Shown one piece after another: positions 1-64,000 of a DNA stretch of 64,000 nt. Source of the DNA: an uncultured cyanobacterium (GTDB lineage: Bacteria > Cyanobacteriota > Cyanobacteriia > Phormidesmidales > Phormidesmidaceae). Numbering within the stretch: the first letter of the stretch is position 1; the number at the start of each line of letters is the position of its first letter. A program made the translations under genes and the position numbers. The notes beneath the pieces were generated by a model, which saw only the letters and a list, made by a program, of their open reading frames with translations, had not been told where the DNA came from and did no database searches. Where the stretch lies: positions 704,001 to 768,000 of the forward strand of contig CAWBZI010000001.1 in assembly GCA_963793265.1 (NCBI GenBank). The letters run 5' to 3'.

Positions 1-156
1 AAACAGCAGTGCGAACAGCTCAAAGTGCTGCTAGAGGAAGAACAAATAGCACATGCCAAAACGCGAGAGAGCCTGACGGCTGCACTTGGAGACGCGGTGG
101 ATCTATTGGCCAAAGAGCGTGGTGAGAAACCATTTGGATCGGCTGAGCAGCCATAG
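1..156 (+). CDS. 3' end of a hypothetical coiled-coil protein, truncated by window edge
   Basis: Frame 1 open from base 1 (KQQCEQLKVLLEEEQ...LTAALGDAVDLLAKER...) to TAG at 154-156; converges on the hairpin at 185-218. Confidence 0.65.
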   Translation, partial: KQQCEQLKVLLEEEQIAHAKTRESLTAALGDAVDLLAKERGEKPFGSAEQP

Positions 157-184
157 GAACAAAGCAGCCGTGAAAGGATATAAA

Positions 185-218
185 AAAGCCTTAGAGACAT
201 TGATATCTCTAAGGCTTT
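185..218. terminator. Intrinsic terminator hairpin between convergent genes
   Basis: AAAGCCTTAGAGA / TCTCTAAGGCTTT perfect 13-bp inverted repeat with A/T flanks. Confidence 0.75.
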
Positions 219-241
219 CCCATTACGGTCTATGTTATTTA

Positions 242-1363
242 TTAAAAACCCATCGCTTCAGCCAGACTATCCGCATCGGGTGCTAAGCCCGCCTTAAACT
301 GATTGCCGCTACGCTCGATAGCAGCTTCGGGATCTTTCAGGCCATTACCCGTAAGGATGCATACGATTCGAGCGCCTTCAGGCACCTGATCTTTTACCTT
401 GAGCAAACCGGCCACTGAAGCGGCGCTCGCGGGTTCACAGAAAACGCCTTCTTCTGAGGCTAGGATGCTGTAGGCCGCTGCAATTTCATCATCGGTGACC
501 GCGTTAAAAGCACCACCGCTTTGATCACGCGCTGCGATCGCCTGATCCCAACTCGCCGGGTTACCAATTCTAATCGCCGTTGCGAACGTATCTGGTGACT
601 CAACAGGATGACCCATCACCAGAGGCGCAGCGCCCGCCGCCTGAAATCCCATCATCTGCGGTAGCTGAGTAGAAATTCCCGCTCGCAGATACTCGTTAAA
701 GCCCTTCCAATAGGCTGTGATGTTACCTGCATTACCCACCGGAATACAAAGCCAGTCAGGTGCATCACCTAACGCATCTACCAGCTCAAATGCACCTGTT
801 TTTTGCCCTTCAATCCGATAAGGATTAACTGAGTTCACCAGCGTAATCGGATACTTATCAGCAACCGATCGCACAGAAGTCAGCGCCTGGTCAAAGTTGC
901 CTTTAATAGCCAGGATTTCGGCCCCGTATAGGAGCGCCTGGGCCAGTTTTCCCATAGCCACATAGCCGTCAGGGATCACCACGTAGGCTCTGAGTCCGCC
1001 TCTACGAGCGTAGGCCGCTGCTGCTGCTGAAGTGTTGCCTGTGCTTGCACAAATTACCGCCTTAGCACCCGCTTCTTTGGCCTTAGAAATCGCCATGGTC
1101 ATGCCACGATCTTTGAAGCTGCCAGTGGGGTTGAGGCCATCATATTTGACGAAAACTTGTACGGATTTGCCGATGCGCTGAGCGATCGCAGGTGCTGGAA
1201 TCAAAGGCGTATTACCTTCATGCAGCGTGACCACTGGCGTAACATCACTGACAGGGAGGTACTGGCGGTACTTTTCAATCAGCCCTGGCCAGCCCTGATG
1301 CTGATCCTTCTTTGAAGGGTTAAGAACTGCTTGAGAATGGGGTTTGAAAGGGCTCAGAGTCAC
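242..1363 (-). CDS. thrC: Threonine synthase (PLP)
   Basis: [13 protein letters not shown]-lysine motif, [35 protein letters not shown] at 1363 taken as start (ORF extends to 1393). Confidence 0.96.
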
Positions 1364-2010
1364 AATAGTTTCCAGATACCAAAATCTGTACAAAAAGACG
1401 TTGCCATGCGCGCTTTGAAAATTAGTAAGAAATTAGAAAGGCATGGCCTTGGCATAGCCCCCTCAGTTTACCTTGAACCCCTCTGTCGATAGAGGTTGCT
1501 CTCAACTTTATAGAGATGTTTTTTGATTTGATTCAAGATTAGAGTGACGCCATCGCGTGCCATAAGATTTTAGGCAAAGCTTTTGTCTCTAGGACTTTCA
1601 GGGATTTTTCTAGACAATTATTAAAGCGCCACAGCATAGCCACAAACGAGAATTTTGGCTCAGCTAATATCAAGTTTCAATATTTAGTTTACAATGCCAT
1701 TAAGTTTTGATTAAGTATAAATTCCTAGTCGCTTAGCAAATCGACTGAAAAATACTTAATAATTTGGTGGCAGTGCCTAACTATTGCAGTCTGTTCAGCT
1801 ATTTTTAGAAGCCGCACTGAGGTGGCTAGCTGTATCGTATGTGACCTCTTGTCGGCGTGATATTCATGTTGCGTTAGCGGATATACCACATAGACTGTCT
1901 GGGGACATACCGCCGAAACCGAGCTGACTGCCTTTTGTCGGTGGTGTCGAACGCGCTATAAGAACCGCTCGAAAACTGTGTATCTGTTAAGTAAGCCTGT
2001 GAGAGAGAAT

Positions 2011-2271
2011 ATGCCTGTATTAGCAAAAATGCCTACGTCAGTAACCGGGAAGGCTTCTGTAAAAGCCAATGTCGGGACTAGCACTAGGGCTAATCTCAGA
2101 GCCAATGACGAGGCTAAAGTTTGCTGGATTGAAGTGAAGCGCTACCCTTACCAGCCCGATCATCAAGTTGAACTGCTGCACCTTCAGGCTGAGGCAGATG
2201 CCTTGATTATTAAGCTGCAAGCATCCGGGCAAAAGCAGCTCGCTGAGAAATCAAGACTCGCTAGCAAGTAG
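2011..2271 (+). CDS. Small hypothetical protein
   Basis: ATG at 2011; helical C-terminal segment YQPDHQVELLHLQAEADALIIKLQ; only sizeable ORF in an otherwise empty interval. Confidence 0.55.
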   Translation: MPVLAKMPTSVTGKASVKANVGTSTRANLRANDEAKVCWIEVKRYPYQPDHQVELLHLQAEADALIIKLQASGQKQLAEKSRLASK

Positions 2272-2303
2272 GTACTTCAACTTAAAGTAGGTACTTCAAC
2301 TTA
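2266..2303 (+). repeat. Perfect 19-bp tandem duplication spanning the stop codon
   Basis: AAGTAGGTACTTCAACTTA at 2266-2284 and 2285-2303. Confidence 0.9.
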
Positions 2304-2430
2304 TCTGTGGGGCCTGCTATTAAGCCTTTTGATAGAGTATTTTGCGTGCTCTGTTAAGAATTGGGTAATGCCCGCACGAACTCGTTTTGATCCGTTTATC
2401 TTTGAGAAGCATTGATAACGGCAAGTGTGT

Positions 2431-3006
2431 ATGGGTGAGGAGTTTAGCTACGATCAGGCGCAAGGCCAAGAACTGAGTCGGCAGCTTTCGCTAGGTAGGC
2501 GACTGACGATAGCGAATAAGCGCAAAACAGTAGCGCCAGCAAAGGGGCTAGCTTACGAAGAGAGCTATCGATGCCCAGCTTGTGGCAGTGGAGAGCTGAA
2601 TGCGATCGCCATGATGGACGTATTTGCCTGCAACTTTTGTCGGCACATGTTCACAGCCAACCTGCAAACTCAATCTGTACAAATAGCCGATAGCCTTCAG
2701 CCAATGGCCTGGCAGTGGAACGGCTGGCAGTGGCGCACGGCTCAGCAAAACAGCACAACAGCAGCTTTGGTTTGGAGCTTTGCGAGCGTCCTTACGGTTG
2801 TGCCAGTCGCCATTATTGCAATTTCTAACTATATTTTTCCGCCGTTGGAAGGCTCCAATTTTCCGATGATGTGGACAGGGCTGACGCTGACCAGTCACGG
2901 TATTATGTCAGGCTGGCTGCTGGCTGAGTATCATCGCTGGCCCTGGTATATTGCCAGTCGGATTAGGTTACAGCGGTTAGGCGAGCGGTTATTTGCAAGC
3001 GAGTAG
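2431..3006 (+). CDS. Hypothetical membrane protein with N-terminal zinc ribbon
   Basis: CPAC...CNFC four-Cys motif followed by two hydrophobic segments. Confidence 0.75.
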   Translation: MGEEFSYDQAQGQELSRQLSLGRRLTIANKRKTVAPAKGLAYEESYRCPACGSGELNAIAMMDVFACNFCRHMFTANLQTQSVQIADSLQPMAWQWNGWQWRTAQQNSTTAALVWSFASVLTVVPVAIIAISNYIFPPLEGSNFPMMWTGLTLTSHGIMSGWLLAEYHRWPWYIASRIRLQRLGERLFASE

Positions 3007-3053
3007 CGGGTTGCTTGGGCTTATTCGTCTTAACTGCGCTACGTAAGCGTGAG

Positions 3054-3572
3054 CTATTTCACCTGCAAGGATCGCTTTCGCATGAAATACTGCTGATGGT
3101 CGTCAGTTGCGAGCCAGTAGTCGGTAGCTGGCTCAATTTGAGTGACGATTGGATTTTGATAGGTATTAGTCGTCTCTAGACTCGCTTTTGAGGCGCGAGC
3201 ACTCTGCGCCTGCTGAGGCGTGTGGTAGAAGATTACAGAGCGATATTGTTCACCGCGATCTGGCCCTTGCCGGTTAAGCGTTGTGGGATCGTGACATTGC
3301 CAAAAGAGAGCGAGCAGCGCTTCATAGCTGATCTTGGCTGGATTGTATTGAATCTGGGCGACTTCGGCATGGCCCGTAATGCGAGAGAGTACGTCTAGGT
3401 AGCAGGGATTGGCAAAGTGCCCACCCATGTAGCCCACTGAGGTGCTGAGTACGCCGGGCTGCTGACGGAAGGTTTCTTCGGTGTGCCAGAAGCAGCCTGC
3501 GCCAAAGGTTGCGATCGCCCCTTCAACACTTTTTTTAGCACCATCTTTATCAATCCCAATAGCTCGATCCAT
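3054..3572 (-). CDS. msrA: Peptide methionine sulfoxide reductase A
   Basis: GAGCFW active site, GHAE, DPTTLNRQGPDRGEQYRS, HQQY. Confidence 0.93.
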   Translation of the reverse strand: MDRAIGIDKDGAKKSVEGAIATFGAGCFWHTEETFRQQPGVLSTSVGYMGGHFANPCYLDVLSRITGHAEVAQIQYNPAKISYEALLALFWQCHDPTTLNRQGPDRGEQYRSVIFYHTPQQAQSARASKASLETTNTYQNPIVTQIEPATDYWLATDDHQQYFMRKRSLQVK

Positions 3573-4114
3573 ATCTATTCCAACGTGTCAATCTCAAGCG
3601 TGTCAAATTTATAGACTGCGTAACTTTATAATCACCGAAACCCTCTACTGGCAAAAGATCGACGCTTATTATCAACGCCGTTGTACACAAACGTACTGAG
3701 ATAGCCGTGTTCTATATTAAGCGGCTAATTGTTGTATACGCGGATGTGCTCTGGCTTTACAACCGCCTAAAGTCTTCAAAGCATTTGAAGATTGGAACAG
3801 TTAAGCAAAAGCGCATCCAGAAGCATCTACCTCGAAGGGCACTTTAAAGCCGTTGCAGAAAAAACAGAGCTAAATGACTAGATCTAATAGATCTTGACGG
3901 GCTGCTAAGCGAATCTGTTAGCCAACTTTGATGCTTTAATTCCTGATTTTCTCGCGATCGTCATTCTTTTTTAATTCGATTCAGTTATAGGGCCGGTAGG
4001 CCCAAAGGTTCAAAGCTGCTATGCGATGAGCCAAAGACTTGGGTGCCTAATTTTGGCTGAGCACCTGAGTACTTTGGCGCGAGCAGCAGTATCCGTGAAA
4101 CTAGGAATATTGTA

Positions 4115-4738
4115 ATGAAATGGACTGCTTTGTGGAGTATTGCACTGGTCAGCCTGACGGCAACGGGTGCGCGTGCAAAGGTAATTACGAACAGTGCACT
4201 CAGCGAAAGTGGAAGCCAGCAAGCCAGCTTACAAGAAGCAACGTTAGTCGCTAGTGCTGGAGAGTGTGCGCAGCTCCGTGACTTTTTTTCAGAGCTATTG
4301 ACGCTTACCAACAGAGCCCGCCGAGATGCGGGCGTGAGTCCGCTAAAGTTTTCGTATCAGCTAGGTCAAGCGGCTCAAGGCTATGCAGAAGACTTGGCCA
4401 CGCAAAACTTTTTTGACCACGTTGGTGAAGACGGCTCAACGATGCTGACTCGAATAGAGGCTACGGGCTACGAGTTGATTGCAGCTGGAGAGAACATTGC
4501 CGCCGGGCAAAGAACAGCGGCGAGCGTGTTTGAAGGCTGGATGAACAGCCCTGGGCACAGAGACAATATCTTAAAGGCAGACTTTACTGAAGTGGGGTTT
4601 GGCCGATTTGATGCGCCGAATAGCTCTGATTATGGTCAATATTGGGTGCAGAACTTTGGGAAGCCAGAGCAAGGCGCTACGGGGTCTGCTATCTACATTC
4701 CAGACACCTGCCGCCAGGCACTAGCCAATAGTCAATAA
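4115..4738 (+). CDS. Secreted CAP/SCP-domain protein
   Basis: Signal peptide; FFDH, GENIAAG, WMNSPGHRDNIL, YWVQNFG. Confidence 0.9.
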   Translation: MKWTALWSIALVSLTATGARAKVITNSALSESGSQQASLQEATLVASAGECAQLRDFFSELLTLTNRARRDAGVSPLKFSYQLGQAAQGYAEDLATQNFFDHVGEDGSTMLTRIEATGYELIAAGENIAAGQRTAASVFEGWMNSPGHRDNILKADFTEVGFGRFDAPNSSDYGQYWVQNFGKPEQGATGSAIYIPDTCRQALANSQ

Positions 4739-4750
4739 ATAAAAAGTCTC

Positions 4751-5533
4751 TTAGAGCTGTCGTTCTTGGGAAAGCATTCTGCGGTAGCAAATCCAGCCGA
4801 CGCCCACCATAACGACAGCAAAGATCACTAGAAATATTAAGTGTGTGCCGTTCTCACCGAATGGCTCGTCTGTATTCAACAGAGCGTCGGTGAGTGCTTC
4901 GGTCATGTGGTAGATCGGATTGAATCGAGCAATTTCAAGTAGAGAGTTGGGGAAAAGAGAGATTGGGAGGAAGGCTCCGCCTAACACCATTAAGGGCACG
5001 CCAAAGGCGGCGATGAGGGCGCTTACGTCTTCGGTGCGACGGGCGAACTGGGTGCCTAGCATGAAGCCTAAGCCAACGTAGGCGAGGATGCTAAGTAGGA
5101 TGATGATCGCAGCTAGTGGCCAGGCGGCATCGGGGAAGGAGGCTCCGGCTAGAGTGGCGATCACAAAAATCACCAGGGTCTGCCCCACACCGATCACACT
5201 ATGCGCCAGAAAAATTCCTAAAAAATAAGACACGCCGCTCAAAGGCGACAGAAACAGCCGCTTTAAAGTTTGCTGTTCGCGCTCAGAAACCACCGTCGCA
5301 ACGCCGCCACCCAAACAGCTAAAGAACAAAGCCGCGCCGACTAGAGTAGGTGGGGCGGCCACTTCAAAGGCAGTGCTCACGGTTGTATCTGCGCGTTCAG
5401 CAGTAATAAGCCCGTTCAGCATTAAGATCAGCGCGGGGAACATCATCCATGAAATGAGGCTGCGCTTGCGCCGAAATAATTCGGTCAGGATGCGTCGTGC
5501 TACGGCCCAGCTTTCGCGCCAGTATTTTTTCAT
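4751..5533 (-). CDS. ABC-2 type transporter permease
   Basis: About six TM segments, EREQQTLKRLFLSP and FNPIYH motifs. Confidence 0.88.
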   Translation of the reverse strand: MKKYWRESWAVARRILTELFRRKRSLISWMMFPALILMLNGLITAERADTTVSTAFEVAAPPTLVGAALFFSCLGGGVATVVSEREQQTLKRLFLSPLSGVSYFLGIFLAHSVIGVGQTLVIFVIATLAGASFPDAAWPLAAIIILLSILAYVGLGFMLGTQFARRTEDVSALIAAFGVPLMVLGGAFLPISLFPNSLLEIARFNPIYHMTEALTDALLNTDEPFGENGTHLIFLVIFAVVMVGVGWICYRRMLSQERQL

Positions 5534-5658
5534 TTATATGGTTTTGAGTTATGAGGTGTGGCTATTGCTGGTGATGCTGGGGTTTGATGGGTGCGATCGC
5601 CTCATCACCAAACGCCCGCGCATTATAAACTTGTAATAACCCGTTACCAACAGGCTCT

Positions 5659-6243
5659 ATGACGCTTCGTCCAGCACTTTCGATTCGCACACTTCTCATT
5701 CGCATAGTCATATCCCTCTGTCTCACCACAGTCTTCGCCATAGGCTACGCACTTTCTCCCATAGCGCCCTCAGCCTATGCCATGGGCGGCGCTCAGCCAA
5801 CGTTAGAGGAACCTGCACCAGCCTTTACGCTACCTAGCACCTTAGAAGACGGCAAAGTTTCTCTTAGTGACTACGCCGGACAGTGGGTCGTTTTGTACTT
5901 CTATCCCCGCGACTTTACGCCCGGCTGCACCCTAGAAGCGCAGCGATTCCAACGAGATTTGCCGGAATATCAGGCTCGCAACGCGCAGATACTAGGCGTC
6001 AGCGCTGACGATGTAGATTCACACGCAGAATTTTGTGACGCCGAATCGCTCGTATTTCCTTTGCTCTCCGATCCTGATGGCACCGTCAGCAAAGCCTATG
6101 GCTCATGGATGAAACCTATGTCAATGCGCCATACCTATTTAATTGATCCAGATGGCGTTTTGAAAGAGCGCTTTTTAGGTGTGCGACCCGCAATTCATAG
6201 CCAAGAAGTGCTTGCAAGATTAGACGAACTGCAAAGTAGCTAA
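5659..6243 (+). CDS. bcp: Peroxiredoxin (BCP/PrxQ family) with signal or TM segment
   Basis: VLYFYPRDFTPGCT peroxidatic motif; LLSDPDG. Confidence 0.88.
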   Translation: MTLRPALSIRTLLIRIVISLCLTTVFAIGYALSPIAPSAYAMGGAQPTLEEPAPAFTLPSTLEDGKVSLSDYAGQWVVLYFYPRDFTPGCTLEAQRFQRDLPEYQARNAQILGVSADDVDSHAEFCDAESLVFPLLSDPDGTVSKAYGSWMKPMSMRHTYLIDPDGVLKERFLGVRPAIHSQEVLARLDELQSS

Positions 6244-6336
6244 GTGAGAATGAGCAAAGGCGGATAACAACACAGCCGAGAAACGCAAAGCAAACGCTAA
6301 ACTAGAGCAACTGAGTCAATAAATAAAGGAGATACC

Positions 6337-6576
6337 ATGTCAACTTTGGCCCTGACCGAACCCAACGTAGAAAAAATACTTGATGAGTTGCGTCCTTACC
6401 TGCTGGCTGACGGCGGTAACGTGGAGCTTGTAGAGCTTGACGGCCCCATCGTAAAGCTACGCCTGAACGGTGCTTGCAGCAGTTGCCCTAGCTCAGCGAT
6501 GACCCTGCGCATGGGTATTGAGCGTCGCCTACGTGAATTCATTCCCGAAATCGCTGAGATTCAGCAGGTAATGTAG
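6337..6576 (+). CDS. nifU: NifU/NfuA-family Fe-S scaffold protein
   Basis: LRPYLLADGGNVELV, GACSSCPSS CxxC; AAGGAG RBS upstream. Confidence 0.9.
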   Translation: MSTLALTEPNVEKILDELRPYLLADGGNVELVELDGPIVKLRLNGACSSCPSSAMTLRMGIERRLREFIPEIAEIQQVM

Positions 6577-6610
6577 TTCTGAAAGATTAGGGACTCACTT
6601 AGATAAAAAG

Positions 6611-6646
6611 AAGGGGCGGCAGGGCATTGATCCTGACCGCCCCTTT
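6611..6646 (+). terminator. Intrinsic terminator after the nifU-like gene
   Basis: AAGGGGCGG.CAGG / CCTGACCGCCCCTT GC-rich stem followed by Ts. Confidence 0.6.
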
Positions 6647-6712
6647 GCCTGTTAACCTTGCTTATGGGAAAAGCCGCAAGCGCCAAAGGAACACAAAAAG
6701 GAAGACAAGGCC

Positions 6713-7996
6713 GTGCTGGATATCAAGCTAATTCGCAATCAAACTGCTCAGGTGCAAGCTGCCTTAGATAAAAAAGGCGCTTACGATTTGCAGCCGCTGC
6801 TCGACTTGGACGCGCGGCAAAGAGAAATTGAGAAAAAGCGCTCCGACTTACAGGCGAAAAGTAACGAAGTCGGTAAATCAGTCGGTCAAAAGATTAGAGA
6901 AGGGGCTGAGCCCAACGGCGATGAGGTGAAGGCGCTGCGGGATGAAGGCAACCGGATTAAAGCTGAGATTGGTGAGCTTGAGCCGCATGAGCGAGAGCTA
7001 AAGGCGCATATCGAAGAGATTTTGCTGACGCTGCCAAACCTGCCGGATGCGTCTGCGCCGAAAGGTAAAAACGAGGATGAAAATGTAGAGGTGCGGCGCT
7101 GGGGTGATGAGCATATCTCGGACGGCACGGGCAAGCTGCCTCACTATGAGATTGGCGAAAAGCTTGGGATTATGAACTTTGAGCGGTCGGTGAAGATTGC
7201 TCAGAGTCGCTTTGTCACGCTTTTAGGAGACGGGGCGGCTTTGGAGAGAGCCCTGATTTCGTTCATGCTAGAGCGGCATACGGGCGAAGGCTATACCGAG
7301 GTGATGCCGCCGATTTTGGTGAACTCGGATTCTATGACGGGTTCGGGGCAGCTACCTAAGTTTGCAGAAGATGGGTTTAAGTGCGATCGCGATGACCTCT
7401 GGCTCACTCCCACCGCCGAAGTGCCGCTAACCAACCTCCACCGAGACGAAGTACTCACCGACGATCAGCTCCCGATTAACTACTGCGCCTACACCCCCTG
7501 CTTTCGCCGCGAGGCCGGAAGCTATGGCCGCGACACCCGAGGGCTCATTCGCCTGCATCAGTTCAACAAAGTAGAGATGTACAAGTTCGTTCATCCCGAC
7601 ACCTCATTCGATGAGCTAGAAACCCTCACCGCTGACGCCGAAAACATCTTGCAGCAGCTAAAGCTCCCATACCGCGTTCTAGAACTTTGCACAGGAGACT
7701 TAGGCTTCGGTGCAGCCAAAACATACGACTTAGAGGTGTGGTTACCCTCCGCTGGCAAATATCGCGAAATCTCAAGCTGCTCCAACTGCGTTGACTTTCA
7801 GGGCCGCAGAGCTAATATTCGATTCAAATCAGCCGGTAAAAAGGGCACTCAGTACGTCCACACCCTCAACGGTTCCGGGCTCGCCGTAGGCCGCACGATG
7901 GCCGCAATTTTAGAGAACTATCAGCAGGCAGACGGCAGCATAGGGGTACCTGAAGTCTTGCAAAAGTATATGGGGAAAACCGTCATCGCAGCCTAG
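6713..7996 (+). CDS. serS: Serine--tRNA ligase
   Basis: N-terminal coiled coil, [45 protein letters not shown]. Confidence 0.98.
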
Positions 7997-8107
7997 CGCC
8001 AACTTGTAATCAGGCAGTAATCTAGGGGGCTCTGTGCCCTCAGACCCACACATTCGCATAGACGGCCCTGTACAATAACAAAAGTTAACTTAACGCAGCG
8101 ATCTCTC

Positions 8108-9199
8108 ATGACCGTATTGGCCGTAATTGGGGTTTTAGCCCTTCTGATTTTTGTTCACGAACTCGGCCACTTCATGGCGGCTCGGTTGCAAGGCATTCAC
8201 GTCAATCGATTCTCCATCGGCTTTGGCCCGATTCTGTGGAAATTCCAGGGGCCTGATACCGAATACGCCCTACGAGCCGTTCCCTTAGGAGGCTTCGTAG
8301 GCTTCCCTGACGACGACCCCGAAAGCGACATCCCCGCAGACGATCCAAACCTTTTGCGCAACCGCCCAGTACTTGATAGAGCCATTGTGATCAGCGCAGG
8401 CGTAATCGCCAACATGATCTTTGCCTATCTCGTATTTGTCGTTCAGTTCGGCAGCATTGGCGTACCCGACACCTTTAACCTCAAGCCGGGTGTCTTCATT
8501 CCAGAAGTCATGCCCGACACACCTGCATCCGTTGCTGGCCTTAAGGCAGGAGACGTCATTGTCGCAGCAAACGACGAGCGCTTAGGCGACGGTGAGACGG
8601 TACAGCAAGAGCTAATCAGAATTATTCAGGCTAGCCCTAACGAGCCTGTAGACCTGACGCTTCAGCGGTTTGACAAAGAGATAGACATTACCGTAACCCC
8701 GAAGATCAGCCCTAAAAGTGGCGATGCGGTCATTGGTGTTGCCCTGCTGCCTAACGGCACCCTTTCGTACCGCCCGGCAAACAGCCCTGTAGAAGTGCTC
8801 ACCGAAGCAGCCCGCGAATTTCAGGAAAAGACCAAGCTCGTCGCTGGCGGCATGGTGTCTTTGTTCACAAACTTCTCCTCGATGGCTGGGCAGGTGGGCA
8901 GCCCCGTCAAGATCGTTGAGCAAGGCGCTGGACTGGCGAAAACTGACGGCAGAAGCCTATTTCCTTTCGCCGCTATCATCAGCATCAACCTGGCAATTAT
9001 CAACATTTTGCCGCTACCTGCTCTAGACGGTGGTCAGCTTGCCTTCTTGGTTATTGAGGCGCTGCGTGGTAAGCCTTTACCTATGCGTTTTCAAGAAAGC
9101 GTCATGCAAACCGGCATCTTTCTACTGCTGGGCTTAGGCATCTTTTTGATTATTCGCGATACCACCCAGCTTGAAGTTCTGCAAAATCTGCGTCAGTGA
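8108..9199 (+). CDS. rseP: RIP metalloprotease RseP (M50, PDZ)
   Basis: HELGH zinc motif, NILPLPALDGG, PDZ-like GLKAGDVI. Confidence 0.95.
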   Translation: MTVLAVIGVLALLIFVHELGHFMAARLQGIHVNRFSIGFGPILWKFQGPDTEYALRAVPLGGFVGFPDDDPESDIPADDPNLLRNRPVLDRAIVISAGVIANMIFAYLVFVVQFGSIGVPDTFNLKPGVFIPEVMPDTPASVAGLKAGDVIVAANDERLGDGETVQQELIRIIQASPNEPVDLTLQRFDKEIDITVTPKISPKSGDAVIGVALLPNGTLSYRPANSPVEVLTEAAREFQEKTKLVAGGMVSLFTNFSSMAGQVGSPVKIVEQGAGLAKTDGRSLFPFAAIISINLAIINILPLPALDGGQLAFLVIEALRGKPLPMRFQESVMQTGIFLLLGLGIFLIIRDTTQLEVLQNLRQ

Positions 9200-10053
9200 A
9201 TACGGCTACCTCTTCTACAAGTTCAGAGACGATAAGCCCAGAAACACGTCCAGAAGCGCCATCCTGCCAACCACCCAGTAAGGAGAATGGTTACGAAGCC
9301 ATTCCCTTACCGTTGACTGGTATGTTGGCACCGCCATTGAGGCCATTTCAGAAGCTTACTAAGAAGCTGCGAGCTTTAGAACTACTCTCGCGGCTGAAGG
9401 CAATTTATCCTGAAGCGCCCTGCTCGCTAGACTACGAAACGCCTGTGCAGCTTATGGTAGCAACGATGCTCGCAGCGCAGTGTACAGACGCGCGAGTAAA
9501 TAAGGTGACCCCAGCGCTATTTGAGCGTTTTCCTGATGCAGCGGCACTTGCGGGTGCAGACATCGCAGAGCTGGAAGAATTGGTGCGCTCTACAGGCTTT
9601 TACCGGAACAAAGCAAAGAATATTCAGGCGGCTTGTCACAAAATAGTGGCTGAGTTTGGCGGCGAGGTGCCAAGCACTATGGAAGACTTAACAAGTTTGC
9701 CGGGGGTTGCGCGGAAGACGGCCAATGTTGTGCTTGCCCACGCTTTTGATATTCATGAAGGGGTGACGGTAGACACGCACGTAAAGCGAATTTCGGGTTT
9801 ATTCGGCCTGACGAAGCATGTGGAGCCCGTCAAAATTGAGCAGGATTTGATGAAGCTGCTGCCGCGGGAGGATTGGGAGAACTGGTCAATTCGGCTGGTG
9901 TATCACGGACGGGCGGTTTGTTCGGCGCGATCGCCCCAGTGTAGACGTTGCGACCTGCTAGACGTGTGTCCGGGGGCAGCGAAGATTCGGAAGGCGGCGG
10001 CTAAGGCAGCAAAAGCTAAGGATGCAAAGGCAAAAAAGAAGAGAAAGAAATAG
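9196..10053 (+). CDS. nth: Endonuclease III
   Basis: HhH LPGVARKTANVV, VDTHV, C-x6-C-x2-C-x5-C Fe-S motif; GTGA overlap with rseP. Confidence 0.95.
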   Translation: MNTATSSTSSETISPETRPEAPSCQPPSKENGYEAIPLPLTGMLAPPLRPFQKLTKKLRALELLSRLKAIYPEAPCSLDYETPVQLMVATMLAAQCTDARVNKVTPALFERFPDAAALAGADIAELEELVRSTGFYRNKAKNIQAACHKIVAEFGGEVPSTMEDLTSLPGVARKTANVVLAHAFDIHEGVTVDTHVKRISGLFGLTKHVEPVKIEQDLMKLLPREDWENWSIRLVYHGRAVCSARSPQCRRCDLLDVCPGAAKIRKAAAKAAKAKDAKAKKKRKK

Positions 10054-10189
10054 CGATCGCCACATTACGAACAAAAGCTTAAGCGTCACCGCAGAAGCAT
10101 CGTAGGTTCGGTTCCATGGGTTTGCAAAACCTATCGTGACAGATTAGTATGGAATACTGTGTCATAGAAATAAATCTGAAACTTGCCTC

Positions 10190-10492
10190 ATGGCTAAAAA
10201 AAGTATGGTTGCGCGCGAGAAGAAGCGCCAGAAGTTAGTTGCAAAGTACGCTGATAAGCGTGAGGCTTTGCTTAAAGAATTTGATGAAGCGCCCAATCAG
10301 CTTCAAAAGCTAGAAGTTCACCGCAAAATTCAGCAGTTGCCGCGTAACAGTGCGCCGACTCGCTTGAACAATCGCTGCTGGAAGACAGGTCGGCCTCGGG
10401 GCTACTATCGTGACTTTGGGCTTTGCCGCAATGCCCTGCGCGAAATGGCTCACCAAGGGCTACTGCCTGGTGTTGTGAAGTCTAGCTGGTAG
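10190..10492 (+). CDS. rpsN: 30S ribosomal protein S14
   Basis: MAKKSM...RC..TGRPRG..R.FGLCR...LPGVVKSSW. Confidence 0.98.
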
Positions 10493-10561
10493 CGTTTGGT
10501 TGCTGTCGTCTGGTTATTAGAGTTGAAAGCAGTTTTGGCTCTGAACCAGCTTAAGAGCTTA

Positions 10562-10595
10562 AAAGGCATTCCGTTCTGACGAATGGGGTGCCTTT
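10562..10595. terminator. Hairpin terminator between rpsN and the convergent gene
   Basis: AAAGGCATTCCGTTC / GAATGGGGTGCCTTT stem with G-U pairs. Confidence 0.65.
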
Positions 10596-10609
10596 CGTGT
10601 TGAGAATTA

Positions 10610-10996
10610 TTAGTTGTTACCGCAGCAGCGTTCAATGCCAAGACTATCTAGTAGCAAGTCGCCCACGGCATTAGCGACGGCAAACTCGCTGTAAAAGCTT
10701 TTGGAGAAGTCGTAGCCTTGCATTTCAGTAAGAATTGCTAACACTAAGGCATTCAAATTATTTTCACCTTCCATCCGCTGTCGTACGAATACCTGAGAAG
10801 CCCTAGCGGCGATGTGTTCGTTGATGACTTCTGGTAAAAATTCTTCGTCTAGCCACCTGTGCAACTTGGCCTTGAGCCACTGACCTTCTTTCACCGCATC
10901 TTCAGGAGGCGGCAGTTCGATAGAGTCTATCGGCTCAGGGCGAGTAGCGGCTGCATCGGCGTTAATGTCAGCGTTGGCGTCTGGAGAGTCGGACAT
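10610..10996 (-). CDS. Hypothetical protein
   Basis: 128-aa ORF with globular-looking core (WLDEEFLPE...FAVANAV). Confidence 0.75.
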   Translation of the reverse strand: MSDSPDANADINADAAATRPEPIDSIELPPPEDAVKEGQWLKAKLHRWLDEEFLPEVINEHIAARASQVFVRQRMEGENNLNALVLAILTEMQGYDFSKSFYSEFAVANAVGDLLLDSLGIERCCGNN

Positions 10997-11116
10997 ATTG
11001 AGGGTTTAGCAGCGTAAAGTTGCAGCGATACCGTTGATACAAGGCTAAGGGGTTATGCAGGGTTAGGACGCGAAAGCGCCTATTAATTCACGTACTGTAA
11101 CGATTAATATGGAACG

Positions 11117-11692
11117 ATGGTTTACTCTGTTCCCCATATTCTTCAGTGCTACGCTCAGGGCTACTTTTTGATGGCCGAAGACAGCGGTCAGCTTAACTGG
11201 TATTCCAGCCAGAAGAGGGCGTTGATTCCTCTAGATGATCGGTTTCACTATCCTAAGTCACTCAAAAGGCAGCTCAACCAAAAACGATTCACGCCTGCTA
11301 TTAACAAAGACTTTGCAGCCGTGGTAGAAGGGTGCGCAGATCGTGAAACCACTTGGATTTCTGACAATCTTAAAGAAGTTTACTTTCGCTTGCACCGGGC
11401 GGGATACGCACACAGCTTTGAAACCTGGGAAGGCGATGAGCTAGCAGGTGGCTTTCTGGGGATTGCACTGGGCGGGGCCTTTATTGGCGAATCGATGTTT
11501 TATCGAATTCCTGAAGGGTCTAAGGCGGCGATGGTGCTGTTAGTAGAGCATTTGCGATCGCGCAATTTCCTCCTATTCGACGCCCAAATCATCAACCCCC
11601 ACCTGGCCCGCTTCGGCGCATACGAAGTAGAACACGACATCTACGAGGCCACACTGCAGGCGGCTGTACAGCGGCACTGCAAGTTCGTATAG
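11117..11692 (+). CDS. aat: Leucyl/phenylalanyl-tRNA--protein transferase
   Basis: [31 protein letters not shown]. Confidence 0.93.
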
Positions 11693-11716
11693 CAAGCGGG
11701 TTTAGCAAGGAATTGC

Positions 11717-12571
11717 CTAAGCATCCATCCGCGTCAGCAGCACCGGACAGTTGGCATACACTCGCACGTAATCTGAGAGCGCTTCGCCCAGCAATAAATC
11801 CAGATCGGGCATTTTTTTGGCAATCGTAGGCCGTCGATCGGGCGAGCCTAAAATGAGCAAATCGACGTTGAGCTGATCGGCCAGTTCGCAAATGCGTTGA
11901 CCCGGCTTGCCTTCGGGGGCCATACAGCGATACTTAATGCCCATGCGGCGGACTTTAGAAATGGCCTCGGCTAGGACAGGATCGTTTTCGGGGCGATCGC
12001 GAATAGCCTCCTCCAGCTTGGCATTCAGCTTAGAAACCGAATGCACCAGGATAATCTCACTCCCTTCAATATCTCGCGCAAAATCAATCGCCACCTCAAG
12101 GCTTTTCTGCGCCGAATCAGACTTATCGACTGCCACTAGAATGCGCCGTACCGATCGAATGGCATAAAGGTCGTCTTTGACCAGCAGCATCGGCCGTGAC
12201 GAGAGCTGAAAGACGTACTGGCTCACCGAGTTGCTCAGAATAGCCCGGAGCCCTTTAAGCCCTCTAGAGCCCATTACCACCAGGTCTGCATCGACTTCAT
12301 CAGCGACCTTGCCGACCAGATCCTTGGGCTCACCCTCGCGCAGCACCGCGTTCACCTGCGCCGGATCTAAATCCAGCTCGCTGACGGCCTCTGCTAACGT
12401 TCTACCACCCTTTTCCCAAGATTCAGCCATCGCTTGAGCGGTAGATTGAGGAGGAACCGCGTGGAGAACGGTGATGCGAGCGCGATCAATTCGCGGAATC
12501 TGCATCAGCTTTTTCATCATCTCTCGGGTATTGCCAATGCCCGAATCAGCCAACAGAATATTCTTAATCAT
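11717..12571 (-). CDS. Tandem-domain universal stress protein
   Basis: Two USP domains (ILLADSG; DLVVMGSRG; ILVAVDKS; NCPVLL). Confidence 0.9.
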   Translation of the reverse strand: MIKNILLADSGIGNTREMMKKLMQIPRIDRARITVLHAVPPQSTAQAMAESWEKGGRTLAEAVSELDLDPAQVNAVLREGEPKDLVGKVADEVDADLVVMGSRGLKGLRAILSNSVSQYVFQLSSRPMLLVKDDLYAIRSVRRILVAVDKSDSAQKSLEVAIDFARDIEGSEIILVHSVSKLNAKLEEAIRDRPENDPVLAEAISKVRRMGIKYRCMAPEGKPGQRICELADQLNVDLLILGSPDRRPTIAKKMPDLDLLLGEALSDYVRVYANCPVLLTRMDA

Positions 12572-12770
12572 TAGACGGTATATCGAGTATCCCTAATGCT
12601 TTATCAGTGCTTTACCAGTGCCTTAAAGGTTGCGATCGCTTTACAAACAGCAAGTGGTTCACAACAGTGTGTCATATCAATTTAGAAACAAACCCACATA
12701 AACCGACTCAACTACGCTCAAAACTTAAAACCGTTAAGCAAAAAAAATACGTCTCCATTAACGAATCTCT

Positions 12771-13226
12771 ATGGTTAACGCGACCCCTTCGCCCTCAGCC
12801 TGGTTTAAATACCCCGTCCGAGTTCAGCCTCATCACACTGACTACGGCGGCGTTGTTTGGCACGGCACCTATATTACCTGGATGGAATCGGCCCGCATAG
12901 AATGCCTGCGCGCAGCAGGCGCACCGTTTGAGCACTTAGTTGAGTTGGGCTACGACCTGCCCGTTGTAGACTTAGAAGTGCGCTACCGGCGACCGCTAAT
13001 GCTAGGCGATGAGGCCATTGTCAAAACGCGACTAGCGCCAGTAAAAGGCGTTCGGATTCAGTGGCTCTATGAAATTGAAACCGATGAGGTGCAGCCACAG
13101 CTATGTTTGAGTGGACAAATCACGCTGGTTACGGTAGATGTGGCGAGTCGTAAGGTCATGCGGCGACTGCCTGAGGCGATCGCCCAAATTATCCATAAAG
13201 CCCAACAAAAATTGCCAATTTCGTAA
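12771..13226 (+). CDS. Acyl-CoA thioesterase (4HBT/YbgC hot-dog family)
   Basis: VRVQPHHTDYGGVVWHGTYITWMESAR signature. Confidence 0.88.
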   Translation: MVNATPSPSAWFKYPVRVQPHHTDYGGVVWHGTYITWMESARIECLRAAGAPFEHLVELGYDLPVVDLEVRYRRPLMLGDEAIVKTRLAPVKGVRIQWLYEIETDEVQPQLCLSGQITLVTVDVASRKVMRRLPEAIAQIIHKAQQKLPIS

Positions 13227-13254
13227 GTTCACAAATATTAGTATGACGGCTAAC

Positions 13255-13339
13255 TTATCCACAGGTTTTCCACAGACCGCTGCCGAGTTTTCCACAGGCT
13301 TTGACGTAGCTACGCGATTTTACTGGTTTTTGTGGAATA
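13255..13339. promoter_or_regulatory. Cluster of DnaA boxes
   Basis: TTATCCACA 13255-13263, TTTTCCACA 13266-13274, TTTTCCACA 13288-13296, inverted near-match TGTGGAATA 13331-13339. Confidence 0.65.
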
Positions 13340-13638
13340 TCAGGCAGAGCTGATAGCAGCTATTTATAAGAAAAAAATGTGAACTTATGAAACAGAAACA
13401 GGGCTGAAAGGGCCTTTTTTGCCAAACCTAAACTTTTGCTGAAGTACCCTGCCGACATTAAGAGCATTGCTATTTCTATACGCATGTCTCACAATGATGA
13501 GCACCTCAAGCAAGCGAGTCTGACCTGGAGGCTTAGCGCTTTATGTAAGCGTCATTGTGGCGCTATATAAGGTCTAGTTAGTCCAGAGAAATCGCGACTG
13601 TTTGTGATGTCAAAAAATAATTCAAAGGAGCCTCTGCG

Positions 13639-13869
13639 ATGCAGCAGTCTGTAAGTTTATCAGTCGAAATTCCTGAAGATCTGCACGTTTCTGTACGGCA
13701 CTATCTAGACGTACACTCCAGCTGGAGCCAGGATCGTTTGTTTTGCGCCGCAATCTCACTGTTTCTGATGCAAAACGGCGTTACAGACCGCCAGGTTAGC
13801 CGTGTTTACTTAGATAGCCTGTTTGGTCAATCGCCTGAAAGCAACAAAGAAGTTATGCAATCTAACTAA
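13639..13869 (+). CDS. DUF2811-like small cyanobacterial protein
   Basis: EIPEDLH...YLD.H..WSQDRLF.AAISLFLMQNG...SRVYLDSLF; AAGGAG RBS. Confidence 0.8.
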   Translation: MQQSVSLSVEIPEDLHVSVRHYLDVHSSWSQDRLFCAAISLFLMQNGVTDRQVSRVYLDSLFGQSPESNKEVMQSN

Positions 13870-14069
13870 TTTTTACGCTTAAATATCAGCCCAATAGAGG
13901 TGTTTTCTACAAACTTTTGCGCAGATAGCTAACTGAATGGCTAACTAAAAAACGTACAGCTATTAACTCTCTTCGTATAGCTAATTCGCACTGAGCTAGT
14001 GAAGCAGATAAACCTATAAGAACCCGCTTTTTTCCATCTCATCACAACTCATAGTTTGCACGCATGACA

Positions 14070-14107
14070 AAGCCGCTGATGACATCTCAAAAAGTCATCA
14101 GCGGCTT
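14070..14107. terminator. Terminator hairpin downstream of tatC
   Basis: AAGCCGCTGATGAC / GTCATCAGCGGCTT perfect 14-bp inverted repeat. Confidence 0.75.
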
Positions 14108-14127
14108 CGCTGTTATTTCATTAGAAG

Positions 14128-14928
14128 CTATCGACCAATCGCCTTTACAAGGCCAATGCCACCAAAGTACAAAAACAATACCGCCCCACCTAGCAGGCTT
14201 TGCGTGATTGGGTCAGTAGAAGGCGTTAGCACCGCGCCTAAAATAGCGGCCCCGAGCAATACGTAGCGCCAGCCGGAGAGCATTTGCTGTGAGCCCACAA
14301 TGCCCAACAGTCCTAACAGGAGCTGAATCACCGGGATTTGAAAAGCAAGGCCCGTGCTAAACAGCAGCAGCAGCACAAACTCGAAGTAGCGGTCAATAGA
14401 CCACATTTGCTCGACGACATCTGCGCCGTAGTTAATAAAGAAGTTGAGCGCAGCAGGCACTAGCGCGATATAGGCAAAGGCTAGGCCCGCAAAAAAGAGA
14501 AAGCTAGAGCCAATGACTACAGGTGCAATCAGCCGCCTTTCACGGCGCGTAAGGCCGGGGAGAACGAACTGAATGACCTGATACAAGATGAATGGGCTGG
14601 CTATTAAAATGCCGCTGTAGCCCGCTACTTTGATTGAGACAAAGAAGTATTCGCCGGGCGAAAGCTGTAAGAATTTAGCACCCTGAGCCGGGACTTCGAG
14701 CAGTTCTACAATTTGACGAACGCTGGTAAAGCAGCCGACGACGCCCAGAACAACTGCAATCAGCGAATAAAGAATCCGCTGCCTCAGCTCATCAAGATGG
14801 TCAAACAGCGACATCTCAACGTCATCGGGCACTTCATTCAAAAAGGCATCGACAGACGTGTCCATAGGCTCCATTTCTGGTGCTGAGAGGTTGGCACTTG
14901 CCGTCTCAAGATCAACAGGAGGCGTCAT
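14128..14928 (-). CDS. tatC: Twin-arginine translocase subunit TatC
   Basis: [27 protein letters not shown]; six TM segments. Confidence 0.96.
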
Positions 14929-15018
14929 AGGCAGGTCTTAGGAATAGAGGTGTCGCTGTTTATTGTATCGGTTGCGTTGAAGGGTTGCCCGTAAGTTACT
15001 AAGGGCGCTAGTGAAAAA

Positions 15019-16533
15019 TTACTGAGGAAAGACCTTTTCTTCGGGCTGGCCTCTTTCGCCCATCACCTCAGCAGCATCGCCATTGGCAGCAAGCTCTAGC
15101 GCGCCCGCATCACCGGAATAGATATTGAGGTTTTCTTCAGCTTCCCAAACCTCAGCATCGCCCGGCTGCAGCGTTCCTTCAAATATCGGATTACCGTCTG
15201 CAATTACGCTTACCCACGCTTCGGCAGTCGCTGTAGCCTCAACATAAACGGGCGCAGTGCTAGCAGGCGGCTGAGTAGCGACAGGCTCAGGTGTCTCAGT
15301 CTCAGGCATGGGTGGCAGTTCATTAGCGCCTTCGTCCACCTGCTCAGCTGAATCACCTGAGCTATCAACAACAACGGCTTCTCTATTGCCGCCAAAGATA
15401 GTTGCCAGAAGCAGCACACCGAGCGCAACTGCCGCTAAGACGCCACCAATAATAAACGGCTTTAGGTTAGGGCGATCGCCATATTCTACCCCTACCGGCT
15501 GCGGCTCACGAGCAGTCTGTGGGCTGAAAGGCTCAGACAGTTGAGTAGTCGATTGAGCCGTTGGCTGAGCGGCTGATTGAGTGGTAAAGGCGGCGGGCAA
15601 ATCATCATCAAACTGAGCAGGTTCTAGCGATGTTTGGCTATTGAGAGAATTTGGCGTTGAATCAGGCTGATCGAAACCGGGCTCGCTAAAGTTTGGTTCG
15701 CCAAGGGTAGGTTCATTGAGTTTGGAGTCAGCTAGGTTAGGCTCTTTGAAGGAGTTGTTATTGAGATTATCCCGATCAAAAGCAGCGACCTGGCTGGCAA
15801 AGTCCTCACTCAGCGCAGCATCACTAGACAGCGAAGAAGCGCCTAATTTATCGGTAGCAATGCCACTTTCTAAAGAGCTTTTGCTATCGATAAATTCGTT
15901 TTCAATAGGTGCTTCAGCAGGCGTCTCGGCAGGCGTCTCAGAAAAGGAGCTGTCAGGGAAAGCAGCATCAGCGAAGGCAGCATCGGCGTTTGGAATCTCC
16001 TCAGCATCTACGCGGGCTGACTCTACAGCGGCAAAATCTGGATTAGTCTCAAAAGCTGGGTTGCGTTCAGGCTTGCCTAGCGTGAGCAAATCATCTTGAG
16101 TATCAGGCGTTGATGAGACGGGCGTCGTTGGAATGCTACCCGCACTAAACATCGGAATGGAGTCGTCTGCGGCAGTATTTGATTGAGCACCGGCACCGTT
16201 AACGCGAGTGAATCGAGTCGTTGGGCTATCGGCTGGCTGCTCTACGCGAACAGGACGCGGCGTAGAAGGAATAGAGGTCACCATGAACTGTTGAGACAGC
16301 TCAACCCCGTTAAGGCCCAGCGCCTCGGCATAGCGGCGGATAAAGCCTTGCACAAAGATAGGTTCTGGCAGCGTATCGGGGTTGCCCGTCTCAATGCCAT
16401 TTAGTAGCTGAGGCCGAATATACGTGCGAATGGCGATATCTTCTAGAGACTTTGCCTGCTTCTCCCGATTGTCACGCAAGAAAGCGCCAATCTGCGCAAG
16501 TTGATTTTGCTGCGGGGCACTAAATTTAGTCAC
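15019..16533 (-). CDS. RodZ-like protein (Xre HTH, long acidic linker, TM, DUF4115)
   Basis: IGAFLRDNRE..SLEDIA..TYIR..LLNGIE.G..LPEPIFVQGFIRRYAEALGL; TM; AWVSVIADG..FEGTL; start uncertain (16533 GTG or 16551). Confidence 0.85.
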   Translation of the reverse strand: MTKFSAPQQNQLAQIGAFLRDNREKQAKSLEDIAIRTYIRPQLLNGIETGNPDTLPEPIFVQGFIRRYAEALGLNGVELSQQFMVTSIPSTPRPVRVEQPADSPTTRFTRVNGAGAQSNTAADDSIPMFSAGSIPTTPVSSTPDTQDDLLTLGKPERNPAFETNPDFAAVESARVDAEEIPNADAAFADAAFPDSSFSETPAETPAEAPIENEFIDSKSSLESGIATDKLGASSLSSDAALSEDFASQVAAFDRDNLNNNSFKEPNLADSKLNEPTLGEPNFSEPGFDQPDSTPNSLNSQTSLEPAQFDDDLPAAFTTQSAAQPTAQSTTQLSEPFSPQTAREPQPVGVEYGDRPNLKPFIIGGVLAAVALGVLLLATIFGGNREAVVVDSSGDSAEQVDEGANELPPMPETETPEPVATQPPASTAPVYVEATATAEAWVSVIADGNPIFEGTLQPGDAEVWEAEENLNIYSGDAGALELAANGDAAEVMGERGQPEEKVFPQ

Positions 16534-16708
16534 GATACTCCATGAAACCAACGACGACTGCTTTGCTCACACATCACAAAAATACTTTTACACACATCTA
16601 TGTATGTTCACTTAAAGATGCTCACCTAAAGTCATCCTACCAATAATCGTTGACTATCCTATCAATAGATTGTGCGATCGCAATTGCGTTTGGATGCAGG
16701 TCAGTGAT

Positions 16709-19033
16709 TCATAACTCCGCAACCTTGGCGGCTATTTCAGGATTATATAGTCGTAGATAGTTCCAGTAGCCGCCAAATACAGAATCGATATAGCCTTTTG
16801 TCTCGGGATAGGGGATCTTTTCGACAAATTCGTCGGCATTGGCAAAGCCACCTTCTTGAATCCAACCATCTACCGCGCCAGGCCCCGCGTTATAGCTAGC
16901 CACTGCAAAGAGCGAATTGTCATCAAACTGCTCATGGGTAAAGTCCAAAAACCAGGTGCCAAACTCCACGTTGTCTTCTGGCACAGTAAGCGTATAGCTT
17001 GTTTTACCCGTACGCTCACCAATCCACTCGGCGGTTTCAGGCATTACCTGCATGAGCCCGACTGCGCCGACGACAGATTCGATTTTAGGCTGAAACCTGG
17101 ATTCTTGACGCACTAGCCCAGTTACTAGCAGCGGGTTGAGCTGGCGTTCTTGGGCCCAGCGCGTGATTAGCTGCGTGTAGGGAAACGGATAGATTGCCTG
17201 CCAGTAGAGCGGCGTTTGTTTGAGCTGCTCGTACTTGCGTTTGTCTTCAGGGTCATCGCGCCAGGCCAGGCTAGACACCATGAAGATGCCGTTGAGATTA
17301 TCACCAACGCCTAGCCGTAAAATGCCGTCTGTAAACTGCTCAGCGACGGTAGGATCTTGAGGATTGTCAAATTCGGTTTGCCACTGCGCCCAGGCGGCTT
17401 CGTTTTGGCCTAGCAGATATAACTCTTGAAGGGCTTCTGAGCCTGCGGGGAGGGGCGATCGCTTCGGTGGCAAAGCAATCGTCGGGTCAAACGTTCGCAC
17501 TGAATCAAAGTCACCTACAGCCCAGTCTAAATGAACCGCTGAACGCCAGGCAAAGTATGACTGCGGCTGATTGCGAATCACCTGTTCAAAGGCTTGCCGA
17601 GCCGCGTCGGGCTGATTTTCTCTCAGCAGCCATTTACCCAGCCAAAAACCGCCTTCAGCCGCCAGATCATCCTCAGGAGCCGTCTCAACAAGCTGCTGAG
17701 CCCACTTAATTGCGCCCGCGTAGTCGCCTTTTTTAGCGCTGATCTCGGCGTAGGTTAGGCGGATTTTAGCGGCTTCTTCCGATGCCGGATACTGAGAGAG
17801 AATGGAAGATTTTGCTTTCTGGGCAGACTCTGGGCTATCAAGGGCTTCAAACAGATCGGCCGTTTGCACCAGCGCTTCGGCGGCGCGATCAGGGAAGCGC
17901 TCGACCACCTGATTGAGGGTGACTAGCGCGGCGGGCTTGGGCAAAAGCCTGCCTAAGTTCAGCAGCGCGTCGGCGGTTTCGGGCGCGTCGGGAAAGGCTT
18001 GATTGAGCCTTTGGTAGAAGGCGATCGCCTCCGTCGTTTTTCCACCTCTTTCCTTACCCCGCGCGGCTCGGTACAAGCTCACAGGTGACGCCGGGGCTTT
18101 GGCATACGCTTCGCCCGCGCTGCCATAGTTTTGCGTCTCCCAATAGCCAAATCCAACCGCTTCCCAGTCTTCGGGCGTGAGCACGCTGCCGTAAGTACTC
18201 GTCAGCGTATTGAGCGCTTGCGTGTAGCCAGCCTGATTAAAACCGTGATAGGCCACTATCTTCAGCAGTGCGAGCTGATCGAGATCTACGGTGGGCAGCG
18301 GTTCGGGCTCGATTTCTGAAGGCTGATTCTGAGAGGTCGTCTGCTGCGAGATAGTCTGCTGCTGAGTGGCTTTGACCAGACTGGCCACGGGCTGTTTAGC
18401 CTGGCTCTGAGAATTTGGAGCGGCTGAAGAGGATAGTTTCTCTAAGCGCTTCAAGGCCACTTCGACACTGCGCGGATGACTGGGCACTCGCGTCAGCAGC
18501 GTATTCCAATAAATCGCCGTCTCTGGCGCGTCTTGATTGCCTAGTTCGTATAGAGCCTCAGCCGTCGCGGCATCTTCAGGATATTCATTAATCAGCCGCG
18601 TCCAGCTCTCTTTAGCCGCTTCTACCTGACCTGCCGCTGCTTCAGCCTGACCCTGCTTGAGCAATACATAGGGCGCTAGGGCCTCATAGCGTGTTTCTAA
18701 ATCTTCTAATATCGGTAGCGCGCTGCCGCTTTGGCCGCGAGCGATCAGATCGCTTGCCAGTAGATATCGAGCGCGATCGCCTTCTACACTCTCATCGCGC
18801 TCAGCAATCTCTGTCAGCGTGCTTAGCCGCGACTCAGGTGGCTGTTGCACGAGCCCTAGCACAACTGAAGCATCTATCGCGTTTGGCGACTGCTCAGTGA
18901 CAACATTCGGATTTACCACCGCAGGCCCAAAGGAATCTGTTGTCTTCAGCAGGCCCACTACGAGCGCAACTGAGAGCGTACCCGTGCCGAGGAGCGCTAT
19001 GAGCGGCCATTTGTTCTTTAGCGTTTTCAGCAT
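16709..19033 (-). CDS. TPR-containing soluble lytic murein transglycosylase (SLT)
   Basis: RQESRF catalytic Glu, GLMQVMP, ASYNAGPG, ETKGY; TPR-like repeats; likely start MLKTLKNK at 19033. Confidence 0.92.
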   Translation of the reverse strand: MLKTLKNKWPLIALLGTGTLSVALVVGLLKTTDSFGPAVVNPNVVTEQSPNAIDASVVLGLVQQPPESRLSTLTEIAERDESVEGDRARYLLASDLIARGQSGSALPILEDLETRYEALAPYVLLKQGQAEAAAGQVEAAKESWTRLINEYPEDAATAEALYELGNQDAPETAIYWNTLLTRVPSHPRSVEVALKRLEKLSSSAAPNSQSQAKQPVASLVKATQQQTISQQTTSQNQPSEIEPEPLPTVDLDQLALLKIVAYHGFNQAGYTQALNTLTSTYGSVLTPEDWEAVGFGYWETQNYGSAGEAYAKAPASPVSLYRAARGKERGGKTTEAIAFYQRLNQAFPDAPETADALLNLGRLLPKPAALVTLNQVVERFPDRAAEALVQTADLFEALDSPESAQKAKSSILSQYPASEEAAKIRLTYAEISAKKGDYAGAIKWAQQLVETAPEDDLAAEGGFWLGKWLLRENQPDAARQAFEQVIRNQPQSYFAWRSAVHLDWAVGDFDSVRTFDPTIALPPKRSPLPAGSEALQELYLLGQNEAAWAQWQTEFDNPQDPTVAEQFTDGILRLGVGDNLNGIFMVSSLAWRDDPEDKRKYEQLKQTPLYWQAIYPFPYTQLITRWAQERQLNPLLVTGLVRQESRFQPKIESVVGAVGLMQVMPETAEWIGERTGKTSYTLTVPEDNVEFGTWFLDFTHEQFDDNSLFAVASYNAGPGAVDGWIQEGGFANADEFVEKIPYPETKGYIDSVFGGYWNYLRLYNPEIAAKVAEL

Positions 19034-19275
19034 GGTTGATGTGTTAGTGGGCGCGGCCAGTAATCTTTTTAGTAATCTTTGAGTACATTCCCTGATGTTG
19101 TAGCAAAAAAGCGAAGCCATTGAGAGGGGGATGTTGCGCGATCGCCCCGTCATAAAAGTTACGCCAGTTGCGCCCTTCAGTTGTGTCAAAAGGGATAAAA
19201 AATATGCAGCCGCGAAAAACGGCGAAATCAGTAGATACTATAGAACGGGAATTTAGATTAAGAAAGAATTAGGGA

Positions 19276-20751
19276 ATGGATTTTATAGCGTCGGCTCAGT
19301 CTTGTTTGGATTGGAAAGGGGATTGCCTAGTCATTGGCCTTTTAGAAGAGTCACTGCCGCTCACAGGCATTTTGGCCGATCTGAACGATAAGGCAGAGGG
19401 GCTGCTACAAACGCTGATTGATGAAGAAGCCTTTGAAGGCAAAGCGGGCTCTACAGCAATTACTCGACTGGGGATCGACTCACCGATCAAAAAGATCGGG
19501 TTAGTTGGACTCGGTAGCTCGGACGGGATGGCTTTAGAAACCCTACGCCGAGGAGCAGCGATCGCGGCCCGCTTGGCCCAAAAAGCCAAAAGCAAATCAA
19601 TGGGCATCAGCTTCCCAGTGTGGAATAACAGCCAGGCGCTAACCGCTCAGGCCCTCAGTGAAGGCGCAGCCCTAGCGCTCGCGCAAGACCGTCGCTTCAA
19701 ATCTGAGCCCAGTCATAATAAAACCGAACTATCTGAAGTCCATCTCCTTTCTTTTCAGGGCGAAGACGCCGCTATCAAGCGAGCCAAAGCCGTCTGTGAT
19801 GGGGTTATTCTAGCGCGCGAACTGGTCGCCGCACCGCCCAACGTTGTCACGCCGGACAAACTAGCCGAAACGGCTGAAGATATTGCCCGTAACTACGGCT
19901 TAGAGCTGAACATTCTAGAGCGCGAACAGTGCGAAGAACTGGGCATGGGTGCTTACTTAGGAGTTGCCAAAGCGTCCGATTTGCCACCGCGCTTCATTCA
20001 TCTGGTTTATAAGCCTGCCGAAACCGCGAAGCGTAAGCTGGCGATTATTGGCAAAGGGCTTACGTTTGACTCGGGCGGACTGAATCTGAAAACAGGTGGC
20101 TCGGGCATTGAGATGATGAAGGTGGATATGGGCGGTGCCGCTGCGGTATTGGGAGCCGCTGAGGCGATCGCGCAAATCAAACCCGATGTAGAAGTCCACT
20201 TCATCAGCGCCGCCACCGAGAACATGGTCAGCGGCCATGCCATGCGCCCCGGCGACATTCTCACCGCCTCTAACGGCAAAACCATTGAAGTCAACAATAC
20301 CGATGCTGAAGGTCGCCTTACGTTAGCCGACGCCCTTGTCTATGCCGATAAGCTCGGTGTCGATTCGATCATCGATTTGGCGACGCTAACAGGGGCTTGC
20401 GTAGTAGCGCTCGGTGACGATATTGGCGCACTCTTTAGCCAAGACGAAGAGCTAGCGCAGTCATTAGCGGCGGCGTCTGAGCTTTCGGGCGAAAAGCTTT
20501 GGCAAATGCCGATGGAAGAAAAGTACTTTGATGGCTTGAAGTCTGTGGTGGCTGATATGAAGAATACGGGGCCGAGAGCGGGTGGCTCTATTACAGCCGC
20601 GCTCTTTCTTAAGCAGTTTGTAAAGGAAACGCCTTGGGCACACCTGGATATTGCAGGCCCAGTTTGGACAGACAAAGAGAGCGGCTACAACAGTCCAGGT
20701 GCGACGGGCTACGGCGTTCGGTTGCTAGTAGAGTGGGTAATGCAGAACTGA
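19276..20751 (+). CDS. pepA: Leucyl aminopeptidase (M17)
   Basis: [39 protein letters not shown]. Confidence 0.96.
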
Positions 20752-20764
20752 GATAAGGGCGTGT

Positions 20765-21172
20765 TTACATTACCGGCTCAAACAAACCGATCAAATTTCC
20801 ATCGGGATCGCGAAGATAGGCAACTTTAATCGCGAACTCGGTGTTCTTAGTTGGTGGCTCGTCGAAGGCAACCTTTGCCTGGCGCAGCTCGTGATAGATG
20901 CCGTCTAGATCGTGGACGCTAAAAATTAGACCGAACTGATCTTGACAGTCAACCACGCTAGGTTTGCCGCTGGTTCTTAAGATCTCTGACATTTCCTGAC
21001 GACGAAAAAGAGAAAGCCGCGCGTCGCTATTCTCCTCGTCCATTTCAAACTCGGCATACCCTTTTTCAATTTGAATCGTAATTGGTTTGAACTTAAGCAC
21101 GTCGCGATAGAACTCAGCACAGGCAGGTAAATCTGAAACGAATAATCGAGTATGGGCGGCGCGAACTTTCAT
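20765..21172 (-). CDS. VOC/glyoxalase family protein
   Basis: HTRLFVSD...FYRDVL and YLRDPDGNLIGL motifs. Confidence 0.88.
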   Translation of the reverse strand: MKVRAAHTRLFVSDLPACAEFYRDVLKFKPITIQIEKGYAEFEMDEENSDARLSLFRRQEMSEILRTSGKPSVVDCQDQFGLIFSVHDLDGIYHELRQAKVAFDEPPTKNTEFAIKVAYLRDPDGNLIGLFEPVM

Positions 21173-21310
21173 AAACTCAAAAGTGGGGTTTAACTACAAA
21201 GACTAAATCATATAGTTTTTTTGCTATGTCGGATTTTCAGTAGCCATGAACTGTAGCTCGTTTGGATGGGCTAGCTGCCTAACAGTTAATCGTTACTCAA
21301 GTGCCGAGCT

Positions 21311-21694
21311 ATGGATAAATCCTCTCGAAATGACTCAAAAATTGTAGTGCTTGCGATCTCCTACACCTGCGCCTTTCTAATCACTCTCTGGGCCGCTTAC
21401 AACGATCGCCTGCCGCTAGTGTGGCTATCGCAATTTCCCAACTACGACAAAGTAGGCCATGTGGTGCTCTACTGCATTCCCACCTATCTCGGCCATCGAC
21501 TGTGCAGGCAAAAACATATTCATCGGCTAGGACTCCAGCTACCCGTCTTTCCAATACTGTTCACGCTCTTTACCATCACCGAAGAACTCACGCAGGGCTT
21601 TTCACCTCATCGAACTTTAGACGCAGGTGATATGGTATGTAGCCTCGCAGGCATTGGCTTGGGTTACTGGCTTGCGCAAAGATCTATGCGCTGA
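21311..21694 (+). CDS. VanZ-like membrane protein
   Basis: DKVGHVVLY, EELTQGFSPHR..D..DM signature; TM segments. Confidence 0.8.
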   Translation: MDKSSRNDSKIVVLAISYTCAFLITLWAAYNDRLPLVWLSQFPNYDKVGHVVLYCIPTYLGHRLCRQKHIHRLGLQLPVFPILFTLFTITEELTQGFSPHRTLDAGDMVCSLAGIGLGYWLAQRSMR

Positions 21695-21702
21695 TCCAAG
21701 CA

Positions 21703-24208
21703 TTAGAAGCTAAAGCCTCTGGGTGCTGGCTGAGCAGAGGGCACCACATGACGGTTGACAATGGCTTTGTTACTTTCTTGCTGAGTGGCCATATCAACCG
21801 CGATCGCAGCAATCTGCACATCCAAACAATCCATTGGCACCCGCAACTCAGTCGTCGCCTGCAAGTCGCCTAAAGCATCTGGTTTCAGACTCGTTAAAAG
21901 CTGAGGTTCAATCACCAGACTCCGACTCTGCCGGTCAATCATCCACAGCTTAATAAACGGCTTGTACACCGAAGGGCGAGTTCGCACCGTCACCGAAATC
22001 ATTTCTCCGGCAACCAAATCACCCATAGGCACACTAATCACGGGTAACACCATATCTGGCAGCTCTTCTTGATTAGCTGACTGAGGCGTACTGGCCGCTT
22101 GATTGGGACTACTCACAGTTTCAGAGACAGCGCTTCTACGACTGAGCCGATCTACAAGCGATCCGCCTGCTTGAAAAGAAGGAACAGAAGCGGACTGAGT
22201 GCACACTAGCTGAGCCTTCAGAACCTGGCTTATCGGCAGCGGGATAGGGTGTAGCAGGCTCATCGTATATGACCACTTCGTTACTCTGCAGGCCGTTTTG
22301 AGAAAAAGCAGGTGCAGTCGGCAGTGAAGACGACCGCTCTCGGCTCACACCGGCCTCTCGCATACTCTTTGCTAATTGGGTCGCTTCTCGGTGGCTGTCG
22401 TGAGTGAGCGATGAAAGCCTGTCCCAAAAATGATCTTTTAGCCGCAGTGACTGAAAATCGAAGTTAGGCTCTACCGGCTTGGCAGACGACTTACCGCTGG
22501 CAGATTTGCGATCAGAATACTGACTATCAGAGGATTTGTTGATAGATTGCTGACGACGGTTCGGCTCGGCTCCGTTTGCAAACAGACTATCGTCTTGGCG
22601 ATCTGAGCGGCTCGTGGATGGAGAGGGCGATCGCCTGACAGACTCAGTTTCTAAGCGACTTGGCAAAGCCGCTTCTATACCCGGCGGCTCCAACGTATCC
22701 AAATCAGACTCTTCTGAGCGTAAATCTTGATCGATATCCTCTAAAACAGCCGCAATTTCATCCGCTTCAAGGTCACTATCTTCAATGCTGGTTCCTAAGA
22801 ACTGAGCAGGTTGCGATACCAAAGGAACCCGCTGAATAGGGTACTCAACCGGTAGCGAAGCTGGCGGCGTAACTGGCGGAGCAGCAGGTGGTACCACTGG
22901 CGGCATCTCTGCGGTTACATCATTTGCAAGCTCAGCATCTATACTTTCAGCGTCTACGCCTTCAGGTTCATCAGCAACCGCGCTAGGTCCATCGCTCACT
23001 ATTAAGTTAGCGCGCTTGTCAGGAAAATTGGGCAGTTGGGGCTGAGCGCCTGCATTATGATCAGCATCCAAGCGAGAGGGCAGCACGACGCCTACAGCCG
23101 GAACTGCGTTTTGTTGAACAGGGCTTGGTAGCGGTGGGGCGATCGCCGGTTCGGCAGAGCCTTGTGGAAATAGTGAAACCTGAGTCGCTTTAGGCAGCAC
23201 GGCAATGTCTTCTTCAACGATGCTGGCAAACATATCGGCGTCTTGATTGGCGATCGCATCCAACAGTTGAGCAATGCCAGCGGTGATCGTAAACGCCGTA
23301 GAGGCTAAAACGTTGACCGTATCGCCAGGGTCTACAGCAGCCGTTCGTAAAGACACTTCGCCCAAAATAACGCGCGTGGTCACATCGGTAGGAAGCTGAA
23401 TTTGCACTTTAAAGTCGGCGGGCAGGCGAGCGAGGCTAAGCGGCCTATGCGCCTCCATAATGATCTGCGCTGTTTCTGGATTTTGCAGGCGAATCCAGAG
23501 CTGACTGGTATCTTCGGGCGCGATCTCGGTTAGCGAATTCACTTTGCCGACAATCGTCATCGGCAGGTTGTGCTGTGCTAAGTAAGCCTGCTGCCTGAGC
23601 GTAATCTGATAGCTTTCAGAACTGGTAGCATTACCAGCGCTATCAAAGGCAGCAAAAACAGGCGTCGCTGACTGAGCGCCGTTTCGGCTTTGCTTTTCTT
23701 GCAGGCGAGATTCCAACTCTGCTTGGGCCTGAAGCAGCGGTGAGTCTGGATTAAAATCTGACGCTAGCTCATCTGCGTCTTCATCTTCGATAATCACGCT
23801 GGCGGCTGACTCTGAATCTGAGGGTACCGGCCACTCCGCCGACCAGTCTTCTTCGGTATGCGCAAACACCTGGAGCTGCACGCTGTACTGCCAGCCGTCG
23901 CCCATCAGGTCATCCATGACATTAACGCTGCTGCACGTCAAATCCCACTGACCTGGCTTGAGATGAACGTAGGGCACCACCATCACTAGCCCAGAGTCAT
24001 TCGTTTGGGTGGTGCGGTTGCGGACGCGTTTGCGAGGCGGCAGCTCATCTGTAATGAGCTGGCTTACCTGAATTTCCATGGCGGTGTTTGCGCGATCGGT
24101 ATGAGCCACCACGCGATAACGGCCCTCTAAAATTTCTACCTGCTGAGTCTCTAGCGGTAGCCAGGTTTGATCGCCCTCTTTTTGGATCAAAAATTCCCAA
24201 TATTTCAT
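21703..24208 (-). pseudogene. Large hypothetical protein split by a frameshift near 22190-22260 (pseudogene or assembly indel)
   Basis: 690-aa ORF (WEFLIQKEGDQTWLPL...) ends in an atypical tail while an overlapping frame (21703-22263) continues with a folded-looking C-terminal domain. Confidence 0.7.
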
Positions 24209-24388
24209 GTCGCTCGCTTAGATGGCCGCACTGCACAAGGATGCTTTATATGCACCAAAGTATAAATGAAATCGTAGCAGGCGTATTCAAAGCGATCGCC
24301 CCTTTGTCACAATTCTCTCCTTTTTGCTCTATTTCTACCCTTTTTCTCGTAGAAATCACGCAGAGCCGAAGTATCCAATTTTCTCACA

Positions 24389-24577
24389 TCACTCCTGATA
24401 ATCCGTTTGAATATCTACTTCCAGGGTTTCTTCATTCACAGAGACATAGAGAATATTGGGCCGACAGCACACCTGACAGTCTTCGATATAGGACTGTGTG
24501 CTGCCTGCACTCAAATCGATAAACGTCGTGCTAGATTCGCCACAAAATGCGCAGGTATAGTCGGCTGTTGTTTGCAT
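24389..24577 (-). CDS. CPXCG-motif-type cysteine-rich small protein
   Basis: CAFCGE...DLSAG..QSYIEDCQVCCRPN. Confidence 0.85.
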   Translation of the reverse strand: MQTTADYTCAFCGESSTTFIDLSAGSTQSYIEDCQVCCRPNILYVSVNEETLEVDIQTDYQE

Positions 24578-24613
24578 AAATCCCAAAATATATTAATAGA
24601 ACCGACCAGTCCT

Positions 24614-24642
24614 GTAGGGGCATAGCACTGCTATGCCCCTAC
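24614..24642. repeat. GTAG-type REP-like perfect palindrome
   Basis: GTAGGGGCATAGCA-C-TGCTATGCCCCTAC. Confidence 0.75.
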
Positions 24643-24676
24643 CAGAACCACCGTCGTACTAGACGCTCGCATTCAC

Positions 24677-26335
<1,659 letters not shown>

Positions 26336-26351
26336 TTAGACATAGCCTAGT

Positions 26352-27173
26352 TTACGTCAGAATCTCAACCTCATCGCCTACATGAAGCGTTTTCAAGCCT
26401 TCCTCAGTTGGGTTCTCCTGTACTAAGTTTTGACCAAACCAGATAGCTTTATCCCAGGAGCGATAGGTGGCTAGCGTTTTGATCGGTTCTTGGCCGCGAT
26501 CGCCCGTCGCCTGATCTACCGTCGGAATTGAGCACCGCGCACACGGCTTTGAAACGCTAAAAATAGCCTCCCCAATACGAACTCTTTTCCAAGCATCCTC
26601 AGCGTGGGGCGTATCGCAGCCGCGAATCACCAGGTTTGGCCGAAAGCGATCCATCGAAACGGGCCGATCTAGCCTGCTGTTCAGCTCAGCTAAAGACGCT
26701 TCGGAAATCAGTAAATAAGGATAGGCATCGGCAAAGCTCACTAAATTATCAGCGCCTAAATCGCCGTGAGCGGTGGGCCTTTGCGCGGATTCGGGCATGT
26801 ATACGAGCTGGCAGGGCGTGCCCAAGAACTGGCTAAACCAGGCTTGGGCTTCAGAGCCTAAGTGGATAGATTGTGTGCGATCGCCCCAAACCTCCACCTC
26901 CTGTGCTGTCCCTTTGCCTACCCTCACAGACAGTCCCGGCATACCAGGAGCACTCAACCGAATCTGCTCGCCCAAATCAGCAGACGACTCCACTGCAACC
27001 AGCGCCAGCTTAGGAAACCGCCGTTGCGTCATAAAGCGCCCGTCAGGAGCCACCACCATACAGCGCCGGTCAAACTCAAGCCCGCGCGAGGTCATTCGGC
27101 TTTGCTGCAGGCTGATGCCCGCTGTCGATTTAATCGGATAGATATGGAGTTCGCTGAGGGTGATAGTTGCCAT
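26352..27173 (-). CDS. MOSC-domain protein (YcbX-like)
   Basis: IYPIKS, DRR, RFRPNLVI, KPCARC, FGQN. Confidence 0.92.
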   Translation of the reverse strand: MATITLSELHIYPIKSTAGISLQQSRMTSRGLEFDRRCMVVAPDGRFMTQRRFPKLALVAVESSADLGEQIRLSAPGMPGLSVRVGKGTAQEVEVWGDRTQSIHLGSEAQAWFSQFLGTPCQLVYMPESAQRPTAHGDLGADNLVSFADAYPYLLISEASLAELNSRLDRPVSMDRFRPNLVIRGCDTPHAEDAWKRVRIGEAIFSVSKPCARCSIPTVDQATGDRGQEPIKTLATYRSWDKAIWFGQNLVQENPTEEGLKTLHVGDEVEILT

Positions 27174-27335
27174 TTAAAAACCTGCGCAGGTGAACGCCTG
27201 AGAAGTTAGCCATAAGTTAGCTTTTTCTCGGCCCTTATCGTAGCCTTCCGAATCGTCTAATAGAGGCACAGAGCAGCAAACAAGCCGCTCTACACAACAA
27301 GTAAACCACTCTATTTAGGACACTTAGGTACTATC

Positions 27336-27698
27336 ATGAAAAACTTCGTTCTTTCTGCTTTCTCCATCGCACTTACCGTTAGTGCAGTTGCCGCTCCTAG
27401 CGCGCAGGCTTTTCCTCAAGGCGACTCTTCTTCCAGCATTCACACGCTTCGTCTTCGGGAAATGGATATCCGCAACAAATCTGAAGACGATCAGCTTTAT
27501 TACCCCTATACTCAAACGCCTGCTCAAACGCCTGCTCAATCAACAGAATGGACTAAGCCGGAGAGTGCAACCGTTGAGGGTGAAAGCGTTGTTGAGTCTG
27601 AGGCGATCGCACCTCAAGCAGATGAAGCGGCAACCGAAGAGGGTGCTTCAGCTACCTCGCTTACAGCGCGTCGTCTGCAAGTGTTAGATCGCAACTAA
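27336..27698 (+). CDS. Small secreted hypothetical protein
   Basis: Sec-type signal peptide ending AQA; acidic low-complexity body; terminator immediately after. Confidence 0.75.
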   Translation: MKNFVLSAFSIALTVSAVAAPSAQAFPQGDSSSSIHTLRLREMDIRNKSEDDQLYYPYTQTPAQTPAQSTEWTKPESATVEGESVVESEAIAPQADEAATEEGASATSLTARRLQVLDRN

Positions 27699-27716
27699 TC
27701 GCACAGGTAAAGCAAC

Positions 27717-27750
27717 GTAGCTGTTTAGCATCTATCGGCTAAACAGCTAC
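27717..27750. terminator. Hairpin terminator between convergent genes
   Basis: GTAGCTGTTTAGC / GCTAAACAGCTAC perfect 13-bp inverted repeat. Confidence 0.7.
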
Positions 27751-27756
27751 ATTTAT

Positions 27757-28623
27757 CTACGATATGACATTTTTCCCCATGCGCAGAGACTGTTTAATGA
27801 GCGCCAGACCTGCAATTCCAAGCAGAGCGATCGCACCCATCCAAGCCCAGTTTCCCCAAGCGCTCCAATCAATCTTATTCACCGCGCTATCCACCACCCA
27901 AACGCCCACTAATACAAAAATGCTAAACGTCATCTGAATAGTCCCTAGCGCCTTCAGCTCAATCGCCGTTGCCCCGCGCGAAAGTATCGCCGCACCCACC
28001 GCGCCCGTCAGAAAAATAGAGCTGTAAAGCTGAGAATGGAAGGCATCTAAAGGCCAAGTCCACCAGCTACCTACCGTTTCAGGCATAAGCAGAAGCCCTA
28101 GTCCATAGGCACTTAAAATTCCTGCCTGCAAGCCTAGTCCAACAGACCAAAGCTTAGGCAGGCGACGCAATCCTTCGTATGTCTGCTGCCGGTAGTAGCC
28201 CCAGTAGTAGCTAGCTGCTATGCAGTCAACCAAATACAGCCCAAACCAAATATCGGTCGCTTTTCGAGCAATAGTGAATTGTTGAAGCTGCAAGCACGAC
28301 ACCGTAAGCACAACGGTGGTAAACACCCACATCATCGGAATAATCAGGCGAGTCAGCGTTGCTCGCCTTGCTAGCACCATACTTAAAAGGCTCACTAGCG
28401 CGGTCAGATAAATAGCGCCTAAAAATCTTGCATTGAAAGGGGCAAGCGGCCAGAGCCAGCGAGGCTGTAATAGCTGAGGAAAGAAGAACAAACTACCGCC
28501 GACAATTACCAATAAAATTATTGAGATAGTGGCAAGTGTTAAAAGCAGAGGAGGCAGTAAGGACGTGCGATCTGAGGCAAGTGCACTGACTTTAGCAACG
28601 GGCGTTGTTGAGGCTTTTGTCAT
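27757..28623 (-). CDS. Hypothetical integral membrane protein (about 8 TM, internal two-fold repeat)
   Basis: Repeated motif LWPLAPFNARFLGAIYL / WTWPLDAFHSQLYSSIFL; hydrophobic segments. Confidence 0.8.
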   Translation of the reverse strand: MTKASTTPVAKVSALASDRTSLLPPLLLTLATISIILLVIVGGSLFFFPQLLQPRWLWPLAPFNARFLGAIYLTALVSLLSMVLARRATLTRLIIPMMWVFTTVVLTVSCLQLQQFTIARKATDIWFGLYLVDCIAASYYWGYYRQQTYEGLRRLPKLWSVGLGLQAGILSAYGLGLLLMPETVGSWWTWPLDAFHSQLYSSIFLTGAVGAAILSRGATAIELKALGTIQMTFSIFVLVGVWVVDSAVNKIDWSAWGNWAWMGAIALLGIAGLALIKQSLRMGKNVIS

Positions 28624-28637
28624 GACAATATCTCCAC

Positions 28638-31600
28638 TTAACGAGTAACTGCGCCTAACTGTTCTAGGGTTGATATTTCAGACGTAGTGAGTCCAATAAC
28701 ACCTGTAATATCCATTCCTTCGTAAGGTTCTTTGTTTTTAAGCGTTTTCAGGCAGTTTCCTGTTTCTACCGACCATAGCTTAATAGTTTTGTCGTCACTA
28801 CCGCTTGCTAGCTGCTGTCCGTTAGGGCTAAAGGCTACTGACCATACGCTGTTGGAGTGCCCAGTTAGCGCGTGCACCAGCTCGCCGCTGCTAGCGTCCC
28901 AAAGCCTTACCGTGTGGTCAGCACTGCCGCTAGCAATCCACCGCCCGTCGGGACTAATCGCTACCGACATTACCCAGTTTTCATGGCCTGTTAATATCTG
29001 TTGGCATTCACCGCTGCTAACGTTCCAAAGTCTGATGGTTTGATCGATACCGCTGCTGGCTAAAAAGTCTCCTTCAGGAGAAAAAGCAATACACCAAAGC
29101 CCGCTGGTGTGGCCCTGCCAAGTTTCTAAACACTCGCCTGTGCCTAAATCCCAAAGCTTGATGGTGCGATCGTACGAACCACTGGCCAAAAGATTTCGTT
29201 GGGGATGATACGCCACCGAACAAACCCAGTGTTCGTGCCCGGTTAGCGTTTGGCGGCATCGCTTTGTCTTAATGTCCCAAAGCTTGATGCTTTGATCGGC
29301 GCTGCCGCTCGCCAACGTGTTGCCTTTAGGATCAAAGGCCACTGACCAAATCGCCTTGGTGTGCCCGGCTAGCTGATACGTTGTGCGCGCATGAGTGATT
29401 CCAGTGGAAGTGTCCCACAAATTCACTTTGCCATCTTCGTTGCCACTGGCAACCCAGCGGTCATCTGGGCTAAAGGCTACTGACCAGATTGCTTTTTGCG
29501 CGCCTGATAGAGTTTCTAAAGGCGCTTGAGTGTTGGTATCCCATAGATGAACGAGGCGATCGCCCTGCCCGCTTGCCAGCGTTTTACCATCGGCACTAAA
29601 GGCCACAGACCACACCCAATTACTGCTGCCCTGCAACGATTTTAGACACCGGCCGCTGCTCAAATCCCACAGCCGCAGGGTTCTATCTTCACTACCGCTC
29701 GTAAGATAGCGGCCATCAGGACTAAAGGCCACTGACCACACCCAGTTGCTATGCCCTGTCAGCACTCGCAGGCACTGGCCCTTTTTCACGGCCCACAGCC
29801 GCACCGTCTGATCGGCGCTACCGCTCGCCAGCGTTTTGCCATCCGGGCTAAAGGCTACCATCCACACCCAGTTATGATGACCACTTAAAACCTGCTGACA
29901 GTCGCCGGTATCCATCGCCCACAGCCGCACTGTCTGATCGGCGCTACCGCTCGCCAGCGTTTTACCATCGGGGCTAAAAGCGATTGACCACACGCCATGC
30001 TCGTGACCTTTGAGCGATCGCACACACTCCCCAGTCCTCACATCCCACAGCCTTATCGTTCGATCGGCACTCGCACTGGCCAGCGTTTTACCATCTGGGC
30101 TAAAAGCCACTGACCACACACCATGCTTATGCCCCTCTAAGGTCTGCAAGCACTCGCCCGTCTTCACATCCCAAAGCTTTATTGTCCGATCCGCGCTACC
30201 ACTTGCCAGCAGCTTACCATCAGGGCTAAACACCACCGACATCACCCAGTTACCATGCCCTGCAAAGGTTTGTAGGCATTCGCTCGTCTCCACGTCCCAA
30301 AGCTTAATCATGCGGTCGGCGCTACCGCTGAGTAGGCGTTTGCCATCTGAGCTGAAGGCGATCGCGCACACCCAGTTTTCGTGCCCCTTCAGCGTAGAAA
30401 CATGCGTACCTATATCTCTAGAACCTCGCGCCGCCGACAGCGCCGTTTGCCAAAGCCAAATCTCGCAGTTCGTATCGCCAGTAGCCAGAATATTGCCTGC
30501 TGAATCGTCTCCCAGAGCAGATGCCGGGCTAAATGCCATCGTGCGAATGCTGCCGAAAGGCTGATTAAAAACAGAATTAGAGAGATCTGAACTGGCAAAG
30601 TTAACATCGTGTAAATTTAGACCCTGAAGGCAGGCTTGCCAAATGGTCAGTTCAGAGAAATCATAGCCCTGTAAGTCAACATTTAAATGTCGCAGAATGG
30701 CTAGAACATTACCGCCGATGTAGCCGCTCTCTGTTGCAGGCTGATTTCGCTCGCGGGCGAGACTTTCCATTAAAGTCGCTGCCAAAATATCAGCGTCAGG
30801 CTGCTCTACTAGCAGTCGGTTTATCACGGGCTGTAAAATCAGTCTTGTTTGAGCCTGAACAATATAGTCACTGCTGCTAGCTTTAACCAATGCATGAGAG
30901 TGAAACAGCTCTTTTTGACCAAAAGCTTCTCGGCAAAATCGTACGACTATTTCGCCTGTAAAATAGTCCATAATCACCGCTTGCTGAGTAATTTTAGACT
31001 TCTTTTTCTCTATGAGAGATCGACGTTCTAAAGAATCTATCGCCTGTAGAACCTCGTCCAGAGAGACTGTTTTAACTAAGTCGGCTTGAAGCGTTTGCCA
31101 GGTAACCGGCTCCCGATTGATCGCTAGCCAATACATTATCTCTTCTTCTAACGGCGTCAGGCGGCTAATCTGCCGCACAAGTAGCTGTTTGATATCACCC
31201 AGAACAAGAGACTCTTGCTGAACGGCTTCTAAAAAGTCACAGAGACTGCCGTCAAAATAGTCTCTCACAGCAGACGCAATCATTTTGAGCGCTAGCGGAT
31301 TACCGCTATAAGCCTGAATCAACGTCTCCCATTCACTCGCAGAGCCCTTAAACTCTGCGGTCGCTTGCAGCAGAGCGCGACCATCAGACTCGGGTAGCCC
31401 TGAAAGCTGAAAACATCGCGTAGGCAGCGTATCTCCTGACTGAATTTTGATCGCTTTAGGCAGTTCGCGGGTGGTAATAAGCAAACAGCTATTGTGTGAG
31501 GTTTCTCCGATGGTCTTAAACAGATGACCGTAGCCTTCGTAGCCTTCGCGGTAGGTACCGGCAGGATGCCGCCGCGAGGGTGAAGCCATTTCTTCAAAAA

Positions 31601-32264
31601 GAGATTCCACATTGTCCAACACAATCAGACAGCGGTGGTTACGCATACAGGTTACGAGCTGCCGTAGCTGCGCATCTGGTGTATCAGTAGCCTCAGTTCT
31701 CGGCAGGCTAATCTCGGGCTGCGCTTGAAAAAAAGTGAGCAGGTTCGTTGTTATTTCTTCTATGGGCGGTGCATTCTTTAAGCTTCGCCAAATCAAGTAG
31801 TCAAACTGATCTTCAATCGCATGAGCCAGCTTGGCGGTGAGCGTTGTTTTGCCCATGCCGCCAAGGCCGCAGAGCGCAACTAATCGGATGCGATCGCGGA
31901 CAATCCAGTCGTTTAGTGTCTTCAGCTCTGACTGGCGACCGTAAAATATTGAAACGTCTACGGCGTTGCCCCAGTCTTGGGGGGTTGGGGAGTTGGGGGC
32001 TTGGGGTTGAAGATGGGGTTGGGCTAGATCGGGTGAGGGGCGATCGCCCAAATCAGCGATATCTTCCCAGTCCAAATTAAGCGTTTCACATAGCTCTGTG
32101 AACGTCGCGAAATCGACCGGCTTGCCGCCTAAGAACTTTTTGACCGTCGCCAGCGAATATCCAGCCCGTTCAGATAGGGCGCGCTGGGTTTGAAAACCAT
32201 TTCGCTTAACCGAAGTTCGGATAGTATCAACACAGTTCGGATGGGCTTTGATCGAGCGGGGCAT
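28638..32264 (-). CDS. STAND protein: Xre-type HTH + NB-ARC NTPase + pentapeptide-like linker + about 14 WD40 repeats
   Basis: FYGRQSEL, Walker [11 protein letters not shown], Walker [15 protein letters not shown]; repeated [23 protein letters not shown]. Confidence 0.93.
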
Positions 32265-32368
32265 TGTTAGATCTCAGGCGTTAACTCAAGCTACGGTATC
32301 AAATACCACAGCATAGCGCAGCTACCCATTCATTAAACCAGTATCACGCGCTTATGGACGCCTGTTGA

Positions 32369-35026
32369 CTAATCAACCACGGCTCTGAAGCGAATAAGGC
32401 CGTACGAATTTGCCGGAACGCCTTCACCAGTTGCATTTGGAATATCGCTGAGGTCTATAACGATTGCGCCGTTGTCGTTGGGGCCACCGCAGTTGAGGGT
32501 AACACCAGGGAAGGCGGTGCTGGGGTCTACGCCTGTAGGGAAGTAGTAGCCGCCGACGCCATCGTCATTACCGGGTGTGTCTGTGATTTCGTCGCCATCG
32601 TTGACGTTGGTTAGGCCGATAGTAGCACCGTTGAAGTTGAGGAGAATGCCGCGATCACCCCCGCCTGTGAAAGGTGGTGTCAGATCGTTAAAGGCATCGG
32701 TAACGAAGGTGGTGTTGGGGGGAATGCGATCGCAAACCAACACATCCTGCGCCGCCACATCACCATCTGATAAGAATGGAATCGTGTACTCAATCACATC
32801 ACCAGGGGTCACTGTCGTACTGTTATCAGCACCATCTGCGAGCCCAGCGATAAAGCTCTCTACGGTACCGCCGCCAATCGTCGCCGCTGTTGGGGCCCCC
32901 GGCCAGTTCACCGCATTATCCGCGTCATCAGGGGCACCCACATCAACGTAGCTATTGTCAAAAGACTGTTCATTCGCCAGCCCCCGATTAATCGCTGTAA
33001 TTCTCTTTACCAGCAGTAAATTAGGATCGCTTAGCGGTGGCCGGTAGCCAAAGTCAGCATCGTTAAAGTCAATCGAGCCGACTGCTAGCGCTACTGGCAG
33101 CGTTTCGGTTGCTGTAGTCAGCGTCAAATCGGTCAACACATTATTCGTATCAGTCACGTTGATGATGTAGTTGCCAAAAATTAGCTCATCAAAGTCGTAG
33201 CCACCATTCGCGTCTGTTGTTCGCGTTGCCAGCACTGGCTCGCCTGGATCAATCACACCATCGCCATCTAAGTCCCACACCAAGTCAATCGTGACGTTCT
33301 CAATGCCATCTTCACCAGCATCTTGCACACCATCGCCATTCGTGTCATTCCACACAAAGTCGCCAATGCTTGAGGCACCCCGCACACACTCTGCTGCATC
33401 AAAAGAACTATGTGCGCCTAAAGGCCCTACCGTATCTCTTCGAGTGCCCGCTACTTCATTCAAGTCGTTGCCCGATCGCTGCACCTGAAACACATCGTTT
33501 GCACCCAAGGCCCACAGTCTCCCCTGCCCATCCTTTGCAAGCTGCGAGTTCGTCCCAAACGTCTCGTTTAGATCGATAAAGTCGCCGTTGTTCAGGTCGT
33601 AGCTCCAAAAGAACTCGCCGCCGTTACCGTTCGCGGTGATCACGCCCGTATTGTCAATGATGAAGTCGCCCCAGTTTGGGGTATTTGTTAGCGTGCCGTT
33701 TTGTACCAGCCCGTCGATCCCAATCGGCGTCACGCTATCGATCGTTAGCCCGTTCGAGCCCGGCACAAAATCGACCTTGAAGATCTCGAACACGCCGCCA
33801 TCTGAAATATCTGAGCCCTGATACACAGAGCCATTGAAGAAAGCCGCACCACCGCTGGATATGCTCGTTGGCACCGTGCCGCTGTTTATGTAGCTGTTGA
33901 AGTTGTTATCGACAATTACATGCGTATCTGTCAATGGGCTCCAGGCATAAAGCGTATTGCCATCGCCGTAGTACACCTGTCGGTTCACATGGTCGGTCGA
34001 TAGTCCATTCGCGGTCGCTAGCGCGTTATCACTTAGCTGCAAAGAAGCCCCGCTTTCAACGTGCACTGCAAATATCCGAGCGTTCTGCCCCGAATACACT
34101 AAGTTGTAGTCCGCCTCGCACACATTACTGTCGCCAACTGGTGGGAGCGTTGTTGCTAAGGCAATGGGCACGTCTTGGGTAGCACTGGCTTCTTGCCGAT
34201 GCAGCGTAGCATCACCGTTGTTAGGATCGCCTGCGGCTTCTGTTTCTGTTGCAGTCGTTGCAGGCACGTCTACAGCATCACCATCCTGGTTGTCCTGCGT
34301 GTAAACATCGCTGTTGGTTGCCCCACCGCTATAGGCTTGATTGCCTCGATTTCCCGCAGGCGTATCACCCAGTACAACCGTGACCGTATCACCGTCTAAC
34401 AGTCCAGCATTTGCCTTTACCGGTACGCGTACAGTGACCGTGCCGTTCGGTGCAATAGAGCCTTCTGGCAAGCCCAAAGCAGCTCCGGTTGTGACACCGC
34501 CTGTCGGCACGTCTTCAGGTGTTGGCAGCGTTGTTTCACTATTGCCGTCAGTGTCGTAAGCGAGAATTTGAATAGGGCCGCTGAGAGAGCCGTTTGTAAT
34601 CGTGGCATTGTCAGGGATGAAAAACTGAGTAGGGTCGTTACCGATATTGGCGATTTTGAAGGTGAAATACACCACGTCTTCGGTGTTAATCGTGCCGTCG
34701 CCCTGATTTGGCCCTGCGCCAGTGACGCCGCCAGGGGCTTCTGTAGCGCCCGCAGGTGTCACCGTAATGCCCGCAACTTCTAGTACCGTGACTTCAACAA
34801 TATTGGACTCAATGAGTTGAGTGCCGGTAGACGGGTCGGTAAAGCTGCCAGTGGCCTGGTTTTGGATGACGCTGCCAGGGGCCGGGCTGTTGGTGACTGC
34901 GAGCACTAAAGCCGCAGGGAATAAGGCACTCCCGGTTGCTAATACCGACAGCAACACCCTCTGCCAGCCAGTGAGAGAACTCTGGTTATGGGCCGGGTTA
35001 GAAGCGAAAGAAGCGTGCTGAGTCAT
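32369..35026 (-). CDS. Secreted DUF11-family fibre subunit: N-terminal donor strands, Ig, propeller-like region, SdrD B-like, incomplete C-terminal DUF11
   Basis: Signal peptide; PGSVIQNQATGSF..ESNIVEVTV; SIGDFVWNDTNGDGVQDAGE; LLVKRITAIN..PGDVIEYTI..VCDRIP..YGLIRFRAVVD*. Confidence 0.85.
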   Translation of the reverse strand: MTQHASFASNPAHNQSSLTGWQRVLLSVLATGSALFPAALVLAVTNSPAPGSVIQNQATGSFTDPSTGTQLIESNIVEVTVLEVAGITVTPAGATEAPGGVTGAGPNQGDGTINTEDVVYFTFKIANIGNDPTQFFIPDNATITNGSLSGPIQILAYDTDGNSETTLPTPEDVPTGGVTTGAALGLPEGSIAPNGTVTVRVPVKANAGLLDGDTVTVVLGDTPAGNRGNQAYSGGATNSDVYTQDNQDGDAVDVPATTATETEAAGDPNNGDATLHRQEASATQDVPIALATTLPPVGDSNVCEADYNLVYSGQNARIFAVHVESGASLQLSDNALATANGLSTDHVNRQVYYGDGNTLYAWSPLTDTHVIVDNNFNSYINSGTVPTSISSGGAAFFNGSVYQGSDISDGGVFEIFKVDFVPGSNGLTIDSVTPIGIDGLVQNGTLTNTPNWGDFIIDNTGVITANGNGGEFFWSYDLNNGDFIDLNETFGTNSQLAKDGQGRLWALGANDVFQVQRSGNDLNEVAGTRRDTVGPLGAHSSFDAAECVRGASSIGDFVWNDTNGDGVQDAGEDGIENVTIDLVWDLDGDGVIDPGEPVLATRTTDANGGYDFDELIFGNYIINVTDTNNVLTDLTLTTATETLPVALAVGSIDFNDADFGYRPPLSDPNLLLVKRITAINRGLANEQSFDNSYVDVGAPDDADNAVNWPGAPTAATIGGGTVESFIAGLADGADNSTTVTPGDVIEYTIPFLSDGDVAAQDVLVCDRIPPNTTFVTDAFNDLTPPFTGGGDRGILLNFNGATIGLTNVNDGDEITDTPGNDDGVGGYYFPTGVDPSTAFPGVTLNCGGPNDNGAIVIDLSDIPNATGEGVPANSYGLIRFRAVVD

Positions 35027-35077
35027 AGTATATGCAACAAAAATAGATAAGAATAAATAGCTTTATATGAAAGCGCG

Positions 35078-37948
35078 CTACGGCGTGACGCGGGTCTTGA
35101 ACCGAAAGAAGCCGTAGGCGTCATTAGGAGTGCCGGGGCCTGTAGAACCAGGAAATTGAGTTAGGGTTGGCTCGCCCGTACCGCTTGCGCCTGTAAGATC
35201 GATAATGAGCGTGCCGTTGTCGTTAGGCTCTTGTAGGTTACAGGTAGCATCGACCGGGGCGGTGGCGGCGATCAGTTGAGTGCGATCGCTCCCATCATCC
35301 GCCGCCGTCAAGCCCAACACCGGGCTAGTCCCAAGCTGCAACTGCACGTCTACACCGGGGCCATAGGCATCTGTGACAAAAAGCTGATCGGGGAATAGGC
35401 GATCGCACAGCCGCACGTCAGTCACCGCCACCCCACCCGAATTCAAAAAGTAGACCGTATATTCAATCTCATCATTAGGCTGTACGCCGCCTGCATCAAC
35501 AGCACCGACGAGATAGTCAGCAGGCCAGTTAGGATGATTGTCATCAGCGGCCTGCGGCGAACCTGTGTCATCTTCAAACTGACTCAAGTCGGTGCCGTCA
35601 TTTGGATTTATCGCCGCACCATTGACAGCCGTAATTCGCTTAACCATCAAAACTTCTGCCGTCGCTGGTGTTATTACAAGCTGATAGTCTTCTACTTCGC
35701 CATCACTCGCAGCGCCTAGCGATCGCTCATCTACCTCAGCCGTATTTACATCGTCACTTAAGCTATCTGTTGTAAGTCTAAATCGCGCGTAGGTCGTGCC
35801 TCCCATAGCACTAACCGGGACGTCCCAGCTTAAGCTAGCGGTCGTATCACCTGAAGCGACGGTTGCACTTTGATACTCGCCTTCTTCAAACTCGCCGTTT
35901 TGGTCAAAGTCAATCCAGGCATGGAGGATTGCATCTGCCCCTGTCGTGTTGTTGATTGGAATGTTGTTTAGGGGGTATGAAGTGTTGGCGATCGCACCCG
36001 ACAAGCTCGCAAAAGCATCATCTACATCATCAGTTGCATCGCCATTGCTGTCGGTACCATTCCCAAAGCCATCGCTGTCATCTGTTACGCCACCGCCTAA
36101 AAAGAGAGTGCTATCAGTACCGTGCAAAGGCCCGCCGTCACTCGCTAGCGTACGGTAGTTACCAGCGCCACTACCTGCGCCTGTATCAGGCGCATCGCCA
36201 TAGTCCGCCGAGTCAATAATAACGACATCGCCTTCCTCTACCTCACTCGGCGTATATGTCCACAAGTCCAGCGTTTTAGTATCGCCAAAAGCGCCTGTAC
36301 ATTGTTCGTTTGTATTTCCACCGCTGGGTACACCAAATACGTTGAAGCTACCAGAGGAAGAATCAGCACCCGTGAACAGGTTAGTAGCTGGCGGATCAGG
36401 CGGATTAGTGCCACACAAAGCATCATCAGTCGGATCGCCATCGCCTGGATTGCGGTCTTCAACGAGCGTTCCATTCAGCGTAAAGTAGCCCCGATGATCG
36501 TAAAATGCAGTCGTGTTACCGAGTGGATTCGTGCTGTTCAATAGCGTGTAGGTGGGGCCGCCAAAAATATTGTTCTCAGCATCGCTCATCGGAAAGTGAT
36601 ACTCGCCGCCATGAATTTCTATACCGTACTCAAAGCTACCAACCGGGAAAGGTACGCTACTGTTGTCTTGACCATTCCAATCAACAGTTTGAGTACCAGA
36701 GCTGCTCATCACACCTCGTAACACTTTATTTTGAGAATTACCTGGATCAAAATCTACGCCATCTCGGCTAATAACAATTTGATAAACGCCGGGCAAATTA
36801 CTATCAAAAGAGAACGTACCGCCTGTGTTGACGGTAGACGTATTACCCACAACATCGCCCGTAAATGAAGAGTTGCTAGCAACAGGGAAAATAGGTATTG
36901 GTGAGAACCCTACGCCCTCTTCTACACCTGTGATCGGATTATAAACAGGCAAAAATGGTAAAACTGAACTGTCTATTTCATTGAAGAAGATAGGAAACTG
37001 CGGGGGCGCGCTGCTAGTGCCGCCGACCGGATTAGCAATATCGCCATTAGTACCCAGCACGTCGCGGTACAGTGGGGAGGCCCCATCACTATCCAAATTG
37101 CCAAGCTGGTTACCAAAGATCCTAAACCCAAAGGGATCTAGCCCACGCATATCAATTTCATAGCGATAGCCGTCTGCCGTTATCGGGTACAAGTCAGAGT
37201 GCAACTGCCTCCCGTTGTTCCCCATGTTGATGCTCATGAAAAAGGTATGCAGGCGACCTTCAAGATCATCAACAGAGTCGAGCGAGTTGCTGCGTACAGT
37301 CACATCCCAAGCTGATATGCCGGTTGTTTGGTTAGTACCTGTGTTGACCGCTTCAATGTTGCTTTGGATAGTGTTGGTATTAGTATTACTGTTGCTGCCA
37401 CTTGGGCCGTATATCGCTACGTAGTAGATACCTGTGGTCGGGGCCTTATAAAAGCAAGGCCGGTAGCCAGCCACATTGCCAGACCCGTTGATAGATTCTG
37501 GCCCGGCTAGCTCTTCAGCCCGGCTGCTAATAAAGCCCCGTCCGCTCTGGTCAGTGCAGGTAAAATCTGCGGTAGCGGGCAGACTCTCGTTTGCAGCAGT
37601 GCCGGTGACCCTATCAGGATCGAATATTTGAATATTGCCACTACCCACGCCCACGGTGGTAGAGCCTACCAAAATATGCTCCCCTTGCTCGGCATACACC
37701 CGGAATAAAGTGCGATTTTTGAATCCGGCTGAGGTGCCATTACGCCAAACAATATGGCCTCGGTTTCCAGGGGCACCGCTAGGGAACATATCGCGGCTAC
37801 CTTCTGCCTGGGCCGGTTGTATCCAGGCTCCCAAAGCGCACAGCGCAATGGATACGCTACTGGCGAGATAGCACCCTGCTCGCTGCTTAGATATTTCGAA
37901 TTGATCAGCTAAAAACATGGGGAGATCCGTTCGGATAATCGCAGCCAT
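35078..37948 (-). CDS. Secreted adhesin-like protein: N-terminal domain, FlgD-like Ig, GEVED, incomplete C-terminal DUF11
   Basis: AQA-EGS signal cleavage; VDWNGQD; DYGDAPD..AWIDFDQNGEF..GEVEDY; LMVKRITAVN..CDRLFP..YGFFRFKTRVTP*. Confidence 0.85.
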   Translation of the reverse strand: MAAIIRTDLPMFLADQFEISKQRAGCYLASSVSIALCALGAWIQPAQAEGSRDMFPSGAPGNRGHIVWRNGTSAGFKNRTLFRVYAEQGEHILVGSTTVGVGSGNIQIFDPDRVTGTAANESLPATADFTCTDQSGRGFISSRAEELAGPESINGSGNVAGYRPCFYKAPTTGIYYVAIYGPSGSNSNTNTNTIQSNIEAVNTGTNQTTGISAWDVTVRSNSLDSVDDLEGRLHTFFMSINMGNNGRQLHSDLYPITADGYRYEIDMRGLDPFGFRIFGNQLGNLDSDGASPLYRDVLGTNGDIANPVGGTSSAPPQFPIFFNEIDSSVLPFLPVYNPITGVEEGVGFSPIPIFPVASNSSFTGDVVGNTSTVNTGGTFSFDSNLPGVYQIVISRDGVDFDPGNSQNKVLRGVMSSSGTQTVDWNGQDNSSVPFPVGSFEYGIEIHGGEYHFPMSDAENNIFGGPTYTLLNSTNPLGNTTAFYDHRGYFTLNGTLVEDRNPGDGDPTDDALCGTNPPDPPATNLFTGADSSSGSFNVFGVPSGGNTNEQCTGAFGDTKTLDLWTYTPSEVEEGDVVIIDSADYGDAPDTGAGSGAGNYRTLASDGGPLHGTDSTLFLGGGVTDDSDGFGNGTDSNGDATDDVDDAFASLSGAIANTSYPLNNIPINNTTGADAILHAWIDFDQNGEFEEGEYQSATVASGDTTASLSWDVPVSAMGGTTYARFRLTTDSLSDDVNTAEVDERSLGAASDGEVEDYQLVITPATAEVLMVKRITAVNGAAINPNDGTDLSQFEDDTGSPQAADDNHPNWPADYLVGAVDAGGVQPNDEIEYTVYFLNSGGVAVTDVRLCDRLFPDQLFVTDAYGPGVDVQLQLGTSPVLGLTAADDGSDRTQLIAATAPVDATCNLQEPNDNGTLIIDLTGASGTGEPTLTQFPGSTGPGTPNDAYGFFRFKTRVTP

Positions 37949-38008
37949 TAGAGTGCCCGGTTAAATCAAAGAAAGTCGATTTGTGAAAGTGTCGAACCTT
38001 AAGAGTTG

Positions 38009-38047
38009 ACAAAACCCGGCAAAGTGAAAAACTCTGTCGGGTTTTGT
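38009..38047. terminator. Intergenic stem-loop inside the fibre locus
   Basis: ACAAAACCCG..CA / TG.CGGGTTTTGT inverted repeat. Confidence 0.5.
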
Positions 38048-38098
38048 TGCTTTTTGTTTAGGCGATCGCGCCAGTCAAGGCTTCCGAATCAAGTCACT

Positions 38099-39932
38099 CT
38101 AGTCAACTTGAACCGTAAAGCGAATAAACCCATACGAACCCTCAGGCGTTCCAGGCGCAGTGGCATTCGGTAAGTCAGTCGGCACCGTCACATACACACC
38201 ACCGTCAGTATTAGTACCCTGACAAGGCGCAGCAGGTGTAACTGAGTTATCGAAGCTATAGCCCGCATCGTCACCAGTATCAGCATCCGTTAAGGCTGTA
38301 GGTGCAGCGGTACCCTGGCTAATTTGCAAAGAGCCTGCAACATAGGTCGTATTTTCAGGCACTAGGTCACAAAGCAGAACGCTTGCAGCCGTCGTGTTGC
38401 CGTCTGAAAGGAAGTAAATAGTGTAATCAATCTCTTCATTGGGCTCTGCTGCTGCTTCAATATCACCTTGCAGATAGCCACTAGGCCAGTTCACGCTAGC
38501 ATCATCGTCAGGATCAGCAGGATCGTCTACAACAGTTGCGATCGCATCTCCGCCCACACGGGTCACACGCTTCACCAGCTTCACCGCCGGAGCCGCACCT
38601 TCAATCGTAATCTGATAGTCTTCAACTTCACCGTTTGAAGCAGCATCGTCTGGTGTGAGCCCCGTATCAGAGCTATAGCGGAAGCGAGCGTAGGTTTCGC
38701 CTGCAACAGAAGAGAACGGCACTGTGCTCGTAATCGTCACCAAGTTGCCAGTCGGCGCTTCATCAGTCGCTACCTGCTCACCCGGATCGTCAAAATCACC
38801 GTCGCGGTTAAAGTCAATCCATGCGTTCAGCACACCTGTGCCCGCAGTGGTTACATCTAGCTCAAACGTCTCACCCGGCGCAAATGTCTCACCGTGTAGC
38901 GTCGTGCCCGCGCCGCCATCATCTAGCAGCACGCCATCATCTTCAGCCGGGCCATCGTCACCAGCCGTACTTTCAGCATCCACAACCGTCCCCAAGAAAG
39001 TCACGCCATCAACCACGTGGCTAGGTCCATCGGCCTGGCTCTGTTTGATAGTCACCTATACCAGTGGCAGGCGAAATATCAGGCGCATCACCGTAGTCAA
39101 GCTCAGGCTCACCCACGGGCACTGTCAAGGTATCGCTGGCTTCTCGCTCAGTGCTAGGCGATCCGTCAAGGTCACCATTTTCTGTTGCGGTGTTGTCTTG
39201 AGTAACCACATCGCCGTCAGCGCCATATTCACCGCCAGCCGTGAAAGGGACATTCTGATCAGCCGCAGAGGGTGTATTACCCAAAGCAACCGTGATTTCA
39301 TCCGTGCCCGGTACCAGGTCAGAAGCAGCCTTGATAGGAACGCGCACTTCAATAAAGCCATCAACCGGCAAAGAGCCACCGTTGGGCAGTGAGGCAAAGG
39401 TGCCTGACGACGCACCGGCAGCGGGAACAGTCTCGCTAACAGTGGTTGTAGTGGTGCCGTCGCTATAGGCAACAATCTCAATGGGATTGGCCGGATCAAA
39501 CGCACCGTTGTCAACGTCGGAAGGTGCGCCCGGAATGAAGATCTGAGTTTGGTCATTACCGATGTTCGTGATGCGGTAAGTGAAGTACACAACATCTTCT
39601 GAGCTGATGATGCCATCACCCTGGCTTGGGCCTGGATCGTTAACCGTGTTAGGCGCTTCTGATGCGCCTTGAGCGGTTACATCAATACCGGCCACTTCAG
39701 CAACGGTAATGGTAACTGTATTCGACTCAACTGGAATTGCAGTACCCGGATCGGCTGGGCTCTCAAACGAACCGTAGGCGGTGTTGTCAATTTCAGAGCC
39801 CGCAGCCGTGCCTTCAGCTAAAGCTGGCAGCATAAATGTGCTCAGCAAAACAGCGCCGACGAGAGAACGGAAATACTGTTGTTTTCGATTCTTTTTGAGC
39901 TTATTAGAGAGTTTATTAGAGGTAGATTTCAT
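38099..39932 (-). pseudogene. Secreted DUF11/GEVED fibre subunit interrupted by a frameshift at about 39030-39036
   Basis: ATG 39932 (MKSTSNK..), signal peptide, EGTAAGSEIDNTAYGSF..; DYGDAPD..GDYQTEPG continues in another frame as GPSHVVDGVTFLG..GEVEDY..YGFIRFTVQVD*, matching the intact paralogue at 35078-37948. Confidence 0.8.
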
Positions 39933-40086
39933 GGTGTTAGCGTCTGAGAAGGTTGTTAAGTGATTGAGCAAAAAGATCCACAGGAGGAGTGGAGGGCAAC
40001 AGCCTTGAGATTTGAAATTGAGAAGGCCAATAATTTCAAACGTCAAGGTTGTTGTATTGTTTGTTAGTTCGAGTAAGTCAACTGGT

Positions 40087-43000
40087 CTAATCGACAGTGA
40101 CGCGGAAGCGAATAAAGCCAAAGGCGTCGGTCGGCGTACCAGGGCCAGTTGCGTTAGGGAGCTGATCGGGAGAAGGCGCTAGGTTGACGAGTACGGTGCC
40201 TTCGTTATTAGCGCCTGGGCAAGGCGTAGGCGTCGCATCACCAATAGGAAGAAATTCAGCGCCGTCGCCGTCGGTGTCAGTATCAGAGAGGTTGGTGGTG
40301 TTGCTGTTGGTGAAAAGCACCATGGAGTCGTTGACGTAGGTGGTGCCGTTGGGGATGCGATCGCACAGTTTTACATTCGTAATCGGCGCGTTTCCAGTTG
40401 CCAGGTAGTAAACGGTATATTCCACCTCATCACCGGGCTCTGCAAGCCGATTAGTCGCCCCAGCCAAAAACTTACTCACGCCTGCGCTAGTCTGCCCAGC
40501 AGGCCAGTTAGGATGGTTATCATTATCATCAGTATCGTCATCTACACTATCTGGCAGCGATGTTCCGTTAATCGCCGTAATACGCTTAACAATCGCTAAA
40601 TCCGAGTTTGTGTAGTGGCCGAAATTATTATCAGAATCGGTAATATTTAGTAGCGCACCGAAGTCAGCAGCTTCTAGGTTATCTGTTGTAAAAGTGTCAT
40701 TTTCCGGTGGCAGCGTGGCCGGATCGACATCTAAAACAAACGCACCATTTGAGGCAAAGAGAAAATCATAAGTACCATCTGCTGCCGTATTCTGTGGGAC
40801 TAAAAAGACATCGTTGCCGTCTACTGTGCCATCACCATTGGTATCTCGATAAAGTCTAACTCCAGCGTTCGGCGTACCGGTATCACCTGCGTTGAGCGTG
40901 CCGCTGGTGTCTGGATCAAGAAAAACGGTGCCTGTAATTCGGTTAGGAGGGCCGGTCAAGCAAGCAACGCTTTCATAGTCAGTACCCACAGAGAGCGTGC
41001 TGATTTGGGTGGCTTGTCCTGTTGTCTTATCAACGCTGAAAAAACGGTTCGTGTCGCCTGTTACGGCATAGAACTGACCATCGTTAAAGGCCGTTAAGCC
41101 TTCCATATCACTGGTGCCAAAGGGGCCGATAGCTGTCGTCGATCCATCTGTTGTATTAATGCGAATATAAGTATCTGCGCTGGTGCTACCTGCATTGGCA
41201 ATACCATATAAAAAGCCTGTTTCTGGGTCGAAAGCGATATCGTCAATATCCGCTAATCCAGTCGTCGCATCTGACTGGATTACCAGATAATCTATGCCAG
41301 GGCCAAATGCATCAGCAACTCGATTGCCTGTTACGGGATCGATTTTGATCAATAAATCATCAGGTATACCTTCATTACCCTGGCGCACAGAGCCATAGAG
41401 TTCGCCAGTAAAAGGGTGGAAGGCCAGCCCGTCGATATCGGCAAAGGTTCTGTTGCCCTCGCTGCCGTTACCTGATCCGATAGTGCCCAGGGTGCTGTAG
41501 GCTCCTGTGTTTGTATTCAATATGCCTAGCGTGTTGGCATTAGTCGCGTATAGCGTGTTAGTGATAGGCCAGTAGGCGATCGCCTCAATATTCGGCACTC
41601 CAACCGGGCCAATATTGCTTTCTGCGCCCGAGTTAATGTCAATTGCAACCAGGCGATCGCCCCCATCTGCCACCGAATAACAAATCGTTCCACCCGGCGG
41701 CGGTGTCGTATTCAGCACCGTCACCGCGTCATCTTCATTGTTGGTCAGATCAGGATCGGTAATATCGTTGTTACGAATCGCCTTAGCTGAGTTAGTGATT
41801 TGCCCGGACGCCGAGCTAGAGATAATTCCCGTGACGGTGTAAGTCGCAACCGCCTGATTATTAAGATCTAGCGTGGTGTTGATGTCGTTACCCGTGCCGC
41901 TATCGTCGCCGCAGCTACCGTTACCGCTGGTTATATTGCAGCTCCAGCTTACGTTAGTTAGCGAAGCCGGAATCTGATCTTCAAAGCCAATGCCTGTCTC
42001 ATCACTCGGGCCGTCGTTTGTCACCGTAATTGTGTATTCGAGCGCATCTCCCGGATTCGCGACATCTAAATCAACTTCTTTGTTGACGATCAAATCGGCT
42101 TCTTTGATGACGATGCCGCCCTGCAAAGCCACGTCAGCAGACGGGTAATACACCCAGGTATCGATACCTCTGCGATCGCCAAAATTATTTGTAAACTCAT
42201 GTGCACCCGCCGAGCTATTAATACCTGTAAGCGGGTCGCGATCGGCAGAACCGTTTCCGTAGCAAACAGGATCCGTAACGCCTGCATTTGTGGTCGTTTC
42301 ACCAGACGCACACAGCGAGAAGTCACCACCCAGGTTGCGATCGTCGTAATAAACATTAAAAGGATCTTCATCTTCACTGGTCGGGCCAGCCGGTTGATTA
42401 AGCCGCCTGAGGATAAGACCTCTCGGATTTTGCTCTGCGTCGATCATCGGAAAGTGAGCCTCTCCACCGTACAGATTCACTCGCACGTTATAGGGAATTG
42501 TACTTGGTAGAACAGGCGTTTGATTGCCGTCTAGGCCATCCCAAAACACGCTATTAGCACCGACAACGGCTCTGCCGACAAAGGTGCGGTCATTGCCATT
42601 GCCATAGTCGCCGTCGTTGTTGAGATCTATTGTGATCGAGAAGGCGCTTTGCGTAGGACTGTTGAAACTGAGCGTACCGCCTAGTGGATTAGTACCGGCC
42701 TGGCCAGGCGTGCCTTCAATGCCTGTAAATTCGACACCCGTTGGAATAGGTGGAGGCAGAGGAGGACTCAGCAGCCAGGTAGAACCCGTAGGAGAGTTCG
42801 CAGAACTTGGCATACTTGGATCAGGCAGGTTGATAAACGTTTTGTGGGTGATGTAGATACCCAAATCGGGGTCATTGGGATTTTGAAAGCCGTAGCCAGG
42901 CGGGATTTGCTGGCCAATATTAGCACCCGTCATCTGAAGAGAACGAAAGATAGAGTCGCCAGAAGACTGCTCAAAAAAGCCATTGCGATTGGCAAACAAA

Positions 43001-43701
43001 ATGAAACCGTAAGGATCTAGTCCATTGAGATCAAGATCGTACTGATAGCCTTCTTTAGTAAGAATAAAAAATTGAGAGCTAAGTGACCGGCCGTTGCCAC
43101 CGATATTAAACGCAAAATAATTAGCGTACGTACGGCCTTTTCTTTTTGCTCCGGTGTTAGAACTATCGGCCCTAACCGTTACGTCCCATGCCGAAATGTA
43201 GCTTACGCCATTCGGCTGCGTCCAGTTTGCGGTTCCTGCTGCTACTGCTGGATTCGTACCGTTTGCTTGGTTAGGGCTAACAAAGTCAATTTCCCAAATA
43301 CCTGCTTGACCTGGCCCTATAGTCACCTTGCAAGGCACAAACGTACCGCCAGAGCCGTCACCGGGCCCAGCAATCTCTTGTGCTCGGTTGAGAATTCGTC
43401 CAACGGCACCACAGGTACCAGCATTGTTGTTAGGATTGCGATATCTAATGACGCCATTACCGATGCCAACGGCGCTGGAGCCTAAGTTAATTGTTTCGCC
43501 TTCTTTGGCATATACCTTAATAATTGTTCTTCTTGGAATACCGCCACTCGTGTCATCACGAAATTCCAAGTAAGGTCGATCGCCGCCGCTACTGACAAGA
43601 TCCTGGCTACCTTCTGCGATCGCGCTAGGAGCCGCAAAACTCGCCATACCGCCAAGCAACAAAAACGTACTGGCAATGTTGATGTAGCCTTTATTAATCA
43701 T
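40087..43701 (-). CDS. Large secreted adhesin-like protein: N-terminal domain, FlgD-like Ig, complete DUF11, beta-propeller, SdrD B-like, incomplete C-terminal DUF11
   Basis: AIA-EGS; VFWDGLDGN; ADLIVNK..PGDALEYTITVTNDGP..EDQIP..ITNSA..DP..TNN; IDGLAFHP/IDDIAFDP blades; LAIVKRITAIN..FGFIRFRVTVD*. Confidence 0.87.
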   Translation of the reverse strand: MINKGYINIASTFLLLGGMASFAAPSAIAEGSQDLVSSGGDRPYLEFRDDTSGGIPRRTIIKVYAKEGETINLGSSAVGIGNGVIRYRNPNNNAGTCGAVGRILNRAQEIAGPGDGSGGTFVPCKVTIGPGQAGIWEIDFVSPNQANGTNPAVAAGTANWTQPNGVSYISAWDVTVRADSSNTGAKRKGRTYANYFAFNIGGNGRSLSSQFFILTKEGYQYDLDLNGLDPYGFILFANRNGFFEQSSGDSIFRSLQMTGANIGQQIPPGYGFQNPNDPDLGIYITHKTFINLPDPSMPSSANSPTGSTWLLSPPLPPPIPTGVEFTGIEGTPGQAGTNPLGGTLSFNSPTQSAFSITIDLNNDGDYGNGNDRTFVGRAVVGANSVFWDGLDGNQTPVLPSTIPYNVRVNLYGGEAHFPMIDAEQNPRGLILRRLNQPAGPTSEDEDPFNVYYDDRNLGGDFSLCASGETTTNAGVTDPVCYGNGSADRDPLTGINSSAGAHEFTNNFGDRRGIDTWVYYPSADVALQGGIVIKEADLIVNKEVDLDVANPGDALEYTITVTNDGPSDETGIGFEDQIPASLTNVSWSCNITSGNGSCGDDSGTGNDINTTLDLNNQAVATYTVTGIISSSASGQITNSAKAIRNNDITDPDLTNNEDDAVTVLNTTPPPGGTICYSVADGGDRLVAIDINSGAESNIGPVGVPNIEAIAYWPITNTLYATNANTLGILNTNTGAYSTLGTIGSGNGSEGNRTFADIDGLAFHPFTGELYGSVRQGNEGIPDDLLIKIDPVTGNRVADAFGPGIDYLVIQSDATTGLADIDDIAFDPETGFLYGIANAGSTSADTYIRINTTDGSTTAIGPFGTSDMEGLTAFNDGQFYAVTGDTNRFFSVDKTTGQATQISTLSVGTDYESVACLTGPPNRITGTVFLDPDTSGTLNAGDTGTPNAGVRLYRDTNGDGTVDGNDVFLVPQNTAADGTYDFLFASNGAFVLDVDPATLPPENDTFTTDNLEAADFGALLNITDSDNNFGHYTNSDLAIVKRITAINGTSLPDSVDDDTDDNDNHPNWPAGQTSAGVSKFLAGATNRLAEPGDEVEYTVYYLATGNAPITNVKLCDRIPNGTTYVNDSMVLFTNSNTTNLSDTDTDGDGAEFLPIGDATPTPCPGANNEGTVLVNLAPSPDQLPNATGPGTPTDAFGFIRFRVTVD

Positions 43702-43809
43702 GAATCAAAAGAGATTTCTGAATTTAGTAGAAGTCAGTAGCAAAAAGAACATATATAGCTAGTTGTTCCCGTTTTAGCTACAAACACATCAACAAGTGTT
43801 GTTACGTTT

Positions 43810-45954
43810 TTAAGGTTCAATTTGCAAATCTTCTTCCTGGTTAAAGAAGGTTAAATCTACGCCTCTGACATCAGTAAAGACAAACTCAACTCGGCGGTTA
43901 CGCGCAAAGTTAGTTCGGTTTGTTTCAGCGACCAGCAGTTCTGTTTCGCCAAGCGAGCGAATCGTCATCCGCTCAGCACCAATGCCCTTGCTAAGTAGAT
44001 ATCTACGCGTATTTTCTGCCCGACGACGCGCCAAATCCTGATTGTATTCAACGCTCGCACGTGAATCGGTATGGCCGTGCAAATCAATGACAATGCTGGG
44101 ATACTGTTCTAATACGGTGATAATTCTATCTAGTACAGCGGCACTTTCTACGCTAATAAAGTCCTGATCAAGGCCAAAGTGAACGTTTCGGGGCACTTCT
44201 AGCTGAAGAATTTGCGGCACTTCTACAGGCGGCGCAGGTGGCCGTGAGGTAGGTGGCGCAGGCGGCGTGGGCGGCACAGGTGTAGTTGTACACTGAGGCA
44301 TCACTTCGCCAACAACAGACACCACGTCATTGCTACCTGAGAGCGAGCGAATGGAGGTGTTAAGCGCAGGTTCGGAGGTGCCGTAGCGAGGATCTGTCGC
44401 GATCGCACTCAATACTTCTCCTCCTAAGAAAGAATCAAGCACAAACTCAAAATCGCCCGCTTCATCAGCCATAGCCGTTGCAAGCGGATCGCTCAAAGGG
44501 CCATACGCATCAGCTACGCCCGTAGAGCGATAGAGCTGAATTTCAGTATTAGCATCAGCCTTGCCACGAACTACAGCTTTGCCGTCGATCACAAAGAACT
44601 CGGGGCTGATGAACTGAGGTGCGTTTACCGCGCTGTTGCCGGTATCCTGCCTGCGGTTGCGAGAGTTGCGCTGAGGGTTGGGGCCATCGCCAGTTTGAAA
44701 GTTTTGGGGGTTGCGATCGCGCCGGGCATTCAAATCAATACTCAGCCCCTCATTATCATCAAAGAAATTTCCCGTAATCACATTGTTGTTGCTTTGCGTA
44801 TTCGGCCCTCTACCAAAAGCGGTCACGACAACGCCGCTACCTTTCTGGCTTCTAATATCGTTACCAATCACTCGATGGTCATCTCCCATCAAATACACCG
44901 CTGCCCGCCTTAGCCGCTGGCCGTTGTAGCGAATGTCATTATCAACAATCGTAACGGCCCCATCCGGCTTAAACAAGAAAACGCCGCTGCCGTCATTACC
45001 GCAGATGAGATTATTAGAAATCAGGCCGTTACTGACACTGCCATCCATCCGAATCGCATCCGGCATTCCAGCTAGGCCATTGCCAACTACAATATTCTCA
45101 ACAATTTGTAGATTGTCAGCCTGACGACCCGTGATAATGCCGCTACCGTTGTGATACTCAATTCTATTTCGCTGAATCGTTGCGCCTTTGCTATCAAACA
45201 CCGACACGCCGAAACCAGAAGGATTTTCTGGCAAAGTGCCCGCTGTTGTAAGGCCCAGCCAGTTTTGTTCGATCACAACACCTGTAGGGGGTTCGTCGTT
45301 AGATTGTCCTGCGAACGGAAGGAGGTTGTTACGGTTGAGAGGTGCCGGGCGGTGAGTGATGAAGATGTCGGCGGGTGGGGTGGATTGGGTGATGCGATCG
45401 CTCGCGTTAAATCCATACAGGTTAAGCCCGCGAACAGTAACGTTACTTGCTGAAACCGTCAGGCCACGAAACACTTCTTTATTCGCCGCTGGTCGTAAGG
45501 TAACGGCTGGAATTGGGATCGCAATTTCTGCGGTTGCTGATGAATTGGCATCATAGCCAGGCTGGCTAGTGCCGTCGATGATAACGCCAGGCTGCGAGAT
45601 GGCAGGAAGAACAGATTCCAGCTCAATTGCAGTTCGGCCAGAGGGTAAGTTGAAACGGATTTCTGAACCGTTTTGACTAGCGACGACCAACTGTTGCTCA
45701 GCCGAACTCAACTCAGAACGAAGCAGCGTTCCATTGGTTAATTCAATGGCTTCTCGTAAGATCAGCTCAGCATCAGGTTGAATTGGGCCATCAGCCGGGC
45801 TGTTAACGGTTACCTGAACGGAGGCAGGGCGGGAAGCCTGCGCCAAGCTCACGGCGGGTATCAGCAATGCACTAAGCAAACCGCAGGTTGCCAACAGCTT
45901 TAAACGAAGTTGTCTTTGAGAACGTGTATGTGCCATCTGTTTTACGGGGGCCAT
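43810..45954 (-). CDS. Parallel beta-helix protein with C-terminal OmpA-like peptidoglycan-binding domain
   Basis: Signal peptide; repeated I..N.I..N.G.GI; Pro-rich linker; VHFGLD..LHGHTDSR..YNQDLARRRA..RNRRVEF. Confidence 0.88.
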   Translation of the reverse strand: MAPVKQMAHTRSQRQLRLKLLATCGLLSALLIPAVSLAQASRPASVQVTVNSPADGPIQPDAELILREAIELTNGTLLRSELSSAEQQLVVASQNGSEIRFNLPSGRTAIELESVLPAISQPGVIIDGTSQPGYDANSSATAEIAIPIPAVTLRPAANKEVFRGLTVSASNVTVRGLNLYGFNASDRITQSTPPADIFITHRPAPLNRNNLLPFAGQSNDEPPTGVVIEQNWLGLTTAGTLPENPSGFGVSVFDSKGATIQRNRIEYHNGSGIITGRQADNLQIVENIVVGNGLAGMPDAIRMDGSVSNGLISNNLICGNDGSGVFLFKPDGAVTIVDNDIRYNGQRLRRAAVYLMGDDHRVIGNDIRSQKGSGVVVTAFGRGPNTQSNNNVITGNFFDDNEGLSIDLNARRDRNPQNFQTGDGPNPQRNSRNRRQDTGNSAVNAPQFISPEFFVIDGKAVVRGKADANTEIQLYRSTGVADAYGPLSDPLATAMADEAGDFEFVLDSFLGGEVLSAIATDPRYGTSEPALNTSIRSLSGSNDVVSVVGEVMPQCTTTPVPPTPPAPPTSRPPAPPVEVPQILQLEVPRNVHFGLDQDFISVESAAVLDRIITVLEQYPSIVIDLHGHTDSRASVEYNQDLARRRAENTRRYLLSKGIGAERMTIRSLGETELLVAETNRTNFARNRRVEFVFTDVRGVDLTFFNQEEDLQIEP

Positions 45955-45974
45955 CTGTTTTTACTGAGACGGGT

Positions 45975-48900
45975 TTATAGGTCAGTTGCCGTTGGATAGG
46001 TTTCGTTTGTAGGCATTGCCGAAGAGGTTTCCGAAGAAGTTGCCGCAGAAGTCGTCGAAGAATCTGCTTGAACGCTTTCGTCACCAGACTCTTGAGAAAC
46101 TTGAATAACAGACTCTTCTTGCTGAACAGGTGCAGCAGGCTGTGTGCCAAAGCCATTCAACAAACCGCTGAGCTTAGCCGTCATCCCAAAGTAAAAGCCG
46201 CCCGCGCTCCGATTCTCACCGAAGTCGGTATCGTTAGCGCCGCCGCTATAGCCCGCCGAAACGCGCAGGTCAGGCAGCGGATAGTAGCCGCCTTCAAGCG
46301 AGTAGCCGGTTTCATTAAAGCCACTGCCGCCAATCCAGCGCACTTCGCCCACCGTATCCCAGCGATAGCCCAAGCGATAGGTTGCTCTGGCCTGTGCAAG
46401 CTGTACGGTGCTGCCGCTAGAAAAGCTGTTGTCAGAAACGTTCAGCGAACTGCGGCTGTGGCGTAGCGCATACTTTCCGTATAGCTCCCATCGCCAGTTA
46501 GGCGCATAGATACCTTCAGCCGAAAAGACATGATCCTGCGTTTCCGAATTAGTCCCAGAAAGAGAGTTTGTCGGAATCGAATTAGGGTTCATCCGGTGCT
46601 CGTAGCGCAACAGCCCGTTAAAGCGGTCGTCTTTAGGATTGCGGTAGGCCATACCCAGCTTAAGAATGCTAGTGGTGCCCAAACCTGTGATTCGTTGATT
46701 AGCTGCACGCGCCGCTCGATAATCTCCTAATAGCGTTATGGAAGGCGTGACTCGACCCAGTGCAGAGAGCGTGAATACTGTGTTAGACGTGCCCCGATTG
46801 GAGCTGCGGTGCTCGAAGCGAGTACTGGCCTGAAAATCTGGATTGTCGGTGTAAGAAAGGCCCACGCTGTAACTTTCGCCGCCTGCCAAGCCCAACGCCG
46901 CCGCTCTGTTGCCAGTCGCGAACGGTTGAGCAAACTGCGTACTCGCAGCGGTTTCATTACCTAGCGTAGAGAAGACTTTCTCATAACCCAAATCCAAATC
47001 TAAGCCAGGCGCTAAGTTAATGCCCTGCTCTAAGCCAATCGTGCCGCCAATCTGACGACCGTCTACCGTAGAGAATCGACCGCGAATGGTGGTATCTGAA
47101 GCGAAAGTATGATCTCCAGTGACATCGATACTGGTTGCGTTGCCGCGGCTGTTGCCGCCACCGCCATAAAAGACTTGGTTAGCGCTGATGTTGAGCCAGG
47201 GCATTACTTCCCAGTTCAGACCAATCAGCGTACGGCTAGGGTAGATAGGATCTACGTTAGAAGAGAGGTTAAGTTCGTTTTGGGCGACTAGACTAAGCTT
47301 GCGAGTGATGGGCGTGGTTAAGCGAGTTCTGAGCTGGTCAGAAGAGATTGATCGGTCGCTGTTGATGCGGTCTGTGCGATCGCGATGCAGCCAGTCTATT
47401 TCTGCCGTCGCTCGGCCCAATCGCTGACTTAACCCTATTGAATAGGTCGTCAGCGAATTATCTAGAGGTGCACCCGGCTCGGTATTTAGGCCCAACAACA
47501 GATCAGAGACATCGGTGATGACCCGAGGCGCATTACCTGTATTATCTTCATGATCGTAGCGGGCTCTGAGTGAAGTATTGCGCCCCAAACGTCCTGTCAC
47601 CTGAGCGCCATAGCGGGTTTGCCCTGGCACAAAGCTCGTCGTCGCAGTATTCGTAAAGCCCGCATCCGTAGAGCGGTAATAGGCTCGACCGCTAAGCGCC
47701 GTGCCTAAGCTACCGTCAAACGAAATCCGATAGCCCGTGCCGTTGACCTCATCGGTACCCGAAAAATCGCTTGAAGACTGCGCAATTTCAGCAATCACCT
47801 GAGCATTCTGGCCTAAGGCAATGCGAGCGTCCGCGCCATAAAGCGTAAAGTCGCGAGTGCCCTGGTCTTCGGTAAAGTAGCTCGCCCCCACCCAAGACTC
47901 TACGCCCTGCTGCTGATTGAGGTTGTATTGCAAGCGTCCCGCTAAGATGTCGGTGTCGTCACCGTCTTCGTGCTGGTAAGTTGCAACAATCCGACGAACC
48001 AACAACAGTCCATAATCATCAACAGCGGTGCGAGTCACCGGATCGTTGAAGAGAATCGTGCCTCGGTCGTAGTCAATCTCGTAGTCAGCACCACGATAGA
48101 GAGGCTTGCGCTCTAACACCGTACCGGGCCGTTCGAGTTCTTCAAGTTCTATATAGACATTTTCACTACCGGGCAACAGATTGCGCTCAGATGTAAAGTA
48201 GAAGCCGCTCGTACCGTCAGGCACAATCGTATCTCTTTGGAAGCCTTCTACGTTGTTAGCGTATAGGCCCGTAACGGCTAAGTTGCCGAAGTTGTAGTTA
48301 GATTTGAAGCCGTGAAGCTGGCGGCTTGTGGCGGTAAAAAGCTGAGAAGAGGTAGCAAATTCAGACGTGCTGAAGTCGCCCCACATGGCGTAGTCAATAG
48401 CTCTATCGTTGCTGGGCGAGTTGCGCTCTAGTCGTAAGTAAACGCTGTCGAGAGAAGGCGCGAGCGTATCGGTGTAAGAGTCGTCGCCGTAGGTTGTATA
48501 GCTGCTGCAATCGCTGCCAGTGCCCGATCGAAAGAGCGTTGTTTCGCCACGACAGTTTTCGTTGAGGGTGCGATCGCTGTTATAAGCCCCCGTATAAAGC
48601 CACTCGCCCAAATTACCCGTTGCAAACACCGCCGCGTCTACATCAAACTCATAGCTGTTGTCGCCATCTTCAGGTAAAAAGTCTCGGAAGCTGTCGTAAA
48701 AGTCGGTGCCGCGTGCGCCCACTCGGATGTCAATTACACCCGAAATTAAGCTAGGTCTTTGCGGGGTTTCAAACTGCACCTGGCTAAAGGCATCGAACCC
48801 GTTAGCATTTGCCTGAATCTGCACCAGATGAGATTCGAGCGAAGATTGCAGCTCAGCAGCGAACTCACCGCGCCGAATTTCTACCTGATAGCCCGGCATA

Positions 48901-50471
48901 TCTGGGTCTTGATCAGCACCGATAAACTGACCGTCGCTCGTGCGCAGCGTGGCCACCGAATCCCAGCGAGAGATGTTGCCAATCTCATCGACGAGCTGGC
49001 CGCGAATCGTCGCCGTAGAGCGACCGTCAGAAGGAATCGACTGGGGAGAGAGCAACACCAGTTTTTCAGGCAAGCCTCGCACCGTCAGCGGCAAGCTTTG
49101 GAGAACGTCACCCGTTTCTGTTGAAATAACTTCTAGAACGTTCTCACCTGACACCAGGGGAACGCCGTACCAGGTTTGCGTACGAAGCTGAGTCACTGGG
49201 TCGGTTTCTGTTCTACCCACTAAGCTCGAATCAACCACATGGCCGTTCGTCAGCAGAGCGATATTTGCGCCAGTCGGGAAGCGCAGCACAACAGAAGTGG
49301 CCGGAATATCCAGGAAAGCGCCTGCTTCAGGGCTTAAAAACTCAATGTCACTGGCGTCTGCTGAGACGGCAATTTCATCACCAGTCGCTAAGTCAGCAGG
49401 CGTAATTGATATCTGTTGAATACCGTTAATATCGTAGCTAGCAACGCCCGGTGTGAACGTAGAGTCGATGATGGCAATATCGTCGCTATCAGCTTCTATC
49501 AGCTCGCGTGGCGTGAGCGAAATCCAGGCAGCGGGACGTTTAGCAGCCTCACGTCTTGGTAGGTTGACAGCGAGGCGAGGCGCGTTTGGATTCTCTTGTA
49601 TCTGGCCGTTGTCGTCCACCATGAGACGACGCGCTAGCCAGGGCGTTTTCTTTTCGTCATCGTCTTCAGCCTCTAGGCCAAGCGCAATCCGAAGCTCATC
49701 CCGTTTTTCTTCCGCTTCGTCTGTCGCTTCAGGCGCGAGGGCAATTTGAGGCGCGAGAGTTTGTAGAGGTGCGATCGCTTCTACAGCTTCCGTTTCAATT
49801 GACGTCTCAAAACCCGGCAGTGTCGTTGCTAACCATGGAGTTTTCTTTTGCTCAGCCTGCGGGGCTTCAGGCGTAGCGATCGCAATCAAAGGCGCAATCG
49901 TATTAAAGTCTTGCTTCTCTGGGGGGGGGGCGATCACGATCAAAGGCGATTCCTTAAGTAAAAGCGCCTGATTTTCTGTTTCTTCCTCTTCCTCTTCTTC
50001 AATCCCTTCCTCAGGAGAGAGAGATAATAGTGCTGGTTCAGTGTTTGCTGCTGTGAGGTCTACTGTAGGCTCATTGCTGGCTTCTGAAGAATCTACAGCA
50101 ATGAGGGGGAAGTCGTTTTGAGCAGATTGAGCGATCACACTCTCTTCTGCAAACGCTTGGGCCAGCAAAGGAGCCGTCGGTTCATAATTATCGGCAACCA
50201 CCGTCTCCGACTCAATCCAGGGAACATCCCACTGTACCGCGCGAGTTTTTAGCTCAACGCCAGGCGCGATCGCCTCTAAAGACTCAGCCTCATCAACAGG
50301 ATCTATCGGGGTGTCTAACCCCTGTACGGCCTCAGCAGATTGAGCATTAGCAGCGCTAGGCAGCAGCCCCAAACTCGCTAGCACACTTACAGCAAGCCCA
50401 GACTTCAGACCAGCAGGACAGTTTGAGAGCAGTCTAAAGAGCAACAGTTTATCTTTTGAAGTTTTAGACAT
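45975..50471 (-). CDS. Large outer-membrane beta-barrel protein (putative translocon/usher)
   Basis: Signal peptide; acidic disordered N-terminus; invasin-like Ig (PSDGRSTATI..LVDE.GN); GADYEIDYDRGTILF; long C-terminal run of amphipathic strands with aromatic ends. Confidence 0.75.
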   Translation of the reverse strand: MSKTSKDKLLLFRLLSNCPAGLKSGLAVSVLASLGLLPSAANAQSAEAVQGLDTPIDPVDEAESLEAIAPGVELKTRAVQWDVPWIESETVVADNYEPTAPLLAQAFAEESVIAQSAQNDFPLIAVDSSEASNEPTVDLTAANTEPALLSLSPEEGIEEEEEEETENQALLLKESPLIVIAPPPEKQDFNTIAPLIAIATPEAPQAEQKKTPWLATTLPGFETSIETEAVEAIAPLQTLAPQIALAPEATDEAEEKRDELRIALGLEAEDDDEKKTPWLARRLMVDDNGQIQENPNAPRLAVNLPRREAAKRPAAWISLTPRELIEADSDDIAIIDSTFTPGVASYDINGIQQISITPADLATGDEIAVSADASDIEFLSPEAGAFLDIPATSVVLRFPTGANIALLTNGHVVDSSLVGRTETDPVTQLRTQTWYGVPLVSGENVLEVISTETGDVLQSLPLTVRGLPEKLVLLSPQSIPSDGRSTATIRGQLVDEIGNISRWDSVATLRTSDGQFIGADQDPDMPGYQVEIRRGEFAAELQSSLESHLVQIQANANGFDAFSQVQFETPQRPSLISGVIDIRVGARGTDFYDSFRDFLPEDGDNSYEFDVDAAVFATGNLGEWLYTGAYNSDRTLNENCRGETTLFRSGTGSDCSSYTTYGDDSYTDTLAPSLDSVYLRLERNSPSNDRAIDYAMWGDFSTSEFATSSQLFTATSRQLHGFKSNYNFGNLAVTGLYANNVEGFQRDTIVPDGTSGFYFTSERNLLPGSENVYIELEELERPGTVLERKPLYRGADYEIDYDRGTILFNDPVTRTAVDDYGLLLVRRIVATYQHEDGDDTDILAGRLQYNLNQQQGVESWVGASYFTEDQGTRDFTLYGADARIALGQNAQVIAEIAQSSSDFSGTDEVNGTGYRISFDGSLGTALSGRAYYRSTDAGFTNTATTSFVPGQTRYGAQVTGRLGRNTSLRARYDHEDNTGNAPRVITDVSDLLLGLNTEPGAPLDNSLTTYSIGLSQRLGRATAEIDWLHRDRTDRINSDRSISSDQLRTRLTTPITRKLSLVAQNELNLSSNVDPIYPSRTLIGLNWEVMPWLNISANQVFYGGGGNSRGNATSIDVTGDHTFASDTTIRGRFSTVDGRQIGGTIGLEQGINLAPGLDLDLGYEKVFSTLGNETAASTQFAQPFATGNRAAALGLAGGESYSVGLSYTDNPDFQASTRFEHRSSNRGTSNTVFTLSALGRVTPSITLLGDYRAARAANQRITGLGTTSILKLGMAYRNPKDDRFNGLLRYEHRMNPNSIPTNSLSGTNSETQDHVFSAEGIYAPNWRWELYGKYALRHSRSSLNVSDNSFSSGSTVQLAQARATYRLGYRWDTVGEVRWIGGSGFNETGYSLEGGYYPLPDLRVSAGYSGGANDTDFGENRSAGGFYFGMTAKLSGLLNGFGTQPAAPVQQEESVIQVSQESGDESVQADSSTTSAATSSETSSAMPTNETYPTATDL
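49921..49930 (+). repeat. G10 homopolymer (C10 on the coding strand) within the barrel gene
   Basis: Ten consecutive G; encodes APPP, currently in frame. Confidence 0.85.
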
Positions 50472-50473
50472 GA

Positions 50474-51976
50474 TTAGTTTTGCTCCTCCTGGAAAGTGGG
50501 CGTTACCCCAAAGTTCATGCGCACGAGCCCGCCGGGAGCAAGATTAACCAGTCGAGAATGACTGTTGCGTTCGTTAAAGCGAAGGTTTGGGGCGAGCGTG
50601 TAGCCCGGTAAGCTACTCAGATCAATAGTGCCGGTACGCTGTCCAGGCAGCATTTTTTGAACAGAATAAAGGCCGTCCGCATCAGTAACCACTCGGTTAC
50701 CGTCATCTAAGAATATGACCGCGTTTGGAATACCCGCCTCACCCGGCTGCTGCTCGCCATCAAAGTTTTTATCTTCAAAAACGCGACCGATGAGCGTACC
50801 GCAGTCAGAGAGAATACCAGGGTCAAGCGTTAGTTGATGAGAGCTTGGCCCGTCTTGAACCCTAAAGCCGCTATCTGTTCTTTCGGCAGTAACCTCAGCG
50901 CTGTTACGGCCCGACCCTCTTAGCGCATCTGGCGTCAGCCGCACACCGTAGATAATATCTAGCGTACGATCAGCAGGCAGCACATCAGGCACCCTAAAGC
51001 TTACTGTTCGATTATTGATATCAGCAACAACCGGAACAACATCACCGTCTACTTGGCCCGTCACTGACTCTGGCAACAGCTCGAAACCAAGCGGTAGCGT
51101 ATCTACTGCAACAATTGAATCGATACCAGCTCTAGCCAAGTTTTGAATATTTAACCGATAGAGAACAATATCTCCAGGCTGAGCCGCAGAGCGGTCGGCT
51201 GATTTGGTGATTCTGACCTGCTCAGATTCGCAAATAACAGAGCTTAAACCAAATTCAAAGAAGGTTAAGAACTGAACGGCTGCGTTGCGAACTTCAACCC
51301 GGCGCGTGAGTTCGGTAGCACCATCAACTGAGATAGGCTGACCGTCTAAAGATGTCGCTCGGTAGCTAAGTGTTGCTGTATTATTTGCAGTATCTTCTGC
51401 AATGCCTTGCAGTTCAATTCGAATACGTCTCTCGCCAAAAGAAGAGTCATCTGGTGGATTGATAACCAGGATATATTGAGCACCTGCGTCGGTCTGGCTT
51501 AGCCCAGCGTTAATTGGGCTAGTGAGCTGAACAGACGAATCGAATAAGAAATTGTAACGACCTTCATTCGGTAAGAAGGGAAAGGGATTAACGTTGCTCT
51601 CGTTGGGTGGAATGCTGTCGGTACCGCTAGTAGGCGTAAGAGATACCAAATTTCCTAAATCTAAACCGCTAGCATCGGGTTCGTAGAGCGCACTCGAAAA
51701 GCCAACATAGCTAGGAAGCGGTTCGCCATTGCAGCCTAAAAGATCGCCGCCTGGGTCGATTAATACTGGGTCTAGGCCAGTGATAATTTGGTTAGAGGTA
51801 ATGCCAACGGGGCCGTTGCCAGTGGTGTAGGTAGCCGTCGCTTCGTTAAGAATATCAGGTAGCTGCGCGTAGGCACCGGTGATTGGGTGGCTCAAGAGGC
51901 CAACTAAAACGAGGGCCATCAAACGCTGCCAGCGGCGGGAGCGTCGAAACCATTTAGGTGTGGAAAAAATTGGCAT
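50474..51976 (-). CDS. Secreted DUF11 + SdrD B-like protein
   Basis: Signal peptide; ILNEATATY..TSN; VRITKSADRS.AQPGDIVLY..VDTLP..GRNSA; GRVFEDKNFDGEQQPGE.GI; 2-nt gap to the barrel gene. Confidence 0.85.
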   Translation of the reverse strand: MPIFSTPKWFRRSRRWQRLMALVLVGLLSHPITGAYAQLPDILNEATATYTTGNGPVGITSNQIITGLDPVLIDPGGDLLGCNGEPLPSYVGFSSALYEPDASGLDLGNLVSLTPTSGTDSIPPNESNVNPFPFLPNEGRYNFLFDSSVQLTSPINAGLSQTDAGAQYILVINPPDDSSFGERRIRIELQGIAEDTANNTATLSYRATSLDGQPISVDGATELTRRVEVRNAAVQFLTFFEFGLSSVICESEQVRITKSADRSAAQPGDIVLYRLNIQNLARAGIDSIVAVDTLPLGFELLPESVTGQVDGDVVPVVADINNRTVSFRVPDVLPADRTLDIIYGVRLTPDALRGSGRNSAEVTAERTDSGFRVQDGPSSHQLTLDPGILSDCGTLIGRVFEDKNFDGEQQPGEAGIPNAVIFLDDGNRVVTDADGLYSVQKMLPGQRTGTIDLSSLPGYTLAPNLRFNERNSHSRLVNLAPGGLVRMNFGVTPTFQEEQN

Positions 51977-52131
51977 TGTATCTCGTTCAAATGGCTTTTT
52001 AAGGGCTCAGATATTTGTGATAGAAATAGTGTTTAGGAGGCTCCTATGGCGCTGAAGGTTACTGTGACCTGTCAGGGAAGGAAATATTGAGCAAGAATAT
52101 TGAATAGTTTGATTAGAAAAAGAGAAAGAGA

Positions 52132-52170
52132 AGGGCGATCGCACTCCTTTAAAAGAACTGCGATCGCCCT
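52132..52170 (-). terminator. Intrinsic terminator built from two HIP1 sites, after the first two locus genes
   Basis: AGGGCGATCGCA / TGCGATCGCCCT inverted repeat followed on the minus strand by a U/C-rich tract. Confidence 0.7.
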
Positions 52171-52185
52171 ATTCATCTACCGTGA

Positions 52186-52749
52186 CTACTTAACCGTCAC
52201 TTCATGAGAAACGTTAACAGCAACAGAGCTACCCAGCGCTTCGTTAAAGTTCCATTTCACGTGAGTGTAAGCAGAAGCAGGCGCAGGCTGCATCTCAACA
52301 GTGCCATCAGGCAAAGTAACTTCGACCATAGGCTCAGCTACAAAAGTCGCACCACCGTCGATGCTGTAAGTCGCATCAGCCGCAGTATTACCCTTCTCAG
52401 AACCAATGACATAAGTCATCGCAGCAGGAATAGGCTGAGTAATCACGAGATTTTCAGCAGGCAGTTCGCCAGCGTTAGAAGAAACGACCGCGTAGCGTAG
52501 CTTATCACCAGGCTGTACAGCCGCTTCGCCCTCTAGCTTTTGCCATTCAGCTTTCTCGGTACCGTCAGCATCGACGACAGTCATCTCTTTTTCAACGCCC
52601 ATTTCGAGCTTTACTTCAGGGCGAGTGAGGCGCTGTGCGATCGCCGCGCCCGCTTCTTGAATGCTCGCAAACACAGGTGTGCTCACTGCAAAAGGCGCAG
52701 AGGCCACCAAAGCTGCAACACCCAAACCAAACATGAACTTACGTTTCAT
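52186..52749 (-). CDS. Small secreted single-domain DUF11-like protein
   Basis: Signal peptide; VQPGDKLRY..NAG..AENLVITQPIPAAMTYV..YSIDGG..YTHVKW..VSHEVTVK*. Confidence 0.88.
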   Translation of the reverse strand: MKRKFMFGLGVAALVASAPFAVSTPVFASIQEAGAAIAQRLTRPEVKLEMGVEKEMTVVDADGTEKAEWQKLEGEAAVQPGDKLRYAVVSSNAGELPAENLVITQPIPAAMTYVIGSEKGNTAADATYSIDGGATFVAEPMVEVTLPDGTVEMQPAPASAYTHVKWNFNEALGSSVAVNVSHEVTVK

Positions 52750-52869
52750 AATTTATTGAACCTTATAGAAAGTGTGACTGTGAATCTTTTGAAAGCAACA
52801 AATCAAATCGATTGAGAGAAGCCAGGCACAAGTTCTTTTAGCGCGCCCAGCTTCAGCTCATATCATCGA

Positions 52870-55365
52870 TTAGTTAACAGAACGACGAATAACGAAGGTA
52901 CCCGATGCGCCCGGTGCAACAGAAGGCACTTCGTTTTCATACTTCTCAGCAGGCGTGCCATCAACAGGATCGGTTGGGCTAGTTGCCGCAGGCGTAGTAT
53001 CAGCGCTGGTTGAGAAGTAGCGGATTTCGCCGTTATCAGCCGTCGCACCAGAGCGGTGGCTAGTAAACTCAGCCCAGTTGTTAGTCCCTGCGTTACCGTC
53101 CTCAAGAATTAGGAAGTCGTTAGCGGTGAGCGTAACGCTGCCTGCACCTGTTGCAGACTGAGAGATGTTCTGGTAAGTGAGACGGTACTCAATGGTTTCA
53201 CCCGGCGCAGCATTTGCAGTAGGTGTTGCAGTGAATGCTTCGCGAACAGAGCCATCAGCAGCCAGAATTTGAGCTTCCTTCATCAGCATCATGAAGCCGG
53301 TGTATACGCGGTCGATGGTGATGTTGTTAGTTGTCTCACCTGTGTAGCCAGGCGATACGACAGGATCGTCGTCAGGGAAGGCAACGATAGGAATCGCGAC
53401 GTCTTCTAGCTGAGTAACGCCGTCGGGCAGGTCTACTTCAACGGTGTAGTCAACAGAATTACCTGCGGCGACATCGCCAACGTTAACAGGCGCATCAGGC
53501 GTTGTGAACGTTGTACCGTCGTAAGTGTATACGGCGGTGTTAGTGCCATCGCTGATAGTAACAATTGTGCCGACAGGAATATCGCCATCAACACCATACG
53601 CACCAGGCTGACCACCCGCAGCTTCAGCTTCAGTAGGCGACAGTGGCTCGATAGTGGTTTCAGCAATAAAGCCAATGCCAGCAGGGTTACTCACCGTGTT
53701 GTTGAAGGTAACCGCATCAGGGTCAAACGGCGTGGCAGGGTCTAAACCAGCCGGAACAGGTGTAGACAAGTTGGTGAAGTCGTCGTTGTCGTTGGTTGGG
53801 CCAATGGCATTAGGCGCACCGTCTGGGCCAGTAAGAATATCGTCAGTCGTTGGCGTAATCGAAACAACGTTGAGTTCACCGTCGTCGCCTGTACCTGAGT
53901 TGTCGTTGTTGTTGTCAACCAGGCTTGGATCATCAGGCTGGTTGTCGCCGTCGCCATCAGTTTCAGGTGCAATACCGTCATCTGTGCCAGGTACGTAATC
54001 GCTACCGTCAGCGGCAGGAGGATTACCTGCGTCGTCGTAGTTGTTAGGATTGGCGTCACCTGATTCATCGTAGATAATCTGAGGGTCAGGATCGGTGTCG
54101 CCAGCGGTTTGACCAAAGACCTGTGCGATGTTTTCGATGGTACCGCCCGTTTCAGGCAAGCCGCTGGTAACCACTGTGAAGGTTAGACCAGTGACCGTAG
54201 AGCCTACGTTGAGCGTACCAGCATTAACAAAACCAATGCGAGTAACTGTGCTCAAGTCAGTAGGCTGCGCAGTTTGCCATGCAAGCGTTAGCGGGTCAGA
54301 CCCTGCGTCCGCACCAGCCGGATCAACAGAATAGACAGGCGACCAACCATTAGGCAGGTTACTGCCTACAGAAGATAGGGTTGTCTGTGCTGGAATAGCA
54401 TCAGAAACCAGAATGCGATTCGCTGTAGCACCGTCTAGGGTAATGTCAGTGCCATCAAGTGCGGCTGCATTGAAGAGGCCAGCAGGGTCTAAATCTTCTA
54501 CACGCACGCCTAAGTCATAGGCGATAGTGTCATCGGTCGGATCGGCAGGAACACCAGCGTTAGCAATGCTAGACGTTTTGAGAACAGTCGCCAAAGCGAG
54601 GGCGTCGTCAGAACCGGCAAAGATAAGAGAGCTGTTGTCTTGTGCCTCACGCTCACCGTTTTCAGGTGCTTCAGGGCCAACATTCTCAGTGCGAACATCG
54701 TCAAGATTAGCGCCGCCGTCATCGTTATCTGACTGGTTTTGCTCTTCATCGACGCCTTCAACCGTGGGGTTGTCGGTGGTGTTACCTAGCTCGACTACTA
54801 TCAAATCGCCTGCAACAGTGCCAGCAGCAGGCGTACCTGTCACTCTTACTCTAAAGCTTTCATCTGGGTCGATTGGATCTCCACCCAAGCCAACAATAGT
54901 ACCGCCTTCTGCAGGAACCGTCCCAATCAAGACACCGTCTGAGTCAAAGACTTGTACAGGGTCAGTATCAGAAGGTGTGAAGTTGTCAGTTCTAATATTG
55001 TCAATGCCAGGAACGAAGACATCGGTTACTGCATTACCAATGTTAGTCACTTCAAAGTCATAAAAGAGGGTATCACCCGCTTCGACCGCGCCGCCATCTT
55101 CATCAATAGGAGGCTGAGCGCTTACGGTCAAGCCTGCAATTTCAGCAACTTTGATGACCACTGTATTAGAAGTGGTATCGAAGTCATTACCGTTACCGTC
55201 GTTGTAGGTCGCGGTTGCGGTGTTGCTGATGTCCGTTCCGGCATCAGTGCCTTCCGCCACAACAGCGCCGACCATATTGAACACGCCAGCAACTGCTAGA
55301 GTAGCAGCGAGAAGAGGCTTGTGAGCCTGCCAGCGAAATTTTTTCTGTTGTACTGTTTTTGCCAT
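52870..55365 (-). CDS. Secreted Asp/Thr/Gly-rich DUF11-family protein, putative major fibre subunit
   Basis: ATG 55365 (MAKTVQQKK..), signal peptide, EGTDAGTDISNTATATY..SNTVVIKV; several Ig-like domains; LMKEA..PGETIEYRLTYQN..SGTFVIRRSVN*. Confidence 0.87.
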   Translation of the reverse strand: MAKTVQQKKFRWQAHKPLLAATLAVAGVFNMVGAVVAEGTDAGTDISNTATATYNDGNGNDFDTTSNTVVIKVAEIAGLTVSAQPPIDEDGGAVEAGDTLFYDFEVTNIGNAVTDVFVPGIDNIRTDNFTPSDTDPVQVFDSDGVLIGTVPAEGGTIVGLGGDPIDPDESFRVRVTGTPAAGTVAGDLIVVELGNTTDNPTVEGVDEEQNQSDNDDGGANLDDVRTENVGPEAPENGEREAQDNSSLIFAGSDDALALATVLKTSSIANAGVPADPTDDTIAYDLGVRVEDLDPAGLFNAAALDGTDITLDGATANRILVSDAIPAQTTLSSVGSNLPNGWSPVYSVDPAGADAGSDPLTLAWQTAQPTDLSTVTRIGFVNAGTLNVGSTVTGLTFTVVTSGLPETGGTIENIAQVFGQTAGDTDPDPQIIYDESGDANPNNYDDAGNPPAADGSDYVPGTDDGIAPETDGDGDNQPDDPSLVDNNNDNSGTGDDGELNVVSITPTTDDILTGPDGAPNAIGPTNDNDDFTNLSTPVPAGLDPATPFDPDAVTFNNTVSNPAGIGFIAETTIEPLSPTEAEAAGGQPGAYGVDGDIPVGTIVTISDGTNTAVYTYDGTTFTTPDAPVNVGDVAAGNSVDYTVEVDLPDGVTQLEDVAIPIVAFPDDDPVVSPGYTGETTNNITIDRVYTGFMMLMKEAQILAADGSVREAFTATPTANAAPGETIEYRLTYQNISQSATGAGSVTLTANDFLILEDGNAGTNNWAEFTSHRSGATADNGEIRYFSTSADTTPAATSPTDPVDGTPAEKYENEVPSVAPGASGTFVIRRSVN

Positions 55366-55875
55366 TATTGTGATAGCTAAATTTTCAAGCAGAGTAGGTT
55401 GACCAAACGAGAATTTGTAAACTTCACTGATGATGAGCATCCGCTGTTGACGCCGATCCAAGGGGCTGAGGTGTTAAAACCTCCGGCCTTTATCGAGCCT
55501 TTGTTCAACTTAGACATTTAACGAAAGTCGGAACGCACCTGGATGACCGAAGGCTGCCGACTTGTTTCAACGTAAAGCTCATCTTTATAAAGTCTTTTCT
55601 TAGAAACTTGCCAGTTTCCTCGATAGGTTTGTGTCTTCGGGCAGATGTCAACCAACGAAGGTTGATAGCTTTTGACTGACCAGGCTTATGCTGCCCCTGC
55701 CTTTTGCTTCTCCGGTAGGGCGAATTACTGAAATATCAGAAAATCTTGGTTTGAACATACGGACAGTAGTTTTACCGAATGTAGAGGAATAGCTTCATAA
55801 GAGAGGAATAGAGCCGTATTCGGGTGAAACGAGTCTCCGTAAGTAAAAAGATAAATTTTTGCTAAACAAGATAAA

Positions 55876-55902
55876 AACCACCTGATATCAAATCAGGTGG
55901 TT
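55876..55902 (-). terminator. Intrinsic terminator of the GAF pseudo-kinase gene
   Basis: AACCACCTGAT / ATCAGGTGGTT inverted repeat with a T-run on the minus strand. Confidence 0.7.
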
Positions 55903-55946
55903 GTAGAACTAATATTTGGCTTTGTTTCGGCCCCGATGGTGTCGGC

Positions 55947-57539
55947 TTAATCCGGTATTTCTAAGGATGGCAAAGTAATCACGTAGCGATATCCTGTGGC
56001 CTCAGATCCTTGTACAGCCGCCTTACCATGGTGAATCTCGGTGAGGTGCTGGCTGATTAGCAGGCCGAGTTCTTGTCTAGAAGCGTCTACTTTTTGGGCG
56101 ATCGCTACTGCAGGCGACGTTGCGCTAGTGTCTTTGTCAAATTCATCATGAGACATTGCAAAATCAGGATGAATCGTGGCCGAACGAGCCGCCAACTGTT
56201 GAGCATCTAGCTGATAGGAAGAGGTGAAAGAATTGCTTTTTCCCCAGGCGATAACAGCCTGTGGTAAGTCTTCACCCAGCCACGGATTAGAAACCCAGAG
56301 TGCCAGGCTAATACTGTCTTCCTTGCGAGAAATGTGCAGCCGAATCGTGCTGCCCGCAGTAGACATTTTGATAATGCTAAAGACAAGGTGATAGATCAGT
56401 TGCTTAATCACACGCCTGTCCAGGCTCCACATGCGAGATCCCGGTTCAACAGTGAGCTTGATTTGAAGATCTTGCTGTTTGGCTAGCGTGCGCAAAGCTG
56501 CGATCGCCTGCTGCGCGATCATCTCCATATCAACCGAAGCTAGGGCTAGCTCATAGCCGTCTTCTTTCAAATCGCCCACTTCAACAATCTCATCAACCAT
56601 CGACAGTAGCTGCTGAGAACTTTTGACAACAATATTAGCGTACTCCTTTTGCTTTGCGCTCAGCGGGCCATAGATCTCTCGGCCCAGCATATTCGCCATA
56701 CCCGTAATCGAAGTTAGCGGATTGCGCAAATCTTGCGTAAGCTGCACCACCAAATCGAAGCGCACCTGATTGATTTTAGCTAGCAGCGACTCTTCAGCCG
56801 AAATTATCTGTCCGACCGACTGAAGCGGATGCCTGCCTGCCTGCAGTTCAGTCATGACGTGCCGCTTCTCAAACTCGCTCACACACCAGCGCGCACTTAG
56901 CTCTAAGAAAGCAACTTCCTGCTGAGTAAACTCATGCGGCAACAGATCCATTATCGCCAGCGTACCAATACAACAGCCATCTGCAACAATAGGCACACCT
57001 AAATAAGACTGAATCCCGTACTGCTGAACCAACAAACTACGCGAGAAAGCAGGATGAGCCGTCGCATCGTTTAGCATGAATGTTTTGCCACTATCAAGTA
57101 CATGCGTGCAAAAAGATTCTTCGCGCGGCAAGCAACGAGCCGAAGCGAGCTGATTCATCAAGCCTAAGCTAGAAAGGCCAACAACAGATTTGAATCGCTG
57201 CGTGTCAGCATCAATCACGCTCAAGATACAAATAGGCATCGCCAACAGTCGCGATACCATTTGCACGGCCTCATCAAAAACAGGCACCGACTCTGAACCC
57301 ATCAGGCCCAAACGAGAGAGCGCTTGGGTGCGATTTTGATCGCGCTGCGCAGGAGAAAGACCTTCTAAAAGGCAGGAGAGCTGCGTTTGCATCTGTATAG
57401 GAGAGTTATTGGCCTTTTTTTGTTGCGTATTGGCCTGTTGCGTAGTCCTCTGTTGCGTAGCCCTCTGTTCCGTAGCCTTAGAAGTGCCGTAAATCATGCG
57501 TGGTGCATTATGTCTAATAAATTTAGTTGAATTCATCAT
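55947..57539 (-). CDS. GAF-domain sensor histidine-kinase-like protein with degenerate catalytic motifs
   Basis: GAF (ESFCTHV..SYLGVPI..IGTLAIMD); HisKA-like LTQDLRNPLTSITG; degenerate HATPase. Confidence 0.85.
   Translation of the reverse strand: MMNSTKFIRHNAPRMIYGTSKATEQRATQQRTTQQANTQQKKANNSPIQMQTQLSCLLEGLSPAQRDQNRTQALSRLGLMGSESVPVFDEAVQMVSRLLAMPICILSVIDADTQRFKSVVGLSSLGLMNQLASARCLPREESFCTHVLDSGKTFMLNDATAHPAFSRSLLVQQYGIQSYLGVPIVADGCCIGTLAIMDLLPHEFTQQEVAFLELSARWCVSEFEKRHVMTELQAGRHPLQSVGQIISAEESLLAKINQVRFDLVVQLTQDLRNPLTSITGMANMLGREIYGPLSAKQKEYANIVVKSSQQLLSMVDEIVEVGDLKEDGYELALASVDMEMIAQQAIAALRTLAKQQDLQIKLTVEPGSRMWSLDRRVIKQLIYHLVFSIIKMSTAGSTIRLHISRKEDSISLALWVSNPWLGEDLPQAVIAWGKSNSFTSSYQLDAQQLAARSATIHPDFAMSHDEFDKDTSATSPAVAIAQKVDASRQELGLLISQHLTEIHHGKAAVQGSEATGYRYVITLPSLEIPD
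57421..57480. repeat. Four imperfect 15-bp tandem units in the 5' part of the GAF gene
   Basis: TGTTGCGTA-like unit x4, encoding ATEQR/ATQQR/TTQQA/NTQQ. Confidence 0.7.
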
Positions 57540-57673
57540 TCCCTACGACTAAAGGAGACAAACCCGTAGCTTTACAGAATCATCACGCAGGGGCACTGGC
57601 ATCGGGGCATACACGCTATTGCGGAGCACATGAAGTAGACTGGTAGGGTTATATATAGATATTTCGTCAGCTT

Positions 57674-59749
57674 ATGCAATCTGCTATTCCGATAGGGACT
57701 GTGCTCCAAAATCACTACAAAATTGTCCAACTGTTGGGACAAGGTGGCTTTGGCCGAACCTATCTAGCAGAGGATCAGGGGCGCTTTAACGAACGCTGCG
57801 CGATTAAAGAGTTTGTGCCGATTCAGGGAGAGGATCGGTTTTCAGACAAGGCCACTCAGCTTTTTCAGCGAGAAGCTGCTGTGCTGTATCAAATTAGCCA
57901 TCCGCAAATTCCGAAGTTTAGAGCAACGTTTGAAGAAGAAGAAAGACTGTTCTTAGTACAAGACTACGTGCAGGGGCCTACCTATCATGAAGTTTTGAGA
58001 CAGCGCCGAGAGCAGGGTCGGACATTTTCTGAAACCGAAGTCAGACAGTTTTTGCAGCAGATGCTGCCGGTGCTAGCACATATTCACGCCAAAGGCATCA
58101 TTCACCGAGACATTAGCCCCGACAATATTATTCTGCGTCAGGACGATAGCCTGCCGGTGCTGATTGATTTTGGCGTGGTGAAAGAAGTGGTGACTCGAAT
58201 GCAGCTAGACGGGGTGGTGTCACACGCGACGACGGTAGGGAAAGCAGGCTACGCGCCCAGCGAGCAAATTCAAACGGGCAGAGCCTACCCCAGCAGCGAC
58301 CTCTATGCGCTGGCCGTCACCGCCGTGGTGATGCTCACTGGCAAAGAGCCGCAAATGCTGTTTGACGATGTGAATGCCGTTTGGACGTGGCAGTCATCGG
58401 CATCGGTAAGCCCTCAGCTTGCGACAGTATTAAACAAGGCGCTGAGCTTTAGGCCGGGCGATCGCTACCAGTCGGTTAGAGAAATGGCGATCGCACTTCG
58501 AGGCGGCAGTCCCGCTCCCAATCCCGGTCAAAATCCTGCCCAAAACGCCCCCGATGGACTCACTGGCAGCATGACTGGCGCAATTCCTAGCAGACCCGTC
58601 CCGGTCAGCTCGACGCCGCCAATGTCGCAAATGAAAACGGTGGCCGTCGGTCGGCCTAATCCTCAAATGAATCCACAGGCGCTAGGCGGTAACCCCACCG
58701 TTAATAGACCGACTACCGTTGGCCAATCGGGCGGCCAATCGGGCGGACAGTCGGGCAGAGGCGCAAAACAGCCGCCGCCAATCGTCATGCCTTCAGAACG
58801 GGAGCGCTCCTCGTTTTTAGAGAATCCTTTGGCGGTAGGAGGTTTAGCCGTTGGGCTTGCAGCGATCGCAGGACTCGCTGGCTACGGCGTCGTCCAAACC
58901 CTAGACACCGCCGTCACGCCCGAACCTTCTATTACCTCACTCCCACCACTCGGCAGCGTCGAAACCCCAACACCTACCCCAACGCCTATCCAGTCTTCGC
59001 CCAAGCCAGTAGAGTACGAGCAGCAGCCGCTAGATCTCATTCCAGGATCGACCAAAATTGTCGAAGGTAACATGCGTCAGGGCGACAAGGTGACCTATCC
59101 TTTGCGTGCTGAGGCAGGCCAGATTCTCAGCGTAGAACAGACCGTAGAAGATGTCAGGCTAACCGTCTTGGGGCCAGACGGCGATCCGATCAATCGTCGG
59201 GCTCAGAACGTGTTTGAGTGGGAAGGCGAGATCGAAGAGTCGGGTGACTATCGCGTGCAGCTCAGCCCTGTGCGAAGCCGAGATGTCAAGAGTAGCGACT
59301 ACCGCCTCTCCGTCAGACTGAGCGATCCAGTCCCAGTTGAACCACCCGATCCGGTTCCAGAAAGGCCGACAGTACCGACTGAGCCGACAGTACCGACTGA
59401 GCCCACGATACCGATCGAGCCGCAAGTACAGTCTCAGCGCGTTTTGTTCCCCAGCGGATCGGAGGGTGTGCTGGTTGCGAACAGCGTCGGGCCAGGTGTG
59501 ATTCGCCGGTATGTTGTGAACGCTCAAGAAGGCCAGTTTTTGTCGGCACGAGTGACAGACACCGATGGCGGCAGAGTTGACTTTGATGTGCTGCTGCCGG
59601 GCGGTGAAATGGTGGCTGATGCCAGCAGATTGACTTCTTGGCAGGGGCTATTGCCGGTTGGGGGCGACTATATTATTGACGTGCAGTCTGCGCAGCCTGC
59701 TGAGTTTACGCTAGAGATTGAGGCGCGAGCGGCGTTGCCAATAGAGTAG
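57674..59749 (+). CDS. Membrane Ser/Thr protein kinase (Pkn2 type) with two extracytoplasmic PPC-like beta domains
   Basis: LGQGGFG, AIKE, HRDISPDN, DFG, GYAPSEQ, SDLYAL; TM; Pro-rich linkers. Confidence 0.93.
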   Translation: MQSAIPIGTVLQNHYKIVQLLGQGGFGRTYLAEDQGRFNERCAIKEFVPIQGEDRFSDKATQLFQREAAVLYQISHPQIPKFRATFEEEERLFLVQDYVQGPTYHEVLRQRREQGRTFSETEVRQFLQQMLPVLAHIHAKGIIHRDISPDNIILRQDDSLPVLIDFGVVKEVVTRMQLDGVVSHATTVGKAGYAPSEQIQTGRAYPSSDLYALAVTAVVMLTGKEPQMLFDDVNAVWTWQSSASVSPQLATVLNKALSFRPGDRYQSVREMAIALRGGSPAPNPGQNPAQNAPDGLTGSMTGAIPSRPVPVSSTPPMSQMKTVAVGRPNPQMNPQALGGNPTVNRPTTVGQSGGQSGGQSGRGAKQPPPIVMPSERERSSFLENPLAVGGLAVGLAAIAGLAGYGVVQTLDTAVTPEPSITSLPPLGSVETPTPTPTPIQSSPKPVEYEQQPLDLIPGSTKIVEGNMRQGDKVTYPLRAEAGQILSVEQTVEDVRLTVLGPDGDPINRRAQNVFEWEGEIEESGDYRVQLSPVRSRDVKSSDYRLSVRLSDPVPVEPPDPVPERPTVPTEPTVPTEPTIPIEPQVQSQRVLFPSGSEGVLVANSVGPGVIRRYVVNAQEGQFLSARVTDTDGGRVDFDVLLPGGEMVADASRLTSWQGLLPVGGDYIIDVQSAQPAEFTLEIEARAALPIE

Positions 59750-59805
59750 AGTATCGGTTTAGCATTAGTACGTCAAAACTCAAGTACGTCAAAACCTATA
59801 GAGGA

Positions 59806-60516
59806 GTGCAGGTCAATTTGGCTGCGTTGTTGGTGACCGGAACAGATACAGACAGTGGGAAAACGGTGCTAACGGCGGCGCTAATCGCCTACTGGCAGCG
59901 GTATTGCTGGGCCTACAAGCTAGGCGTGTGTAAGCCGGTTCAGTCAGGGACGGGCGATCGCGAATTCTACAGCCGCCTTTTCACCCTAGAGCAAACGCCT
60001 GAACAGCTCAATCCACTGTGGTACAAAACGCCCATTGCCCCACCGCTTGCCGCTGCCATTGAAGGCAAACGAGTAGATCTTGCGTTTGCCTGGAAGGTAT
60101 TTTCCGAGCTAGAGGCCAGTAAAGACTGGACGCTAGTAGAAGGCGCAGGTGGATTAGGATCGCCAGTTACGGAGGAGCTAACGGTGGCCGATATTGCCCA
60201 GGAGTGGCGACTGCCGACGATATTAGTGGTGCCAGTGAAGCTAGGCTGCATCGCAGCAGCGATGGCAAATGTGGCCCTAGCCAAGCAAAAAAAGGTAAAG
60301 CTTAAAGGCATTGTGCTCAACTGCACGCAGCCTTGTACGCCGAATCAGATGAATAGCTGGGCTCCGGTAGACATGATCGAATCGCTCACGCGAATGCCCG
60401 TGCTGGGGATTGTGCCGTATCTTAAGCAAATTAAGGATGTAGAAGTGCTTGCCGAGACAGCAGCGCGATTGAACTTAGAAAGTATTATGCCAAAGGCTTT
60501 TTGGGCGGGGCGTTAG
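59806..60516 (+). CDS. bioD: Dethiobiotin synthase
   Basis: VTGTDTDSGKT, KPVQSG, VEGAGGL, LGCI. Confidence 0.94.
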   Translation: MQVNLAALLVTGTDTDSGKTVLTAALIAYWQRYCWAYKLGVCKPVQSGTGDREFYSRLFTLEQTPEQLNPLWYKTPIAPPLAAAIEGKRVDLAFAWKVFSELEASKDWTLVEGAGGLGSPVTEELTVADIAQEWRLPTILVVPVKLGCIAAAMANVALAKQKKVKLKGIVLNCTQPCTPNQMNSWAPVDMIESLTRMPVLGIVPYLKQIKDVEVLAETAARLNLESIMPKAFWAGR

Positions 60517-60562
60517 GTTTCATAGAAATCTGCCAAAATAAAAAGGTTGCTGAAGAGAACCC

Positions 60563-61801
60563 ATGCAGACACTTTCACGGCCTTCGACTGACAATTTTGC
60601 CAGCCATTTCTCGCCATTACGACCTGACATCAGCGCTTTGCAGAGCGATTTGGTGAAATGGCGGCGGCAAATACATCAGCGGCCTGAGCTGGGATTTCAA
60701 GAAGAAATTACGGCGGGGTTTATTTGCGATCGCCTCACCCAATGGCAAATAAACTACCAAAGCAACATTGCTAAAACCGGCATTGTCGCGATTATAGAAG
60801 GCACTGGCAAAGGCGCAAACCGTCCTGTACTGGGCATTCGTGCTGATATGGACGGCTTACCTGTGCAGGAGCAAAACGAGGTGCCCTACTGCTCAGTGCA
60901 TGAGGGTAAAATGCACGCCTGTGGTCATGACGGGCACGTTGCGATCGCGCTAGGTACCGCCAAATATCTCAGCGAACACCGCGACCGGTTCGCAGGCACC
61001 GTCAAAATTATCTTTCAGCCCGCCGAAGAAGGCCCCGGTGGCGCGAAGCCCATGATCGAAGCGGGCGTACTCACCCATCCCACCGTAGACGCCATGGTCG
61101 GCCTACACCTGTGGAACAACCTACCGCTTGGCACACTTGGCGTTCGCAGCGGCCCGATGATGGCCGCGACCGAGTTTTTCACCTGTACGATTCAGGGCAA
61201 AGGCGGACACGGCGCGATTCCTCAACAAACCGTAGATGCCATTGTCGTGGGCTCCCAGGTCGTGAATACGCTGCAAACAATCGTCTCTCGCAACATCGAT
61301 CCGCTGAAGTCGGCAGTCGTCACTATCGGAGAGTTCAAAGCAGGCACGGCGGTAAATGTAATTGCCGATAGCGCTTATTTGAGCGGCACCGTTCGCTATT
61401 TTGACCCTGACTATGGCGATCTTATTCCCGAACGGCTAGAGCAGGTGATTGCCGGGATATGTGCGGCACACGGGGCGAGCTATGAGCTGGACTATTGCAA
61501 GCTGTATCCGCCAGTTGTAAATGATGGGGCGATCGCTGAACTCGTCCGCTCAGTGGCGACGACCGTTATCGAAACGCCCGCAGGTGTTGTCCCTGAGTGT
61601 CAGACCATGGGCGGCGAAGACGTGTCTTTCTTTTTAGAAGCGGTACCTGGCTGCTACTTCTTTTTGGGCTCGGCTAATCCTGAAAAAGGGCTGGATTATC
61701 CACACCATCATCCCCGATTTGACTTTGATGAGACGGCGCTTAGCGTCGGCGTAGAGACTTTTGTTCGTGTGGTCGAAAAATTTTGCGCCGTAGCGAAGTG
61801 A
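60563..61801 (+). CDS. M20D amidohydrolase (N-acyl-L-amino acid amidohydrolase-like)
   Basis: RADMDGLP, MHACGHDGH, FQPAEEG, GGEDVS, HHHPRFDFDE. Confidence 0.93.
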   Translation: MQTLSRPSTDNFASHFSPLRPDISALQSDLVKWRRQIHQRPELGFQEEITAGFICDRLTQWQINYQSNIAKTGIVAIIEGTGKGANRPVLGIRADMDGLPVQEQNEVPYCSVHEGKMHACGHDGHVAIALGTAKYLSEHRDRFAGTVKIIFQPAEEGPGGAKPMIEAGVLTHPTVDAMVGLHLWNNLPLGTLGVRSGPMMAATEFFTCTIQGKGGHGAIPQQTVDAIVVGSQVVNTLQTIVSRNIDPLKSAVVTIGEFKAGTAVNVIADSAYLSGTVRYFDPDYGDLIPERLEQVIAGICAAHGASYELDYCKLYPPVVNDGAIAELVRSVATTVIETPAGVVPECQTMGGEDVSFFLEAVPGCYFFLGSANPEKGLDYPHHHPRFDFDETALSVGVETFVRVVEKFCAVAK

Positions 61802-61839
61802 TATAAGTGGAGATATCCCTTTTGATTGTAGATTCAGGA

Positions 61840-61924
61840 GCCCTCATCCTAAATCCTTCTCCCGAGGGGAGAAGGACTTTGAATCCGGCTCCCTCTCCCT
61901 TCGGGAGAGGGTTGGGGTGAGGGC
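61840..61924. repeat. Double-hairpin intergenic palindromic repeat (MITE/REP-like)
   Basis: Terminal IR GCCCTCATCC / GGGTGAGGGC enclosing TCCTTCTCCC..GGGAGAAGGA and CCCTCTCCC..GGGAGAGGG hairpins. Confidence 0.75.
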
Positions 61925-61972
61925 CTCGGGAATGAATGAAAACAGTCTAATTCTCAATCTTCTTCTGCCCTC

Positions 61973-63070
61973 ATGAGTGCTTCTAATTCTGATAGTTTGA
62001 GCCATCCACCCAGCGATTTTCCTTTAGAGGCGGCAGCACGGACAGACGTTCTCACGGCAGTAAGCGCCAAGCTCGACGAATACGCATTTCCTGAAATCGC
62101 TCAAAAGATCCAACAAGACATTCAAAACCGAATGGCTGCCGAAGGCTACCAGGACATCACCAGCGGCGCACAGCTAGCCGAAACGCTAACTGCACAGCTC
62201 CAAACCCTCAGCGGAGATCTCCACCTCAAGGTTTACTTCAGCCCAGCCGTCCTACCCCATCTAGAGCCACAGACTGAGATTTCGCCCGAAGAACTCGCTC
62301 ATCAGCGCCGCCTCAGCGAACTGCGAAATTTTGACTTCAACTGCGTCGAAAGGCTGCGCGGAAACATTGGCTACCTGGAGCTTTTTAGCTTCGAGCCACC
62401 CGAATTTGCCGGAGACGCTGCCGCTGCCGCCATGCAGTTTTTGGCTCACACCAGCGCCCTGATCATTGACCTGCGTCGAAATCGCGGCGGCTCAGCCAGC
62501 ATGGTTGCCCTACTCACCAGCTATTTACTACCGCCTTATCCCGCCGTTCATCTAACCGACCTGTACTGGCCCAAAGAAAACCGCACGCAGCAGTCTTGGA
62601 CGCTGCCACACGTGAGCGGCGCGCGCTACCTCGACAAGCCGGTTTATATCCTCATCGGCCCTGATACATTCTCAGCCGCAGAAGAATTTGCCTACAACCT
62701 CAAGCACTTAAACCGAGCCGTCATCGTTGGTGAAACTACCGCAGGCGGCGCTAATCCTGGTGCAGGCTTTAGGCTACACGACCATTTCTGGATGTTTATC
62801 CCCACCGGGCAGGCAACCAGCTCAGTCACTCAAGAAAGCTGGGAAGGTAGCGGCGTATTGCCAAGCTTCAAAGTACCAAAGGAACTGTCATTAAAAACGG
62901 CGCAGCTCTTAGCGATTAGAAAGCTTTTGCGAGACGAGGACGAAGGTCAAAATCCAAGCCGGATGGAGCGTAGCCTGCGCCAAGAATTGGAAGACTCGCT
63001 GACGAAAGTAGAAGCTGATTTGAATCAAATGCAGCAAGACCTGGTAAGTAACATGAGTAAGATCCGATAG
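61973..63070 (+). CDS. S41 family peptidase (IRBP-like)
   Basis: GNIGYL, LIIDLRRNRGG, TFSAAEEF catalytic Ser, VGETTAGGA, WEGSGVLP. Confidence 0.92.
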   Translation: MSASNSDSLSHPPSDFPLEAAARTDVLTAVSAKLDEYAFPEIAQKIQQDIQNRMAAEGYQDITSGAQLAETLTAQLQTLSGDLHLKVYFSPAVLPHLEPQTEISPEELAHQRRLSELRNFDFNCVERLRGNIGYLELFSFEPPEFAGDAAAAAMQFLAHTSALIIDLRRNRGGSASMVALLTSYLLPPYPAVHLTDLYWPKENRTQQSWTLPHVSGARYLDKPVYILIGPDTFSAAEEFAYNLKHLNRAVIVGETTAGGANPGAGFRLHDHFWMFIPTGQATSSVTQESWEGSGVLPSFKVPKELSLKTAQLLAIRKLLRDEDEGQNPSRMERSLRQELEDSLTKVEADLNQMQQDLVSNMSKIR

Positions 63071-63227
63071 CAGTTGTAACGCTACGTATAAAAACTGTTG
63101 CGAACCACAAACTAATGACAAATATCTATTGATTGCATAAGGTTTTTGTGAATACTGAAGAACGCGGCTGCTAGCAGTTAACAATAGTTAGTCGTATTTA
63201 ACAGCATTGCTTTCAAGGCAAAATTCC

Positions 63228-64000
63228 ATGATCTCTTCAGCGCCTCAGTCCGTCACAAAACGCTCGGAAAATCCGTCTAGATTCAGTCGGGTGAAAGGTA
63301 TGCATCTGTGGAAACTGAGCTTGGGGAGTGTGGCGATCGCACTGAGCCTCTCAAATATAGCGATCGCCCAAACCAACCTCGACCAACCAAACCCCGCCCA
63401 ACCAAACCCAACTGCCATCAGCCAAACGCAAATCGTACCCGGCGAAGTCATCGCCCCACCCGCAGCTCCAACCCCAGCCCCCGCGCCCTTCTCGCCTAAC
63501 CTAGCGGGCATCACCGACCTATCAGCAGACGCCAACGCCATCAGAAGCGCGGGCCAACTGCGACCTGCGAACCCAGAAGCGCTAGGTGATGACAACGTGG
63601 ACTGGATAAAGTCCGTTGTTCTGCCTCTATACGCATCACCGGGCGGCGAGCACTGGGGCTGGATTTACCAGGGCTGGCTCATTCCTGAAGGGCAAACCCC
63701 GTTGGCAATTGGTCGAGATGCAAGCTTTGCCATGATCAAAGCCTACGAAAATCTGTACACTTTTCCCGTACTTGAAGTCCGCGAAGACGGCTGGTTTCGA
63801 GTGCAATACACCCAGGGCGGCAGCGCTTGGGCACATTCTTCACAGCTAGAACTCGGTGAGGTTCCTTTGAGCGTAGAAGGTTGGGAAGATCGGCTACAGG
63901 CCCAAGATGCGGTTTACTTTTTGCAGACAGGAGAGGCTCAGGCATTGCGATCGCAGCCCCAAGCCGCCACCAACATGCTAAGCCTAGTACCCTCTGGCAG
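63228..64000 (+). CDS. Secreted hypothetical protein, truncated by window end (absent from ORF track)
   Basis: Open frame from ATG 63228 (or 63300): LWKLSLGSVAIALSLSNIAIA-Q signal, Pro-rich linker, then LPLYASPGGEHWGWIYQGW..FPVLEVREDGWFRVQY. Confidence 0.75.
   Translation, partial: MISSAPQSVTKRSENPSRFSRVKGMHLWKLSLGSVAIALSLSNIAIAQTNLDQPNPAQPNPTAISQTQIVPGEVIAPPAAPTPAPAPFSPNLAGITDLSADANAIRSAGQLRPANPEALGDDNVDWIKSVVLPLYASPGGEHWGWIYQGWLIPEGQTPLAIGRDASFAMIKAYENLYTFPVLEVREDGWFRVQYTQGGSAWAHSSQLELGEVPLSVEGWEDRLQAQDAVYFLQTGEAQALRSQPQAATNMLSLVPSG

Follow-up and report, generated by a model that had tools for sequence, protein, structure and literature searches.

Known fibre pathways of diderm bacteria are few, namely chaperone-usher, type IV, curli and type V, and each of them is a landmark. 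In the chaperone-usher pathway, subunits exported by Sec carry an unfinished Ig-like fold, and the N-terminal element of the subunit that follows supplies the missing part. No donor element is present in the tip adhesin, and no acceptor in the last subunit; the operon encodes an outer-membrane barrel, the 24-stranded usher, and no ATPase. In SpyTag/SpyCatcher, which was made in the laboratory from CnaB-type domains, a peptide that bears one of the reactive residues fits into the remainder of the domain, and the bond between the two forms spontaneously.

Chaperone-usher pili include type 1, P and Csu/CupE pili (PMC10673952, PMC12122975). In the TasA-family protein BsaA of Clostridium perfringens, an N-terminal segment is described as entering the sheet of the neighbouring subunit, with N35, E56 and K74 forming a spontaneous intermolecular isopeptide bond; mutants lose their oligomers (PMC11580942). 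For the archaeal threads of Sulfolobus acidocaldarius, donor-strand complementation is reported together with inter-subunit isopeptide bonds (10.1101/2022.04.26.489512, PMC9715654). DUF7925 has been presented as a family of isopeptide domains built from a Nostoc protein, and is treated there as intramolecular (PMC12617251).

The locus examined here comprises nine genes, g1 to g9 in order of transcription, in a window of 64,000 nucleotides (the whole stretch of DNA that was analysed) from an uncultured cyanobacterium. Its best reading, on evidence that is computational throughout, is a new fibre pathway of diderm bacteria, analogous in its working to chaperone-usher pili but not homologous to them. 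More specifically, with a probability of roughly two in three, the locus encodes a Sec-exported, outer-membrane-anchored fibre whose subunits join by complementing, in trans, a split CnaA-like (DUF11/CLIPPER-type) domain.

As in chaperone-usher pili, the N-terminal element of the next subunit is predicted to complete an unfinished fold, and the tip is predicted to have no donor; sequence patterns and a complex model point to this shared working principle. The components are different. The locus has no Usher or PapD homologue; as putative donor, a CnaA-like domain contributes a hairpin of two strands, where a pilin fold contributes a single strand, and the joint is probably covalent. Unlike the usher, the g4 barrel has about 40 predicted strands, and the barrel protein of most phyla has a donor hairpin of its own. 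Unlike the chaperone, the small protein g2 resembles an acceptor and not a strand donor.

Like BsaA, the locus appears to place Asn on the donor, and Lys and an acid on the acceptor: N67, K696 and E755 of g1 are invariant, and K696 contacts N67 in the model. However, BsaA is from a Gram-positive source, has the TasA fold and goes with the SipW signal peptidase and no outer-membrane barrel; no TasA-type family was matched among the locus proteins in Pfam/NCBIfam. The Sulfolobus threads likewise differ in being archaeal, in the lack of an outer membrane and in their subunit family. Sortase pili (SpaA, RrgB, BcpA) and CLIPPER/DUF11 domains share the CnaA-like fold and the Lys-acid-Asn chemistry, but there the isopeptide bond is intramolecular and subunits are joined by sortase at LPXTG, whereas here the genome has no sortase, C-terminal LPXTG is absent and the two parts of the domain belong to different proteins. 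Compared with SpyTag/SpyCatcher, the split would have arisen in nature, would affect a CnaA-like domain and would serve polymerisation. Unlike type V pili of Bacteroidota, no locus protein has a lipobox pattern in its first 60 residues. The cyanobacterial tubular (CT) pilus of Microcystis was considered as the same system and rejected, as its published description has a different small pilin and gene set (PMC12397347).

The nine genes and their products

All nine genes lie on the minus strand in one orientation, as the initial annotation had it and as an ORF check of the window bears out, with intergenic gaps of 2 to 209 nt. At the GAF-HisKA gene upstream of the locus, a terminator-like hairpin (55876..55902 (-); an 11-pair stem, then a T run) marks the 5' boundary. 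Signal peptides were assigned by eye from the N-terminal sequences, and the earlier domain calls for the nine genes agree with domain matches at the level of Pfam/NCBIfam.

The candidate shaft subunit g1 (52870..55365 (-), 831 aa) matches DUF7925 (E 5.4e-59) and combines a donor hairpin with an acceptor domain; its start is set at the ATG common to homologues, while the longest ORF extends to 55461. It is followed by g2 (52186..52749 (-), 187 aa), a single CnaA-like/DUF11-like domain (DUF11 core) with no donor hairpin. The base or anchor candidate g3 (50474..51976 (-), 500 aa) has a donor hairpin (51767-51865), a middle part, a complete DUF11 domain and SdrD_B, and no acceptor. A predicted outer-membrane protein, g4 (45975..50471 (-), 1498 aa), consists of a signal peptide, a low-complexity acidic region, one or more Ig-like domains and a barrel. 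Next to it, g5 (43810..45954 (-), 714 aa) combines a NosD-like beta-helix, Big_6, a Pro-rich linker and an OmpA-type peptidoglycan-binding domain.

The remaining four genes had been called modular adhesin-like proteins. Their modular character holds, with DUF11, GEVED, SdrD_B and DUF6923 spread across g6 to g9, but a frameshift near 39029 breaks g7 in the window. Both g6 (40087..43701 (-), 1204 aa; acceptor domain 40090-40608) and g8 (35078..37948 (-), 956 aa; GEVED, acceptor domain 35081-35662) are tip-adhesin candidates with no donor hairpin, and their N-terminal domains resemble each other. A search of a protein atlas with the N-terminal domain of g6 gave unnamed clusters only. The adaptor-type subunits are g7 (38099..39932 (-); donor hairpin 39681-39815, GEVED, acceptor domain 38102-38596) and g9 (32369..35026 (-), 885 aa; donor hairpin 34763-34897, SdrD_B, acceptor domain 32372-33028). 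In the window g7 falls into two ORFs, split by one extra base at 39029 that is absent from near-identical metagenome contigs (three runs, two studies); without this base, g7 is an open frame of 610 aa.

Several of the components that the initial annotation had not recognised are indeed absent. In the source genome, which is 98.97% complete, there are no matches to the Sortase family and none to the Usher family (an E. coli control was positive), and g4 and g2 match neither Usher nor PapD. Pattern searches of the locus proteins found no lipobox, no GGxGxD (RTX) repeat and no C-terminal PEP motif. The supposed lack of LPxTG stands for C-termini and fails internally, since g1 has an LPETG at residue 435 of the 863-aa ORF; this motif varies among homologues. 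The window contains no Rfam family, and its tandem repeats are confined to a WD40 gene and one short array.

Donor hairpins and unfinished tail domains

Directly after their signal peptides, g1, g3, g7 and g9 open with the two strands that close a DUF11/CnaA-like domain. These donors share the motif I-x-N-x-A-x-x-Y ... S-N-x-V-x-x-x-V, which reads like the end of the complete internal DUF11 domain of g6 (profile positions 1-112 of 114). Pfam did not recognise DUF11 in the four donor peptides of 45 residues, which are too short for it, so that the likeness to a DUF11 end rests on this comparison with the complete domain of g6 and on the modelled complex. In g1, the hairpin spans 55141..55254 (-), residues 38-75 of the 831-aa protein, and scores 46.3 bits with the donor HMM.

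The complementary pattern is found at the C-termini of g1, g6, g7, g8 and g9, which terminate in a DUF11/CnaA-like domain that keeps the Lys and the acid and lacks the last two strands. The chains stop directly after the strand preceding the Asn-bearing hairpin, and these tails match only profile positions ~10-61 of the 114 of DUF11. A complete Lys-Asp-Asn triad within one domain of one chain, by which DUF11/CLIPPER domains are recognised, is thus not present in the tail domains. Among 15 cyanobacterial adhesin tails, Lys and Asp are each kept in 14. The acceptor domain of g1 lies at 52873..53304 (-), residues 688-831. Of 554 g1 homologues, the best 120 were listed; in an alignment of 40 homologues, N48, Y54, S66, N67, K696 and E755 are invariant.

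Docking of the two halves is predicted with high scores. When g1 residues 688-831 were modelled with g1 residues 38-80, ipSAE values of 0.86, 0.86 and 0.84 were obtained, against 0.01 for the best of three controls. The ipSAE mark is reached by approximately 116 of 157 solved complexes and 2 of 215 mismatched pairs, counts that are only a rough guide because this analysis used its own alignment. The runs agree on at least 96% of contacts, with partner pLDDT of at least 81; K696 contacts S66, N67 and V69, and the pLDDT of the acceptor is 89-90 with the hairpin as opposed to 73-75 in controls. The high score may merely reflect that hairpin and domain together form a familiar intact fold. Docking of donor and acceptor is supported by the model, which covers this one pair, is the same for cis and trans in g1, and contains no bond geometry.

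The mode of pairing is indicated by the orphan halves. Like tip adhesins, g6 and g8 have acceptors only; g3, like an anchor, has a donor only. Since the tip proteins and g2 are without a donor and g3 is without an acceptor, pairing in trans is implied for the system. By extension, g1 itself would be complemented in trans, and an isopeptide bond between K696 and N67 probably locks the joint.

Trans pairing has to be weighed against an improbable reading in which g1, g7 and g9 are monomeric adhesins, whose hairpins fold into their own C-terminal domains and which are exported separately via g4 with no polymer formed. The g1 model is as compatible with cis as with trans, and a survey of isopeptide domains includes domains whose two segments lie far apart in the chain, such as SpaA 291-384 plus 588-598 (PMC12617251). 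Such nested domains would, however, leave the acceptor-only g6, g8 and tip adhesins (54 of 61 loci), as well as the donor-only g3 and the barrel fusions of other phyla, without partners. They also sit poorly with two 'short' systems (G264 and G047), in which the barrel and an OmpA protein are accompanied only by a g3-like protein with a donor and by an adhesin that ends in an acceptor, so that there is just one donor protein and one acceptor protein.

The barrel, the small protein g2 and the spread of the gene set

The AlphaFold2 model of g4 (pLDDT 80.3, pTM 0.73) is an all-beta barrel of about 38-40 long strands at residues 475-1450 (46122-49049). No Pfam family was matched at E up to 0.01, including Plug, TonB_dep_Rec and Usher, and no autotransporter or intimin-type barrel family in Pfam/NCBIfam; a PDB sequence search with the barrel returned one match, at E 0.87, and nothing relevant. 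The top fold match is trimeric SlpA (8ae1, E 1.4e-10, TMq 0.20); SprA (8gl6, E 2.4e-7, TMq 0.18) is also among the matches, with FimD and PapC weak (TMq ~0.2) and TonB-dependent transporters also among the weak matches. Some of the best 120 listed g4 homologues have Invasin_D3 or Big_1 Ig domains before the barrel. In the protein atlas, the barrel has look-alike clusters of ~850 aa, mostly from Pseudomonadota, which are a lead only.

Outside cyanobacteria, g3 and g4 are one protein, with DUF11/SdrD_B domains followed by the barrel. This resembles the N-terminal passenger and C-terminal barrel of autotransporters, and in predicted size the barrel is comparable to SprA, the type IX translocon; unlike in these systems, there is no autotransporter, intimin or type IX family match, and TM-scores are about 0.2 or lower. 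The fused proteins begin with a donor hairpin in 11 of 12 cases inspected by eye and in 52 of 64 by the donor HMM (12 being missed), a count that is partly circular because the HMM was seeded from N-terminal regex hits. The strict donor regex finds 16 of 61 barrel ORFs; by eye, the N-termini are variant hairpins. In other loci, OmpA genes or fusions adjoin the barrel.

Besides Cyanobacteriota, the gene set occurs in Pseudomonadota (including Variovorax), Verrucomicrobiota, Nitrospira and Acidobacteriota, with a conserved core of g1 (DUF7925), g2, g3 (DUF11/SdrD_B) and the g4 barrel, followed by adhesins. Carriers include Variovorax paradoxus, V. boronicumulans, Xenophilus, Acaryochloris, Moorena and Nostoc-type cyanobacteria. 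The barrel is present in 55 of 401 Cyanobacteriota genomes; all 41 genomes with DUF7925 are among these 55, and none of the 346 genomes without the barrel has it. Beyond cyanobacteria, relatives of the barrel were found with a six-sequence alignment, and at least 568 loci encode one; these counts include related genomes and are not independent.

Loss of the gene order elsewhere had been named as an outcome that would speak against a common system, and the order is in fact conserved. The arrangement g1-g2-g3-g4-adhesin is found in 6 of 10 cyanobacterial loci examined. In other phyla, 61 loci extend far enough upstream of the barrel gene to be assessed; in 55 of them its immediate upstream neighbour is a g1-like gene that has the donor and strand-end motifs, and in 54 of these 55 the g1-like gene is itself preceded by a g2-like gene. 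Large ORFs downstream of the barrel in these phyla have the donor motif in 0 of 54 cases; the strand-end motif is present in 24 of 33 complete ORFs and absent from nine. Both motifs were defined within this analysis, and the strand-end motif is loose, matching 103 of 524 ORFs of at least 300 aa.

The small protein g2 travels with g1 and occurs only together with it. Its model is confident on its own (pLDDT 91.4) and therefore gives no sign of an open groove. Foldseek found nothing for it at E up to 0.001; a wider structural search matched AgI/II (Z 9.3), PrgB (9.2), CLIPPER 9ifr (8.7; rmsd 2.1, 91 residues aligned), BcpA and RrgB, although Z values of 8-9 are middling. The Lys and acid positions are not conserved. 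On this reading g2 would be a catalytically dead acceptor-like domain, which most likely holds or caps the donor hairpins of g1 before assembly.

Three further explanations start from the barrel. C-terminal domains in type IX secretion and the TPS domain in two-partner secretion are parallels for a scheme in which the hairpin, the C-terminal Ig-like domain or both are sorting signals for a g4 translocon, the cargo being released or displayed singly. The very large barrel with SprA among its fold matches, and the terminal Ig-like module common to all cargo-like proteins, would fit such tags. Invariance of Lys and acid in the tail, and of Asn in the hairpin, is however more than a tag requires, and a tag need not equal exactly the part that the other module is missing. 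The barrel protein itself bears the hairpin in other phyla, and neither Por_Secre_tail nor another secretion family is matched among the locus proteins: SprA is a weak match (TMq 0.18), and PorE is matched only via the OmpA domain it shares with g5. Sorting signals are accordingly an unlikely explanation.

Less probable still is an envelope scaffold, in which g4 would be structural like SlpA of Deinococcus, tethering the outer membrane to the wall together with g5, and the DUF11 proteins would form a surface layer. Trimeric SlpA is the top fold match of g4 and g5 has an OmpA domain, yet the TM-scores are low, of the kind that any large barrel would give, and the cargo is adhesin-like (GEVED, SdrD_B, giant variable tips). 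A scaffold also fits poorly with the scattered occurrence of the system (55 of 401 Cyanobacteriota genomes), which is not that of an essential part of the envelope. Finally, it is very improbable that g4 is a TonB-dependent receptor beside unrelated adhesin genes, as the NCBI pipeline name of its homologues suggests (names of this type on 34 of the best 120 listed, and such transporters among the weak fold matches), since g4 has no Plug or TonB_dep_Rec match, is modelled with about 38-40 strands where a TonB-dependent receptor barrel has 22, and is tightly linked to and fused with DUF11 proteins across phyla.

Proposed assembly pathway and its meaning

Under the preferred reading, the fibre assembled from split domains, the last domain of each polymerising subunit would contain the isopeptide Lys and the catalytic acid and would lack the final beta-hairpin. 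This hairpin, with the partner Asn, would be the mature N-terminus of the next subunit. Assembly would begin with a tip adhesin, g6 or g8, which has an acceptor only, and continue with the adaptors g7 and g9 and with the shaft subunit g1, present once or many times, all of which have donor and acceptor; how many copies of g1 enter a fibre is a matter of conjecture. The donor-only g3 would end the chain and link the fibre to the g4 barrel, a putative export pore and anchor of about 40 strands, which g5 may fasten to the peptidoglycan. Ahead of assembly, g2 may hold or cap the donor hairpins of g1. The fibre itself is a putative one, as is a chaperone role of g2. The initial annotation had seen a parallel to chaperone-usher operons built from different parts, and this is supported: Usher and PapD are absent, while the logic of donors and unfinished domains, the tips without a donor, the base without an acceptor and the complex model all point the same way.

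A fuller version, slightly short of even odds and thus tentative, would see here an unrecognised class of diderm pili that spans phyla. Its subunits would be joined by hairpin insertion with neither a chaperone-usher pair nor a sortase and locked by spontaneous Lys-Asn bonds, the fibre being covalently tied to a ~40-strand pore and anchor barrel, with g2 as a chaperone of reversed logic that holds donor hairpins.

Full-text literature searches, covering the articles of one library, found no description of the gene set or of a split DUF11 domain, and found DUF7925 in one paper only (PMC12617251). In current annotation, these genes are called 'DUF11', 'hypothetical' or, wrongly, 'TonB-dependent receptor'. 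That paper raises the question of covalently linked pili in diderm bacteria for isopeptide domains (PMC12617251); if the covalent joint is true, diderm bacteria would also build such pili. The locus points to a further diderm fibre pathway in bacteria that are cultivable and partly tractable. If the reading is true, it would provide natural orthogonal protein-ligation pairs and a new, very large single-chain barrel for studies of outer-membrane export, and it would account for the giant, swappable adhesins displayed by many environmental bacteria.

Gene content and setting of the locus

Nine genes occupy positions 32369-55365 of the window, all on the minus strand and with intergenic spacings of 2 to 209 nt. 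Reading of the ORFs agrees with the co-oriented set described in the initial annotation, and the signal peptides assigned there to the locus proteins agree with inspection of their N-termini by eye. The upstream gene for a GAF-HisKA protein (55947-57539, minus strand) is closed by a strong terminator-like hairpin at 55876-55902, and the locus therefore has its own start. No kinase ATPase domain was detected in the GAF-HisKA protein; a divergent gene near the 5' side of g1 (57674-59749, plus strand) encodes a Ser/Thr protein kinase with a long Pro-rich tail, and both proteins are possible regulators. Directly downstream of g9, the minus-strand gene at 28638-32264 encodes a 1208-aa protein with an N-terminal NTPase-like part followed by 13 WD40 repeats, and shows a 126-nt tandem periodicity at 29666-30330. 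Further minus-strand genes encode a 288-aa multi-pass membrane protein (27757-28623) and a 690-aa protein (22136-24208), neither of which matched a Pfam family.

Domains were assigned with Pfam and NCBIfam. The candidate shaft subunit g1 contains DUF7925, the small protein g2 a DUF11 core, and the candidate base or anchor g3 both DUF11 and SdrD_B; g5 combines beta-helix/NosD, Big_6 and OmpA domains. Among the remaining surface proteins, the candidate tip adhesins are g6 (DUF11 and a weak match to DUF6923) and g8 (GEVED), and the adaptor-type subunits are g7 (GEVED) and g9 (SdrD_B). The outer-membrane barrel protein g4 has no family match in either collection. In the window, g7 is split into two ORFs by a frameshift within the motif 5' of the GEVED domain. 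Near-identical contigs in three public runs, which come from two studies (macroalgae and sediment metagenomes), do not have one base present at 39029 in the window, and its removal restores an open frame of 610 residues; the split thus probably reflects an error of assembly or variation between strains. Of the three runs, the one that matches best may be the source of the window itself.

Donor hairpins and acceptor tails

The key feature of the subunits is a domain that appears to be divided between proteins. In g1, g3, g7 and g9, about 35 conserved residues start directly after the signal peptide; they follow the pattern I-x-N-x-A-x-x-Y, a turn, and S-N-x-V-x-x-x-V, and a complete domain comes directly after. 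By its sequence pattern this stretch, the donor hairpin, resembles the final two strands of the DUF11 domain inside g6, a complete domain whose Pfam match covers profile positions 1-112 of 114. The C-terminal DUF11-like domain of g1, g6, g7, g8 and g9 matches the core of the profile only (approximately 10-61 of 114), and these proteins end directly after the strand that normally precedes the hairpin. The unfinished tail is present and the hairpin absent in g6 and g8; g3 has the hairpin and all its domains are complete; g2 is a single domain lacking the hairpin. Both the donor and the strand-end motifs are defined here.

Conservation was examined in an alignment of g1 with 39 homologues, chosen among the best 120 of 554 matches. 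Invariant residues (n = 40) are found in the hairpin (N48, Y54, S66, N67), the tail (K696, E755, N762, W764) and the internal DUF7925 domain (K263, D322, N412). The last three correspond to the intramolecular triad listed for the DUF7925 seed protein Q8YS00 in PMC12617251. The tail Lys is retained in 14 of 15 cyanobacterial adhesin tails, as is the Asp of a 'CD' motif, and by eye proteobacterial g1-like and tip proteins have the same Lys and an 'IND' Asp. The DUF7925 domain of g1 also contains an internal LPETG (54061-54075; residue 435 of the 863-aa ORF), which is not constant among homologues and looks like a chance occurrence.

A single donor-acceptor pair was modelled, that of the tail of g1 (residues 688-831) and its hairpin (residues 38-80), using alignment rows for both. 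The three runs gave ipSAE values of 0.86, 0.86 and 0.84, whereas the highest-scoring of three controls reached 0.01; by rough counts, with our own alignment used, 116 of 157 solved complexes attain the ipSAE mark, as do 2 of 215 mismatched pairs. The runs have at least 96% of contacts in common, and partner pLDDT is at least 81. Tail strand 748-754 pairs with hairpin residues 50-55, K696 contacts S66, N67 and V69, and tail pLDDT is 89-90 with the hairpin versus 73-75 in the controls. Binding of the g1 hairpin to the g1 tail is supported by the model, although the score may reflect resemblance to CnaA-like folds in their intact form, and the model fits pairing in cis and in trans alike.

The model of g2 (pLDDT 91.4) is similar in fold to the CnaA-like domains found in adhesins and pilins of Gram-positive bacteria, and to CLIPPER 9ifr (Z 8.1-9.3). 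Among 36 g2 sequences drawn from several phyla, the isopeptide-Lys column holds K, R, H or L and the catalytic-Asp column mostly L or Q; since neither is conserved, g2 looks like an acceptor-type domain unable to catalyse the bond.

The barrel protein and distribution of the gene set

An AlphaFold2 model of g4 475-1450 (pLDDT 80.3, pTM 0.73) is all-beta, with an Ig-like start, approximately 38-40 long strands and a small beta insert. Foldseek returned only generic likeness (TMq ≤0.22), to SlpA of Deinococcus, SprA of type IX secretion, LptD, MtrB, TonB-dependent transporters and FimD/PapC; there was no sequence match to the barrel in the PDB. The pipeline name 'TonB-dependent receptor' is unsupported by the Pfam search and the barrel model. 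The signal peptide is separated from the Ig-like domains by a long acidic, Pro/Ala-rich low-complexity region (49500-50350; g4 residues ~45-330), which contains the motif KKTPWLA twice and is highly variable in length among homologues (proteins of 1129-1693 aa).

In its own genome g4 is single-copy. Of 401 Cyanobacteriota genomes sampled, 55 contain the barrel part, including five from another class (27-31% identity). DUF7925 was found in 41 of the 401, all among the 55 barrel-positive genomes and in 0 of 346 barrel-negative ones; in both counts, related genomes are not independent observations. The genes for DUF7925 and the barrel are a few kb apart. The initial annotation had looked to a conserved gene order, and neighbourhood comparison of ten cyanobacterial loci, picked for long contigs and a spread of families, recovers g1-g2-g3-g4 followed by one or more adhesins in six. 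Two loci (G264 and G047) have a short form, in which a small donor protein resembling g3 is accompanied by g4, g5 and a single adhesin with an acceptor end. In the other two, both from the distant class, the sets are related, with the genes rearranged. In four of four barrel-positive, DUF7925-negative genomes the g2 profile matched DUF11-core fragments only, versus a full match (E 4.5e-38) in control genome G260; g2 thus goes with g1, and judging from gene content the system is able to do without both.

A barrel search of 1.84 billion representatives gave 1557 matches at E ≤0.001, 1196 at 1e-10 and 211 at 1e-30. The distant relatives are proteins of 1000-2900 aa with a C-terminal barrel, and a profile built from 21 of them matched 478 proteins at E ≤1e-10. 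Among the matches listed, most have DUF11, SdrD_B and CarboxypepD_reg ahead of the barrel and a few also OmpA or DUF7925; the few named ones are from Acidobacteriota, Oligosphaeraceae, Betaproteobacteria, Nevskia and Coraliomargarita. By its domain order, a protein with DUF11/SdrD_B ahead of the barrel is a fusion of g3 and g4. A donor-like N-terminal hairpin was seen by eye in 11 of 12 long barrel proteins inspected.

Species-representative genomes contain at least 568 stretches encoding barrel relatives. The 80 retained are mostly from Burkholderiales (Variovorax paradoxus, V. boronicumulans, Xenophilus, Pseudacidovorax, Polaromonas), with others from Gallionella, Usitatibacter, Crenothrix, Methylomonas, Nevskia, Nitrospira, Entotheonella, Verrucomicrobiota, Acidobacteriaceae and Desulfuromonadales. 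The order extends across phyla: a gene of 700-1300 aa with donor and strand-end motifs lies directly upstream of the barrel gene in 55 of the 61 loci, out of these 80, with at least 4.5 kb of upstream DNA, and a g2-like gene precedes it in 54 of these 55. A downstream ORF of at least 800 aa is present in 54 of 61 loci, with the donor motif in none of the 54; the strand motif ends 24 of 33 complete large downstream ORFs. A donor HMM, partly circular in being seeded with N-terminal regex matches, matches the first 450 residues of 52 of 64 complete barrel ORFs, the 12 missed having variant hairpins by eye, and 117 of 120 matches of at least 15 bits fall within the first 200 residues of the ORF. 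In some genomes an OmpA domain is fused to the barrel C-terminus, replacing a separate g5-like gene (7050-12476 of joined locus L014, genome G131; P0407, P0459 and P0485).

Relation to known fibres and proposed assembly

No published description of the system was found in a full-text literature search. As far as sequences and the model tell, the working principle is that of chaperone-usher pili, the proposed bond would match the 'exchange and lock' chemistry described for BsaA of C. perfringens (PMC11580942) and for archaeal threads, and the subunits share their fold with those of sortase pili. The locus belongs to none of these families, for lack of defining parts: usher and PapD among the locus families (usher also genome-wide), a sortase family match in the genome, an LPXTG sorting signal and a lipobox in the locus proteins, and the TasA fold among their family matches. 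Family and motif searches agree with the initial annotation, in which no sortase, PapD/PapC or lipobox was recognised; its LPxTG negative holds for the C-terminal sorting signal, the internal LPETG of g1 being the one exception. The Microcystis tubular pilus, described in PMC12397347 with another small pilin and gene set, was rejected as a different system.

From their signal peptides, the subunits would pass the inner membrane via Sec. In the most tentative step, g2 may prevent early reaction of g1 hairpins, or cap them. The tip adhesin would enter the g4 pore first, and each following subunit would use its hairpin to complete the tail domain of its predecessor, as modelled for the g1-g1 pair; this step would be repeatable for g1 because it carries both halves. 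The donor-only make-up of g3, together with the g3-g4 fusion, suggests that the chain is terminated and fastened to the barrel by g3 or, in other phyla, by the barrel protein's own N-terminus, while g5 would bind peptidoglycan through its OmpA domain. At each completed domain a Lys-Asn bond would then form, assisted by the neighbouring acid; it would make the step irreversible and could power export without ATP.

Follow-up and report, generated by a model that had tools for sequence, protein, structure and literature searches.

A small cyanobacterial protein resembling a disabled strand-acceptor domain, and its possible role as a non-covalent receptor for a donor hairpin

The B187 protein and its operon

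The 187-residue protein B187 is tentatively interpreted as a disabled copy of the strand-acceptor domain that closes its neighbour A863, and as a putative non-covalent receptor for a donor hairpin that would serve as a holdase (chaperone) or an exchangeable cap. We put the probability of this reading at roughly 0.4. B187 is encoded in the window, by which is meant the whole 64,000-nucleotide stretch of DNA that was analysed, in an operon with the following members:

45975..50471, minus strand: D1498, a putative outer-membrane beta-barrel protein, the most conserved part of the operon
50474..51976, minus strand: C500 (500 aa), with an N-terminal hairpin (NEATATY...), a complete DUF11 domain with Lys, Asp and Asn, and an SdrD_B-like domain
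52186..52749, minus strand: B187 coding sequence, stop codon included (187 aa; from the open reading frame list)
52870..55461, minus strand: A863, a variable putative shaft protein of 863 aa with DUF7925 mid-protein (from the open reading frame list, Pfam and orthologues)

The original prediction described the product of 52186-52749 as ending in VSHEVTVK, and the reading frame, which gives 187 residues, agrees. B187 is present as a single copy in the genome of the window and in 34 of the 35 genomes that carry it among 301 sampled genomes of the phylum. Homologues recovered at E <= 0.001 number 133 and all source names given are cyanobacterial, including Acaryochloris, Moorena and Leptolyngbya. 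No fused or longer forms were recovered at E <= 1e-10 among proteins of 329-2000 aa, a result of little weight. The protein has three parts:

52666..52749, minus strand: Sec-type signal peptide, residues 1-28 (MKRK..., hydrophobic core, TPVFA|S; read by eye)
52621..52665, minus strand: mature N-terminal segment, residues 29-43, moderately conserved and amphipathic, a low-confidence modelled helix
52189..52620, minus strand: CLIPPER/DUF11-type beta-sandwich, residues 44-187 (from profile matches, the AF2 model, structural alignment and HMM coordinates)

The signal peptide, read by eye, is without a lipobox Cys; P25, V26 and A28 are invariant or near-invariant in the family alignment, in which the consensus of the N-terminal segment is xLQxAGxAIVQ. 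In the AF2 model residues 1-34 and 36-42 have a pLDDT below 50 and a helix is placed at 26-41.

PapD_N and Usher families had no match anywhere in the genome, which is 98.97% complete. A literature search by domain family, by isopeptide and donor-strand chemistry and by orthologue accessions found no paper on this operon; the pilin of the Microcystis tubular pilus is described as having a unique fold (PMC12397347).

A CLIPPER/DUF11-type domain that ends after strand 7

B187 scores 34.7 bits against TIGR01451 (DUF11-type repeat), above the cut-off of 24, and 24.1 bits against Pfam DUF11 (PF01345), just below the cut-off of 24.6 and over residues 75-126 only. Residues 43-187 are modelled by AF2 with a pLDDT of about 90 without a partner, as 10 strands of which three lie within insertions. 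Structural alignment with VIA-align identifies a CnaA-like Ig-type beta-sandwich; the top rows are CnaA-like isopeptide domains (Antigen I/II, PrgB, BcpA, EbpB and RrgB), and the CLIPPER domain 9IFR aligns with Z 8.1 and rmsd 2.2 over 91 aligned residues, a Z near 8 being moderate. A Foldseek search of the PDB with the model turned up no structure at E <= 0.001, and the B187 family profile against PDB sequences gave chance-level rows only (best E 0.081). One AP-4 mu4 adaptor domain is also among the top VIA-align rows.

The sandwich comprises strands 1-7, with insertions at about 60-75 and 130-160, and stops at the point where canonical strands 8-9 would begin. A 137-position HMM made from canonical DUF11 repeats covers B187 only to position 97/98, and the final 36 residues in 33 of 37 family members map to HMM positions 71-98, stopping there. 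The canonical repeat extends about 39 positions past the end of B187, and the Asn strand lies in those. The structural alignment with 9IFR likewise spans chain residues 18-109 only, while a complete neighbouring domain spans 18-140. The claim that B187 is a single DUF11-like domain stopping at the same strand as the acceptors is thus supported by both the HMM and the structural end points. In 9IFR an intramolecular bond is described for Lys715 (first strand), Asp748 and Asn806 (penultimate strand) of a nine-strand domain (PMC12617251). B187 shares with this domain a sequence match, the CnaA-like sandwich and a core-facing Lys in strand 1; it differs in the absence of the penultimate, Asn-bearing strand and of the last strand, in a Gln for the acid, in its two insertions and in standing alone and not in a tandem stalk. 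The Lys-Asp-Asn triad, which is not universal in the DUF11 family, is therefore incomplete in B187: the Lys is kept, the acid is replaced by Gln and there is no Asn strand in cis.

The missing piece is found on both flanking proteins as an orphan hairpin, and A863 in addition ends in a domain truncated like B187:

55138..55233, minus strand: A863 orphan two-strand hairpin, residues 77-108 (ISNTATATY...SNTVVIKV), at the mature N-terminus, the counterpart by sequence of CLIPPER strands 8-9 with the invariant Asn
52873..53304, minus strand: A863 C-terminal acceptor domain, residues 720-863, the B187 paralogue, which ends after strand 7 and has invariant Lys and Glu

Residues 66-100 of A863 match positions 95-129 of the canonical-repeat HMM (i-E 3.5e-6). 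Within the hairpin I12, N14, A18, S32 and N33 are invariant in 34/34 sequences; it is modelled as beta strands with a pLDDT of 79-86, and 49 of 50 structural alignments leave it out of domain 1. The TTG start given for A863 in the open reading frame list is probably too far upstream, as orthologues start MAKT..., which is residue 33. C500 has a donor and no open acceptor, so that the inventory of the operon comprises two donors (the N-termini of A863 and C500) and two acceptors (the C-terminus of A863, and B187). A hairpin HMM run across the whole genome matched only A863, G366 and J885, which upholds the original view that B187 carries no donor of its own. A candidate internal hairpin in B187 was rejected: hhalign against the hairpin alignment gave 17 columns at a probability of 9%, pairing residues 123-139 with the first hairpin strand, which we take as a strand-turn resemblance.

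An alternative that we regard as unlikely, although it agrees, like the permanent end cap discussed below, with most of the data, is that B187 is a self-sufficient Ig-like domain, in which the insertions at 60-75 and 130-160 close the sandwich within the chain and which has another role, as a D1498 adaptor, coat or matrix component. The confident AF2 model of residues 43-187 is consistent with this, as is the two-strand insertion at residues 141-155 (PMVEVTLPDGTVEMQ), which is family-specific and highly conserved; the most invariant residues of the family alignment lie in and around it, at 140-157 (P140, V144, G149, P155, A156 and P157). Many DUF11 domains, moreover, are reported to be without the isopeptide triad (PMC12617251). 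However, the confidence of AF2 in folding an incomplete domain is no evidence that the domain is complete, and on this alternative it would be a coincidence that the exact strand 8-9 piece missing from B187 is orphaned on both flanking proteins. The equally truncated end domain of A863, which has no Asn strand in cis, also keeps an invariant Lys and Glu. If B187 is self-complemented it is an ordinary small DUF11 protein.

A probably disabled active site and its putatively cross-linking paralogue

The closest relative found of B187 is the C-terminal domain of A863, which is itself uncharacterised. The two families align in hhalign with a probability of 82% and an E of 1.1e-5; both domains are cut after strand 7, have an inserted hairpin after strand 1 and carry the Lys in the same column. 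The profile-profile alignment places two B187 codons (hhalign; codons read):

52588..52590, minus strand: K54, the counterpart of the strand-1 isopeptide Lys
52435..52437, minus strand: Q105 (CAG), at the catalytic-acid position

K54 pairs with K9 of the A863 C-terminal domain and Q105 with its E68, both invariant in 32/32 sequences; the ninth position is also Lys in 58/58 orthologues. In the B187 family alignment Gln occupies position 105 in 158/158 members and Lys occupies position 54 in 147/158. A Gln at the acidic position had been noted; it falls on the invariant Glu of the paralogue and is a family-wide feature. The accompanying claim that there is no Lys at the first-strand position was mistaken, since K54, which belongs to the core-facing register V46-L48-M50-V52-K54, shares its column with the Lys that is invariant in the paralogue. 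Systematic loss of both residues had been proposed as a check on the prediction; the family alignment shows that the acid is lost and that the Lys is not. Two of the acceptor comparators used for the acidic position also have to be withdrawn: VDTLP (of the 500-aa protein) and EDQIP (of a 1204-aa protein) lie in complete DUF11 domains, covering HMM positions 3-123 and 2-132, respectively, each with its own Asn strand. The proper comparator is LILEDG of the A863 C-terminal domain.

The invariant Gln in B187 thus stands against an invariant Glu in a paralogue that closes a long protein also carrying a donor hairpin. A retained Lys together with a Glu-to-Gln replacement matches what would be expected, from the alignments, of a site kept for shape and not for chemistry. 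Some of the evidence at this site points the other way. K54 is retained in 93% of the members and a pure holdase needs no such residue. The self-sufficient domain discussed above gains a little from a loose association of K54 with the conserved insertion: E143/E152 are altered in 9/11 members without K54 versus 32/147 with it. This association is not independent evidence, however, because the members without K54 are the most divergent.

Genomic coupling and rate of change

The B187 gene is closely coupled to those of its neighbours. At 80 loci found by B187, homologues of A863, C500 and D1498 are present in 75, 71 and 69, respectively. In the 301 sampled genomes B187 occurs in 35, the A863 C-terminal domain in 36 and both in 34, and the D barrel in 42; all eight inspected D loci without A863 are also without B187. 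Within D1498, the C-terminal 872 aa match DUF2490 in 16 of 27 orthologues, with single orthologues matching Porin_4 and OMP_b-brl; the D barrel profile against PDB sequences gave chance-level rows only.

Over 40 loci B187 distances correlate with those of the D barrel (r 0.87) and of the rest of C500 (r 0.83), whereas parts of A863 correlate with the D barrel at r 0.20-0.50 only. B187 evolves like machinery, unlike the exposed and fast-changing A863, and the C-terminal domain of A863 is much more variable than its paralogue (mean column identity 34% versus 66% in B187). In a mirror-tree analysis of the 40 loci no co-variation of B187 with the A863 hairpin was left after removal of the D-barrel signal (partial r -0.03), a residual that is uninformative because the hairpin hardly varies.

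RNA hairpins and codon adaptation

Two stem-loops flank the B187 gene:

52113..52170, minus strand: terminator-like stem-loop followed by a U-rich tract, 16 nt past the B187 stop, with a stem of two HIP1 palindromes (GCGATCGC)
52818..52854, minus strand: stem-loop just past the A863 gene, within the 120-nt spacer before B187

The first has an MFE of -33.8 kcal/mol (z -4.97) and none of 200 shuffles was as stable; a consensus terminator scan missed it because its loop is longer than the limit of the scan. The fold of 52745-52875, covering the A863-B187 spacer, has an MFE of -35.1 (z -3.12). Strong hairpins after B187 and after A863 recur at orthologous loci. Taking the best 50-nt hairpin within 90 nt past each gene, the medians are -20.9 kcal/mol for B187 (n=77) and -20.0 for A863 (n=65), versus -8.3 for D1498 (n=62), -9.6 for E714 (n=38) and -12.9 for coding controls (n=64).

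In the genome of the window the codon adaptation index (CAI) of B187 relative to photosynthesis genes is 0.792, a value reached by 2 of 2401 random 187-codon windows; A863 has 0.735 (99th percentile), C500 0.612 and D1498 0.654. High values were not seen in two distant genomes (G147 and G225): in percentiles of 42-43 background ORFs, B187 ranks 52nd and 86th there, and A863 ranks 55th and 44th. The general claim that codon adaptation is a conserved mark of abundance was accordingly rejected, the index being high only in the genome of the window. There, the downstream hairpin and the CAI are signs that B187 is a high-output gene.

These features bear on two further alternatives. The first, which we consider quite unlikely, is that B187 is a permanent end cap: it would stay bound to the donor hairpin left free on the first (distal) A863, while C500 would close the other end at the outer-membrane protein. 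Such a cap would correspond formally to the tip subunit of chaperone-usher pili, which has no donor. B187 is indeed an acceptor without a donor, its single copy in nearly all carrier genomes is in keeping with such a role, and the donor and acceptor inventory of the operon closes neatly. The invariant Gln, opposite Glu in the paralogue, nevertheless suggests selection against a covalent link, which would be odd for a permanent cap. Top codon adaptation is not what one would look for in a protein needed once per fibre, and neither is the hairpin-flanked position before a terminator that B187 shares with the shaft gene, although the CAI signal is absent from the two other genomes; nor would a cap be expected to evolve like machinery and unlike A863.

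Major pilin genes of pap and fim operons are often small, strongly expressed and followed by a terminator-like hairpin. That B187 is itself the major polymerising subunit, with the mature N-terminal segment 29-45 as donor and A863 as an accessory adhesin, would fit its small size, its apparently strong expression in the genome of the window, the terminator-like hairpin after it and the moderate conservation of that segment, but is very improbable: the segment has a helical and not an alternating beta pattern, is modelled with a pLDDT below 50 and is unlike the hairpin, whose HMM matches only the three other proteins named above, and what B187 lacks is not a single strand but about 30 residues that make up a two-strand hairpin.

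Proposed mechanism

The interpretation of B187 as a non-cross-linking strand acceptor starts from the canonical CLIPPER/DUF11 domain, which has nine strands with Lys on strand 1, the acid on strand 3 and Asn on strand 8, together giving an internal isopeptide bond. In the operon this domain has apparently been split. A863 has a strand 8-9 hairpin at its N-terminus and a strand 1-7 acceptor at its C-terminus, C500 contributes a hairpin only, and B187 an acceptor only, with Gln replacing Glu. B187 may accept the N-terminal hairpin of A863 and so complete its own fold. As the acid is missing, B187 should be unable to form the Lys-Asn bond, and the hairpin is proposed to be held reversibly for the same reason. 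The most likely role would then be that of a stoichiometric holdase or exchangeable cap, keeping the reactive hairpin away from the acceptors of A863 until assembly at the outer-membrane protein D1498, where it would pass irreversibly to an acceptor bearing the Glu.

The part of the original prediction that describes B187 as acceptor-shaped and non-cross-linking holds, and is reinforced by the paralogy to the A863 C-terminal domain, the invariant Glu-to-Gln replacement, the coupling to A863, the lack of PapD_N and Usher matches and the signs of high expression. The step from such an acceptor to a periplasmic chaperone that prevents premature polymerisation is one that we infer, as are the binding of the hairpin and its reversible nature, the site at which B187 acts and the passing on of the hairpin. 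Two points count against the holdase in addition to the retained Lys and the ordinary CAI in the two distant genomes. The insertion at 141-155 could occupy the place of strands 8-9 in cis. Capping of the donor would also leave unsolved the stability problem of the open acceptor of A863, which is the problem that classical chaperones address.

A fuller model, which is doubtful as a whole, is that of a split-CLIPPER fibre in a diderm, built by a natural tag-and-catcher reaction: the N-terminal hairpin of each A863 subunit would complete the C-terminal domain of the subunit before it and be locked there by a spontaneous Lys-Asn bond. B187 would be a new kind of pilus chaperone, a strand-accepting 'dead catcher' that masks the hairpin and releases it at the outer-membrane pore, where formation of an irreversible bond would provide a driving force not available in the periplasm. 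If true, this would be a sortase-independent covalent fibre in Gram-negative-type cells, and the masking would explain why there is no polymerisation in the periplasm.

Comparison with known systems

Chaperones of the PapD/FimC type consist of two Ig-like domains and supply the open groove of the subunit with a strand (PMC9715654). The job proposed for B187, the avoidance of early joining in the periplasm of a diderm, is similar, and it too is encoded in a fibre operon and adjoins an outer-membrane assembly protein. In contrast, B187 has one domain only, does not match PapD_N and would accept strands from subunits, which is the opposite polarity. If B187 does reversibly mask the donor hairpin, no earlier assembly factor of a donor-strand fibre would work by accepting strands, and B187 would be the first.

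B187 also resembles donor-less terminal subunits, in that its fold is incomplete, its own donor element is absent and it is encoded with a donor-bearing main subunit and a putative outer-membrane assembly protein. Like the FimH pilin domain and the archaeal-thread cap Saci_0405, which has a donor and no acceptor (PMC9715654), B187 is of terminal type, with one complementing element and a gene beside that of the main subunit. Tips of the FimH type, however, carry an adhesin domain, whereas B187 consists of an acceptor alone; its cross-linking site is disabled and its expression in the genome of the window is apparently strong.

The remaining comparison is with split isopeptide domains, in which the catcher has a catalytic acid beside the reactive Lys; B187 has the invariant Gln there. 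SpyCatcher E77Q, in which the catalytic Glu is replaced by Gln, binds the SpyTag strand without ligation. It is therefore close to what is proposed for B187, as a split isopeptide domain with the same replacement. The differences are that SpyCatcher E77Q is engineered and CnaB-type, with a single-strand tag and a Lys-Asp bond, while B187 is natural and CnaA/CLIPPER-type, with a two-strand hairpin as its donor, a would-be Lys-Asn bond and a Gln fixed by evolution. If the hairpin is reversibly masked, B187 would be a naturally occurring equivalent of the non-reactive SpyCatcher made by engineering, and matched pairs of reactive and non-reactive acceptors with their hairpins may provide parts for protein ligation. 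The operon occurs in about one in eight of the sampled genomes of the phylum (35/301).

B187 is a truncated member of the CLIPPER/DUF11 superfamily

The open reading frame of B187 is real, and the operon genes discussed here are as follows:

52186-52749, minus strand: B187, the 187-aa protein under study
52870-55461, minus strand: A863, a putative shaft protein of 863 aa
50474-51976, minus strand: C500, a 500-aa protein
45975-50471, minus strand: D1498, a putative outer-membrane barrel protein

By eye, B187 opens with a Sec-type signal peptide in which MKRK precedes a hydrophobic core and TPVFA, with cleavage placed before S; there is no lipobox. It matches TIGR01451 (DUF11-type repeat) above the cut-off and Pfam DUF11 slightly below it, the latter over residues 75-126 only. 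A word-indexed search gave 133 homologues of similar length, for which all given source names are cyanobacterial, and in an exhaustive profile search, which gave thousands of DUF11 repeat proteins, every full-length match was a stand-alone protein of roughly 180-217 aa. The gene is present in one copy in its own genome. In the ESM Atlas, two of the nearest clusters, made up of DUF11-like proteins as small as B187 (189 and 178 aa), have Pseudomonadota as the commonest phylum, a label resting on few members with a record.

The original prediction that the domain ends early was confirmed against a canonical DUF11 HMM of 137 positions (2392 repeat matches in 110 proteins of >1000 aa from the exhaustive search). 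The B187 alignment starts at position 13, and in 33 of the 37 family members the C-terminal 36 residues map to positions 71-98, where the alignment ends (individual E-values are weak, the best being 5.3e-5). Coverage therefore stops at 97/98 of 137, directly before the cross-linking strand; beyond this point the canonical repeat has "...itNtAtv..." and one last strand. The AF2 model of B187 has a mean pLDDT of 79, with residues 43-187 mostly >90, and its best structural neighbours are CnaA-like isopeptide domains. It superposes on the solved CLIPPER domain 9IFR with Z 8.1 and rmsd 2.2 (91 aligned residues), covering only residues 18-109 of that chain; the complete first domain of A863 covers 18-140. 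CLIPPER domains are described, in the available text of PMC12617251, as nine-strand sandwiches with a bond between Lys of the first strand and Asn of the penultimate strand, catalysed by Asp. Taken together, the HMM coverage, the 9IFR coverage and this bond geometry indicate that B187 comprises strands 1-7 with two insertions, strands 8-9 being absent. Sequence and fold place B187 in the CLIPPER/DUF11 superfamily, but it has neither the complete domain nor the full triad.

Cross-linking residues

Gln had been noted at the acidic position, and conservation is stronger than claimed, with Q105 being Gln in 158/158 family members. Lys had been thought missing from the first strand; this is incorrect, as K54 lies on the core-facing register V46-L48-M50-V52-K54, is Lys in 147 of the 158 members and remains under constraint. 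A profile-profile alignment of the B187 family with the A863 C-terminal domain (probability 82%, E 1.1e-5, 56 columns) pairs K54 with an invariant Lys (58/58 A863 orthologues) and Q105 with an invariant Glu. Two of the sequences previously used for comparison, VDTLP of C500 and EDQIP of the 1204-aa protein F1204, belong to complete DUF11 domains that already contain the Asn strand and are not acceptors. Judged from these alignments, B187 is the sole acceptor in which the catalytic acid is invariantly swapped for the isosteric amide, and may in this respect be likened to the engineered SpyCatcher E77Q.

Donor hairpins and acceptors

The putative donor is a two-strand hairpin that corresponds in sequence to CLIPPER strands 8-9. 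The sequence ISNTATATY...SNTVVIKV opens the mature N-terminus of A863 and matches canonical HMM positions 95-129 (i-E 3.5e-6). This hairpin is much better conserved than the remainder of A863, its Asn being invariant in 34/34 sequences, and is modelled by AF2 (residues 67-294) as strands with a pLDDT of 79-86. Structural alignments place it apart from the first domain in 49 of 50 cases; the exception overlays it on a tandem two-domain adhesin. The N-terminal hairpin of C500 is more variable, with N, A and Y invariant (61 sequences), and an open acceptor is absent from C500. From this inventory the core operon has the donors A863-N and C500-N and the acceptors A863-C (Lys/Glu) and B187 (Lys/Gln).

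A second donor/acceptor gene set occupies 32369-43701 (minus strand), with other genes flanking it or the operon:

28638-32264, minus strand: 1208-aa protein, by eye with an NTPase-like central part and numerous WD40-type repeats, adjoining the fibre island
32369-35026, minus strand: J885, N-terminal hairpin (HMM 93-124), C-terminal acceptor of another type (LVKRITA...LCDRIP...FGFIRFRVxVD, then stop)
35078-37948, minus strand: I956, J885-type acceptor, no hairpin, large N-terminal part
38099-39055, minus strand: 318-aa ORF, GEVED and a CDRIP-type (LCDLVP) acceptor
39021-40121, minus strand: 366-aa ORF, N-terminal hairpin
40087-43701, minus strand: F1204, J885-type acceptor, no hairpin, large N-terminal part
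55947-57539, minus strand: GAF-histidine kinase, upstream of the operon
57674-59749, plus strand: Ser/Thr protein kinase-like gene (N-terminal motif by eye), upstream of the operon

I956 and F1204 look like tip adhesins, since they combine an acceptor without a hairpin with large N-terminal parts (GEVED, DUF11, DUF6923). The 366-aa and 318-aa ORFs overlap by 35 nt and together look like a single J885-like gene broken by a frameshift or sequencing error. Genes with the N-terminal sequences of both kinase genes hold the same position in three loci (L004, L013 and L041), and the two are possible regulators.

B187 follows A863 in occurrence and the machinery in evolutionary rate

Among 80 loci found via B187, same-order neighbours were A863 in 75, C500 in 71 and D1498 in 69, missing neighbours mostly reflecting contig ends. 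Orthologues of the C-terminal 872 aa of D1498 match outer-membrane barrel families (DUF2490 in 16/27). Among 301 evenly sampled genomes of the phylum, B187 was found in 35, the A863 C-terminal domain in 36, both in 34 and the D barrel in 42. All eight D loci inspected, taken from genomes or positions without B187, have a short C-like gene and D, sometimes with the further operon gene E, and neither A863 nor B187. The co-occurrence and these loci indicate that B187 tracks A863 and not the pore, and the latter suggest a smaller C-D-E module serving other substrates. In D loci L109-L116 (G247, G047, G251, G083, G038, G089, G173) the C-like frame (259-374 aa, stop-to-stop) corresponds to only the DUF11 + SdrD_B half of C500; that of L113 has a hairpin-like N-terminus, and L116 has a J885/I956-like neighbour. 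In two genomes an A863-type C-terminal acceptor ends giant open frames of 2711 and 2451 aa (G023:C1:1825475-1825942 and G213:C1:2431808-2432272), and the same searches gave no B187 or D-barrel match there.

Across 40 loci, the pairwise distances of B187 correlate at r 0.87 with the D-barrel distances and at r 0.83 with those of the remainder of C500, whereas the three parts of A863 reach only r 0.20-0.50 against D. The evolutionary pace of B187 is that of the machinery.

Downstream RNA hairpins

Downstream hairpins served as a second proxy for expression. A 12-bp stem of two HIP1 palindromes lies 16 nt 3' of the B187 stop and is followed by a U-rich tract (MFE -33.8, z -4.97, 0/200 shuffles). 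The median best 50-nt downstream hairpin in orthologous loci is -20.0 kcal/mol for A863 (n=65) and -20.9 for B187 (n=77), compared with -8.3 for D (n=62), -9.6 for E (n=38) and -12.9 for coding controls (n=64). The median B-C spacer is 274 nt vs 110 nt for A-B. The terminator-like stem at 52132-52170 consists of two inverted HIP1 palindromes (GCGATCGC), and such stems also occur 3' of B187 orthologues in several loci, e.g. L001, L016, L022 and L029.

Proposed role of B187

The operon data are consistent with a split CLIPPER domain, whose C-terminal acceptors would be completed in trans by N-terminal hairpins. Because the shape of the site is kept without its chemistry, conservation is machinery-like and the gene is placed with the shaft gene before hairpins, we infer that B187 is a stoichiometric, reversible partner of the A863 hairpin, serving as a holdase or as an exchangeable cap. 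The chaperone role originally predicted would then stand with its residue picture corrected; the bolder reading, a strand-accepting chaperone within a naturally ligating fibre, is rather unlikely, at roughly one chance in four. Against a holdase or exchangeable cap, capping the donor would leave the open acceptor of A863 unstabilised, and K54 is still constrained.

Alternatively, the two-strand insertion 141-155, which is specific to B187 and highly conserved, might fill the strand 8-9 site in cis. E143/E152 differ in 9 of 11 members without K54 vs 32 of 147 with it, but the former are the most divergent members, and the association may reflect mere divergence or hint that the insertion lies near the Lys. 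A permanent tip, one per fibre, would agree with cap proteins being the standard explanation of such neighbours in donor-strand fibres, as given in the available text of PMC9715654, but accounts less well than a holdase or exchangeable cap for the altered site, the machinery-like conservation and the placement with the shaft gene. Among known systems, the nearest functional likeness of B187 would be the donor-less terminal subunits of donor-strand fibres. B187 is not a PapD-type chaperone, and no PapD_N or Usher family genes were found in its genome. Known chaperones of donor-strand fibres donate strands, ElrE being a recent Gram-positive example according to the available text of bioRxiv 10.64898/2026.10.17.759780, whereas B187 would accept them. 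Literature searches found no published work on this operon.

Codon adaptation

As a proxy for expression, codon adaptation was scored against 15 phycobiliprotein and photosystem gene segments of the window's genome. B187 has a score of 0.792 (bootstrap interval 0.752-0.830), a value reached by only 2 of 2401 random 187-codon windows; A863 has 0.735 (99.2nd percentile), C500 0.612 and D1498 0.654. High adaptation was not reproduced in two distant genomes, where operon genes are near background and B187 ranks at percentiles 52 and 86 among 42-43 ORFs, so the result is applied only to the window's genome. Outside the window, additional paralogues of Photo_RC, PsaA/PsaB and phycobiliproteins are clustered at ~93-119 kb on contig C7 of this genome; they were excluded from the reference set, and we take them to resemble a far-red-light photoacclimation cluster.

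Follow-up and report, generated by a model that had tools for sequence, protein, structure and literature searches.

The locus at positions 32369-55461 (minus strand) of the 64,000-nucleotide stretch analysed here, the window, appears on balance to encode a modular surface fibre or stalk, joined by a split CnaA-like isopeptide domain of the CLIPPER/DUF11 type. Several secreted proteins probably plug together, perhaps covalently, into this fibre. The C-terminal acceptor domains, A1 in the main subunit p863 and C2 in four other proteins, have a lysine and an acid and no conserved asparagine after them; the invariant asparagine instead sits in an N-terminal donor peptide. Computation shows that the two ends are complementary, that the residues are conserved, that the genes form an operon and that donors and acceptors are distributed asymmetrically among its proteins.

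The main subunit carries donor and acceptor in one chain. The p863 ORF (863 aa, minus strand) spans 52870-55461 and is open as far as 55461, and the likely start is the ATG at 55365 (MAKTVQQ...), which gives a gene at 52870-55365. Residue numbers of p863 follow P0001 (856 aa), which is the ORF numbering minus 7. The signal peptide, M26-A62 (55255-55365, minus strand; consensus of 38 homologues), would be cut after AVVA, judged by eye from the A-x-A pattern. Directly after it comes the donor, a two-strand peptide of about 40 residues, E63-G103 (55132-55254, minus strand), with the strands GTDISNTATATY and SNTVVIKVAEIAG. It holds Asn73 in an I.N.A motif (55222-55224, minus strand), the candidate isopeptide residue, and in the last donor strand Asn92 in an SN.V motif (55165-55167, minus strand), an alternative bond partner. 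The peptide is the counterpart of the final two strands of a CnaA-like/DUF11 domain, and its pattern resembles that of these strands in the complete DUF11 domains of the locus. Four proteins, p863, p366, p885 and p500, have an I.N.A...SN.V.V peptide directly behind the signal peptide. The preliminary description had placed the missing strands there in the first three and all its quoted strings are found where it put them; p500 was absent from its list. When the donor-peptide HMM was run against the 26,848 six-frame ORFs of the whole 5.68-Mb genome only four ORFs were matched, all in the locus (E 6.6e-22, 4e-10, 9e-4 and 0.049), and the fifth-best match had E 1.3.

The acceptor of p863, A1 (residues 712-856; 52873-53307, minus strand), is a beta-sandwich with a Lys and a Glu, which ends ahead of the Asn strand. 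Lys721 in the first acceptor strand (53278-53280, minus strand) and Asn73, the two residues proposed earlier as the bonding pair, are invariant columns in a 38-sequence alignment. The acid that the preliminary description gave as LED is, by way of correction, Glu780 (53101-53103, minus strand), the candidate catalytic residue. Both junctions of p863, ...VAEIAG-LTV... and ...ITIDRVYTG-FMML..., are without a linker.

Five proteins of the locus stop just past a strand, and all five ends agree with those reported before: FVIRRSVN in p863, IRFRVTVD in p1204, IRFTVQVD in p318, FRFKTRVTP in p956 and IRFRAVVD in p885, each directly followed by the stop. The truncated DUF11-type C-terminal domain of the last four, C2, is related to A1. 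In hhalign the two were aligned with a probability of 81.9% (E 1.1e-5) and stop at the same position, and they are homologous. The C2 HMM found the four locus ORFs on which it was trained and a fifth, new one on another contig of the genome, and in all five the match runs to the final residue. Among known families, TIGR01451 (cut-off 24 bits) recognised p318 at residues 201-246 (33.0 bits) and p885 at residues 735-777 (34.2 bits), the C2 of p956 reached 17.4 bits, under the cut-off, and the C2 of p1204 matched TIGR04226, the RrgB D2 isopeptide domain, with E 2.2e-5, also under the family cut-off; the family-HMM match to C2 spans only the first half of the domain. A1 had no DUF11 match, as Pfam on the product of 52870-53400 at E <= 1 gave only a spurious DUF4690, and the whole p863 matched no NCBIfam family. 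In phmmer searches of PDB sequences there were no matches for the complete DUF11 domain of p1204 or the C-domain of p863, and the C-domain of p1204 found a single antibody chain (E 0.087), which is spurious.

Complete domains are also present in the locus. The preliminary description had listed them in p1204, p500 and inside p863, and Pfam agrees on the DUF11 domains of p1204 (residues 536-659, E 3.3e-20, window positions 41725-42096) and p500 (residues 254-368, E 2.5e-5, 50873-51217); the internal copy of p863 is a match to DUF7925 (PF25546, residues 290-475, E 5.4e-59). It is a complete isopeptide-type domain at 54037-54594 (minus strand) with its own K288, D347 and N437 (PMC12617251, Table 1). 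There are 154 DUF7925 domains in the AlphaFold Database, 109 of them predicted to be bonded, and in the accessible portion of that paper the p863 family appears solely through this internal domain (PMC12617251). A comparison of A1 with the internal copy as a measure of the split was discarded, the hhalign probability between the A1 profile and DUF7925 being 1.5%, with no meaningful alignment.

The truncation can also be seen against solved structures. CLIPPER (DUF11, PF01345; PDB 9IFR) is a CnaA-like intramolecular isopeptide domain (Costa et al. 2025, PMC12617251). In VIA structural comparisons the A1 model matched 9ifr with Z 7.4 (rmsd 2.4, 90 residues aligned), and pilin and adhesin isopeptide domains with Z 6-7.4, but adaptor mu-homology domains top the list with Z 9.1. 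The C2 model matched CppA first (Z 8.0, rmsd 3.0, 113 aligned) and then mostly pilin domains, and 9ifr with Z 6.3 (rmsd 2.9, 89 residues). The engineered pair 5mkc was among the matches of both A1 (Z 6.2) and C2 (Z 6.0). Z values of 6-8 are in a range which the tool itself rates as common, and Foldseek gave no PDB match for the A1 model at E <= 0.001. The A1 and C2 alignments begin near the Lys strand and end about 9-12 residues ahead of the bond-forming Asn. The aligned ranges, with Lys and Asn taken from Table 1 of PMC12617251, are 187-307 in RrgB D2 (2x9z; K193, N318), 182-289 in SpaD (4hss; K187, N299), 180/181-680 in GBS104 (3txa; K188, N692), 172-282 in CNM (7lgr; K177, N291) and 1329-1462 in SpaP (3opu; K1334, N1469). 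The range in 9ifr, 18/19-109 of 123 residues, was left out of this argument because its numbering differs from K715/N806.

The C-terminal domain and the N-terminal peptide of p863 are predicted with high confidence to fit each other. In the complex model of residues 703-856 with peptide 62-106, a pairing foreseen in the preliminary description, the peptide docked with an ipSAE of 0.84, and the best of three controls had 0.00. The ipSAE mark was reached by 116 of 157 solved complexes and by 2 of 215 mismatched pairs, counts which are only rough because our own alignment was used in the complex model. The score may also partly be a memory of solved structures, since engineered split CnaA-like complexes have been solved (5mkc, Jo.In). 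The runs share at least 94% of the contacts with a partner pLDDT of at least 79, and the acceptor pLDDT was 83-86 with the donor peptide as compared to 70 and 73 in two runs with unrelated partners. In the model, peptide residues 75-80 run antiparallel to 773-780, with Glu780 facing Ala75. The final donor strand is parallel to the strand that opens the acceptor (719 with 91; 721 with 91, 92 and 94). The modelled geometry is that of the CnaA-like layout, with its first strand, its penultimate strand and its opposed sheets (PMC12617251). The lowest-error contacts of K721 are S91, N92 and V94, not N73, so the bonding Asn would be either N73 or N92, and both are candidates.

A1 and C2 alone are also predicted as confident folds (pLDDT 89.9 and 86.0), and for this reason they may be stable without the donor. 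The prediction for A1 is compatible both with folding as a complete monomer, which the preliminary description had named as contrary to its idea, and with a split domain. Stability without the donor would suit a different explanation, that the two ends are independent sorting signals, read by the export machinery of p1498 like other C-terminal sorting domains, with no binding between them. So would the dedicated giant protein of the locus, probably an outer-membrane one, and the finding that all 115 C2 domains among the 120 p885 homologues listed finish 0-6 residues from the C-end, with very varied middles. We consider this explanation very improbable, since the peptide docks at 0.84 against 0.00 for the controls and follows the pattern of the two final strands in the complete DUF11 domains, and since the C-domains align with isopeptide domains up to just ahead of the Asn strand. 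The invariant triad would also be left unexplained.

The conservation of this triad is the second line of evidence for the split domain. The 69 p863 orthologues, from 67 loci, all have N73 and N92, and K721 is kept in 68 of them (Gln in one) and the acid in all, as E in 64 and D in 5. Among the p885 homologues listed, both Lys and Asp of C2 are found in 115/115 domains, with no conserved internal Asn, and the Asn of the type-2 donors in 98/98. It is conceivable that the strands are complemented without any covalent bond and that Lys, acid and Asn are kept for packing or folding, as in chaperone-usher pili, TasA and archaeal bundling pili. Donor-strand fibres without cross-links are common (PMC9715654, PMC11580942), and N35A oligomers of the BsaA fibre protein are still SDS-stable until heating (PMC11580942). 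However, a buried Lys with an acid on the neighbouring strand and an Asn is the defining CnaA-like triad (PMC12617251), and it is nearly constant here while its surroundings vary, which makes the non-covalent explanation improbable. The small secreted protein p187 (52186-52749, minus strand), a single DUF11-type domain, points in the same direction. Its orthologues have Gln in place of the catalytic Asp in 68/69 cases and keep the Lys in only 55/69. As the sole conserved domain without the acid is also without a conserved Lys, the two seem to be kept or lost together. Possibly p187 is a non-covalent acceptor, a cap or a chaperone.

Donor and acceptor are not always found in the same protein. 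The 120 p885 homologues among the matches listed divide into 94 with donor and C2, the donor always directly after the signal peptide, 21 with C2 only, 4 with donor only and 1 with neither. In the C2-only proteins the signal peptide is followed by other domains, yet Lys and Asp are retained. None of the 61 p500 orthologues has an acceptor, and the I.N.A motif was found after the signal peptide in 42 of the 54 inspected. A motif search was used here in place of the donor HMM from p863 orthologues, which detects 6/61; the misses of the motif search include forms of about 830 aa, whose N-terminus lies beyond the inspected stretch, and three short forms in which T.N or TDN replaces the hydrophobic residue. 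One apparently acceptor-only paralogue of p863 proved to have a divergent donor and was left out of the counts. The bond residues are retained in the acceptor-only and the donor-only proteins alike, which need a partner in another chain, and this speaks for pairing between chains.

For p863 itself the partner could also be its own other end. The N-terminal hairpin would then complete the C-terminal domain of the same chain, with the whole protein as an insertion in a circularly permuted, perhaps covalently cyclised domain, and pairing between chains would be confined to the donor-only and acceptor-only proteins. The two parts do share a chain in 94 of the 120 listed p885 homologues and in 69 p863 orthologues, natural CnaA-like domains can accommodate long insertions (the GBS104 domain is made of residues 137-211 and 587-717, with K188/N692; PMC12617251), and the complex model is compatible with both pairings. 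We regard closure within one chain as unlikely. The first acceptor strand and the last donor strand are parallel in the model, so that the chain would enter the domain at one pole and leave it at the other, as it does in tandem stalks arranged in line. To close on itself, the protein would have to take three or four domains through a U-turn, and neither junction has a linker. The module must also act between chains, as is shown by the conserved acceptor-only proteins, the candidate tips, and by the donor-only p500. The earlier claim that each subunit completes the one ahead is partly supported, by the modelled fit, the triad, the truncation relative to solved domains and the donor-only and acceptor-only proteins. 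The polymer that it proposed is one of three possible topologies, beside a chain with defined tip, shaft and base and a protein closed on itself.

A polar assembly would agree with the gene content of the locus, which has acceptor-only, donor and acceptor, and donor-only proteins. All genes are on the minus strand. Downstream of p863 and p187 lies p500 (50474-51976), with a complete DUF11 and SdrD_B and without an acceptor, whose donor peptide LPDILNEATATY...SNQIITGL is at 51773-51862. Then follow p1498 (45975-50471), a giant protein with an alternating beta pattern in the C-terminal approximately 800 aa and no Pfam or NCBIfam match, which is probably an outer-membrane barrel and the assembly platform, and p714 (43810-45954), a beta-helix with an OmpA-like peptidoglycan-binding domain. 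The acceptor-only p1204 (40087-43701) has a large N-terminal part, a complete DUF11, DUF6923-like repeats and a C2 (VKR...CD...FIRFRVTVD, then stop) at 40090-40605. The ORFs p366 and p318 (38099-40121) are one gene with donor (39684-39818), GEVED and C2 (38102-38590), interrupted by a frameshift near 39029. The acceptor-only p956 (35078-37948; C2 35081-35647) is a p1204 paralogue with GEVED, and p885 (32369-35026) has donor (34766-34876), SdrD_B and C2 (32372-33028). The operon runs from the subunit through the small DUF11 protein, the donor-only protein, the giant and probably outer-membrane protein and the OmpA protein to the acceptor-only candidate tip, and is present in many filamentous and marine cyanobacteria, e.g. 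Phormidesmis, Acaryochloris, Moorena, Pseudanabaena, Oscillatoria, Nodosilinea and others. The order p863-p187-p500-p1498 was found in 58/59 cyanobacterial loci with at least three annotated downstream genes, and the exception has split ORFs in the same order. Pfam and NCBIfam detected no sortase, PapD-like chaperone or usher of the PapC/FimD type among the 10 locus and 6 flanking proteins, and no TasA/BsaA family member among the proteins scanned. There is no C-terminal sorting signal either; the locus proteins end in the last beta-strand (...RRSVN, ...RVTVD), without a hydrophobic tail.

Taken as a fibre, the assembly would proceed as follows. The extreme C-terminal domain would present a first strand with the buried Lys and a neighbouring strand with the acid, Glu in p863 and Asp in C2, and its missing penultimate and last strands would be supplied by the mature N-terminus of another subunit, with the invariant Asn. 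After Sec export and passage of the outer membrane, the N-terminal hairpin of one subunit would enter the C-terminal domain of the subunit ahead, the hydrophobic core would be restored, Lys, Asn and acid would meet, and a Lys-Asn isopeptide bond would form autocatalytically, without a sortase. The tips would be p1204, p956 and a third protein encoded elsewhere in the genome, all of them acceptor-only and with large N-terminal modules, and p863, p885 and p366/318 would make up shaft or adaptors. The donor-only p500, adjoining the probable outer-membrane barrel p1498 and the OmpA-type anchor p714, would be the base or terminator.

A further-reaching proposal, which we put forward tentatively, is that these are members of an undescribed class of surface fibres, widespread in cyanobacteria, where multidomain subunits are welded head-to-tail without enzymes by a naturally split CLIPPER-type domain and assembled on a giant outer-membrane barrel by a chaperone-usher-like logic. 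The order of the subunits would be set by two possibly orthogonal Tag/Catcher pairs, in which ATATY donors go to the Glu-type A1 and ATGSF donors to the Asp-type C2, and the dead acceptor p187, with Gln for Asp, would be a reversible donor-strand cap or chaperone. If confirmed, this would be a new route to covalent fibres in two-membrane bacteria, without sortase, known chaperone or usher, and a domain so far known only as an internal cross-link would be a subunit joint. It would account for a conserved cyanobacterial operon of hitherto unexplained function, and give natural ligation pairs of the Tag/Catcher type, possibly two orthogonal ones, tuned to extracellular conditions. It also raises the question of CnaA-like isopeptide chemistry between chains in nature, which can be approached by simple biochemistry. 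We found no description in the literature of a split CLIPPER/DUF11 domain used for joining subunits, and neither "split" nor "cyanobacteri" occurs in the main text of PMC12617251.

CLIPPER and the other CnaA-like domains are Ig-like sandwiches in which the first strand carries a Lys, a neighbouring one an Asp or Glu and the penultimate one an Asn (PMC12617251). The three residues recur in the locus, and the A1 and C2 models have the middling likeness to such sandwiches described above. In CLIPPER a single continuous domain holds the triad and is bonded within its own chain (PMC12617251), whereas in p863 the Asn hairpin is detached and found at the mature N-terminus, and the acceptor remainder is the last domain of the protein. 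Strand exchange with an autocatalytic Lys-Asn lock is already published for BsaA of Clostridium perfringens, of the TasA family ("exchange and lock"; Kivimaki et al., bioRxiv 2024/25, PMC11580942), and an intersubunit isopeptide has been proposed for the Sulfolobus acidocaldarius thread (Saci_0406; Gaines et al. 2022, PMC9715654). With these two precedents, the first backed by mutants, the idea is less unprecedented than the preliminary description implied. In BsaA an N-terminal donor strand with the Asn enters the next monomer, where the acceptor holds the Lys and a Glu catalyst, and the intermolecular bond, formed without a sortase, gives oligomers stable to heat and SDS (mutants N35A, K74A, E56A; PMC11580942). 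The working principle is the same as that seen here at the sequence level, an N-terminal Asn donor and a Lys/acid acceptor. BsaA is however a single-domain Gram-positive protein with a TasA-type fold and the SipW signal peptidase, in contrast to the predicted CnaA-like acceptors of the locus, and it is not known to use an outer-membrane platform or to come with separate tip, shaft and base proteins. The Sulfolobus thread is built by head-to-tail donor-strand complementation with a proposed covalent isopeptide and no known sortase (PMC9715654), much as we propose for the locus. It differs in being archaeal, of another fold and made of a single subunit, and its bond joins the alpha-amino group of Asp24 to Asn57 of subunit n+2, and is not Lys-Asn (PMC9715654). 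Chaperone-usher pili, type 1 and P, have an acceptor-only tip adhesin, a terminator and an outer-membrane platform in one operon, as proposed here, but they are non-covalent and one strand is donated (PMC11821415), where we propose two. Unlike theirs, the subunits of the locus are multidomain proteins of 500-1200 aa, with no PapD-like chaperone or usher detected.

SpyTag/SpyCatcher is an engineered split isopeptide pair. Jo/In is another such pair, made from RrgA (PDB 5mkc; PMC5333627). In engineered pairs, the pieces of a cut isopeptide domain come together again and form their bond spontaneously across two chains, as we propose for p863. They are man-made cuts of domains that in nature are bonded within one chain, whereas the cut in the locus would be a natural one that serves assembly.

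The ten ORFs of the locus, each named p with its length in amino acids, lie on the minus strand between positions 32369 and 55461, flanked by genes for a WD40 protein, a GAF histidine kinase and a Ser/Thr kinase, and their top protein matches are to Phormidesmis and related filamentous cyanobacteria. The p863 ORF spans 52870-55461 (minus strand), with the start placed at the ATG at 55365 by its homologues and their consensus. Pfam and NCBIfam searches found DUF7925 in p863 (residues 290-475, E 5.4e-59), complete DUF11 domains in p1204 (residues 536-659, E 3.3e-20) and p500 (residues 254-368), SdrD_B in p500 and p885, GEVED in p318 and p956, and a beta-helix with an OmpA-like domain in p714. 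No sortase, PapD-like chaperone or usher family was found among the 16 proteins scanned in the locus and its flanks. Our preferred reading, held with a little more confidence than doubt, is that the locus encodes parts of a surface fibre which are joined via a split CnaA-like isopeptide domain.

The strings on which the preliminary description built its proposal of a divided domain are all present in the sequence. Five of the proteins terminate directly after a strand. The C-terminal domain of p863 (52873-53307) is a type of its own, A1 (LMKEA...ILEDG...FVIRRSVN, then the stop), while the other four, in p1204, p318, p956 and p885, have a common type, C2 (VKR...CD...FIRFRVTVD, then the stop). 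The two types align in hhalign with a probability of 81.9% (E 1.1e-5) and end at the same position. An HMM of C2 matched its four training ORFs in the locus and one new ORF on another contig, and in all five the match extends to the last residue. The candidate for the other half, a peptide of the form I.N.A...Y...SN.V.V, follows directly after the signal peptide in p863 (55132-55254), p500 (51773-51862), p366 (39684-39818) and p885 (34766-34876). When its HMM was run against the 26,848 six-frame ORFs of the 5.68-Mb genome only these four matched (E 6.6e-22, 4e-10, 9e-4 and 0.049), the next match having an E of 1.3.

The genome thus has four donor peptides and six acceptor domains. Both halves are found in p863, p885 and p366/318, the donor only in p500, and the acceptor only in p1204, p956 and the protein on the other contig. 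The latter, P0137 (1017 aa), is encoded outside the window and away from the locus (366138-369188 of a genome contig that is also labelled C2), and combines GEVED, SdrD_B and a C2 domain. The overlapping ORFs p366 and p318 (38099-40121) are one gene for a donor, GEVED and C2, broken by a single frameshift near 39029. Two uninterrupted orthologues, P0238 (612 aa) and P0226 (604 aa), span both ORFs, with the frame switch at residues 305/306 and 296/297, and the break either marks a pseudogene or stems from an error in sequencing.

A search with p863 gave 465 homologues (E ≤ 1e-5); among the 120 matches listed, the majority span nearly the full length. Among 69 orthologues from loci of different cyanobacterial genomes, the candidate bond residues (numbered as in the 856-aa protein P0001) are nearly invariant: Asn73 and Asn92 of the donor are kept in 69/69, Lys721 of the acceptor in 68/69 with a Gln in the remaining one, and the acid at position 780 is Glu in 64 and Asp in 5. 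One relative has two tandem p863 paralogues (L074:446-5492), the second with a divergent donor (ISNQAEGSY...) without the second SN motif. A further homologue lies on a 2.5-kb contig (L065) in a metagenome bin labelled 'PVC group bacterium'; this label may be a binning error, since every other named match is cyanobacterial.

The second family is that of p885 and C2. Of the 120 p885 homologues listed, 94 have a donor after the signal peptide together with a C2 domain, 21 have C2 only, 4 the donor only and 1 neither, and their middle regions are diverse (GEVED, SdrD_B, VWA, LTD, beta-helix, DUF6923). The C2 domain ends within 0-6 residues of the C-terminus in 115/115; Lys, Asp and the Cys preceding it are each present in all 115, and no conserved Asn is found downstream of them in these domains. 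In the 98 donors of this family the first Asn is invariant, and the second is kept in 89, with D in 8 others and E in the last one. The Cys before the catalytic Asp (column C88) and a second Cys (C136) are both invariant in a 70-sequence alignment of C2 domains, for example that of p1204 (40090-40605), and are probably linked by a disulfide next to the reaction centre. The donors come in two flavours, N.ATATY in p863 and p500 and NQATGSF...EVAGI in p885 and p366, and it is the latter that accompanies C2 in the 94 listed homologues. Two donor and two acceptor flavours hint that the pairing may be specific, and perhaps that the subunits follow a fixed order in a defined chain, as opposed to a homopolymer.

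To see how the halves may fit, a complex of A1 (residues 703-856) and the donor peptide (62-106) of p863 was modelled with a 38-row alignment for each. It scored 0.84 as compared to 0.00 for the best of three controls, a result that covers the p863 acceptor and p863 donor only and a kind of test that close cousins can pass. Among solved complexes 116 of 157 reach the score mark, and among mismatched pairs 2 of 215, counts that are only approximate here as the alignment was user-supplied. The runs had a contact agreement of at least 94% and a partner pLDDT of at least 79, and the acceptor itself reached a pLDDT of 83-86 with the peptide as compared to 70 and 73 with unrelated partners in two control runs. 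Donor residues 75-80 are predicted to run antiparallel to acceptor residues 773-780 with Glu780 opposite Ala75, which puts Glu780 diagonal to Asn73, and the last donor strand parallel to the first acceptor strand (719 with 91; 721 with 91, 92 and 94). In the CnaA-like layout, as outlined in PMC12617251, the Lys is on the first strand and the Asn on the penultimate strand of the opposing sheet, and the predicted p863 geometry is of this kind. Besides Asn73, Asn92 is a possible bond partner.

Both acceptors were predicted with confidence when folded alone, A1 with eight strands at a pLDDT of 89.9 and the C2 domain of p1204 at a pLDDT of 86.0. Foldseek, run with the A1 model, gave no match. An exhaustive VIA search with both models found many isopeptide domains of Gram-positive pilins and adhesins at Z 6-8, a range the tool calls common, and the top rank for A1 went to unrelated mu-homology domains. 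The aligned ranges start at the Lys strand and end 9-12 residues short of the bonding Asn, with the positions of these residues taken from Table 1 of PMC12617251: RrgB D2 (2x9z) 187..307, K193 and N318; SpaD (4hss) 182..289, K187 and N299; GBS104 (3txa) 180/181..680, K188 and N692; CNM (7lgr) 172..282, K177 and N291; SpaP (3opu) 1329..1462, K1334 and N1469. Judged by these ranges, each acceptor type resembles a CnaA-like isopeptide domain truncated ahead of its Asn hairpin.

A comparison of 79 related loci showed that the p863 orthologue is followed downstream by p187, p500 and p1498, in this order in 58 of the 59 loci with at least three annotated downstream genes; the one exception has split ORFs with the sequence of genes unchanged. 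Usually p714 comes next, then often a p1204-like or other C2 protein. Conserved immediately downstream of p863 is p187 (52186-52749), a secreted protein that consists of one small DUF11-like domain. It has Gln at the catalytic-Asp position in 68/69 orthologues, retains the Lys in only 55/69 and stops at one and the same residue in 69/69. It may serve as a non-covalent acceptor that caps or chaperones the donor strands. For p1498 (45975-50471) neither Pfam nor NCBIfam gave a family; its acidic, repetitive N-terminal third is followed by stretches of Ig-like character and then by a long C-terminal part in which a beta pattern alternates. Its language-model look-alikes in the Atlas are large outer-membrane/TonB-receptor-like clusters (scores 0.87-0.99), which are leads only. 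A region resembling p714 is also present in the p1498 orthologue of Pseudanabaena-type loci.

Proteins with one half only are part of this conserved set. An acceptor domain is absent from all 61 p500 orthologues, and in 42 of the 54 inspected the signal peptide is followed by the I.N.A motif; the C2-only proteins have a signal peptide and then other domains, and retain Lys and Asp. Such donor-only and acceptor-only proteins, conserved together with their bond residues, would be difficult to account for if the module did not work between chains too, and from gene content this use is well argued. Proteins with both halves could instead close on themselves, for which the discontinuous domains described for RrgA and GBS104 (PMC12617251) set a precedent. 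Against closure within one chain, the parallel first and last strands of the predicted complex place entry and exit at opposite poles, and there is no linker at either the donor or the acceptor junction.

The preliminary description had each subunit complete its neighbour and become covalently locked to it. The split of the domain and the fit of donor and acceptor are well supported by computation; the Lys-Asn bond, and with it a covalent polymer, we infer. Full-text literature searches gave no description of a split DUF11/CnaA-like domain that serves assembly, or of the cyanobacterial p863 operon. DUF11/CLIPPER and DUF7925 are presented by Costa et al. 2025 (PMC12617251) as domains bonded within the chain, and where the Nostoc homologue Q8YS00 is cited there it is for its internal domain only. 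Bonds between chains have been obtained with the engineered Jo/In fragments of RrgA (PMC5333627), and for Sulfolobus threads an isopeptide of another kind has been proposed to link the subunits (PMC9715654). The acceptor-only, double and donor-only proteins of our locus follow the same logic as the tip, shaft and terminator of chaperone-usher pili. In BsaA of Clostridium perfringens a donor strand is combined with an autocatalytic Lys-Asn lock, as supported by mutants (PMC11580942), so the principle of strand exchange with an isopeptide lock is already known; here it would be found in another fold, in a diderm bacterium and with a proposed outer-membrane platform of its own.
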